Shown here piece after piece: positions 1-32,000 of a stretch of 32,000 nt of DNA (positions are counted from its first letter, which is position 1; each line of letters starts with the position of its first letter). Location: contig NZ_CP064925.1 of assembly GCF_018336915.1 (NCBI RefSeq), positions 266,053-298,052 of the forward strand. Reading direction: 5' to 3'. The notes beneath the pieces are model-generated. The model worked only from the letters and a program-made list of their open reading frames with translations. It did no database searches and had not been told where the DNA came from. The stretch is from Acaryochloris marina S15 (GTDB taxonomy: Bacteria > Cyanobacteriota > Cyanobacteriia > Thermosynechococcales > Thermosynechococcaceae). The translations under genes were made by a program, and so were the position numbers.

Positions 1-1018
1 TGGAGCAACTGGCCATCACCAATACCAGCCATAAAGACCGCGGTATAGGCTGCTTATGCAGCTCCTGAAAATCTCGGCTAGGCAATGTCCCAGCGGTTAA
101 AAACAGGGTGGCTTTGACTAGACCATGGGTCAAGGCATAGAATCCACCGACGGCAGGGGCAGCCAAGATAAACCCAAGCTGTGAAATGGTACTCTGGGCC
201 AAGAGCCGTTTCGTATCTTGCTCGAAGAGGGCCAGACTAATGCCCAAAAAGGCTGTACCCACCCCAAATAGGGTGATGATGGGAGCGACTTCCTCCACCA
301 TTAAGGCCATGCGAGCCAGGGGGAAAACTCCCGTTTTGACAACAACGCCTGAGAGTAAGGCCGACACCGGAGTCTCGGACTCAGAGTGGGTTAAGGGTAG
401 CCATAAACCAGAGACAAAGACGCCTCCTTTGGTCAGCAGTCCCATAAAAATCAAGGCGAGGGCTTCTGGCGGTGCTCCTTTTAAGCCGGTATAGGCAAAG
501 GAGTGGTTGGCCTGATACACCAACACAGCGCCCACCAAATAAAACAGCATGGCCGTGTTGCTGATAAATAAGTAGCGCAAGGCCACCCAAATCGTCCGAT
601 TCGTACGCGGGTAAGACACCAGCAAGAAAGCGGCAATCCCAATGACCTCTAAGGCCACATATAAGCTAATGAAGTCAGCACAGATAAAGACAGCATTGAC
701 GCTGCCATGCAAAATGATGGTTTGGGTATAGAAAAAAGCGGATTTTCCCGTACCCCAGCAATAACAAATGACGGCAGCTGTCACCAAGGCATTGGTCAAG
801 ATAAAGTAGCCACTGAGACTATCAATCCTGAGGGTGACCCCAAAGCTGTCCATCAGCTGCAGCGTTAATGGGGCTGGCTCCATAAAAACCCGGGCAGCAT
901 AACTGGCAGACACCAAGGTCATAGCCAATGCTAAGTATCGATCCAGTTTAGGGATCAGATATCCTACAAACCCGACAAAAAACGGCAGGGCAATCCAAAC
1001 GATCGTAAGGGTATTCAT
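1..1018 (-). CDS. mrpD: Mrp/Mnh-type monovalent cation/H+ antiporter subunit D (proton-antiporter membrane subunit family). Partial: the C-terminus lies beyond the window edge.
   Basis: My own translation of the minus strand from the ATG at 1018 gives an uninterrupted 339-codon polytopic membrane protein, MNTLTIVWIALPFFVGF...SESETPVSALLSGVVVKTGVFPLAR...QSTISQLGF. The ORF track omits it because it runs off the edge. Its ATG overlaps the mrpC stop (ATGA at 1015-1018). Confidence 0.8.
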   Translation of the reverse strand, partial: MNTLTIVWIALPFFVGFVGYLIPKLDRYLALAMTLVSASYAARVFMEPAPLTLQLMDSFGVTLRIDSLSGYFILTNALVTAAVICYCWGTGKSAFFYTQTIILHGSVNAVFICADFISLYVALEVIGIAAFLLVSYPRTNRTIWVALRYLFISNTAMLFYLVGAVLVYQANHSFAYTGLKGAPPEALALIFMGLLTKGGVFVSGLWLPLTHSESETPVSALLSGVVVKTGVFPLARMALMVEEVAPIITLFGVGTAFLGISLALFEQDTKRLLAQSTISQLGFILAAPAVGGFYALTHGLVKATLFLTAGTLPSRDFQELHKQPIPRSLWLVLVMASCS

Positions 1019-1350
1019 GGTGTGTAAGTCTTTTCAATCTCGCGGCTTTCCAAGGTGGGATTGTCGCGCGAGAGCTTCATCACCCCCACCAACATCAAGG
1101 CCTGCACTGAAAAGCCAATCACAATTGCTGTCAAAATCACGGCTTGGGGAACGGGATCGGCATAGGCTCCCTGATGGGTATCTGTGATGATCGGGGTGAA
1201 TAACCCTTGACGAGCTGAGATCTTGACGTAATAGGCGATCACGCCTGTACTCATCACATCCATGGCAATAATTTTCATCATCAGATTTTCTTTGAGGATG
1301 ATGCCAAAAAAGCCACAGAGAATCGTCGCAAATATAAACGCTTCTAACAT
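1015..1350 (-). CDS. mrpC: Mrp/Mnh antiporter subunit C (NuoK/ND4L-like small membrane subunit)
   Basis: 111-aa ORF with three hydrophobic helices and a NuoK-like sequence (MKIIAMDVMSTGV...AVILTAIVIGFSVQALMLV). It is translationally coupled to the downstream subunit D gene. Confidence 0.85.
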   Translation of the reverse strand: MLEAFIFATILCGFFGIILKENLMMKIIAMDVMSTGVIAYYVKISARQGLFTPIITDTHQGAYADPVPQAVILTAIVIGFSVQALMLVGVMKLSRDNPTLESREIEKTYTP

Positions 1351-1405
1351 GGTGATTTAAAAAGGATTAGTAAAAAAGGGGGTCCGAGGATTTATGAGAG
1401 AGAGT

Positions 1406-1439
1406 TGCGATGGCCACAGGCCGGTCGGAGACCATCGCA
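1406..1439 (-). other. GC-rich hairpin in the nhaS3-like/mrpC spacer (8 perfect bp plus G-U and C-G, 14-nt loop)
   Basis: TGCGATGG at 1406-1413 is the exact reverse complement of CCATCGCA at 1432-1439. No adjacent U-tract, so it is not a canonical terminator. It may be an mRNA processing or stability element. Confidence 0.3.
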
Positions 1440-1453
1440 GCCATCCTCATCAA

Positions 1454-2854
1454 TTAGTTGTTCGTTGCCGGAGACTCAATGGCGATGGCACCGCTTTTAA
1501 ACGCCACCCGTAACAACGGTGGGGCCACAAAGGTCGTCAGAATCACCATCGTAATAATCGCAGCTTCCAAGGGCTTATCCAAAACACCACTCGCAGAACC
1601 AATGCCAGCAAAGACCAAGCCCACTTCTCCTCGGGGAATCATGCCGACGCCAATCGCAAATCGATTAATGCCAGGTTGCCCCACAACGGTCCAGCCAGTG
1701 ATGAGCTTACCGATCATTGCCACCACAATTAAGAAGGCGGCAATCACGAGACCTTCTCGATTCTCAGGAATGGCAGGATTCAAAACGCTTAAGTCTGCTT
1801 TTGCCCCCACGGTGACAAAGAAAATCGGGACGAAAATATCGGCAATGGGAATCACCTGTTGATCTAGCTCTTTGCGCTTATCGGTTTCATCTAGCACCAA
1901 GCCAGCGGCAAAGGCACCCAAAATCGCTTCTAGATGAATCGCATTGGCAAGGAAAGCCATGATAAAAGCAAAACTCAGGGCAGGAATCACTAGCTTTCCG
2001 CGGGTCTGCAGCTGATCGGCAATGGTCACAAAGGCTTGATTGAAGAATCGGCCTAAGAAGATGGAACCCACGAGAAACAGGGTGGCACTACCAATCAAAT
2101 ACAGAACATTAACAACATCCACTTCGCCTGTTTTAGCCAAGCTGGCGACCACAGCCAGGACGATAATGCCTAACACATCATCAATAATGGCAGCCCCAAC
2201 AATGATTTGGCCTTCCTTAGACTTGAGATAACCTAATTCAGACAAGACTTTAGAGGTAATCCCAATGCTGGTTGCCGTTAACGCTGCCCCGGCAAAGATC
2301 GCTGGAATCGTCGGCATATGAAACAGGAAAATCAATCCGGCTGTCCCGGCAGTAAAGGGGGCAACAACGCCCACAATCGCCACCAAAACGGCCTGATACC
2401 CTACTTCTGTTAACTCTCTAAGATCAGACTCCAAGCCAATCTCAAATAATAGAATAATCACCCCCAGCTCAGATAAAATCTCAATGATTTCGCTCTGGCT
2501 TTCAAAAATTGAGGTAATCGATTCAGCACTGAGATTGCCACCAATAAACTGCAGAATGGGCATCAAGGCCGAATCAGCGGCAACGGTTCCATTTTCAGCA
2601 AAGACCAACAGGTGAAGAGCCGAGGCCCCAATGGCCACGCCTCCGACTAGTTCTCCTAAAACAGGAGGTAGATTTAAAAGCTGAGATAGCTCACCGCCCA
2701 GCTTACTGGCCAGATAAATGACCACCAGAGTGAGCAAGACACCTGAGAGAATCAGGGGAGCTTCATCTGCATTAGCCGTTGCGATTAGCCAGGGCTGAGA
2801 GATGCCCCCTTGGAGGAGCGGTGACATTGATAAAGTATCTACGAATGTGTTCAT
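1454..2854 (-). CDS. CPA2-family Na+(K+)/H+ antiporter, NhaS3/NapA-like
   Basis: 466-aa ORF with about 12 predicted TM helices and a sodium/hydrogen-exchanger-family sequence pattern (GELVGGVAIG, ATSIGITSKVL, IIDDVLGIIVLAV). It is on the same strand as sbtAB and mrp. Confidence 0.85.
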   Translation of the reverse strand: MNTFVDTLSMSPLLQGGISQPWLIATANADEAPLILSGVLLTLVVIYLASKLGGELSQLLNLPPVLGELVGGVAIGASALHLLVFAENGTVAADSALMPILQFIGGNLSAESITSIFESQSEIIEILSELGVIILLFEIGLESDLRELTEVGYQAVLVAIVGVVAPFTAGTAGLIFLFHMPTIPAIFAGAALTATSIGITSKVLSELGYLKSKEGQIIVGAAIIDDVLGIIVLAVVASLAKTGEVDVVNVLYLIGSATLFLVGSIFLGRFFNQAFVTIADQLQTRGKLVIPALSFAFIMAFLANAIHLEAILGAFAAGLVLDETDKRKELDQQVIPIADIFVPIFFVTVGAKADLSVLNPAIPENREGLVIAAFLIVVAMIGKLITGWTVVGQPGINRFAIGVGMIPRGEVGLVFAGIGSASGVLDKPLEAAIITMVILTTFVAPPLLRVAFKSGAIAIESPATNN

Positions 2855-3194
2855 ATCTAAAATTCAAGTCAAACAATTACGTCAAAGCAGAAAGACATTC
2901 TTCGATTCGCTTAAAAGTTAGTGTCCCGATTTATTCGCCTTACATCAGAAAAAAATGCCATTCTGAAAGCATTACTAAATAAAGGTTTTAGAAAATCACT
3001 TACAGCGGATCGCAGGTTGGTAGGGGACATATTCAATCTTGGAGCATTTACTGATCAAGCTTTTTAAGAGTTGTGGCTGTCCCCCATCTACATGAAAACC
3101 GCTGTAATTGCCCTCTTAGCAATGGCTAGTAAATCGAGACACTAACTGAATTCTTATAGATCTAAAATTTTGTGAGAACGAGCGTCGTTTAGAT

Positions 3195-3557
<363 letters not shown>

Positions 3558-3624
3558 CTACATAGAAACTCAGGAAAACGCTAGAGCTGAGTGCTATCAC
3601 CTTGATCTAGCCTTGGTGTGGGTT

Positions 3625-3661
3625 GCCGGGTCAGGGGAGTACCGACAAACCGCGACCCGGC
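3625..3661 (-). other. Intercistronic hairpin between sbtA and sbtB (8-bp GC-rich stem, 21-nt loop)
   Basis: GCCGGGTC at 3625-3632 pairs with GACCCGGC at 3654-3661. The hairpin starts 5 nt after the sbtA stop. No U-tract follows it. Confidence 0.35.
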
Positions 3662-3666
3662 TAGGA

Positions 3667-4755
3667 TCAGCTACCTCCCATCAGGGCTTGGGCAAGCCCG
3701 ATGTAGAGCGGTATTCCCAAGGCAAGCGCAACTGGCGTGCCGACGGCTGTGGATGAGCCGATATAGGCGGAGGGATTAGCTGACGGAATGCCAGCTCTTA
3801 AGGTAGGCGGCCCTGAGATATCTGAACTTGAGGCAGCGATGACGGCCAGGATTACGCAGCCACCAGGGCTAAATCCCGTAGTGTAGTGGGCAATCATACC
3901 GAAACCAAAGGCGATGAGCCCATGAAGTAGTGGGGCTATTGCAGCATAGAGGGCGTACCACTGGCCCACCTTGCGTAGCTCACCAATCCTTGCCGTGGCC
4001 TCCATACCCATGACCAGCATCAGTATCGAAAGCAGGCCGCGGAAGAGGGGATTGAAGAAGCTCTCATAGACACTTTCTGGTCGGGTTAGTATACCTAGGG
4101 CAAGGCCGAGTAGCAGTGCCGATAGGGCAGAACCCTGAAGACTTTCCTTGACGATGGGCCATATCTTAACCCGCTTGGTGGTACGCTGCTTGCGGCGATA
4201 CTCGACTGCGGTACCGCCCTGGTTACCGAGATACTCCTGCTTGCTAAGAACCTCGTCTGCGGTATCGTACTGCTTGCTGATATAAACGCTAGCCAAGACG
4301 ATCGCAGTCACGAGAGCTGGGATATCCATGAAGGGATAGAGGGCAGCGGCCCAGGGTTCATATTGGATGCCTTCCGTTTCCATTAGGGTCAGGGCAGCGG
4401 CGAGGGTAGAGCCACTCACGGCACCAAACAAGCCCGCGGTCGCGATCGCATCCACGGTTTTAACATTCGGCATCTTGGCCAAGGTGTAGCGTCCGATGAA
4501 CACGATTAGAATCCCCACGACCATGGCGAATACTGCAGGCAACAGCATCTCCGCCAGATTGGCATTGCGGATCGCAATACCGCCGCTCAGGCCAACTTTT
4601 AAGAGCAGCATGAAGACGATGAACTTATAGATCGCATCTGGAATTTGCAGGCGGCTATTGACGGCGGCAACGACCATACCACCAATCAGAAAGCCGAGGG
4701 TTGGAGACTGCAACTTCGCCAGGAAGAGTGTCATGAAATCGGACAAAAAATCCAC
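3667..4755 (-). CDS. sbtA: Sodium-dependent bicarbonate transporter SbtA
   Basis: The protein aligns along its whole length with what I recall of Synechocystis SbtA (DFLSDF...LQSPTLGFLIGGMV ... SSSDISGPPTLRAGIPSANPSAYIGSSTA). I place the start at the GTG at 4755 (VDFLSDF), which is preceded by AAGGAGG 8 nt upstream. The track start at 4812 would add a non-conserved 19-aa extension. Confidence 0.92.
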   Translation of the reverse strand: MDFLSDFMTLFLAKLQSPTLGFLIGGMVVAAVNSRLQIPDAIYKFIVFMLLLKVGLSGGIAIRNANLAEMLLPAVFAMVVGILIVFIGRYTLAKMPNVKTVDAIATAGLFGAVSGSTLAAALTLMETEGIQYEPWAAALYPFMDIPALVTAIVLASVYISKQYDTADEVLSKQEYLGNQGGTAVEYRRKQRTTKRVKIWPIVKESLQGSALSALLLGLALGILTRPESVYESFFNPLFRGLLSILMLVMGMEATARIGELRKVGQWYALYAAIAPLLHGLIAFGFGMIAHYTTGFSPGGCVILAVIAASSSDISGPPTLRAGIPSANPSAYIGSSTAVGTPVALALGIPLYIGLAQALMGGS

Positions 4756-4904
4756 GTTGAATTCCTCCTTAATCAGAAAAAATTTGAAGAAAGTAAGAGT
4801 GAAGCAATTCACCCTTAAAACACAGGAATTAAGCGAGAACCTGTCAACAGAGTGTCCAGAGATGGCCGTTCTCTAGAACAGGGCAGGGAGGCAAGCTGTC
4901 CTGA

Positions 4905-4938
4905 AACATATTGAATAGATAAATATCTATCAATAGAT
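4905..4938 (-). promoter_or_regulatory. Predicted sbtA promoter overlapped by an ATAG-N8-CTAT palindrome (NdhR/CcmR-type LysR operator)
   Basis: On the minus strand: -35 TTGATA (4933-4928), a 17-nt spacer, and -10 TATGTT (4910-4905). The plus strand at 4915-4938 reads ATAGAT-AAAT-ATCTAT-CA-ATAGAT. The segment 4915-4930 is an exact ATAG-N8-CTAT palindrome. Confidence 0.35.
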
Positions 4939-5469
4939 CTTCTTGTATGTACTAAAGTCTATCTTAAAATGTGTCCTAATTTGCACTGGACAACACAAAA
5001 TGGCAATACGATGTCAAATACAAATTATAAATTTTTCTTATATTTAACTAATTTCAATATATGTCTAGCTAATGTAAATCGCGATCACAGCTTTTTCTTC
5101 GTTGCTGCTTTTCACCAAGGGCTGTAATTGCTTGCACTCTCCCCATTACGTTGGATTACACCTTCGATGGCTGTAGAGCTCAGTGCTAGTGCCTGAAACG
5201 GCGCATACCTTCTATAGATCTACAGATAAAGATCCGTGATTAGCTAGGCAGCTTGTGTACCCAAGGTTTTGCAATATTTGCCCATTAAGACAGTAATTTC
5301 ATTGGGAGTCTGACTAAAGTACAGTAGCCCCTCATCGACCTGCTGAACTAAGTCATCCCTAGTGGTCATAAGTTGGTGTAAAGCCTGAAAACTTTTAAGG
5401 GCCTTGCTTTTTATTGAGCATTGCCTTGTATTGGTATCTGGATAAGTATTATAGGAAGTTAGAAGATTC

Positions 5470-5790
5470 TGATCCCTTCGTTGTTCTATATGGTCAACCC
5501 CATACCGAAAATGAATTGGATGCTTATCTATAGGGGAAAGGAGCCAATTTTTAAGGCTTCCCCGCCAAGATAATTCTTACACCGACTTATGACCACTAGG
5601 GGTGAATCTTAAAGCCGGAGATTACGTCACTGCAGGCCAACTCATTGGCTACAGCGGCAATTCAGACTGGAGTTCTGGTCCTCATTTGCATGTTAAATTG
5701 CAGAAGCCTAGCCAAAGACAGCATTTTACAAAAACAGTACCCTTTGCTATTTCAGGAACTTGTAAAGAAGAACCATTCGCTCAGAAATGA
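5470..5790 (+). pseudogene. Remnant of an M23/LytM-family metallopeptidase (C-terminal half only; frameshifted, with an in-frame TGA)
   Basis: 5593-5790 encodes ...LKAGDYVTAGQLIGYSGNSDWSSGPHLHV, the M23 HxH motif region. The same frame upstream reads ...DNSYTDL then TGA (5590-5592). An earlier segment (GKEPIFKASPP) is in another frame. No N-terminal half or signal peptide is present. Confidence 0.55.
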
Positions 5791-6217
5791 TAGGGCTGTT
5801 GTCAGACTGCATTAAGAAGTTTTTCTTGGCAAATTGATATTATTCGGTGTGAAATCTTCATCTATTCTCTGAAGACTTCTTCATCTATCTTTAATTTTTT
5901 GAAAAATAGGTATCATCACTGAGGTTATAGCACGAATTTAATGAGATCAAGACGGATGAAGTAGTTAGTATCACTGACTTAATACTGATAATTTAACAAG
6001 ATTAAAACAGTGAAGTACGTATAATTTCGGGCAAATATTTTGCTCCAATACGTTATACCTAAAGGGCACTCCGAAAAACAGATTTTCTTAAGAATTAGAC
6101 ACTGTGCAACTCTTGCAAAACGGTTGCCCCCTCACATTAGTACTTAACTATTTGCCATCAAGAATAATTTTTTCGAGGTGCCCTCAAGATATTTAAGCAG
6201 AATCAGGGTGGATATCG

Positions 6218-8020
6218 ATGCAGATGGGCGGAACTCAAATATTGATGATTGAGGATGATGATCAAGATGTAGAGATTGTCAGGGAATTGCTGGATGTTAA
6301 ACATAATTCAGTCACCCTTCAGCATAGTCGGACACTATCTTCTGGTATAAAGTTACTCAATGAATTCAATACCATTGATGTGGTTCTACTGGATCTATCC
6401 TTAACGGATACCCAAGGGTTAAGCACATTCCATCGGGTACATCAAGCCTTTCCGACCTTACCTTTGATTATTCTCAGCGGCAATGCAGACGAGACAATTG
6501 CCCTTGAAGCGATGCAGGAAGGGGCTCAAGACTATCTTGTTAAAGGCCGCTTTAATAGCACGCTTCTAGCTCGCACTATTCAATACGCATTAGAGAGACA
6601 AAAACAGCAATTAGAGTTGCAGTACAAGAACTTGGCTTTACAGGCTCTATCAGAACAGCTAGAAATTGCGAATCATGAGTTAGAGCATTTAGCTACCTTC
6701 GATGGGTTAACCAGAGTTAATAATCGACGCAAGTTTGATCAAGTCTTTCAAGCTGAGTGGCAACGCCTCATGCGAGAAGGGCGGCCTTTATCCTTGATTC
6801 TATGCGATGTCGATCACTTTAAGGCCTATAACGATACCCATGGCCACCCAGCAGGAGATCGCTGTTTACAGCAAGTAGCAAGAGCCATTGCTAAGGTTGC
6901 CAAGCGACCAGCAGACTGTGTGGCTCGGTATGGCGGGGAAGAATTTGTGGTGGTGTTACCCAACACAGATCGCTCTGGAGCAGTGCATGTCGCTGAGGCC
7001 ATCAGAGCAGAAATTGGGGCACTCCAATTACCTCATGAGGCGTCTTCAGTGGGTAGTTACATCAGTCTTAGCTTTGGGGTGGCGAGCCTGATTCCTAATG
7101 AGGATGTTGCTCCCGCTCTACTGATTGAAGCAGCAGATCAAGCCTTGTATGCTGCCAAAGAACACGGTCGAAATCGAGTATACTCCCATGCTGTTGATTG
7201 TCTAGATCCAGCTTTGGACGCTAGCGATACTCAACGATGGGTGAACAGATTACAACTCGCTTTGGACAAAGATCACTTTCGGCTTTATGCCCAGCCTATC
7301 CAGCGACTCAATTCCAGTTCTGACAAGCAATATTTTGAGATTTTACTCCGACTATGGGAACAACCCGGTGTCATTAGTTCACCGGGTTTATTTCTACCCA
7401 TGGCTGAACAATATGACTTTATGACCCGGATTGACCATTGGGTCATTGATCACTTATTTGCCGATCTGCATGAGATTAAAGGAATCATGCAGCATGATGC
7501 TCAGTTCTTTATCAATTTATCTAGTAGTAGCTGTAGGAACAACGAACTATTACATTTTTTGAGTCAGAGATTAGTTCACCATGACTTACAGGCGGAACAA
7601 TTTTGTTTTGAAATCACAGAAACGGTGGCTAGCAATCATATTTCTGCAGCCGCTGAGTTAAGTCGTGGCCTCAAAGATATAGGCTGCAAGGTTGCTTTAG
7701 ATGACTTTGGCAATGGTCTATCTTCGTTCTTACACCTCAAATCAATCCCGGCAGATTATGTAAAAATTGACGGCTCATTTGTCAAAGATATAGCTGTTGA
7801 TCCAGTTTCGATTGAGATTGTTGGGGCCGTTCATCGGATAGCTAAAAGAATGGGGTTGGAGACTATTGCTGAATATGTAGAATCCCAAGCCATTCTTGAC
7901 TCAGTTTCAAGTTTAGGAATCGACTATGCCCAAGGCCATTATTATGACCCAGCTCAACCACTGATTGACACTTTAGTGAATTACCAATCCATTCCATATC
8001 GCCAATCGATCAATAACTAA
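6218..8020 (+). CDS. Response-regulator receiver / GGDEF / EAL protein (paralog A). All catalytic motifs are present.
   Basis: REC domain: EDDD pocket, LLDLSL acceptor Asp, ILSG, VKG. GGDEF domain: RPAD I-site five residues before GGEEF, and DVDHFKAYND. EAL domain: EILLR, FINLS, FEITE, DDFG, KIDG, AEYVE, QG. Confidence 0.93.
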   Translation: MQMGGTQILMIEDDDQDVEIVRELLDVKHNSVTLQHSRTLSSGIKLLNEFNTIDVVLLDLSLTDTQGLSTFHRVHQAFPTLPLIILSGNADETIALEAMQEGAQDYLVKGRFNSTLLARTIQYALERQKQQLELQYKNLALQALSEQLEIANHELEHLATFDGLTRVNNRRKFDQVFQAEWQRLMREGRPLSLILCDVDHFKAYNDTHGHPAGDRCLQQVARAIAKVAKRPADCVARYGGEEFVVVLPNTDRSGAVHVAEAIRAEIGALQLPHEASSVGSYISLSFGVASLIPNEDVAPALLIEAADQALYAAKEHGRNRVYSHAVDCLDPALDASDTQRWVNRLQLALDKDHFRLYAQPIQRLNSSSDKQYFEILLRLWEQPGVISSPGLFLPMAEQYDFMTRIDHWVIDHLFADLHEIKGIMQHDAQFFINLSSSSCRNNELLHFLSQRLVHHDLQAEQFCFEITETVASNHISAAAELSRGLKDIGCKVALDDFGNGLSSFLHLKSIPADYVKIDGSFVKDIAVDPVSIEIVGAVHRIAKRMGLETIAEYVESQAILDSVSSLGIDYAQGHYYDPAQPLIDTLVNYQSIPYRQSINN

Positions 8021-8052
8021 TCAAATGCATCCATGCATTTACGGGGGGATCC

Positions 8053-9816
8053 ATGCAAGTAGCTAGTACGCAGATATTAATGATCGAGGATGACGATCAA
8101 GATGTTGAGATGGTTCAGCATTTTCTTGATGATATGCCCATAGTACCGTTTACTCTCAAACACAGAAATACTCTGTCAGGGGGGATTAATATGCTTCAAG
8201 ATAGTGAAGCCATTGATCTCATTCTGCTGGATCTATCCTTGCCTGATGCTCATGGCTTAGATACTTTTCATCAAGTACATCAAGCTTTTCCTCAAAAGCC
8301 GCTCATTATCCTAAGTGGCAATTCAGATCCAACAGTAGCCGATGAAGCCTTGCAAGAGGGAGCCCAAGATTTCCTCGTTAAAGGGGACTTTGATAGCACT
8401 TCTCTCTGCTTCTCTATTCAACATGCTTTAGAACTTCAAAAGCATCGAGTTGAGCTAGAGCTTCAGGACACCACCATCAATGCCTTATCAAAACAGTTGG
8501 AGATCGCCAGAAGAGAAATTGAAAAACTGGCAACCCTAGACTCTCTGACCAGCGTACTGAATAGAAATGGCTTTGATGAAGTCTGTTTGTCAGAATGGAA
8601 ACGACTTCAGCGAGAACAGAAACGATTGTCCCTGATCCTATGCGAGATAGACCCTATAGAAGGAAAAAACAATTGCCCCTCTCAAGCCTGGAAAGATAAT
8701 TGTTTGCAGCAAATTGCAAAGGCAATGACCAAAGTGGCCAAGCGTCCTGGAGATTGTGTCGCTAGATGTAGCGAAAATCAGTTTGCTATCCTCTTACCCC
8801 ATACCGATATCCTTGGGGCTACATTGATCGCTGAATCCATTAGAACTGAAATCCATGGGCTCAGCATGAATTATTCCTCAGGCTTACATTGCCTACCGAT
8901 CACCTTGAGTTACGGAGTCACCAGCCATATTCCCACTACTAATGATTCTCCTTCATTGTTGTTAGAAGCGGCGAATCAAGCTTTAGCTGGAGCGAGGAGA
9001 CAAGGTCAAAACCGAGTATTTTGGCAAACTATTGGTGATGTTAATACCGATCTATACACTTATCAAACTTTGTATTGGGTTGGCAGACTCCATCAGGCCC
9101 TGCTGTCCGATCAGTTTCAGCTATACGCTCAACCGATTCATTCCCTCAAGGGTCAACCAGAAATCAAGGGATATGAAATACTGCTACGCTTAAACGACCA
9201 GCAAGGAATTTCTTCCCCTGGAATGTTTTTACCAATGGTAAAACAGTATGACTTTATGACCCAGATTGATCAGTGGGTGATTGAGCACCTGCTACGAGCG
9301 CTTTCAAAAAGGCAAGCCAAGAATCAAGATAAATCCTCATTCTTCATCACTCTATCTGCTGCTACTTGTAAAAGCGGAAGAATCTCTGATTATATCCAGC
9401 AGCAATTAAGCAGATATGATTTTCCTGCTGAACGGGTTACTTTCCTCATCTCAGAAACCACTGCATTGAAGCATCTATCCAAAACAACAACCCTGTGCAA
9501 CTCACTTAAAGCTTTGGGCTGTCACATCGCATTGAATGATTGCGGGAGTGATATCTCAGCCTTTAGCCAACTAAGGACGATTGGGGCAAATTACGTGAAA
9601 ATTGATGGCAGTTTAGTCGAAGGCATCACCACTGATCCTGTCATTCAAGAAATTGTGGCATCGATACAGGAAGTAGCCAAAGTCATGAAGATGCAAACAA
9701 TTGCTGAGCAGGTTGAATCATATTCCACCCTTAAAGCACTATCAGAATTAGGGATAGATTATGCTCAAGGACATTGTTATGAACGAGCAACACCACTCAA
9801 ACAAATCCTAACGTAA
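8053..9816 (+). CDS. REC / degenerate GGDEF / degenerate EAL protein (paralog B). It is a candidate c-di-GMP receptor rather than an enzyme.
   Basis: Same architecture and N-terminus as paralog A (MQVASTQILMIEDDDQDVE). The A-site is SENQF instead of GGEEF, and DxDHFKxxND is lost, but RPGD (RxxD) is retained. Relative to paralog A, the EAL domain changes are N to T (FITLS), ExxE to LISE, and DDFG to NDCG. Confidence 0.9.
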   Translation: MQVASTQILMIEDDDQDVEMVQHFLDDMPIVPFTLKHRNTLSGGINMLQDSEAIDLILLDLSLPDAHGLDTFHQVHQAFPQKPLIILSGNSDPTVADEALQEGAQDFLVKGDFDSTSLCFSIQHALELQKHRVELELQDTTINALSKQLEIARREIEKLATLDSLTSVLNRNGFDEVCLSEWKRLQREQKRLSLILCEIDPIEGKNNCPSQAWKDNCLQQIAKAMTKVAKRPGDCVARCSENQFAILLPHTDILGATLIAESIRTEIHGLSMNYSSGLHCLPITLSYGVTSHIPTTNDSPSLLLEAANQALAGARRQGQNRVFWQTIGDVNTDLYTYQTLYWVGRLHQALLSDQFQLYAQPIHSLKGQPEIKGYEILLRLNDQQGISSPGMFLPMVKQYDFMTQIDQWVIEHLLRALSKRQAKNQDKSSFFITLSAATCKSGRISDYIQQQLSRYDFPAERVTFLISETTALKHLSKTTTLCNSLKALGCHIALNDCGSDISAFSQLRTIGANYVKIDGSLVEGITTDPVIQEIVASIQEVAKVMKMQTIAEQVESYSTLKALSELGIDYAQGHCYERATPLKQILT

Positions 9817-9884
9817 TTTCTTTTCTTACTAAGAACTCTCCCTTCGTCAATGAAAAGTGAGACATCAATAGAGCAATCAATTTT

Positions 9885-10421
9885 TTATCCATAAAAACTA
9901 ACCACGTTGTTTAGCAGCATCCCTGTTGATTGGACGGAAGGTGGAACTTCTGCATTCCTCTGGTTTGCCAGGAACTGCTTCCAAGCCGCAGTAATAGTGG
10001 AAGGTGCAACACCAACAAGCATTGCTAACAAGTTATTTGGAATTCTTTGGATCTCTTCCAGACTGAACTGTTGGCTAAACATTACTAATATAGCGATTCC
10101 CCTATTGAGGGGGGAGCTGATCTCACAGATTTCCTTTAATTGTTCAATGTTCTTTATCCGATTCTGAAAAGCACTGAAGCGCATCTCGTCAGTTTTAGGA
10201 ATTTCATATTCAACTGCTCCTAATACATGGATACTGATACATTCTGGGTCAAATGGACCTCCAATAGCTGCACCAGGGCCAATGTACTCTGCATAGTATT
10301 TCTTTTGGAGAATAACACCTGTTTGTTGATGATTCACAATCGACCATAGATGTCCGTTCTGTAGGATTTCAATAGATAGATGCTCTCGCATATTTGGAGA
10401 AGCTACTTTATGTTGTGACAT
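9885..10421 (-). CDS. Small CRP/FNR-like protein: a short beta-barrel-like N-terminal part plus a C-terminal helix-turn-helix. Function unknown.
   Basis: 178-aa ORF. The C-terminal segment IPNNLLAMLVGVAPSTITAAWKQF looks like a CRP-family recognition HTH. The N-terminal IGPGAAIGG...VLGAVEYEIP resembles the cNMP-barrel pattern. This assignment rests on pattern recognition only. Confidence 0.5.
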   Translation of the reverse strand: MSQHKVASPNMREHLSIEILQNGHLWSIVNHQQTGVILQKKYYAEYIGPGAAIGGPFDPECISIHVLGAVEYEIPKTDEMRFSAFQNRIKNIEQLKEICEISSPLNRGIAILVMFSQQFSLEEIQRIPNNLLAMLVGVAPSTITAAWKQFLANQRNAEVPPSVQSTGMLLNNVVSFYG

Positions 10422-10842
10422 AAGTGAAATAAATGAATAAATGCTAGAAATATGAATTTTTAGGAGTAAGATACTTTGACTATTATCATCAGAGTTATAT
10501 TTATTCTAGTAAAGATTAGAATAGGATATTACTTGTCTGTTCAATGTATCTATAGCCATCATAATATTTGACTATTATTTTTTCATCCGTAATAATACGG
10601 CAAAATAAATTTTTAATTAATATATAATTCAGTACTAATAAGCTCTATACAAAGTATACATATGAATAGTATGAAAGCCTTTACTGTTGCTTAAGTGCAG
10701 CTATTTAATGGATTATTTTGTGATATTTATAACTTATACATCGCAATAGATTTATGCTTGTCGTTACCTGACAGAAGTCTTTCTATGAGTTTAAAAAATC
10801 TTAGACTAAATACAATTTTTACAACTAGACTAGATTGAAGAT

Positions 10843-11835
10843 CTACATCTGAATAGGTTGGAAAAAGTGAAGGCAATTGCGACCTTGTTCCTTGGCCATA
10901 TATAGAGATTGATCTGCCAGTTCAATTAATTGAGAGGGAGCGATTTCTTTCTTTGGAATAACACTGGCTACCCCTAAACTGAGACTAATCCAATGACCCA
11001 CTGAGGAAGATATATGAGGAATATGGAGTGCTTCAATTTCTGCTCTGATGGCCTCTGCAACATGGACAGCCCCCGATTGATCTGTGTTAGGTAACACTAC
11101 TGCAAATTCTTCCCCACCATACCGAGCCACACAGTCTGCTGGCCGCTTGGCAACTGTCTTAATAGCATGGGCTACTTGCTGTAAACAGTGATCTCCAGCC
11201 GGGTGACCATAGGTATCGTTATAGGCCTTAAAGTGATCGACATCGCATAGGATTAAAGAAAGGGGTTGCCCTTCCCGCATTAATCGGACCCACTCAGACA
11301 TAAATACTGTGTCAAATCGACGTCGGTTGCTAAGCTTAGTCAAGCTGTCTATTACAGCAATATTTTCAAGTTTACGGTTTGCTATTGTTAACTCTTTGGA
11401 GATTTTTTTCAAAGATTCGTTCTTCTCTCTCAATTCTGAGCGTAAATTTTGTCGTTCTAGAGCGAATTGAATTGAACAACATAATACAGTGGCGTCAAAA
11501 TGTCCTTTGAATAGACAATCTTGTGCTCCATGCTGCAATAGGTGAAGTGCTTGCAATGGGTCCAGATTGCCACTGAGAATAATCAGAGGCATTTCAGGGA
11601 AGGTCAGCTGAATTTGTTGAAATGCTTCTAGGCCATGGGCATCAGTTAAAGATAGATCAAGGAGTATGAGGTCGAAGGCAGGATGATGGTGAAGTCGAGC
11701 TATCCCTTCTGCCAATGTCTTCCTATGTTCAAGAGTAGCGGAAAAACTGTGACGGCCCTCCAGTAATTCTTTGATGATTTCAACATCTTGTTTATCATCT
11801 TCAATCATCAAAATCCGAGTATCACCAATCTGCAT
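10843..11835 (-). CDS. REC-GGDEF diguanylate cyclase (paralog C, no EAL domain)
   Basis: 330 aa. The N-terminus MQIGDTRILMIEDDKQDVE is paralogous to A and B. RPAD I-site, GGEEF and DVDHFKAYND are intact. The nucleotide sequence of the GGDEF part is close to paralog A, with identical tracts of 39 and 26 nt. Confidence 0.92.
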   Translation of the reverse strand: MQIGDTRILMIEDDKQDVEIIKELLEGRHSFSATLEHRKTLAEGIARLHHHPAFDLILLDLSLTDAHGLEAFQQIQLTFPEMPLIILSGNLDPLQALHLLQHGAQDCLFKGHFDATVLCCSIQFALERQNLRSELREKNESLKKISKELTIANRKLENIAVIDSLTKLSNRRRFDTVFMSEWVRLMREGQPLSLILCDVDHFKAYNDTYGHPAGDHCLQQVAHAIKTVAKRPADCVARYGGEEFAVVLPNTDQSGAVHVAEAIRAEIEALHIPHISSSVGHWISLSLGVASVIPKKEIAPSQLIELADQSLYMAKEQGRNCLHFFQPIQM

Positions 11836-12497
11836 CGCCTTACTCCCCTATTCTTTTTAGACAATGGCACATGCATATTAAAGTATGAACTCAAAAAAAT
11901 TTGTTAATTCCATAATGTTTTCTCATCTCTCAGAATAATGTCTGCATATCTATAGTGAATTGAAAATTAACAGAAAATACAACTAATGATGAAGTAAAGA
12001 TTCAGTTAAGATCTTCTGTGCTATTTGCTACTGTTATTCAATAAATTGATGCTTTACTAATCATGCTAAGTATCTTATATTCTTAGTCCTAAAATTAACC
12101 TCAATAACTAATAAGAATTGACTTGATACCAATTAGTACCTAAGAGTATAATTTTAATTATTTGCTAACCCAACTCAGTATTGGGTTTCACGAGTTTGAG
12201 AGTTACACCTTCAGGCACAGCTTGGTATAAGCTACAAATACCTAGCCTATAAAAACTCTATTTAAATTTAATGTTCGTCAATTAACTAACATCAAGAAGA
12301 GATGTTTTCTGTTAATTTTTTATTCACATAAGAAATATAATTGCATTATTGCTTGGAGGCAATGAAATAGATTTGCCGAAAATGTTCTTTACTTCATTCG
12401 ATTGTCGTTTAATTTAGGTAGATGCTGGAAGTTAGTTGTTTTCTATAACGGGCATATTAATAAGAAGTAGTTTAGATGGAACTAATTTAGTGCATCG

Positions 12498-14912
12498 ATG
12501 ATTGGGACAACATCTTCTACAAAAGTTCAGCATTTTCTTGTTATTGAAGATGAATTAGGGAAGCGTACAATTCCACTACTGGAAACGACTTGTTCTATTG
12601 GCCGAGATCCCAGCAACTCGATTGTGATTCAATCACCATCAGCATCTCGTCAGCATGCTTTACTGATGAGGGTCACGATGCCTGATACCGATAGCCACAT
12701 GTTTCGCTTGATTGATGGAAACCTCCAAGGTAAACGCAGTAAGAATGGTTTGAAAGTTAATGACCATACTTGTACCACACATGATTTGAATCATGGTGAT
12801 GAAGTCATTTTTGGCGAGGATGTGCGGGCCAGATATTACATGACGAACAATATCGCTGATGTGCATTTTCTAGAGTCTTGTGCTGCTGATGAAGTCACGG
12901 GCTTTTTGTCTAATCTTCATAATCCAATGCAGACCTTAACGCAATCAGGTGAGGTACTTGCTAGCTTTAATGAGGCTGCTATTGTCCGTTTAGCATCTTT
13001 CCCAGAGCTCTTTTCTAACCCCATCATCGAAATTAACTTAAAGGCAAAACTACTTATTTAAATCCCGCTGCCGTAGCCCAATTCCCTCAACTACGGGATC
13101 TTCAATCTAAACACCCAATATTGGAGGGTTAGTCACATTAATTGCCAAGGATCATGAAAAGTTTTTTGTTAGAGAAGTAGAAATAGGAACCCAAGTTTTT
13201 GAGCAATCCGTTCACTTTATTGCTGAGAGTGATCTGATTCGAAGTTATATCGTTGATATTACAGAACGAAAGTTAACGGAAGCGGCTTTGAATGATAGTG
13301 AGCGCCGATTTCGGGCTATTTTCAATCAAACCTTTCAGTTCTCAGGTCTTTTGAAGCCTAATGGTATTTTGTTGGAGGCTAATCAAACTGCTCTGGAGTT
13401 TGGTGGTCTCCATTTAGAAAATGTGATCAATTGTCCACTCTGGGAAACTCGATGGTGGACCAATTCAACAGAGACTCAAAGTCGGCTCCAGAATGCTGTA
13501 TTGGAGGCGGCTAAGGGAAAGTTCGTTCGGTATGAGGTGGATGTACTTGGAGCCAAGGACAAGGTGACAACCATCGATTTTTCTTTAAAGCCCGTCCGTG
13601 ATGAACTCGGTGTTGTCGTGTTGCTGATTTTCGAAGGTCGAGATATCAGCTATCACAAGCAAGTTGAAGCAGACTTACAGCAGGCACATAGCGAACTTGA
13701 GTTAAGAGTGCAACAACGAACAGCTGAGCTCAAGCAGAGTAATGAGCAATTAAGAAGCGAAATTGGTGAACGTGAGCGTGCCGAAACAGCTTTGCAATCG
13801 AGTGTTGCCACTAATCGGGCCTTGATCAATGCAATGCCCGATTGGATGTTTCGCATTAATAGGGATGGTATTTTCGTCAATTATAAAGATGCCTTGAACA
13901 CCAAGTTCCCCTTCCAACTGAAGAGTTTTTAGGTCAGTCCCTAGAAAGGATCTTTTGCCAAGACACGGCACAACCGTTTTTTGACTGTATTCAAGCAGCA
14001 TTTACCACTAAGGAGATGCAGCTACTCGAATATCAACTGGAGTCTGAGAGTAACCTTTGCTTTTTTGAAGCTCGGATTGTAGTGAGTGCCGAGAATGAAG
14101 TGATGGCTGTAATTCGCGATATCACTGACCGCAAACGGGCTGAAGACGATATCCGCACAGCCCTGACCAAGGAACGGGAACTCAACGAACTCAAGTCTCG
14201 CTTTGTCGCTATGACCTCCCATGAGTTTAGAACCCCCTTGGCAACTATTTTGTCTTCGGCGGAGCTGTTGGAGCATTATGGCCACAAGTGGGACGATACT
14301 CGGAAGCTCAAGCACTTGAAACAAATTCAACAATCTGTAGAACATATGACAGGCCTGTTAAATGATGTGCTTCTACTGGGTAAAGCAGAATCAGGGAATC
14401 TCGCCTTTAAACCCATCCACATGCACCTAACAGATTTTTGCAGAGGTCTAGTAGAAGAGCTGCAGATTACTACGAATACTCATGAGATTGTATGCCAGTT
14501 GCAAGAACAAACTACAGAACTACATATGGATGAGAAATTGCTTCGGCATATCTTTACGAATTTACTCTCTAATGCAATTAAATACTCCCCCCAAGGAGGA
14601 CGAATAGATTTTGGTTTGGCCTTTGAAAATGACTATGCAATCTTCAATGTCCAAGATCATGGTTTAGGGATTCCCCAAACGGAGTGTGATCGCGTTTTTA
14701 ATTCCTTTAATCGGGCCAGCAATGTTGGCAATATTTCAGGGACAGGATTGGGGTTGGCTATCGTGAAACGTTCTGTTGATTTGCATGGGGGTGAAATCTC
14801 ACTCACTAGTCAAGAAAAGGTCGGAACCACCTTTACTGTACGACTGCCAGTAGGGGGAATTAACGGGATTGGGGAAAACAAATTTCAAATGACGTTCCAG
14901 CCTCTCGCTTGA
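12498..14912 (+). pseudogene. FHA - PAS - PAS - PAS - HisKA - HATPase sensor histidine kinase, split by three 1-nt frame breaks
   Basis: ORFs 12498-13061 (FHA: CSIGRDPSNSIVI...SRQHA), 13288-13932 (PAS plus coiled coil) and 14016-14912 (PAS end, HisKA SHEFRTPL, N/G1/G2 boxes) join seamlessly. The join requires restoring one base at each of the A-run at about 13040-13042, the T-run at about 13129-13130 and the C-run at 13908-13911. The frame classes 0 to 2 to 1 to 0 fit three single-base deletions. Confidence 0.85.
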
Positions 14913-15027
14913 CAGTTATGGTACCTGAAATCTGTTTTGTTAAGGTGTTAAGCATCCGTAAGCCCAAAGTGTGGGATCTTGCAACGTTCAGGTTAGCGGG
15001 TAAACCAATACCGCTATCGAAAATTTT

Positions 15028-15327
15028 CCACCTGTAAATGTTTCCGGGTTAACTTGCCAAGCCTGAGTTTTGGAGGTTTTACAATGGTTTCACTCCACTC
15101 AGATTGGAAGGCATCTCTTTTTGTCAAAGTCAAAATTGTACTCAGTGATGACTACGGCAATGTCTTACCAGCAAGTTTCGCCAGAAGAATAAGGGGATAA
15201 GCTAGTCTGAACGAGTAACTCGCGCCTTAACTGTACTGAGAACTGCGGAACTAAATGGCCAATAGCAGCAGCTCTGGCTCCCTCAAACCAATGCAGAGTA
15301 AGTGAACCCGGAATAATTTACAGGTGG
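15028..15327. repeat. Inverted-repeat pair enclosing about 254 bp (MITE-like or IS-remnant candidate)
   Basis: CCACCTGTAAATGTTTCCGGGTT (15028-15050) against AACCCGGAATAATTTACAGGTGG (15305-15327) gives 21 of 23 complementary positions. Flanking A/T runs are partly complementary. There is no long ORF inside. Confidence 0.45.
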
Positions 15328-15520
15328 GATTTTTCTAAGCTGTGTCGCCAACCAAGCAACTTATTTGGGTGAATGTGCTGACGCCATTTGAACAGTTTAG
15401 GGGTTAGGGAGAGATGCCTAGGAGATTCAGATGGGTCAGCAGGGAGCGTTCTATAGGGGTGGGGTTTATATTGAGAAATAAGGGTATTTGGTGAACAATG
15501 ATTTCTGAAGGTAGAAAGAC

Positions 15521-15964
15521 ATGGTTAGGGCTTTACTCAGGTTTGGTTCTGGGGATTTCGACTTACTTGAGATTTTGCGGAGAGGGCCAGATGCTTGGAA
15601 CCAGTGGCGTGAGAAAAATCCTAATCAGGAGATAAATCTCAGTGGTGCAAAACTCAACGGTGCCAATCTCCACAGTGCCGACCTCCACAATGCAAAACTA
15701 AGCAGTGCAAAACTCAACGGTGCCGATCTCCGCAGTGCCGACCTTAGCGATGCAAAGCTCAACGATGCGAACCTCACCCGTGCAAAACTAAGCAGTGCAA
15801 AACTGAACAATGCGAACCTCGTTGGTGCCAACCTTTTTGGTGCCCACCTCTTCAATACTGATTTCACGAATGTCAACCTCAGACGTGCCGAACTATTCGG
15901 TGCTATTGTTTTTGAAGAAACTAAGATTGATCCTAAATGGCTTCCTAAACCTCATCCAAGATGA
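15521..15964 (+). CDS. Pentapeptide-repeat protein
   Basis: 147 aa with about 20 consecutive A(D/N)LxX pentapeptides (GAKLNGANLHSADLHNAKLSSAKLNGADLRSADLSDAKL...). Confidence 0.9.
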   Translation: MVRALLRFGSGDFDLLEILRRGPDAWNQWREKNPNQEINLSGAKLNGANLHSADLHNAKLSSAKLNGADLRSADLSDAKLNDANLTRAKLSSAKLNNANLVGANLFGAHLFNTDFTNVNLRRAELFGAIVFEETKIDPKWLPKPHPR

Positions 15965-15999
15965 GATCTGGAGTTTTTAGATCTTGGGTGTTTTTGCAT
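15957..15999 (+). terminator. Candidate intrinsic terminator of the pentapeptide gene
   Basis: CCAAGAT...ATCTTGG and an inner AGATCT...AGATCT pairing can form a stem. It is followed by GTGTTTTTG. Confidence 0.45.
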
Positions 16000-16115
16000 A
16001 GATTCTTTTCGGGGCTTATGCGAAATACCTTCTATATATCAACAGTTTTGATTCTTTTGATTAATTCTCAGTAAAAAGGGCTCTTGTCCTCTTTTGTCGT
16101 CATAAAAAGTTATTT

Positions 16116-17156
16116 TTAACGTCTTTCTCTAGCTTTTTGCATAGCAATTTCAGCATTTTTCAAAGTAATATCAACCACATCATCAGCTGCCTGACCATAG
16201 CCAACACCAATGCTACCTGTGATAGTGATTTCATGATCTTGAATTGCAAAAGGCTGTTCAAGGCAAAATAACACTTTCTCCACAAATAAATCTACCTGTT
16301 TTTCATCTGTTAATTTGCTAAAAAGAATAGCAAATTGATCTCCTCCTAAACGAGCTAACATATCGTCGGGATTGATTACCTCCTGTAGCTTTACAGCTAA
16401 TTGTTTCAATAGTTCATCCCCAACACAGTAGCCAAAAGAGTAATTAACCTCTCTAAAGTGATCGCAATCGATATAGAGCACGGCGAATTTATAAGATTTA
16501 TCCATCTTGGCTAAAAATAGAGACTGTTCCAAACGCTTCAAGAATGAAGCTCTATTGGGGATATTTGTGAGTAGGTCATAATGACTTGTTTCTAATAAGC
16601 GGGTGTTCGAAAGTTTCAATTTACTATTCTGCTCAATGACCCATTCTTGGAGTTGGTTATTCAAACCCAGGATTTTTTCTTGAGCTGATTTTAATAAAAG
16701 CTGATTATGCACCCGTGCTAATACTTCTTCAACTTGAAAAGGTTTTGTGAGATAGTCTACCCCTCCCACATCAAAGGCTTTGACTTTATCTAAGGGATCG
16801 TCTAAAGCACTAAGGAAAATAATGGGAATATTTGCTGTTTGGGGATTCCGTTTTAGTTGAACACAAACTTCATACCCATTTAGATCTGGCATGAGGATAT
16901 CTAATAGGATTAAATCGGGTAGGAGAGAGTCTACAGAGTTTAACGCCATTTCACCACCCGTTGCTTTTCGAACAGAATAGCCCTGAATAGACAACATGCT
17001 AGAGAGCAACCGCAGATTTTCTAACGTGTCGTCGACAATCAGAATCTCACTGGGAAGTAATTGGGTGGCTGGACTGGAGAGATCCATATTCAGATTAGTA
17101 TGGAGTTCATTCATGGTTGGTTTTAAAGTGCGATGGGTCAAATTTGGTTGCATCAT
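16116..17156 (-). CDS. REC - coiled coil - degenerate GGDEF (GGDQF) response regulator
   Basis: REC domain: VDD, LLDILMPD acceptor, FLSA, TKP. In the GGDEF domain the motif is GGDQF, there is no RxxD (NPDD instead), and DCDHFREVNYSFGY replaces DxDxFKxxNDxxGH. The start overlaps the upstream kinase stop (ATGA at 17153-17156). Confidence 0.88.
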   Translation of the reverse strand: MMQPNLTHRTLKPTMNELHTNLNMDLSSPATQLLPSEILIVDDTLENLRLLSSMLSIQGYSVRKATGGEMALNSVDSLLPDLILLDILMPDLNGYEVCVQLKRNPQTANIPIIFLSALDDPLDKVKAFDVGGVDYLTKPFQVEEVLARVHNQLLLKSAQEKILGLNNQLQEWVIEQNSKLKLSNTRLLETSHYDLLTNIPNRASFLKRLEQSLFLAKMDKSYKFAVLYIDCDHFREVNYSFGYCVGDELLKQLAVKLQEVINPDDMLARLGGDQFAILFSKLTDEKQVDLFVEKVLFCLEQPFAIQDHEITITGSIGVGYGQAADDVVDITLKNAEIAMQKARERR

Positions 17157-19685
17157 TCCATCAAAGCGTCCATCAACTGAACGATTTTCTCGAATTGATA
17201 ATTCTCAACCCAGTTGGTCAAAGCTATGGCTAAAGATTGATGCTCTGAAGGGATTTGCTCAATGAGTTGTAAAAGGAGGACATCGTTTCCTTGACTCGCT
17301 CTTTGACCGATGCCCTTTATCCAATCTGGTGGCATGATCCTTAAGCTCTCTGGATCAAGATTTCCATGATTATGGGGTTGGTCTTTATTCTGGGTATCGT
17401 GCTTTTGAAGAGAGTCTTCTGTTATATATTTCACTCCAAGATGGGCTGCGATTTTCTGTATCAGTTCATTTTGTTGAAAGGGTTTGCGTACAAAATCATC
17501 ACATCCTGCATCAAATATTTTTTTGTTGTTTTCTTCAAATACACTTGCTGTCAGGGCAATCACAACAGTCTCCTTCCCTTGAGAAGTCGCCTTAATGTGT
17601 TGTGTTGCCTGGTAGCCATCCATTTCAGGCATACGTATATCCATCCATATCAAATGGGGCTGCCACTCTTGCCAGATTTTTATCGCTTCTCGACCATTCT
17701 TGGCTTCTCGCACTGAGAAGCCCATCAAACATAGGAAATCAACGAGGGGAGCTCGATTCGTTTGCTCATCATCAGCAACAAGAAGGCGAAATTCAGTTGA
17801 TTGGGGGCCACACAAACAGGCTGAACCATCGCTTCACTGTCAGTGTCTGTCGGCATACCATTGGTAATCACTAAGGGAATATGAAAGACGAATGTAGAGC
17901 CTTGTCCTTTTTGGCTATTGACGGAGAGATCCCCTCCCATCAGTCGTACAAACTTCTTGCTAATACTGAGTCCTAAGCCCGTACCTTCTCTTGATTCCAA
18001 GCCAATATCACCCTGCTCAAATGCAAGAAAGAGTTTATCCAGGCTTTTAGAATCTATTCCAGGACCTGTATCACTGATAGCAAACGTCAAAGTCTGAGCG
18101 TCTACAGAAACATATAAGTCGATCTGCCCCTTTTGAGTAAATTTGATGGCATTACCCAGAATGTTAATCAACACTTGACGGAGCTTACCTTGATCCGCCT
18201 TGATATATCGAGGGACAAGGGCTTGTCCATGAAAATAGAGTTGCAGCTGCTTGCTTGAGGCTTTGAGGCTAAACAGCTCTTCCAACTCGATGAGCAAGTT
18301 GTATAGGTCAAAGCTGACAGGCGTGAGATGGAGTTGACCTGACTCAATTTGGCCATTTCCAACACATCATTGATTAATGCTAGAAGGTGTTTCCCACTGC
18401 GGTTAATCGTATTAACGTACTTGGTATCCTGCACCCCTAGGTGTTGAGAGCGCTGCATCAGCTGGGCATAGCCTAAGATGGCATTAAGAGGGGTACGGAG
18501 TTCATGGCTCATATGCTTAAGAAATCGCTTTTTGAGCTATTAGCCCTTTCTGCCTCCTCTTTCGCAGCTTTGAGTGCTTTAGTTTGTTTTTGCGAATGGG
18601 CTAATAGCTCAGCTTGCTGTACTGCTACCCTAATTGGGTCCCACCTGAGTCATGATTTGGGTCGCTGATGAGTCCCAATGGAAAGGAGCAGCATCTTGAG
18701 TCGCCATAAGTAATCCCATAAATGCGTACCATCGACAATGGGAACCACGAGATAAGATCCGATGTTTAATCGCTTTAAGACTTAAGGGTATAAGGATCAA
18801 ATCCAAACTCATTGACATCTGTGATCGTTCGACAACGCACTTCTTGACTGGGGTCTCCCAAGGCAAATTCGTAAAGATAGGTTTGACTCAGTATTTGTTT
18901 TAGGCCCTTTGGGGGAGAAATCTCTACAGTCTTAGCTCCCGGATGAGCAGCTTTAAGAGCCATGATGGAGGGGCTATTCTGGCTCACCGACTCAGCGACT
19001 AACGTCCCGCTCCAATCGGATTAAATGATATACCAAAGTCCGATCGCAAGCAATAACCTGCTTTAATTCTTGAGTCGTATCGACGAATATAGTCTGTATA
19101 TCTAAGGTCTTTCGCATGCGCTGAATGATCCCAGAGAGGGCATGTTCTCGTTCAGCACTTTTTTCAATTCAGCCGTTCGTTCTTGGACAAGGGTCTCTAA
19201 ACCATCATTGAGATTGCGGAGTTCAACTTCGGCTCTTTGGCGTTCCTGAATTTCTTTTTGTAAGGCTTGATTGACTGTTTCCAGTTGTTCTGGCGTTTTC
19301 AAGGATAAGAATTTGGGAAGTAACGTTGCCATTTCCGTAGCTGTATAGCAGGAGACTAGAGCAGTGATAGCTTGCTCCAGTCCCAGACAGCCAGTAGGCA
19401 GGGTGCCATAAGGTCCAAATTTCCAGTAAATGGCCTGTACCACAGAGAACAATGAATGCTCCAAACAACAGAAAATATTCTGAAAGGGACATCGCTCCTT
19501 TTGGAGACGAAGTAGAGCAACATCACAGGAATGGAAAAGTAAGCCACTGCAATTAGTAAATCACTGATTACATGTAGACCTACCAAAGGAGTTTGCCAAA
19601 GGTAACAATGACCGTGAGGCATGTATTGCTCTGGGGAAAACAGATTTTTTAAAGTATTCCAAAGACTATTCATATATCCTGGCAA
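17153..19685 (-). pseudogene. Hybrid sensor histidine kinase: PHGHCYLW membrane module, coiled coil, GAF, HisKA, HATPase, REC and a C-terminal helical tail. It is broken by about 11 frame changes.
   Basis: Tiling ORFs 19356-19685, 19223-19492, 19102-19464, 18775-18987, 18630-18866, 18168-18512, 17725-18297 and 17153-17815, plus unlisted segments, gives a continuous protein only by switching frame repeatedly. Recognisable pieces include MPHGHCYLWQTPL, FLLFGAFIVLCGTGHLLEIWTLWHPAYWLSG, DWSGTLVAESV, SYLVVPIVDGTHLW, MSHELRTPLNAILGYAQLM, GTGLGLSISKKFV and LLVADDEQTNR...WMDIRMPEMDG. Confidence 0.85.
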
Positions 19686-19948
19686 GTGATTGACATAAAA
19701 AAATAGTCACTAACACCGACTTGTCTTCTGATATTTCTTTCTCAAACTGATTGTTCTGAATTGGAGATGAATAGCCGCTTTACATCAGTTAAAGCTTGCC
19801 CCAAAAAAGATATGAATATGCATTAATCCTAGATATTCAGTTGATTTAGATAGATGCTTGGAGATCATTCCTAAAGACTGGGAATGCTGAGATCTAAATG
19901 GGTTGAGCATCCGGCCACTTTGGATATCAGTAGGGGGAAGTTTCATTA

Positions 19949-20400
19949 ATGGCAGATCAACTAACTGCAACAACGGTGCAGCAAACACAAGCCTGGCAAC
20001 AAGCCATTCTGGACAGTGCAGACTTCACGATGATTGCAACAGACCCTCAAGGGATTATCCAAACCATTAATGCTGGGGCACTGCGCAAATTAGGCTATCA
20101 GCCTGAAGAAGTGATTGGTAAAGTTACACCCGCCATTATTCATGATCCACTAGAAGTTCAGGAAAGAGCACAACAACTCTCATGCGAATTGGGCTATTCT
20201 ATTGAACCTGGCTTTGAAGCCTTCGTTGCTAAGGCTCGATTGGGAATACCTGATGAAAATATTTGGACTTATATTCGTAAAGATCAGAGTCATTTTCGGC
20301 TACCAGCATAAAGCGGGAAAAGATTTGAGTATTTTCAGATAGGATCGCACTCTTTTGTAGATGAAATAGGCAAGATATCTGCGGTAGTCACAAAGAGCTG
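19949..20400 (+). pseudogene. 5' fragment of a PAS-domain sensor gene; it ends abruptly at the transposase-like gene
   Basis: ORF 19949-20311 encodes one PAS domain (ILDSADFTMIATDPQGIIQTINAGALRKLGYQPEEVIG...WTYIRKD). The last PAS strands appear only in shifted frames up to about 20400. No output domain follows. Confidence 0.7.
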
Positions 20401-20432
20401 TATCGTACCTTTGCAAGTCAACAGAGGAAACG

Positions 20433-21983
20433 ATGAGCCTGACAATACGAGAGCGCTGCCAAGCCGTCATGATTGTCTGTTCGAACAGGGAGTAAAAGGG
20501 ATGCGAAAATTGCTGCTGCGACAGGTCTATCAAAAGCAGGTTCATCGTCATCAACAGGCTATCGCTCGGCGTACCAATATCCAGAGTCACTATGTGGGAA
20601 AGTCAACAGGGAGTCAATGCTCAGAGTGATGCTTAGGAGTGTGTACTATTTCGCGTCAAACATGGGGTAGGACTGAGAGTCTATCAGAATTTTTTACAGC
20701 GATTCACATAGATGCTATGTGGGCGTTTCAGCCAGCTCCCTTCGGCTGTTGAAACGGAAGATGCGGGATGCGATTATCGCCTATGAAGTCGCCCAGCAAG
20801 AGCATTGCCAACCCAAAGACGGTCAGGGCATCTGTGTCGGTGGGACGAAACCTTTTTTGTTTACCTATCTTGGTGATGTTGGAATTGGCTAGTGGCTTTA
20901 TCTTCACAGAGGTGGAACGTCCCAACCGTACTTATGCCACCTGGCAAGCCCAGATTCAGCAGTGGTGGACCCGCTGTGGATGGCATTGTCATTTTATGGT
21001 GAGTGATGGTGCTCCAGCCTGATTAATTAGCTGTATCAGGCTTAGGCTGTGTCAGTGTTTCTGATTTATTCCATGCCCTGAGTGCCTTAGCCCAACCTAT
21101 CGGCAGTGATATGGGTCGTCAAATGAGTCAGTTGAACAAAAAAGCGACTGTACTTCAACAGCAACTTCTCAACGTTCGTAGTGAGGCTAAACAGCAACAA
21201 CTCCAACAATCAAAGGCGGAGATTTCTGCTCAGCAGCAGTCTTTAGAGCAGGACAAGATGGCCTATCATCAGGTTCTTCATCGCCTTACCCAAGTCATTC
21301 ATCCGTTTAATATCAAGACTTTGGAATGGCAGCTGTTTGATGATCTATCGGCTGGTTGAATGCTCCCCTCGCCCAGATGTCTACCCTAGCCAAAACCTAT
21401 GGTGCTCAGAAGGGAGCAAAGCCATTGACTCATTCCAACAACAAATTCCTTCAATGGCTCAGGGGATTCATGCTTGGTGGCAATGGGTGACTCAAGCGCT
21501 AAAGGTAGCCACAGATGATCTCGATCTACAAAACTGGGTACTCATGTACCTATTACCCTGGGCTTATTGGCAACAGCAAACGGACAAAACTCGGCATCCT
21601 CTACTCAAGGCAGATTATCGAAAGGCGACGGAACAAGCTTATGCCCGGTTACTCAAGCACCCCATGACTCAACAATGAACTCTCAAGAAAGCCAGGAGTG
21701 GGTAGACTGGGCGCAATGGATGAGTACGAAGTATCAACGCACTTCCTCCGCAGTTGAAGGACGTAATGGTTATCTATCCCGATTGCATCATGCAGCCCGA
21801 GGGTTTTCGGAAGAATCCTTGAAAGTGCTCACCATCATCCATAATTTTGACCTCAAAAGAGCAGATGGCACTACCGCAGCACAACGGCTTTTTGGACATC
21901 CTTTTCCTGATGTGTTTGAGTCGGTTGTTAACTCTATGGGGAATGCCAGTGGCACGTCAGTCCTCAATGAAAAAACGGCCTAA
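20433..21983 (+). mobile_element. Decayed large ORF of a cyanobacterial transposase-like/repeated-gene family, with multiple frameshifts
   Basis: Fragments in three frames chain into one protein of about 510 aa. The pieces are an N-terminal HTH-like part (MSLTIRERCQAV..., VHRHQQAIARR), GICVGxDETFF-like/LVMLELASGFIFTEVERPNRTYATW (20768-21022), a coiled coil (21111-21359) and a C-terminal YQRTSSAVEGRNGYLSRLHHAARGFSEESLKVLTIIHNFDLKRADGTTAAQRLFG (21567-21983). The family assignment is from memory of similar cyanobacterial proteins. I did not find terminal inverted repeats. Confidence 0.45.
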
Positions 21984-21995
21984 CCCTTTAACCCA

Positions 21996-23516
21996 AGCTA
22001 TTTTCCCGGCTTAAATTGATACCCTCAGTAAGTATCTCGATCAGCAAGCTGCTCAGCAAAAAGCTAATGAAAAACCGATTGAGTTTGATTAGACGATGAC
22101 TTAGATGCGATCGCAGGTCTAGACGATCTCCCCTACTGATGAACTTGAGACTGACCTCGGGAGCCCTGCAAGATGCGGAAACGGCTCCCATTATTGGTTT
22201 AGTTAACAAAATTCTGGCTAAAGCCTTGCAGAGCGGTGTATCTGATATTCATATTGAACCGCAAGAAGATCACCTTCGTGTTCGATTCCGTAAAGATGGT
22301 GTGCTCCAACAGGCCTTCGATCCGCTGCCCAGGAAGATTATTCCTGCTGTTATATCCCGTTTCAAAATCATTTCAGAGTTAGATATTGCTGAGCGTCGCC
22401 TTCCTCAAGATGGTCGCATCCGGCGACTTTTTCAGGGACGCAAGATTGACTTTCGGGTTAATACCTTACCGAGCCGATATGGAGAGAAGATTGTACTTCG
22501 TATTCTGGATAACTCCTCGACTCAACTGGGATTAGACAAACTTGTTGCAGACGAAGATAGTTTAAACATCGTTAGAGAGATGGTCAGTAGACCTTTTGGC
22601 CTGATTTTGGTAACAGGACCTACTGGTTCTGGTAAAACCACCACTCTCTATTCTGCCTTAGCTGAATGTAATCACCCAGGTGTCAACATCAGTACCGCGG
22701 AGGACCCAATTGAATATACCCTCCCAGGCCTGACCCAAGTCCAGGTGATTCGAGAAAAAGGCATGGACTTTGCCTCAATTTTGAGAGCTTTTCTAAGGCA
22801 AGATCCAGATGTCATTCTAGTAGGTGAGACCCGAGATAAAGAAACCGCTAAAACAGCCATTGAAGCAGCGCTAACAGGACACCTTGTGTTAACGACTCTG
22901 CATACGAATGATGCTGCTAGTGCTGTTGCTCGCCTTGCAGAAATGGAAGTCGAGCCATTCATGGTTCGGCGTCCTTATTGGGGTTGTTGCCCAGCGTTTG
23001 GTACGGCGAGTATGTTCAGACTGTAAAGTTCCCTATCAACCTTCACCCTCTGAGCTAGGTCGATTTGGGCTATCTGCTTCTCCAGGAACAGAGATCACCT
23101 TCTACAAAGCTAATTCGTTATCAGCTGATGAACTTCAAACAGCTCAAGCTACAGGACAAACAGTTTGTTCAAAATGTAACGGTATTGGGTATAAAGGGCG
23201 TTGTGGTGTTTACGAAGTTATGCAAATCACTGAAACCCTGCAAACATTGATTACTGAAGGGGCACCTACTGAGCGGATTAAAGAGGTGGCAGTTGAAGAA
23301 GGGATGAAAACCCTTCTAGCTTATAGCCTAGAACTAGTTAAGAAAGGGGATACTACCCTCGCTGAAGTTGAACGAGTTACCTTTACCGATAGTGGTCTAG
23401 AGGCTGAACTTAAAGCTAAGCGTAAAACATCTCTAACTTGTCGAGTGTGTAATGCAGATTTAAGGCCTGAGTGGTTAGATTGTCCCTATTGCACTACACC
23501 AAGATTCCAAGATTAA
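21996..23516 (+). pseudogene. pilB: Type IV pilus assembly ATPase PilB (GspE family), lacking its N-terminal domain and frameshifted
   Basis: ORFs 22139-23026 and 22908-23516 carry Walker A VTGPTGSGKTTT, DPDVILVGETRD, the His box TGHLVLTTLHTNDA and the tetracysteine CSDC...CSKCNGIGYKGRCGVYEV. There is a frame break at about 22964-22971. The linker DDLDAIAGLDD / TDELETDL / LQDAETAPIIGLVNKIL (22085-22200) is spread over three frames. No T2SSE_N domain lies upstream. Confidence 0.88.
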
Positions 23517-23585
23517 TACAGGAATCCATGAAATATTTTTTGTATCAATCAATTTACTCTAGCTGGGAATATTAAGAGGTAATTT

Positions 23586-24706
23586 ATGGACTACATGATT
23601 GAAGACCTAATGGAAGAAGTCGTTGAGCGAGGAGGCTCTGATTTACACCTCTCAGTAGGCTTACCTCCCTACATTCGTATCAACGGAAAATTAACTCCTA
23701 CTGATTATGATCCACTGAGTCAAGAGCAATGTCAGCGTCTTATCTTTAGCATGCTGAATAATACTCAACGGAAACAATTAGAGCAAACATGGGAATTAGA
23801 TTGCTCTTACGGTGTCAGAGGCCTAGCTCGTTTTAGGGTTAATGTCTATAAGGATCGAGGTACTTATGCTGCTGCATTACGAGCACTCAGCTCTAAGATT
23901 CCTGCTATAGAAACGTTGGGATTACCAAATATTGTCCGAGAAATGTCTGAGAAGCCCCGTGGTTTGGTACTAGTGACTGGTCCCACAGGCTCGGGAAAAA
24001 CAACGACCCTTGCCTCCATGATTAACAATATCAATCTAACTCGGGCTGAACATATTCTCACGGTCGAAGATCCCATTGAATTTGTTTATGAACCTATTAA
24101 AAGCCTGATCCACCAGCGTCAAGTTGGTGAAGATACCAAGAGCTTTTCGAATGCACTGCGGGCTGCTCTCCGTGAAGATCCAGATGTTATTCTTGTAGGG
24201 GAAATGCGGGATCTTGAAACGATTCAACTTGCTATTTCTGCAGCAGAAACCGGTCACTTAGTTTTGGAACACTTCATACTAGTTCAGCAGCCCAAACTGT
24301 TGATCGGATGGTAGATGTATTTCCGCCTGAGCAACAGACTCAAGTTCGAGTGCAATTGTCTAACTCTTTGGTGGCTGTATTTAGCCAAACGCTAGTGACG
24401 CGGAAAAATCCGAAACCAGGTGAGTTTGGGAGAGTCATGGCACAAGAAATTATGGTATCCACTCCCGGAATTGCTAACTTAATTCGTGAAGGAAAAACAT
24501 CTCAGATATACTCTGCTATTCAAACTGGAGGAAAGTTAGGAATGGTTACTTTAGAGAAAGTCCTAGCTGAACTCTATCAGGCTGGCTCGATTTCCTTTGA
24601 ATCAGCTGTATCCAAGACATCCCGTCCTGATGAAATGCAGCGATTAATGGGAGCAGCCCCTATGGGTAATCAACGTGGCGCTGGTGCCACTTCTTATCGG
24701 CGATAA
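23586..24706 (+). pseudogene. pilT: Twitching-motility retraction ATPase PilT, with a single frame break
   Basis: MDYMIEDLMEEVVERGGSDLHL..., Walker A VTGPTGSGKTTT, DPDVILVGEMRD. The frame is lost inside the His box at the T-run 24262-24265: ETGHLV then FGTLHTSSAAQTVDRMVDVFPPEQQ only after adding one T. Confidence 0.92.
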
Positions 24707-24775
24707 GTATGGAACATCTTATGGCCTCATTGCCTTACATTTATTCTTCTTTCATTAACTGCTGAGAATTGAGTT

Positions 24776-25997
24776 ATGCCAACTTATGTTGTTCGTGCGC
24801 GAGATCCTCAAGGTAAATCTAGCCAAAAAAGGGTAAGCGCAACCTCTCAAAAAGAAGCTCGTTCAAATATCCAGCGTCAAGGACTACAAATCCTTGATAT
24901 CAAGGAATCTCAAGGCTTCAGCATGAGTGCTGAGCTTGATCTGAGTTTTCTTCAATCCATCACTGTCAAAGATAAGGCTCTTTTCTCTAGACAATTTTCA
25001 GCTTTAGTCAATGCCGGGGTTGCATTGGTAAGAGGGTTGGGAGTTATGTCTGAACAGTGCAAGAATCCTAAGCTGAAAAAAGCACTTTTAGATGTGAATG
25101 CTGCTGTGCAACAAGGCGTTAGTTTGTCGGATGCCATGAGAGGCCATCCAGCGGCTTTCGATCAGCTTTATGTTGCCATGATTCAAGCAGGTGAAACGGG
25201 TGGTGTCTTGGACGAAGTGCTAAATCGTCTTGCAACCCTACTTGAAGATCAAGCACGTCTCAAAAATCAGATTCGATCAGCTCTTGCTTACCCAGTAGTA
25301 GTTGGATTTATTGCTGTATCTATTTTCTTGGGAATGGTCATTTTTTCTCATTCCCGTTTTCGATGGCATTTTTAGCCAATTGGGTGGCGATTTGCCAGCA
25401 TTTACTCAACTGATGGTGAACCTCAGTGAGTTTTTGCGAACACCAATCTATGGAATAATGGTTGCTGCTTTTTTCTTTGGTGCTAGTTTTGCACTCCGTC
25501 AATACTATCGAACACGGGCAGGCAGAGAAACGATAGACCGAATCATGCTTAAGTTGCCCCTGTTTGGTGATCTAATTCAAAAGACCGCTGTAGCTAGATT
25601 CTGCCGCACCTTCGGGTCTCTCTCCCGTTCAGGGGTTCCTATCTTGTATTCACTGGAAATAGTGCGAGATACTGCTGGTAATCAGGTAGTTTCCAATGCT
25701 ATTGATGAAGCTCGTCGCGAAATCCAAGGAGGAGGGATGCTAAGTCTGGCTCTGCAGAAAGAGAAAGTTTTTCCTATCCTAGCCACGCAGATGATCAATG
25801 TGGGGGAGGAAACGGGTGAGATTGATAAGATGCTCATGAAGGTTGCTGACTTTTATGAAGATGAGGTAGAACAGGCAGTTAAAGCCATGACTAGTGTGAT
25901 GGAACCCTTAATGATTGTTGTGTTAGGGGGGATGGTTGGTTCCATTCTTGTAGCTATGTATTTACCTATGTTCAAGATCTTCGATCTAATTGGCTAA
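24776..25997 (+). pseudogene. pilC: Type IV pilus platform protein PilC (GspF family), with a single frame break
   Basis: ORFs 24776-25375 and 25302-25997 are the two GspF repeats. The junction is the T6 run at 25341-25346 (VSIFLGMVIF / LIPVFDGIFSQLGGDLPAFTQ). Confidence 0.9.
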
Positions 25998-26054
25998 ACA
26001 GAAGCTATTCTGTAATTCTCTCAATTTAAGTGTGATTTACGCCAAGTTTCACTA

Positions 26055-26126
26055 GCTCCTAATACATATTGTAAGCAAGCCCTATCGACTAAGAGATAGG
26101 GCTTGCTTACAATATGTATTAGGAGC
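26055..26126. terminator. Perfect 32-bp inverted repeat with an 8-nt loop downstream of pilC (terminator or RNA-processing hairpin, or a palindromic element)
   Basis: GCTCCTAATACATATTGTAAGCAAGCCCTATC (26055-26086), loop GACTAAGA, then GATAGGGCTTGCTTACAATATGTATTAGGAGC (26095-26126). I checked the complementarity base by base and it is exact. Confidence 0.6.
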
Positions 26127-26181
26127 TTCTTTGAGTGTTTAATTCTCCAGCACAGAATAATTAAAAGCTTGAACTAGAGTG

Positions 26182-26640
26182 ATGCCGATAGATCCAAATT
26201 TCTACCAGTTGTTAGATCTTTCTCCTGAAGCCTCTAGTGATGAGATCCATGATGCCTATCGAAAAAAGAGTAAGGTTTACCATCCTGACACGACTACCCT
26301 TCCCAAAGAAGTGGCTATCCAAAAATTTCAACAACTAATGATGCTTATGGCATTCTGAGTAATCCTAAACTAAGAAAAGCATATGATTATCGTTTAGGGG
26401 TATCGTCTGTCAAATATACTCCCGTGCAGAAAGTACCCCATTCAGATACTCCATTGGCCTCTTCACAGGTGCAAATTCAAGAACGTCCTTTGTCTCCTGG
26501 GGAGCTTGTTGCATTACTAATTTTGTGTATCACCTTCTTAGGGTGTTTTAATCCTGGCAGTGGTACTGGGGTTTGCCCGTGGGGAAATGATGTTTGTAGA
26601 ACCTACTGCTTTAACTGATGTGAGTTCGAAGTTTGTATGA
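26182..26640 (+). pseudogene. Small J-domain (DnaJ-like) membrane-anchored protein, with two compensating frame breaks
   Basis: J domain: NFYQLLDLSPEASSDEIHDAYRKKSKVYHPD...FQQL, then NDAYGILSNPKLRKAYDY only after restoring an A at about 26337. The C-terminal TM helix VLILAVVLGFARGEMMFV is recovered only after removing a G at 26541-26543. The net change is zero: 459 nt, or 153 codons. Confidence 0.75.
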
Positions 26641-26830
26641 GGAGTTCGCAAAGCGGCTCTATCGATTGCTTCTAAAAATATGCTGGCCTGGTTTCAGGCA
26701 GATGTAGTATTGAGCCTCGTATGATGAGTCAGGATGCTCTTTAAATCTCCTTCATTGACCTAACATTTGTCTTTATAATTAAGCACCCAACTATTGATCA
26801 ATTTAATGTCTAAGTTGTAAGAGTTAGCTA

Positions 26831-27112
26831 ATGACTGAATCATGTTTACCAGATCCTAAAACTCCACTATATAATCACCCTCTCCCCCAAATTGAGCAGT
26901 GGCTTCACAAGCTTGGATGTCACCAAGATTCTCAGGATTTGCATCTTTGGCGTGTTGAGCGTGATCAGTGGAAGGCAGAAATATGGCTAGATATTGAGGA
27001 GTTGTCTGTTTTGTATGTGCCGGCGGCTTCCACTGAACGTGATATTCAACGAACTTTTAAGTATTCTTTAAGTCGCCAAGATATTGAAGATGCAGTGTTC
27101 TCAGGTCCTTAG
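26831..27112 (+). CDS. Conserved cyanobacterial/plastid-lineage small protein (DUF3143-like)
   Basis: 93 aa with LYNHPLPQIEQWL...FKYSLSRQDIEDAVFSGP, a pattern I recognise as DUF3143. Function unknown. Confidence 0.6.
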   Translation: MTESCLPDPKTPLYNHPLPQIEQWLHKLGCHQDSQDLHLWRVERDQWKAEIWLDIEELSVLYVPAASTERDIQRTFKYSLSRQDIEDAVFSGP

Positions 27113-27174
27113 CGAGTACTATTCCTTGCCTAATTATTGATTTGTGCAAAAAACATGTAATTTTTATTGAATAA

Positions 27175-27926
27175 TTAGTTGACCTTGCCAAATCTTCTAT
27201 GCCTATCTTGGAAATCTCTGAGTGCTTGATGGAACTCATCCCGATCGAAATCTGGCCATAAGGTTTTGGTAACGTAGAGCTCAGCATAGGCCATTTGCCA
27301 CAAGAGAAAGTTACTCACCCGCATTTCTCCGCTGGTTCGAATTAACAGGTCTGGATCAATGATTCCAGCTGTATAAAGATGCCGTTCAAATAAACTTCAT
27401 CAATATCATCTAGATGGATTTGATTATGTTGAACTTTAGAAGCAATGTCGCGGCATGCTTGGATAATTTCTCTACGACCTCCGTAATTAGTGGCGATGAT
27501 AAATTTGATGGTGTGATTATCTTTGGTCGCAGCCATAGCCCGCTGTATTTCTGTTTGTAGTGTCAACGGTAAAGCTTCTAAATCACCGACAAAGTGTATT
27601 TGCACGCCTTCATCGATCATCTCTTGTAGTTCGCGACGTAAAACCCTCTCAAATAGCATCATCAAGAATTCCACTTCGTCAAGAGGACGTCCCCAATTCT
27701 CTGTGGAAAAAGCATATGCTGTGAGTGCTTGTACGCCCCAATCTTTACAACAGCGGAGAAGAGACTTAAGGGTATCTACCCCACGACGATGTCCGATAAT
27801 GCGGGGTAATCCTCTCTGCTTGGCCCATCGTCCATTACCATCCATGATGACGGCGACATGTTTAGGTAGTCGCTGAACATCTAAATCTGAAGGGAGTTGC
27901 TTTGGAAGGCTTGAATTTAATGTCAT
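27175..27926 (-). pseudogene. uppS: Undecaprenyl-diphosphate synthase UppS, with one frame break before the C-terminal catalytic segment
   Basis: [13 protein letters not shown] and FSTENWGRP are in ORF 27342-27926. The C-terminal [42 protein letters not shown]...HRRFG is intact but in another frame down to the stop at 27175-27177. The break is at the short run at about 27396-27397 (GATGAAGTT, expected GATGAAAGT). Confidence 0.92.
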
Positions 27927-28837
27927 ATATTCTTGCGAGATTTGAGCAATGGGAATATGAGAGAAAGCAAAGAAAAGACTTGTTTTCTGATTTTCCTGCC
28001 TAAACTTCTCAAGCTTGGGGTAACAACTTCTCTATCCACAGATAAGATTAATCGATCAGCCAACAATTCCCTCAACTTACTGCTGGTTAAAGGGCGTCTA
28101 AGTATACCTTGTTCTGCTAATGAGATAGATCCAGTTTCTTCAGAAACAACGATGCATACACAGTTGTCAACCCGTTCGGTGATCCCCATCGCAGCACGAT
28201 GTCGAGTACCGAGTTGGCGAGATGCGGTCTGCTCGGAAATAGGTAGAATAACGCCAGCTGATATGATTCGATCGCCTCGGATTAATAGGGCACCATCGTG
28301 TAATAAGGTGGTTGTCTGAAAGATGGTTTGGATTATCTCCCGAGAAATTTCTGCACTTAACTTAATTCCTGGCACTGAAAAGTCTCGTTCATCAATCGGA
28401 ATATTTCGAGTTTCAATGATGAGTAAAGCACCCGTCCGATTTTGGGAGAGTTCTTTTATTGCGTCGACAATTTCATCAATGATGTTATCGGGATTTTGGG
28501 TGACCTGCTGTGCAGGACGTAGCATTTTTAACAGTTCGCCTCTCCCCAATTGCTCCAGAAAGCGTCGGACTTCTGACTGAAGAATGACGGCCATGGCTAC
28601 CGCAGAGCCAATGAGTAAGAAGGTGAGTAACTGATTGAGGTAATTGAATTGCAGTAGCTTGCTAGCAACGGTTGCTAGAACGAGAAAAACGACACCTCTT
28701 ACCATCCATAGGGTTCGCCGCTCAGCAATGACGAGAAGCAGCATATAAGTTAAAGCTAAAGCAAGGCTGATATCAATTAAGGAACGGAAGGTCTGAACCC
28801 AGTCATGGTTTATCAGCCATTCCTTAACCCCGTCCAT
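27923..28837 (-). CDS. cdaA: Membrane-anchored diadenylate cyclase CdaA (c-di-AMP synthase)
   Basis: Three N-terminal TM helices plus a DAC domain ([34 protein letters not shown]). The stop overlaps the uppS start (ATGA at 27923-27926). Confidence 0.92.
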
Positions 28838-28947
28838 GCCTTTGGCCTAACCTTCTCGTATACCTATGTCAGTTTAGCGTTATCAGTAATCAGTGCAATA
28901 TTAGTAAATAGAGGGCAAGCTTGGTTATCGCTATGAAATTTAACCAG

Positions 28948-30285
28948 CTATTGCTCTAAATGCCTTGGCAGACAATCTTGACGAATGAGGTCTTGAAAAG
29001 TTTCTCTTTTAAGAATTAAGCTTGCGTCTCCGTCCTGCACAAGTACAGCAGCAGGTCGGGATATTCGATTGTAATTGGATGCCATGCTGTAATTGTATGC
29101 TCCGGTTCCCATTACGACCAGAACATCACCGGGTTGGCTGGGGGGGAGAGCGATATCTTTTAGTAAAATGTCCCCGGATTCACAATGTTTACCTGCGATG
29201 GTAACGATCTCTGTGGCGGAAGAATCCATGTGGTTGGCAATGGCAGCACTGTAAACAGATTGGTATGTAATGGGGCGGGGGTTATCAGACATTCCACCAT
29301 CTACAGAAAGGTAGGTACGAATATCGGGAATGTTCTTTTTGGCTCCAACTTTGTAAGCAGTAATGCAGGATGTACCTACTAGAGAGCGTCCTGGCTCGCA
29401 GAGTAGCTTCGGGAATGGGATATTGGCTGTCTTACAGGCTTGCGAAATGCCGTTGCAGACGATCTCTGACCATTGAGTGATGCTGGGAGGGTCATCTGAC
29501 TCAACATAACGAATACCTAGACCGCCGCCAATGTTGAGTTCGTCCATGGGTAGGCCTAGAGCCTGTGCTTTGGCTAACCACTCGACAATGACGCTGGTTA
29601 GATCTTGATGAGGTTGCAGCTCGAAGATTTGAGACCCCGATATGAGCATGAAAGCCAACCCAAGCGATTTGAGGGGTTTCTGAGCAAAAGACAAGACCTG
29701 ATCAATTTGATTGGGGTCGAAACCGAATTTACTATCTAGATGTCCCGTTCGAATATATTCATGGGTATGACATTCAATGCCAGGTGTGATTCTTAGCATG
29801 ACCCGGGGAGGGTTTGGCAGGGTGTCGATTGAGGAAAGAAGCTCTGTAAGTTGCTCTAGTTCGAGCCAGTTGTCCGCAATGATGGTACAGCCACATGACA
29901 GGGCCATTTCTAGTTCAGTAACTGATTTGTTATTGCCGTGAAAATAGATAGTTTCAGGATCTACGCCTGCTTGTAAGGCGGTGTACAGTTCACCCCCTGA
30001 TACCACATCTAGTCCTAAACCCTCTTTAGCCACTAGTGCAGAGATAGCCATGCAGCTCCAGGCTTTGGAGGCGTAGAGGATTTGGGATGGACCAGGATAG
30101 AATTTTTGAAATGCGAGACGATACTGTTGGCAGGCAGTCCTCAGGGTCAGTTCATCTACGATGTATAAAGGAGAGCCAAATTGCTTAACGAGTTCGGTAA
30201 CAAAGCATCCACCAATTACCATCTGTCCTGCTTTATCGATTTCGGCAGATAGTGGAAGTATTTGCTGGTTGGGGGAGGTCTCCAT
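28948..30285 (-). CDS. lysA: Diaminopimelate decarboxylase LysA. The ORF is open, but it contains a local -1/+1 frame excursion across the HxHxGSQ motif.
   Basis: 445 aa with YASKAW (PLP lysine), GGGLGI, HCESGD and GAYNYSMASNYN. At 29636-29656 the encoded AFMLISGSQIFE becomes the canonical GFHAHIGSQIFE if one G is moved between two G-runs. Confidence 0.92.
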   Translation of the reverse strand: METSPNQQILPLSAEIDKAGQMVIGGCFVTELVKQFGSPLYIVDELTLRTACQQYRLAFQKFYPGPSQILYASKAWSCMAISALVAKEGLGLDVVSGGELYTALQAGVDPETIYFHGNNKSVTELEMALSCGCTIIADNWLELEQLTELLSSIDTLPNPPRVMLRITPGIECHTHEYIRTGHLDSKFGFDPNQIDQVLSFAQKPLKSLGLAFMLISGSQIFELQPHQDLTSVIVEWLAKAQALGLPMDELNIGGGLGIRYVESDDPPSITQWSEIVCNGISQACKTANIPFPKLLCEPGRSLVGTSCITAYKVGAKKNIPDIRTYLSVDGGMSDNPRPITYQSVYSAAIANHMDSSATEIVTIAGKHCESGDILLKDIALPPSQPGDVLVVMGTGAYNYSMASNYNRISRPAAVLVQDGDASLILKRETFQDLIRQDCLPRHLEQ

Positions 30286-30488
30286 TATTGGAGTGGATGA
30301 GCTGATACTTGGTGGTTGGAGGGATTACCATAAACTGACCGGAATGGGCTTAGATTTTGTCAGGGTAGGATTAAACTCGGCAGGAGCCATCAGAGAATCT
30401 TATCATATTCAGCTGTCCCTATTGCCGTGTCTGCTGCAGGGTTCAGATTATGGAAAAGCACTGAGTACGATGTTAGCAGTATGGTCTC

Positions 30489-31310
30489 TCATGAATTTAA
30501 TGTAGCTTTCTGACTTTCTAATCTTGTTTGAATAGATTCAGGGATATTTGGCAGGAAATCATAACCCGTTTCTTGTTCTAAATGATCGACGGTGACGATG
30601 TACCGTTGCCATTCATGGGATTTAATGCCTTGCTTATTGGGGATATCGACGGCGATCACTGGAGTATTGGCAGAAATACCGTTTATACCTAATGTGGGTC
30701 TCATCCATGACGACGATAATTTTCCCAAAGATTTTGGGGAGGAATGACTTTCCCTTTTGCGATCGCAGCTCGTTTCCCATATCCTCCCGCAATAATAAAC
30801 AGTTCTTTGCCTTCATCCACTAAATCCCGACAGTGGTTTTCGAGGTCAACCCATGGCCCTCGGTTGTTATCTGGCCGCTGAGGAACAATATTGGTCATGA
30901 CGAAGGTCGCAGAATGTTGACTTCTGAATTGGTTCGGATCGCCAGAAGGGGTCATATGCCCTCGGTCATAGCCACTCCGGGTATAGTCTCTCGCATCCAC
31001 TTTCTCCCATTTTGGCGGTAAGCTTTGATCCGCTCGAAAATCGTTGCGACGTTCGACATCTCCTAACCAAGTTTGATCGAGCTGCCAACTCACCCAGTTG
31101 GGAATTCCCTTGCTGCGGTTGTAGGAAAGGGCAAATTGAGGCTTTTTCATCAAATAGTTATTACTGTCGGCTAAGACGACTCTGGCTTGACTAGGATTGC
31201 CAAGGGCTAGATGGTCAACATTGGATTGGGTGAATATTGAGAAGAAGCTTACATCCGGTCAAGAGTGAAAAACATAGGAATACCGTGATCGGTAGATGCG
31301 ATCGCATCAT
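30489..31310 (-). pseudogene. NucA-like DNA/RNA non-specific endonuclease with a lipoprotein signal peptide, and three frame breaks
   Basis: ORF 30701-31153 carries NWVSWQL...YDRGHMTPSGD...TFVMTNIVPQ (the DRGH active site). The C-terminal PVIAVDIPNKQG...TVDHLEQETGYDFLPNIPESIQ is in ORF 30489-30728, after a short third-frame piece (KIIVVMDE). The signal peptide MMRSHLPITVFLCFSLLTGC (from 31310) is in yet another frame. Confidence 0.85.
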
Positions 31311-31457
31311 CAATCCCGCAATTTTCCTTGCCAGACTAACAGGGAGTAATTTGAAAAGCCGTATCACTATTTCTCAATCCACTATTGAATTCAACAGTTG
31401 CATCCGGTCCATATTATTGAGCAATTCTTTGACAATCAGCCATAGAAGGTTGAGGGA

Positions 31458-31988
31458 CTACTGAGCTGACTGCTTTAACTCTGTCATCGTAAATAGAGGA
31501 TGGAGTGTTAAACCTTCAGCCGCCAGATTGGCTTGTCCACCCGCTTCGCGATCAATGACACACATGACATCCGTCACCGTAGCACCTAGGGATCGCAAGT
31601 CTTGGGCTGAAAGCTTGATCTGTCCGCCAGACGTCACCACATCTTCAATGATGACGAGCCGTTTTCCCTGAATCTCTCCTCCCTCAGCTAGTTTGCAGGT
31701 ACCATAAGGCTTAGCCTTTTTTCTGACGAAGAGGGAAGGATATCCGCTGATTTGAGATAACATGGCCACGATGGGAATGCCGCCCATTTCCAAACCTGCT
31801 AGAGCATCAACAGGGGTAGGAATCATCGTTGCGAGATATTCAGCAATGGCTTTCAATAAAGTTGGATTTGCTTCAAATAAATATTTGTCAAAATATTCAT
31901 GGCTGACTTGCCCCGATCGCAGTAAAAACTCACCTGTAATATGAGACGTGTCATAAATCGCTTTTGTCAGGTCTGCTTTGTTCATCAA
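31458..31988 (-). CDS. pyrE: Orotate phosphoribosyltransferase
   Basis: 176 aa with a PRTase signature (LVIIEDVVTSGGQ) and PyrE-type N-terminal pattern (GEFLLRSGQVSHEYFD). Confidence 0.88.
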   Translation of the reverse strand: MMNKADLTKAIYDTSHITGEFLLRSGQVSHEYFDKYLFEANPTLLKAIAEYLATMIPTPVDALAGLEMGGIPIVAMLSQISGYPSLFVRKKAKPYGTCKLAEGGEIQGKRLVIIEDVVTSGGQIKLSAQDLRSLGATVTDVMCVIDREAGGQANLAAEGLTLHPLFTMTELKQSAQ

Positions 31989-32000
31989 AATTCGTGGAAA

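Follow-up and report, generated by a model that had tools for sequence, protein, structure and literature searches.

The segment at positions 6218–14912 of the window (the whole 32,000-nt stretch analysed here) is probably a cluster of old, plasmid-borne paralogues that belong to one response-regulator family specific to Acaryochloris and differ in their catalytic losses. Such a cluster is an ordinary outcome of gene-family expansion, and the reading of its five genes (the response regulators A, B, and C, a small protein X, and an FHA-PAS kinase) as a circuit is weak. The window is plasmid DNA of the Acaryochloris marina S15 type and is 99.5% identical to pMB01 of the Moss Beach strain. A. marina has 60 c-di-GMP proteins, the largest set among the cyanobacteria surveyed, and 23% of cyanobacterial c-di-GMP proteins have a CheY-like domain as partner (PMC3747582); gene duplication rates in Acaryochloris are described as high in one report (PMC3156569).

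Paralogous receivers with different outputs

A (6218–8020, + strand) consists of a REC domain, a coiled-coil linker, a GGDEF domain, and an EAL domain (Pfam Response_reg, GGDEF, and EAL). The GGDEF domain carries DVDHFKAYND, an RPAD I-site, and GGEEF, and the EAL domain retains all catalytic residues (EIL-LR, N, E-x-x-E, DDFG, KID, AEYVES, and QG). These motifs and structural matches predict that A is a phospho-regulated bifunctional cyclase/phosphodiesterase. C (10843–11835, − strand; Response_reg and GGDEF), a REC-coiled coil-GGDEF protein, has an intact cyclase site with the same DVDHFKAYND, RPAD, and GGEEF motifs and no EAL domain; its terminus, FFQPIQM, resembles YAQPIQ, with which the EAL domain of A begins. 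C is a predicted phospho-activated diguanylate cyclase.

B (8053–9816, + strand), a tandem REC-GGDEF-EAL paralogue located 32 nt downstream of A on the same strand, is degenerate in both outputs, although Pfam still detects Response_reg, a weaker GGDEF (92 bits), and EAL. The GGDEF A-site is gone, with EIDPIEGKNN in place of DxDxFK..ND and SENQF in place of GGEEF, while the RxxD I-site is retained as RPGD. The EAL domain lacks three metal-1 ligands (N to T; E to L, turning ExxE into LxxE; and D to N, turning DD into ND) but still has the Glu and Arg of the EAL motif, K, E, and Q. Motif inspection thus agrees with the original prediction that B lost both catalytic sites and kept RxxD; with Pfam, it also bears out the domain and motif calls for all three proteins, including their description as make, make-break, and non-catalytic, and the ORFs of A, B, C, and the kinase pieces were all found where they had been placed. 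The B orthologue in strain NIES-2412 is likewise degenerate (YSEEQF, DVL, N to K, E to V, and DD to DN) and intact in length. Synonymous sites between the two are saturated, and pN is well below pS: 0.066 in REC, the most conserved part, versus 0.25–0.27 in GGDEF/EAL. The corresponding value for the output domains of A is 0.17, so those of B are evolving faster. Shared degeneracy, intact length, and low pN argue that B is a maintained protein, predicted to be non-catalytic.

The receivers of A, B, and C belong to a family marked by ILMIEDDxQDVE, LLDLSL, ILSGN, and GAQDxLVKG, in which a coiled-coil linker connects the receiver to a GGDEF(-EAL) output. All three keep the acidic pair, D59, S87, and K109 and have in common the helix-1 motif DxQDVE(I/M)(V/I) and the acceptor loops. 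They had been described as nearly the same, but near-identity is limited to the ~20 N-terminal residues and to the loops at D59, S87, and K109; the receivers are instead old paralogues, 55–63% identical, between which synonymous sites are saturated while pN stays low. Full-length relatives with this type of receiver were found only in Acaryochloris and Acaryochloridaceae. Copies differ in which catalytic sites are lost, and among the 11 paralogues compared, one clade of chromosomal singletons has a degenerate GGDEF.

Relation to known c-di-GMP proteins

Cyclases of the WspR/DgcR/PleD type likewise join REC through a helical linker to a GGDEF domain that has a GG(D/E)EF site and an RxxD inhibition site. 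Residues 4–321 of A align end to end with Pseudomonas aeruginosa WspR (3BRE, E 2e-57), and A also aligns with Leptospira DgcR (6ZXM, 6ZXC, and 6ZXB). Matches to the NCBIfam PleD and DgcR models are sub-threshold, with scores far below the equivalog cut-offs, so that these cyclases are not orthologues. Further differences are K-G rather than the usual K-P after the conserved Lys of the receiver and, in C, a Cys in place of the aromatic switch residue (Tyr/Phe). Phosphorylation of D59 would alter coiled-coil dimer packing, as it does in WspR, DgcR, and PleD; this change would activate the paired GGDEF domains of C and of A and shift the cyclase/phosphodiesterase balance of A, with product inhibition via the RxxD sites.

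Lpl0329 of Legionella pneumophila is a bifunctional REC-GGDEF-EAL enzyme controlled by the kinase Lpl0330. A has the same domain order with both catalytic sites intact but lacks an operon-linked kinase. The GGDEF-EAL part of A also matches RbdA (5XGB, E 9e-86) and MorA (4RNH), in which the input is PAS rather than REC. B matches FimX (7LKQ) and LapD (3PJW), with a degenerate GGDEF A-site, an EAL domain devoid of catalytic metal ligands, and the fold kept. FimX, a regulator of type IV pili, likewise has a REC-like domain at its start. Unlike FimX and LapD, B combines a canonical, apparently phosphorylatable receiver with an RxxD I-site, lacks PAS, and still has the Glu and Arg of its EAL motif; a PilZ partner was not seen. 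Judged from its motifs, B could be a phospho-gated c-di-GMP binder, or could serve A as a non-catalytic dimerization partner or a phosphate sink. SesA, SesB, and SesC of Thermosynechococcus form a cyanobacterial make, break, and make-and-break trio. Here, too, several c-di-GMP enzymes with one kind of input domain and graded outputs would act on one pool; however, the Ses proteins have cyanobacteriochrome GAF domains, which sense light, instead of receivers as their gates, and they are not known to be clustered paralogues or to include a non-catalytic member.

The FHA-PAS kinase as candidate phosphodonor

ORFs and Pfam confirm an FHA-PAS-HisKA-HATPase histidine kinase (12498–14912, + strand) divergent to C. 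It is split into three ORFs (12498–13061, 13288–13932, and 14016–14912, with Pfam FHA, PAS_4, and HisKA plus HATPase_c). This split, which had been thought to weaken the module, is present in this assembly but mostly moot: each frameshift comes from the loss of one base in a short homopolymer (A at 13040, G at 13126, and C at 13908), and intact 805-aa alleles exist (QUY45685.1/WP_212666723.1 and UJB72462.1), with the same strain-specific residues in an intact allele. A pentapeptide-repeat gene (15521–15964, + strand) lies 3' of the kinase and accompanies it in a pMB01 duplicate.

In the original prediction, A, B, and C all receive phosphate from this kinase, X provides the transcriptional output, and type IV pili are the target; we consider this model unlikely. 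The divergent arrangement with C and the duplication of X, C, kinase, and pentapeptide gene as one unit in pMB01 fit the model, but the relatives of the kinase point elsewhere. Its closest homologues in other Acaryochloris (82–83% identity) are chromosomal and overlap a downstream 233-aa REC gene, a pairing also present in a distant cyanobacterium. The DHp of the plasmid kinase is 94–97% identical to the chromosomal copies and its partner-selecting helix 1 is identical, whereas the receiver of the 233-aa regulator shares ~25% identity with those of A, B, and C, from which it departs across helix 1. The common helix-1 motif and acceptor loops of A, B, and C, which would suit a single donor, are countered by the finding that the motif is a family trait, also present in paralogues far from any such kinase. 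The kinase adjoins C only in S15 and Moss Beach, the MBIC11017 homologue (81% identity) lies in an unrelated context, and the A-B-X block of NIES-2412 has no kinase in view. The 233-aa regulator is not in the window but is present in Moss Beach-type genomes. The plasmid kinase duplicates a core cyanobacterial kinase and was acquired recently. The conserved partner of that core kinase, encoded in one operon with it, is the chromosomal 233-aa response regulator, to which the plasmid copy most likely still signals; the copy is probably not the shared activator of A, B, and C. C and the kinase may be functionally linked at the local level, because their segment was duplicated as a unit in pMB01 and they share a divergent intergenic region. 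As for the proposed target, pilB, pilT, and pilC (T2SSE, T2SSE, and T2SSF; 22139–25997, + strand; one frameshift split each in this assembly) do lie nearby, 7–10 kb off, but this proximity is lost even in the sister strain Moss Beach.

X and the recurrence of the cluster

X (9885–10421, − strand; 178 aa) belongs to an unnamed cyanobacterial family; an exhaustive HMMER search gave 199 relatives. It had been called a CRP-like HTH gene between B and C, a label that the predicted fold supports and the sequence does not: X matches no Pfam or NCBIfam model and shows no sequence-level CRP or HTH signature, and neither cNMP_binding nor HTH_Crp_2 matched in the 78 family members checked. The AF2 model (pLDDT 90) comprises a reduced β-barrel, a long helix, and a helix-turn-helix-like C-terminus. 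All top 50 Foldseek matches are CRP/FNR proteins (TM 0.34–0.51, best NtcA at 0.45–0.51), with E-values short of 1e-3 and a best TM of only ~0.5; NtcA, CRP, Vfr, GlxR, Clp, FixK2, and FNR align over ~160/178 residues (probability 0.75–1.0), and the match to Xanthomonas Clp (3IWZ), described as c-di-GMP responsive, is in line with X as an output. The C-terminal LVGVxPxTI motif resembles the CRP helix-turn-helix, but the barrel is shorter (about five strands), a wing is not predicted, and the recognition-helix Arg/Glu residues of CRP are missing. Some X relatives, in contrast to CRP/FNR, are N-terminal modules of HlyD-type and Wza-type membrane exporters, and relatives elsewhere do not adjoin GGDEF/EAL genes; both observations argue against a simple DNA-binding role. 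On its modelled fold, X might be a transcription factor. Its gene has its own promoter-like region and a conserved dyad. This 14-bp dyad (CCGTATTATTACGG, 10587–10600), a candidate operator, lies in a block that three lineages conserve and overlaps a promoter-like site ~166 nt upstream of X; no other copy was found within the window, which speaks against wider transcriptional output.

The complete five-gene set was found in S15 and Moss Beach only. Conservation is otherwise limited to sub-blocks, which partly counts against the original prediction, for which a lack of co-conservation of the five genes in any relative had been named as refuting. X alone recurs as a partner of A, B, and C: A-B-X recurs in NIES-2412, and C-X in L004 and in the second copy on pMB01, which carries an inverted partial duplicate of window positions 9655–16468. 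The duplicate is bounded by a DUF6399 element (20297–22024, + strand), where colinearity with pMB01 also ends. IS elements, the DUF6399 element, and the inverted partial duplicate flank the region.

These features could also mean that there is no module and that the genes are independent leftovers of frequent duplication and rearrangement on a plastic plasmid, with B a decaying pseudo-enzyme, C a truncated copy, the kinase decaying, and X a bystander; we regard this as improbable. The flanking elements, gene order that varies from strain to strain, the faster change in the outputs of B than in those of A, and the frameshifts in the kinase, hybrid kinase, and pil genes of this assembly agree with it, as does a remnant of an M23 peptidase gene upstream of A (5602–5790, + strand; Pfam Peptidase_M23); NIES-2412 and bin.148 have the complete 310-aa gene upstream of their A orthologues. 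Yet B and its NIES-2412 orthologue remain full-length despite synonymous saturation, with pN far below pS and a strongly conserved receiver, A-B-X and C-X recur in different lineages, and an intact kinase allele exists. Moreover, an Illumina-derived contig matches window positions 6809–11241 exactly, and the 3' part of A, B, X, and part of C are thus real sequence.

A further rival reading, which we consider highly unlikely, has a different kinase phosphorylate A, B, and C, with the lineage of an ETR1_N (ethylene-receptor-like) HisKA-HATPase-REC hybrid kinase (17153–19685, − strand; at least five ORF pieces) as the best local candidate. Kinases of this lineage occur near A orthologues in three genomes: 4–11 kb from A, B, and C in the window, ~5 kb from the A orthologue of NIES-2412, and again ~5 kb from that of bin.148, where the N-terminal domain is 51–75% identical. 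Against this reading, gaps of several kb hold other kinases and receivers, and the window kinase bears its own receiver and has its own operon partner, so that a histidine phosphotransfer step would be needed to reach A, B, and C. That partner, D (16116–17156, − strand), is a fourth REC-GGDEF response regulator with a receiver from a different subfamily, GGDQF, and no RxxD, and its start overlaps the stop of the upstream hybrid kinase.

Receiver-linked c-di-GMP paralogues and selection on B

The locus is a cluster of partly degenerate REC-GGDEF/EAL paralogues, an arrangement of a well-known kind in a genus known for family expansion; some novelty is confined to an unnamed family with a CRP-like predicted fold and to a degenerate but apparently phosphorylatable paralogue, B. 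An ORF check returned the coordinates originally predicted for A (6218–8020, plus strand), B (8053–9816, plus strand) and C (10843–11835, minus strand). HMM searches of these proteins and of the FHA-PAS histidine kinase encoded at 12498–14912 on the plus strand also bore out the predicted domains: Pfam assigns REC, GGDEF and EAL to A and B, REC and GGDEF to C, and FHA, PAS and HisKA plus HATPase_c to the three ORF pieces of the kinase. Response_reg clears its cut-off of 30 bits in all three paralogues, with scores of 55–60, and inspection of motifs, which covered 11 family members, shows that receiver residues E12-D13-D14, D59, S87 and K109 are invariant across A, B and C. The receivers had been called nearly the same, yet their identity is 55–63% and pS is at least 0.76. 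Synonymous sites are saturated among A, B and C, which marks them as old paralogues and led us to reject recent gene conversion as the source of the receiver similarity.

The GGDEF active-site and substrate/metal motifs are complete in A and C (DVDHFKAYND, GGEEF), and RPAD is also present. The EAL domain of A holds the entire catalytic and metal-binding set (EIL-LR, N, EITE, DDFG, KID, AEYVES, QG), which in RocR and TBD1265 comprises the E of EAL, R, N, ExxE, DD, K, E and Q. The GGDEF domain of B is degenerate (EIDPIEGKNN, SENQF) and lacks both the GG(D/E)EF active site and the DxDxFK..ND feature; its EAL domain no longer has the full catalytic set, with changes of N to T, the first E to L and the first D to N. 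These positions are three of the four ligands of metal 1 in EAL enzymes of the RocR type. RxxD is retained in B (RPGD) and in its orthologue from A. marina NIES-2412 (RPVD). The motifs agree with the original prediction, which described A as having an intact GGEEF and a complete EAL, C as GGEEF only, and B as having lost both sites while keeping RxxD; its description of the sequence was accurate. B shares with degenerate receptors of the FimX/LapD type two degenerate catalytic sites, retained folds and a conserved gene.

The closest solved structures are WspR (REC-GGDEF), which aligns end to end with A, DgcR, RbdA, MorA, FimX and LapD. By the standard scheme, phosphorylation of D59 would alter a coiled-coil dimer and so let the GGDEF domains of C and A pair productively, RxxD would confer product inhibition, and the EAL domain of A would degrade c-di-GMP. 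B would catalyse neither reaction and probably binds c-di-GMP at RxxD, and perhaps also at the EAL, or pairs with A. If the paralogues act together, they would form a compact example of a duplicated response regulator split into maker, maker-breaker and sensor, and B would be a rare receptor for c-di-GMP that can itself be phosphorylated.

When genomes were scanned for the motifs MIEDDDQ and GIDYAQG[HT], relatives that are full length and carry the A/B/C receiver turned up only in Acaryochloris and Acaryochloridaceae; the remaining matches cover the GGDEF-EAL part only. Loss of catalytic sites is mosaic among the 11 members inspected. In the clade of a chromosomal singleton that is widely conserved (MBIC11017, bin.176, bin.148, SU_2_1), the GGDEF is degenerate (YSGRTF, YNDQTF, YGKQEF) and the EAL has changes of N to H and DD to DN; a paralogue in bin.148 keeps GGEEF next to a degenerate EAL. 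This pattern is consistent with a published census that counted 60 proteins with c-di-GMP domains in A. marina, the highest number among the cyanobacteria surveyed, and saw a CheY-like receiver as the partner in 23% of cyanobacterial c-di-GMP proteins (PMC3747582). Acaryochloris is also known for gene duplication on plasmids (PMC3156569).

The NIES-2412 orthologue of B is degenerate as well (YSEEQF, DVL, N to K, E to V, DD to DN, KIK, E to R), with an EAL domain that fails at more positions than that of B in the window. Between the two, pN is 0.066 in the receiver and 0.25–0.27 in GGDEF/EAL, with pS at 0.39–0.78; the corresponding comparison for A gives a pN of 0.17 throughout. Since the orthologue is full length though degenerate, and pN is below pS and lowest in the receiver, we conclude that selection maintains B, above all its receiver, and is relaxed on the output domains. 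Near the EAL catalytic-Lys motif, B carries seven substitutions in 24 nt (9588–9611) relative to Moss Beach copy 1, changing ADYVKIDSN to ANYVKIDGS; this patch was not copied from A at the same position.

In the GGDEF core (aa 184–264, ~240 nt), A and C share 80–92% nucleotide identity versus 55–65% elsewhere. Because this exceeds the identity of A to its own orthologue, a short tract may have been converted. A and C also form an inverted repeat of 662 nt (6513–7174 and 10876–11537), and a short-read contig breaks in both arms, at 6809 and 11241. The FFQPIQ ending of C suggests a truncated GGDEF-EAL protein; a search for EAL remnants 3' of C gave only weak collinear matches, individually insignificant (E 0.4–11).

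Partners and copies of the FHA-PAS kinase

The original prediction had one kinase drive A, B and C in parallel. Kinases of this FHA-PAS family are widely distributed among cyanobacteria (1771 matches), and they point to a different partner. In other Acaryochloris, a homologue 82–83% identical to the kinase is chromosomal, adjoins argS and overlaps a downstream gene for a 233-aa REC protein by 8 nt; a distant cyanobacterium has the same 233-aa partner beside a homologue of 51% identity. The MBIC11017 copy is followed by a transposase, and a 52% identical homologue elsewhere stands alone. Kinase homologues are paired with the 233-aa regulator in four loci and are otherwise alone. This regulator is itself widespread (3674 matches) and occurs in MBIC11017 and Moss Beach-type genomes, with no copy in the window. 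Adjacency of kinase and C is confined to S15 and Moss Beach; across genomes, neither conserved adjacency nor operon linkage joins the kinase to A, B or C.

Two-component partners select each other mainly through helix 1 of the DHp domain and helix 1 of the receiver, and duplicated kinase-regulator pairs normally diverge at these specificity helices and become insulated (Skerker, Capra, Laub). The DHp domain of the plasmid kinase is 94–97% identical to the chromosomal copies, and its helix 1, SHEFRTPLATILSSAELLEHYGHKW, is identical. The receiver of the 233-aa regulator is ~25% identical to those of A, B and C and differs across helix 1, and the sequences, as an indirect test, give no sign of mutual adaptation between DHp helix 1 of the kinase and receiver helix 1 of A, B or C. 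The unchanged DHp domain argues that the plasmid kinase still addresses the 233-aa regulator. A kinase-to-A/B/C circuit is not supported by the comparative evidence, and the main practical value of the case is cautionary, as gene neighbourhood alone had implied a circuit from one kinase to three regulators.

An ETR1_N hybrid kinase is at least as good a candidate for a local phosphodonor as the FHA-PAS kinase. It forms a second two-component c-di-GMP unit (16116–19685, minus strand) with D, a REC-GGDEF protein (16116–17156, minus strand); it is split into five or more ORF pieces, and its stop codon overlaps the start of D. D is probably also non-catalytic, judging from its GGDQF and the absence of RxxD. 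In three genomes a kinase of the ETR1_N type is encoded only a few kb from A: in the window, and ~5 kb from the A orthologues of NIES-2412 and bin.148.

At the chromosomal FHA-PAS kinase loci of other Acaryochloris, a Ser/Thr protein kinase fused to pentapeptide repeats is encoded ~5 kb upstream of the kinase. The pentapeptide protein encoded 3' of the plasmid kinase in the window (15521–15964) shares 39% identity with those repeats, a likeness that could be related to the phospho-Thr-binding FHA input.

Relative to pMB01, the window kinase carries three single-base deletions, at 13040 (AAA for AAAA), 13126 (GGG for GGGG) and 13908 (CCCC for CCCCC). The frameshifts, taken originally to weaken the module in this strain, are there in the window, but the lineage has an intact allele. 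The kinase is intact (805 aa) in pMB01, the plasmid of sister strain Moss Beach, and an intact 805-aa protein is on record as QUY45685.1/WP_212666723.1 of A. marina; a read-archive assembly has it too. This protein is identical to the three window fragments over 182, 208 and 298 residues and carries the window-specific V234, N309 and K340. Intact and fragmented proteins are both recorded on 298,052-nt A. marina contigs, so the S15-type plasmid may hold two copies, as pMB01 does. The second copy in pMB01 corresponds to window 9655–16468; it is inverted, partial and bounded by a DUF6399 element, and includes the B 3' end, X (a 178-aa protein), C, the kinase, an IS, the pentapeptide gene and part of D. 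The D protein is QUY45892.1, and its cluster also contains QUY45687.1, labelled A. marina S15.

Aligned with pMB01, the window shows 33 gap openings in 14.4 kb, a sign of long-read noise; Nanopore reads with ~7x Illumina polishing underlie the Moss Beach assembly (PMC9029297). An Illumina-derived contig that ends short of the kinase matches window 6809–11241 exactly, and this region is therefore sound. The kinase frameshifts are either sequencing errors or the mark of a decayed duplicate, with an intact allele in the lineage either way; homopolymer indels explain the apparent pseudogene. Genes split by frameshifts (the kinase, the hybrid kinase, DUF6399, pilB, pilT and pilC) hold about ten or more such shifts in ~9 kb (17153–25997 plus 12498–14912). 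A, B, X, C and D (6 kb) have zero, and homopolymer density differs only mildly between the two gene sets.

Protein X and its upstream dyad

X (9885–10421, minus strand) was originally called CRP-like, which probably holds at the level of the predicted fold but not of the sequence. X has no relevant Pfam or NCBIfam match even at E≤10; its only two Pfam matches, E1-E2_ATPase (0.071) and TraL_transposon (0.11), are unrelated and at chance level. None of the other 77 of 78 aligned family members has a Pfam match at E≤0.01, PDB sequence and profile searches with X returned nothing relevant, and X falls outside the CRP/FNR family as defined by sequence (Pfam cNMP_binding plus HTH_Crp_2 or equivalent). 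A word-indexed search yielded only three Acaryochloris homologues. Exhaustive HMMER searches from the alignment of these three gave 199 relatives at E≤1e-3 and 125 at 1e-10, a family of at least 199 clusters at 50% identity, in which all relatives with organism names are cyanobacterial.

A structure model from three sequences was too poor (pLDDT 59) and was replaced by an AlphaFold model from the 78-sequence alignment (pLDDT 90, pTM 0.80). The latter has a barrel of about five strands, a long helix (78–99), four further helices and no wing. Its best 50 PDB matches are all CRP/FNR proteins (NtcA, GlxR, Clr, MtbCRP, Vfr, CprK, Clp, FixK2, CAP, FNR), with probabilities of 0.75–1.0 (~1.0 for NtcA) and E of 2e-3 to 6e-2 over ~160 aligned columns, at TM scores of 0.34–0.51; the best match, NtcA, reaches 0.45–0.51. 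Some relatives of X form the N-terminal part of larger proteins, namely HlyD-type membrane-fusion proteins and one Wza/SLBB exporter, and the free-standing relatives in Neosynechococcus and another cyanobacterium have no consistent linkage to GGDEF/EAL genes.

A 14-bp dyad, CCGTATTATTACGG, at 10587–10600 overlaps a promoter-like site (TTGCCG-18-AATAAT) ~166 nt upstream of X. The surrounding block (10540–10610) is conserved in three lineages, namely the window, NIES-2412 and a read-archive contig with C-X; the window holds no second copy of the dyad. A promoter/terminator scan of 5700–16200 gave counts no higher than shuffles, and the one site taken from it as a lead is that on the dyad. Rfam matched nothing anywhere in the window at gathering scores, and nothing within 9800–12600 at E≤1, so that a riboswitch or another RNA element between C and X or between C and the kinase was rejected.

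We consider it improbable, though conceivable, that X represents an undescribed cyanobacterial family of shortened CRP/FNR-fold proteins and that Acaryochloris has recruited it as effector for a c-di-GMP unit gated by receivers. The dyad at 10587–10600 would then be its operator, and catalytically dead, phosphorylatable B would be a phospho-gated c-di-GMP receptor that modulates A, in a FimX/LapD-like manner under two-component control. Of all the elements here, only the X family, which has a CRP-like predicted fold and matches no database model, seems to merit experiments.

Synteny and plasmid context

Protein A is identical on pMB01 of Acaryochloris sp. 'Moss Beach' (CP071718.1, 394 kb). The window matches this plasmid at 99.5% identity over 5855–18010 and 98% over 1–5888, and the two are colinear to 20297. 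The set of five genes proposed as a module is complete in Moss Beach as well as in S15, but only in these two, with sub-blocks elsewhere. NIES-2412 has the order M23 peptidase-A-B-X, with no C within 800 nt of X; bin.148 has M23-A at a contig end; the read-archive contig has C (89% identical), X (74%) and an M23 remnant, with A and B absent; and copy 2 in pMB01 reads B remnant-X-C-kinase. These sub-blocks make X the recurrent partner, of either A-B or C. The pilB-pilT-pilC genes, originally offered as a link to type IV pili, are real but lie beyond 20297, where the sister plasmids lose colinearity.

A DUF6399 element (20297–22024) starts exactly where colinearity with pMB01 ends, and the copy that bounds the inverted duplicate in pMB01 is 94% identical to it; the element may be mobile or a recombination hotspot. 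The window starts with mrp/mnh antiporter genes, and duplicated mrp genes have been described on an S15 plasmid at 263–267 kb (PMC8949462). In window 1–900, these genes are ~12% divergent from Moss Beach, mostly at every third base, against ~0.3% elsewhere, a jump that suggests a recombination boundary near 900–1000. On the minus strand at 27342–30285, uppS and lysA are grouped with a gene for a diadenylate cyclase with a DAC domain (c-di-AMP synthase), and such housekeeping genes on a replicon labelled as a plasmid hint that it is chromid-like.

Follow-up and report, generated by a model that had tools for sequence, protein, structure and literature searches.

Features of the window and reference sequences

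The window is a stretch of 32,000 nucleotides from Acaryochloris marina S15 (contig NZ_CP064925.1, positions 266,053 to 298,052), and its features are collected in Table 1. Bases 1 to 13039 contain mrpD/C, an nhaS3-like gene, sbtA/sbtB, three REC-GGDEF(-EAL) genes, a 178-aa ORF, and the start of an FHA sensor kinase gene. This kinase has Pfam matches to FHA and PAS and an intact 805-aa ortholog on plasmid pMB01 of Acaryochloris sp. 'Moss Beach'. Further signalling genes, an IS-like element with a Pfam match to DUF6399, and the genes from pilB to a nuclease occupy the remainder.

Table 1. Coordinates of the features in the window (position 1 is its first base)
Feature	Position	Strand	Remarks
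Error-free control zone	1..13039	.	Colinear with Acaryochloris 'Moss Beach' plasmid pMB01
FHA-PAS-HisKA-HATPase sensor kinase	12498..14912	+	805 aa when intact; 3 one-base deletions
Indel-bearing stretch	13040..31249	.	63 window-private one-base indels
Pentapeptide-repeat gene, intact	15521..15964	+	0 gaps vs pMB01; length equal to pMB01 annotation
REC-GGDQF response regulator, intact	16116..17156	-	Exact protein in 6 independent Logan contigs
Hybrid sensor kinase (ETR1_N-GAF-HisKA-HATPase-REC)	17153..19673	-	843 aa when intact
PAS sensor gene, 5' fragment	19949..20296	+	Truncated at 20297 by inserted element
DUF6399-family IS-like element	20297..22024	+	1752 bp, single 534-aa ORF when intact
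pilB	22025..23516	+	First ~170 codons missing; 6 one-base indels
pilT	23586..24706	+	1 deletion, 24262 T5->T4; repaired 373/374 identical
pilC	24776..25997	+	1 insertion, 25341 T5->T6; repaired 407/407 identical
DnaJ-domain protein	26182..26640	+	152 aa; deletion 26336, insertion 26546
uppS	27175..27926	-	250 aa; 1 deletion, 27396 T3->T2
cdaA (diadenylate cyclase), intact	27923..28837	-	Exact protein in 18-19 contigs
lysA	28948..30331	-	460 aa; compensating insertion 29635/deletion 29677; insertion 30325
Endonuclease_NS-family nuclease	30489..31307	-	271 aa; 5 indels; Pfam match

Several copies of the element, 91-94% identical, are present on the Moss Beach plasmids (6 matches, distributed over two records), and imperfect terminal inverted repeats of ~26 bp were seen at its ends by eye only. 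To our knowledge, no transposase activity has been demonstrated for DUF6399. The element joins plasmid-type DNA resembling pMB01 (1-20296) to chromosome-type DNA (22025 onward), and it lacks a target-site duplication because its two flanks come from different loci. The second join lies inside pilB, which begins only at codon ~171, where the element abuts it, so that the preceding ~170 codons are missing; alignments to three references (L006, L040, and L041) all end at 22025, which is nucleotide 512 of the 2007-nt gene. This loss had gone unnoticed in the initial annotation. In Moss Beach, the pMB01 and chromosome segments are not joined, and both PAS and pilB are uninterrupted.

The PAS fragment had been described as continuing only in shifted frames, but no frame shift is involved: insertion of the element interrupts it at 20297. 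The sequence of the PAS/element junction is common to the window and a contig (L002) of the short-read run SRR12447961, while the PAS gene is uninterrupted in contig L001 and on pMB01, so that the element is an insertion polymorphism in this gene. The insertion is the sole disruption here that is backed by independent data.

Reference assemblies comprised Logan runs, the Moss Beach chromosome and plasmid, an ENA MAG, and GCA_052827785.1, with 1-10 covering each site; the Logan runs were taken as short-read data by assumption. The SRR12447961 contigs represent the same strain as the window, with 0 substitutions over 9.5 kb and the insertion junction in common, and the run also has a pyrE-like protein allele found otherwise in the window alone. 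Within the affected span the same-strain contigs cover 15976-20423 and 31377-32000 (100.000% identity in the latter); in the intervals 12.5-15.9 kb and 20.4-31.4 kb, the evidence comes from other strains and from the mutation spectrum. The reference for the element was its intact paralog on pMB01 (L038, 94% identity). An interrupted Moss Beach copy (L037), too degraded to serve as the primary reference, was kept as a second witness.

Moss Beach (GCA_021497025.1) is the closest complete relative, with 99.2-99.4% identity over most of the window and 98.0% over 1-5888 owing to a divergent first kilobase. Its genome was assembled from ONT reads with Flye and Pilon using ~7x Illumina data, and 502 chromosomal 'pseudogenes' were reported (PMC9029297). 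Private homopolymer errors of its own split the same REC-GGDEF, hybrid kinase, and uppS genes, but in contrast to those in the window they are over-calls in runs of at least 5 bases, at other positions.

Database look-ups varied in yield. Exact-protein look-ups returned no matches for the pentapeptide protein, the 330-aa REC-GGDEF protein, or nhaS3, and only Moss Beach for sbtB. Protein homology searches did not return the near-identical orthologs of a kinase fragment (best match 88%) or a pilC fragment (best matches 93-94%). The genome-contig scan contained only species representatives, at no more than 87% protein identity, and provided the first localisation of the three gaps in the FHA kinase gene. 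A look-up of cdaA with a short flank did not include the SRR12447961 contig among its matches, and Rfam and tRNA scans gave no matches. The DUF3143 protein was identical to that in independent contigs.

Census and distribution of one-base length differences

Base-level alignment of the window with near-identical references identified 63 one-base length differences between 13040 and 31249 (52 bases missing and 11 extra). The more than 25 frame breaks reported in the initial annotation were thus real and undercounted. None of these differences fell in the first 13 kb; at 2.4 errors per kb, a stretch of 13,039 bp free of them would arise with P ~3e-14. The transition from clean to dirty sequence is sharp, near 12.3-13.0 kb. 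Within the clean zone, 6809-11241 was 100.000% identical to a same-strain contig (L016) with 0 gaps, and 1-5888 aligned with pMB01 with 0 gaps. Between 5855 and 12500 the window differed from pMB01 only in the lengths of runs of 6-8 bases and in a gapped and substituted patch at 10748-10793; for all differences covered by short-read data (those within 6809-11241, among them 10578 and 10816), the window and not pMB01 was correct. The left 13 kb are therefore clean, in agreement with the first description of the genes before 12.5 kb. The right boundary of 31.3 kb proposed for the breaks is less secure: the last 751 bases of the window are clean, which would occur by chance with P=0.2, so the right edge of the stretch may lie beyond 31249.

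Per kilobase, the number of indels was 0 up to 13 kb, 3-6 at 17-20 kb, 17 at 20-21 kb, 6-7 at 21-23 kb, ~1 at 23-30 kb, and 6 at 30-31 kb, with the maximum of 17 per kb on the DUF6399 element. Intergenic positions 16073 and 30442 were hit, as was 20385 in the non-coding 5' end of the element. Outside the hot core the rate was ~1.3 per kb, and because of this background rate the clean status of REC-GGDQF (P=0.25) and cdaA (P=0.30) is unremarkable. Both proteins, identical to those of 6 and 18-19 independent contigs, respectively, and the pentapeptide gene were as intact as had been claimed. Homopolymer density was equal in the clean and dirty zones, and no break in GC content or skew was found at 13 kb. 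A compositional cause was rejected on both counts. The clustering of indels tracks position and not gene function: density is graded around the IS-like junction at 20.3-20.7 kb. The ratio of deletions to insertions was 41:2 on one side of the junction and 11:9 on the other, the chromosome-like side (p=2.6e-4), a contrast that a single simple error process does not predict.

The FHA kinase gene carries deletions at 13040 (A4->A3), 13126 (G4->G3), and 13908 (C5->C4). Twelve deletions and one insertion break the frame of the hybrid kinase gene, which also has a compensated T6/T3 pair at 17524-17527; about 11 breaks had been counted there. A TC dinucleotide contraction postulated near 19490 proved to be two A-run deletions, at 19476 and 19483. 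All 24 one-base indels of the element are deletions, of which 14 lie between 20447 and 20746, and the same set was obtained against the second paralog. In pilB the indels lie at 22089, 22130, 22162 (two), 22965, and 22980 and are absent from 3/3 references (L006, L040, and L041); those of the nuclease gene are at 30696, 30724, 30915, 30936, and 31249. The indels in the DnaJ-like, uppS, lysA, and nuclease genes are absent in 10/10 independent assemblies.

These counts agree with the earlier ones for the FHA kinase (3), pilT (1), pilC (1), DnaJ-like (2), and uppS (1) genes, and are compatible with the minima of 5 and 3 given for the transposase-like gene and pilB (24 and 6 by alignment). The compensating pair in lysA was confirmed, with the insertion at 30325, at the annotated extreme 5' end, found in addition; the nuclease gene has 5 indels where 3 had been recognised. 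Positions 13040, 13908, 18348, 24262, 25341, 27396, and the lysA pair had been located exactly. At three other sites a break exists but its position and base required correction: 13129 (TT) is a G run at 13126, 26337 (AA) is TT->T at 26336, and 26541 (GGG) is T3->T4 at 26546.

Origin of the frame breaks

Long-read assemblies are documented to contain indels that fragment genes (PMC12007338; bioRxiv 10.1101/2021.11.07.467652). The 63 indels in the window are, in our judgement with high confidence, uncorrected single-base consensus errors of the long-read type and not gene decay, because independent assemblies, including same-strain short-read contigs where these overlap, carry every gene intact. 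All 63 were private to the window, being absent from each of the 1-10 assemblies covering the site, so that the comparison with the closest genomes suggested in the initial annotation favours the basecalling or consensus artefact that it had named as one possibility. Over the 4.4 kb of 15976-20423, SRR12447961 showed 0 true substitutions and yet was without 15/15 indels and the compensated pair (17 indel events and 0 substitutions in the alignment with L002). An intact 843-aa hybrid kinase is encoded in Logan assemblies whose only differences from the window are the indels and 0-7 substitutions; the gene was complete in three runs and cut by contig ends in two more contigs.

The mutation spectrum points in the same direction. 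In 26.1-32 kb the ratio of window-private indels to substitutions was 12:3, that is, at least 4:1, compared with 1:155 among the other assemblies (Fisher p=7e-15); 2 of the 3 substitutions proved to be real strain SNPs, leaving at most 1 unexplained. The error rate per homopolymer rose from 0.16 to 0.58, 1.9, 5.2, and 12% for lengths of 1 to 5, with 15 events at non-repeated bases and 61/63 in runs no longer than 5. At 29635/29677, 30915/30936, and 17524/17527, two changes of opposite sign lie close together. Repair of the indels alone opened 11/11 genes with 0 internal stops and 95-100% amino-acid identity (803/806 for the FHA kinase, 508/535 for the element relative to its paralog, and 498/498 for pilB), in line with the earlier remark that there were no nonsense codons beyond those caused by the shifts.

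Genuine pseudogenisation, in which relaxed selection on sensing and motility genes would have left real one-base indels in the kinases, pilB/T/C, and their neighbours, had been proposed alongside the artefact. The breaks do cluster in signalling and pilus genes, and, if the junction is real, truncation of pilB at 22025 would leave the cell with no need of pilT and pilC. Against this, the same-strain short-read contig has the intact 843-aa hybrid kinase with 0 substitutions, and the reference run lengths were already present in same-strain contigs over 15976-20423. No indel is shared with any relative; compared with natural variation in this region, the indel:substitution ratio is reversed by a factor of more than 600; and density follows distance from the junction and not gene function. 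The essential genes uppS and lysA and intergenic DNA were also hit, and after repair nothing of the nonsense or other damage of decaying genes is seen, pilC and pilB being identical throughout. We regard such decay as so improbable that it can practically be set aside. Reductive pseudogenisation in endosymbionts such as Blochmannia (PMC3622351) likewise involves frameshifts at mononucleotide runs in many genes, including normally essential ones, but those lesions differ from the ones in the window in being shared by related lineages, accompanied by substitutions and nonsense codons, and seen in any chemistry.

Hits in essential genes would be accounted for if a plasmid or cointegrate had captured the chromosomal segment from pilB'-pilT-pilC to lysA-nuclease via the element and the duplicate were free to decay beside intact chromosomal copies, and the window does join plasmid-type to chromosome-type DNA at the IS-like element. 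The plasmid-native FHA and hybrid kinase genes are equally affected, however, and same-strain contigs, which continue without a break across 15 indel sites, have the plasmid-native side as a single intact copy. Real decay would also add substitutions, of which at most 1 private one is unexplained against 12 indels, and neither compensating pairs 3-42 bp apart nor 14 deletions in 300 bp with almost no substitutions look like evolution. Decay of a redundant copy is thus highly improbable.

A mixed origin, with most indels artefactual and a few on the chromosome-like side representing real strain-specific mutations, would fit the deletion:insertion ratio, which differs across the junction and is balanced on that side. 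The chromosome-like side lies outside same-strain short-read coverage, and at least 2 'private' substitutions proved to be real strain SNPs. The right-hand indels nevertheless show the same run-length dependence, include compensating pairs, also hit uppS and lysA, and are absent from 3-10 close relatives at 98.3-99.6% identity, which makes this origin very unlikely.

Other sources of localised frame changes were considered. Phase-variable contingency loci have long tracts, typically of at least 7 bases, at the 5' end or promoter of a gene, with one per gene. They and IS elements with programmed frameshifting resemble the window in that frame changes occur at mononucleotide runs and one affected gene is transposase-like, but the runs involved here are short, mostly of 1-5 bases, with no fixed location in the gene and as many as 24 in a single one. 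Phase variation was rejected since the runs are too short and too many per gene. Programmed frameshifting was rejected for the transposase-like gene, whose intact paralog is one uninterrupted 534-aa ORF, and a mutator strain was rejected since substitutions are absent and the indels are strongly localised.

Junction and possible history of the stretch

Consensus error of the long-read type remains the preferred reading of the indels. Long-read and incompletely polished hybrid assemblies (Kastor, PMC12007338; bioRxiv 10.1101/2021.11.07.467652) show the same one-base, deletion-biased, run-length-dependent indels, which produce false pseudogenes, are absent from short-read data, and leave ORFs that are restored by indel repair alone. 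Unlike the errors in such assemblies, those in the window are not genome-wide but are confined to a stretch of at least 18 kb whose neighbouring sequence is perfectly accurate; their density rises to 17 per kb, and many of them fall in runs of 1-3 bases. These features point to locally very low support and not ordinary systematic homopolymer error. The errors would be of Nanopore or PacBio type, in a stretch that probably had little long-read support and was not, or only partly, corrected with short reads, next to 13 kb that are at short-read accuracy.

The likeliest history would be a weakly supported bridge across a repeated element, because the bad stretch centres on the element that joins plasmid-type to chromosome-type DNA. 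The bridge could be a rare real cointegrate, or it could be a chimeric join for which better copies of the flanks elsewhere in the assembly captured the polishing reads; the join between the element and pilB may accordingly be a real event or a chimeric one, and the stretch is probably weakly supported and possibly chimeric. A rare real cointegrate between a pMB01-like plasmid and the chromosome, formed via two DUF6399 copies (in the PAS gene and in pilB) with disruption of pilB, is a possibility to which we give rather low credence. If it existed, few long reads would have captured the junction, which would explain the poor consensus; biology would then account for the junction but not for the frameshifts, which would remain artefacts. 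The PAS insertion, which is independently supported, and the pilB truncation, which may be real, are ordinary IS activity.

At face value the window would describe a cyanobacterium in which uppS, lysA, pilus genes, and sensor genes are broken, and it could feed false 'pseudogene' counts, gene-loss calls, and truncated protein-database entries. The artefact shows that this contig, and probably other contigs of the assembly, should be re-polished, and it draws attention to a plasmid-chromosome join that may be chimeric. It also shows that position and assembly history, and not gene function, form the background against which clustered frameshifts should be interpreted. Fragment ORFs of the broken genes are already indexed in protein databases.

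Indel content and layout of the stretch

The window is Acaryochloris DNA and belongs to a contig of 298,052 bp. Heavy fragmentation in the open reading frame maps was confined to positions beyond 12.5 kb, where base-level alignment to near-identical references identified 63 one-base length differences (13040-31249), the window lacking a base at 52 of them and carrying an extra one at 11. The clustering of frame breaks described in the initial annotation is confirmed and extended: its counts were too low, most of its base-resolved examples were correct or off by a few bases, and the genes it listed as clean were clean. The PAS fragment, which it had read as frame-shifted, is instead cut by an inserted element at 20297.

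Genes were named from Pfam matches on intact orthologs. The plasmid-like side carries an FHA-PAS histidine kinase (3 indels), a pentapeptide protein, REC-GGDQF, an ETR1_N-GAF hybrid kinase (13 indels plus one compensated pair) and the PAS gene; the chromosome-like side carries pilB (6), pilT (1), pilC (1), a DnaJ-domain protein (2), DUF3143, uppS (1), cdaA, lysA (3, two compensating), an Endonuclease_NS nuclease (5) and a phosphoribosyltransferase. The element between them has 24, and two are intergenic (16073 and 30442). The mrpD tract at the left end looks divergent or recombinant on alignment, and the short repeats may be MITEs or IS ends.

Features of the window and density of one-base indels
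Feature	Position	Observation
pMB01-like part	1-20296	Colinear with pMB01 (CP071718.1), a plasmid of Acaryochloris sp. 'Moss Beach'; no gaps over 1-5888; 99.4% identity over 5855-20297
mrpD tract	1-1000	101 mismatches, no gaps against pMB01; near-identity beyond
mrp antiporter genes, nhaS3-like antiporter, sbtA/sbtB (bicarbonate uptake)	1015-4812	Plasmid-type DNA
Part of sbtA	4257-4778	87% nucleotide identity to plasmid DNA of Pseudanabaena sp. PCC 7367
Paralogous REC-GGDEF(-EAL) genes	6218-11835	Three neighbours, two tandem and one inverted
REC-GGDEF 5' parts	6809-7174; 10876-11241	79% identity, inverted orientation; SRR12447961 contig L016 ends within both
Short unannotated repeats	5209-5357; 12122-12228; 15028-15335	95-100% identity to several other Moss Beach plasmids; some copies adjoin transposase genes; the 12.1-kb repeat lies directly before the clean-to-dirty transition
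DUF6399-family IS-like element	20297-22024	Junctions 20296/20297 and 22024/22025; pMB01 paralog intact (one ORF, 534 aa)
Regular G drop-outs	20595-20673	Seven at 10-19 bp spacing over ~80 bp, almost no substitutions; unusually regular
Chromosome-like part	22025-32000	Colinear with Moss Beach chromosome (CP071717.1), an ENA metagenome-assembled contig and GCA_052827785.1; 98.4-99.2% identity
Perfect inverted repeat	26060-26125	Stem ~32 bp, loop 8 nt, between pilC and DnaJ-like gene; every Logan contig stops at its centre (~26098)
Event density	1-13 kb	0 events/kb
Event density	17-20 kb	3-6 events/kb
Event density (left part of element)	20-21 kb	17 events/kb
Event density	21-23 kb	6-7 events/kb
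Event density	23-30 kb	~1 event/kb
Event density	30-31 kb	6 events/kb

Evidence for consensus errors

The frame breaks are not a real biological feature. The deletions in the element are absent from two paralogous copies, and the remaining indels are absent from all covering assemblies (1-10 per site). Over 26.1-32 kb, 12 indels and 3 substitutions are private to the window, two of these substitutions being real strain SNPs, whereas comparison of the other ten assemblies with one another gives ~155 substitution sites and a single indel, which only the Nanopore-based Moss Beach genome carries (Fisher p=7e-15). Runs are steadily more likely to carry an event the longer they are (0.16, 0.58, 1.9, 5.2 and 12% per run for lengths 1-5), 15 events fall at non-repeated bases, and several insertion/deletion pairs are spaced 3-42 bp apart; this combination is typical of consensus errors rather than of slippage mutation. 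Correction of the indels alone restored 11 open reading frames, free of internal stops and with 95-100% amino-acid identity to intact orthologs.

Same-strain evidence was provided by Logan contigs, which appear to be short-read assemblies, given how well more than 10 runs agree with one another. Those of run SRR12447961 match the window at 100.000% identity over 6809-11241 and 31377-32000, have its otherwise window-specific PAS/element junction, and share with it an allele of the phosphoribosyltransferase that every other sample lacks, so that in sequence the run behaves as the same strain. Across 15976-20423, its contig shows no substitutions and lacks all 15 one-base indels that the window has there; a T7/T2 run pair of the window reads T6/T3 in this contig, and its hybrid kinase is intact (843 aa). 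The same-strain contigs span only part of the affected stretch. Privacy, spectrum, run-length dependence, frame repair and this contig support the artefact that the initial annotation had offered as one cause.

Its other proposal, relaxed selection on sensing and motility genes, is unsupported: event density tracks position, the essential genes uppS and lysA as well as intergenic DNA are affected, and no significant depletion of events was found in non-coding DNA. Homopolymer content does not differ between clean and affected parts and no break in GC or skew crosses the window, so the clustering is not due to sequence context. Beyond the core at 18.3-22.2 kb, events occur at ~1.3/kb, a rate at which an error-free REC-GGDQF (P=0.25) or cdaA (P=0.30) is expected; the contrast between a kinase with 11 breaks and a clean neighbour, which had been read as pointing to selection, therefore reflects position. 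Relative to the paralog, 20447-20746 contains 14 deletions and only 5 substitutions. The affected span may extend past its apparent right-hand limit, since 751 clean terminal bases have P=0.2 at ~2.2 errors/kb. The palindrome at 26.1 kb is probably a terminator or MITE-like sequence that breaks k-mer assemblies.

The element junction and a probable origin of the errors

In the window, the element joins pMB01-like DNA to chromosome-type DNA. Its insertion in the PAS gene is real, being backed by an independent short-read contig, and is polymorphic among strains. Its flanks are mismatched (…CATTTTC on one side, TCAGTAAG… on the other), comparison of both revealed no target-site duplication, and pilB as assembled begins at codon ~171, its first ~170 codons being lost at the junction. 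These three features point to recombination between two copies of the element (an IS-mediated cointegrate) or to an assembly chimera, so the apparent pilB truncation and the plasmid-chromosome junction at 22025 may or may not be genuine.

The stretch is most likely a bridge from plasmid-type to chromosome-type sequence via the repeated element, with a consensus drawn from long reads of very low effective support that short reads would have left uncorrected. Deletion:insertion ratios across the two sides (41:2 vs 11:9, p=2.6e-4) suggest that two pieces were differently built or polished, and the short contigs of SRR12447961 (4-8 kb vs 13-51 kb in sister runs) would fit a limited depth of short reads to polish with.

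Comparable errors in the Moss Beach genome

Gene-fragmenting indels that persist past short-read polishing are documented in long-read assemblies (PMC12007338; bioRxiv 10.1101/2021.11.07.467652), and the main use of the present case is as an assembly quality flag and a caution on pseudogene calls. The closely related Moss Beach genome is a Flye assembly of R9.4 Nanopore reads, polished with only ~7x Illumina data, and is reported to have 502 chromosomal pseudogenes (PMC9029297). Private errors of its own interrupt the annotations of the corresponding REC-GGDEF, hybrid kinase and uppS genes, and such errors evidently survive readily in this genome group. They are private +1 over-calls, almost all in homopolymers of at least 5, located on pMB01 and the chromosome at window coordinates 10578, 10816, 16299, 18434, 18970, 19697, 19803 and 27280, the last adding a T where the base is not repeated. 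At these sites the window and the short-read contigs concur against Moss Beach.
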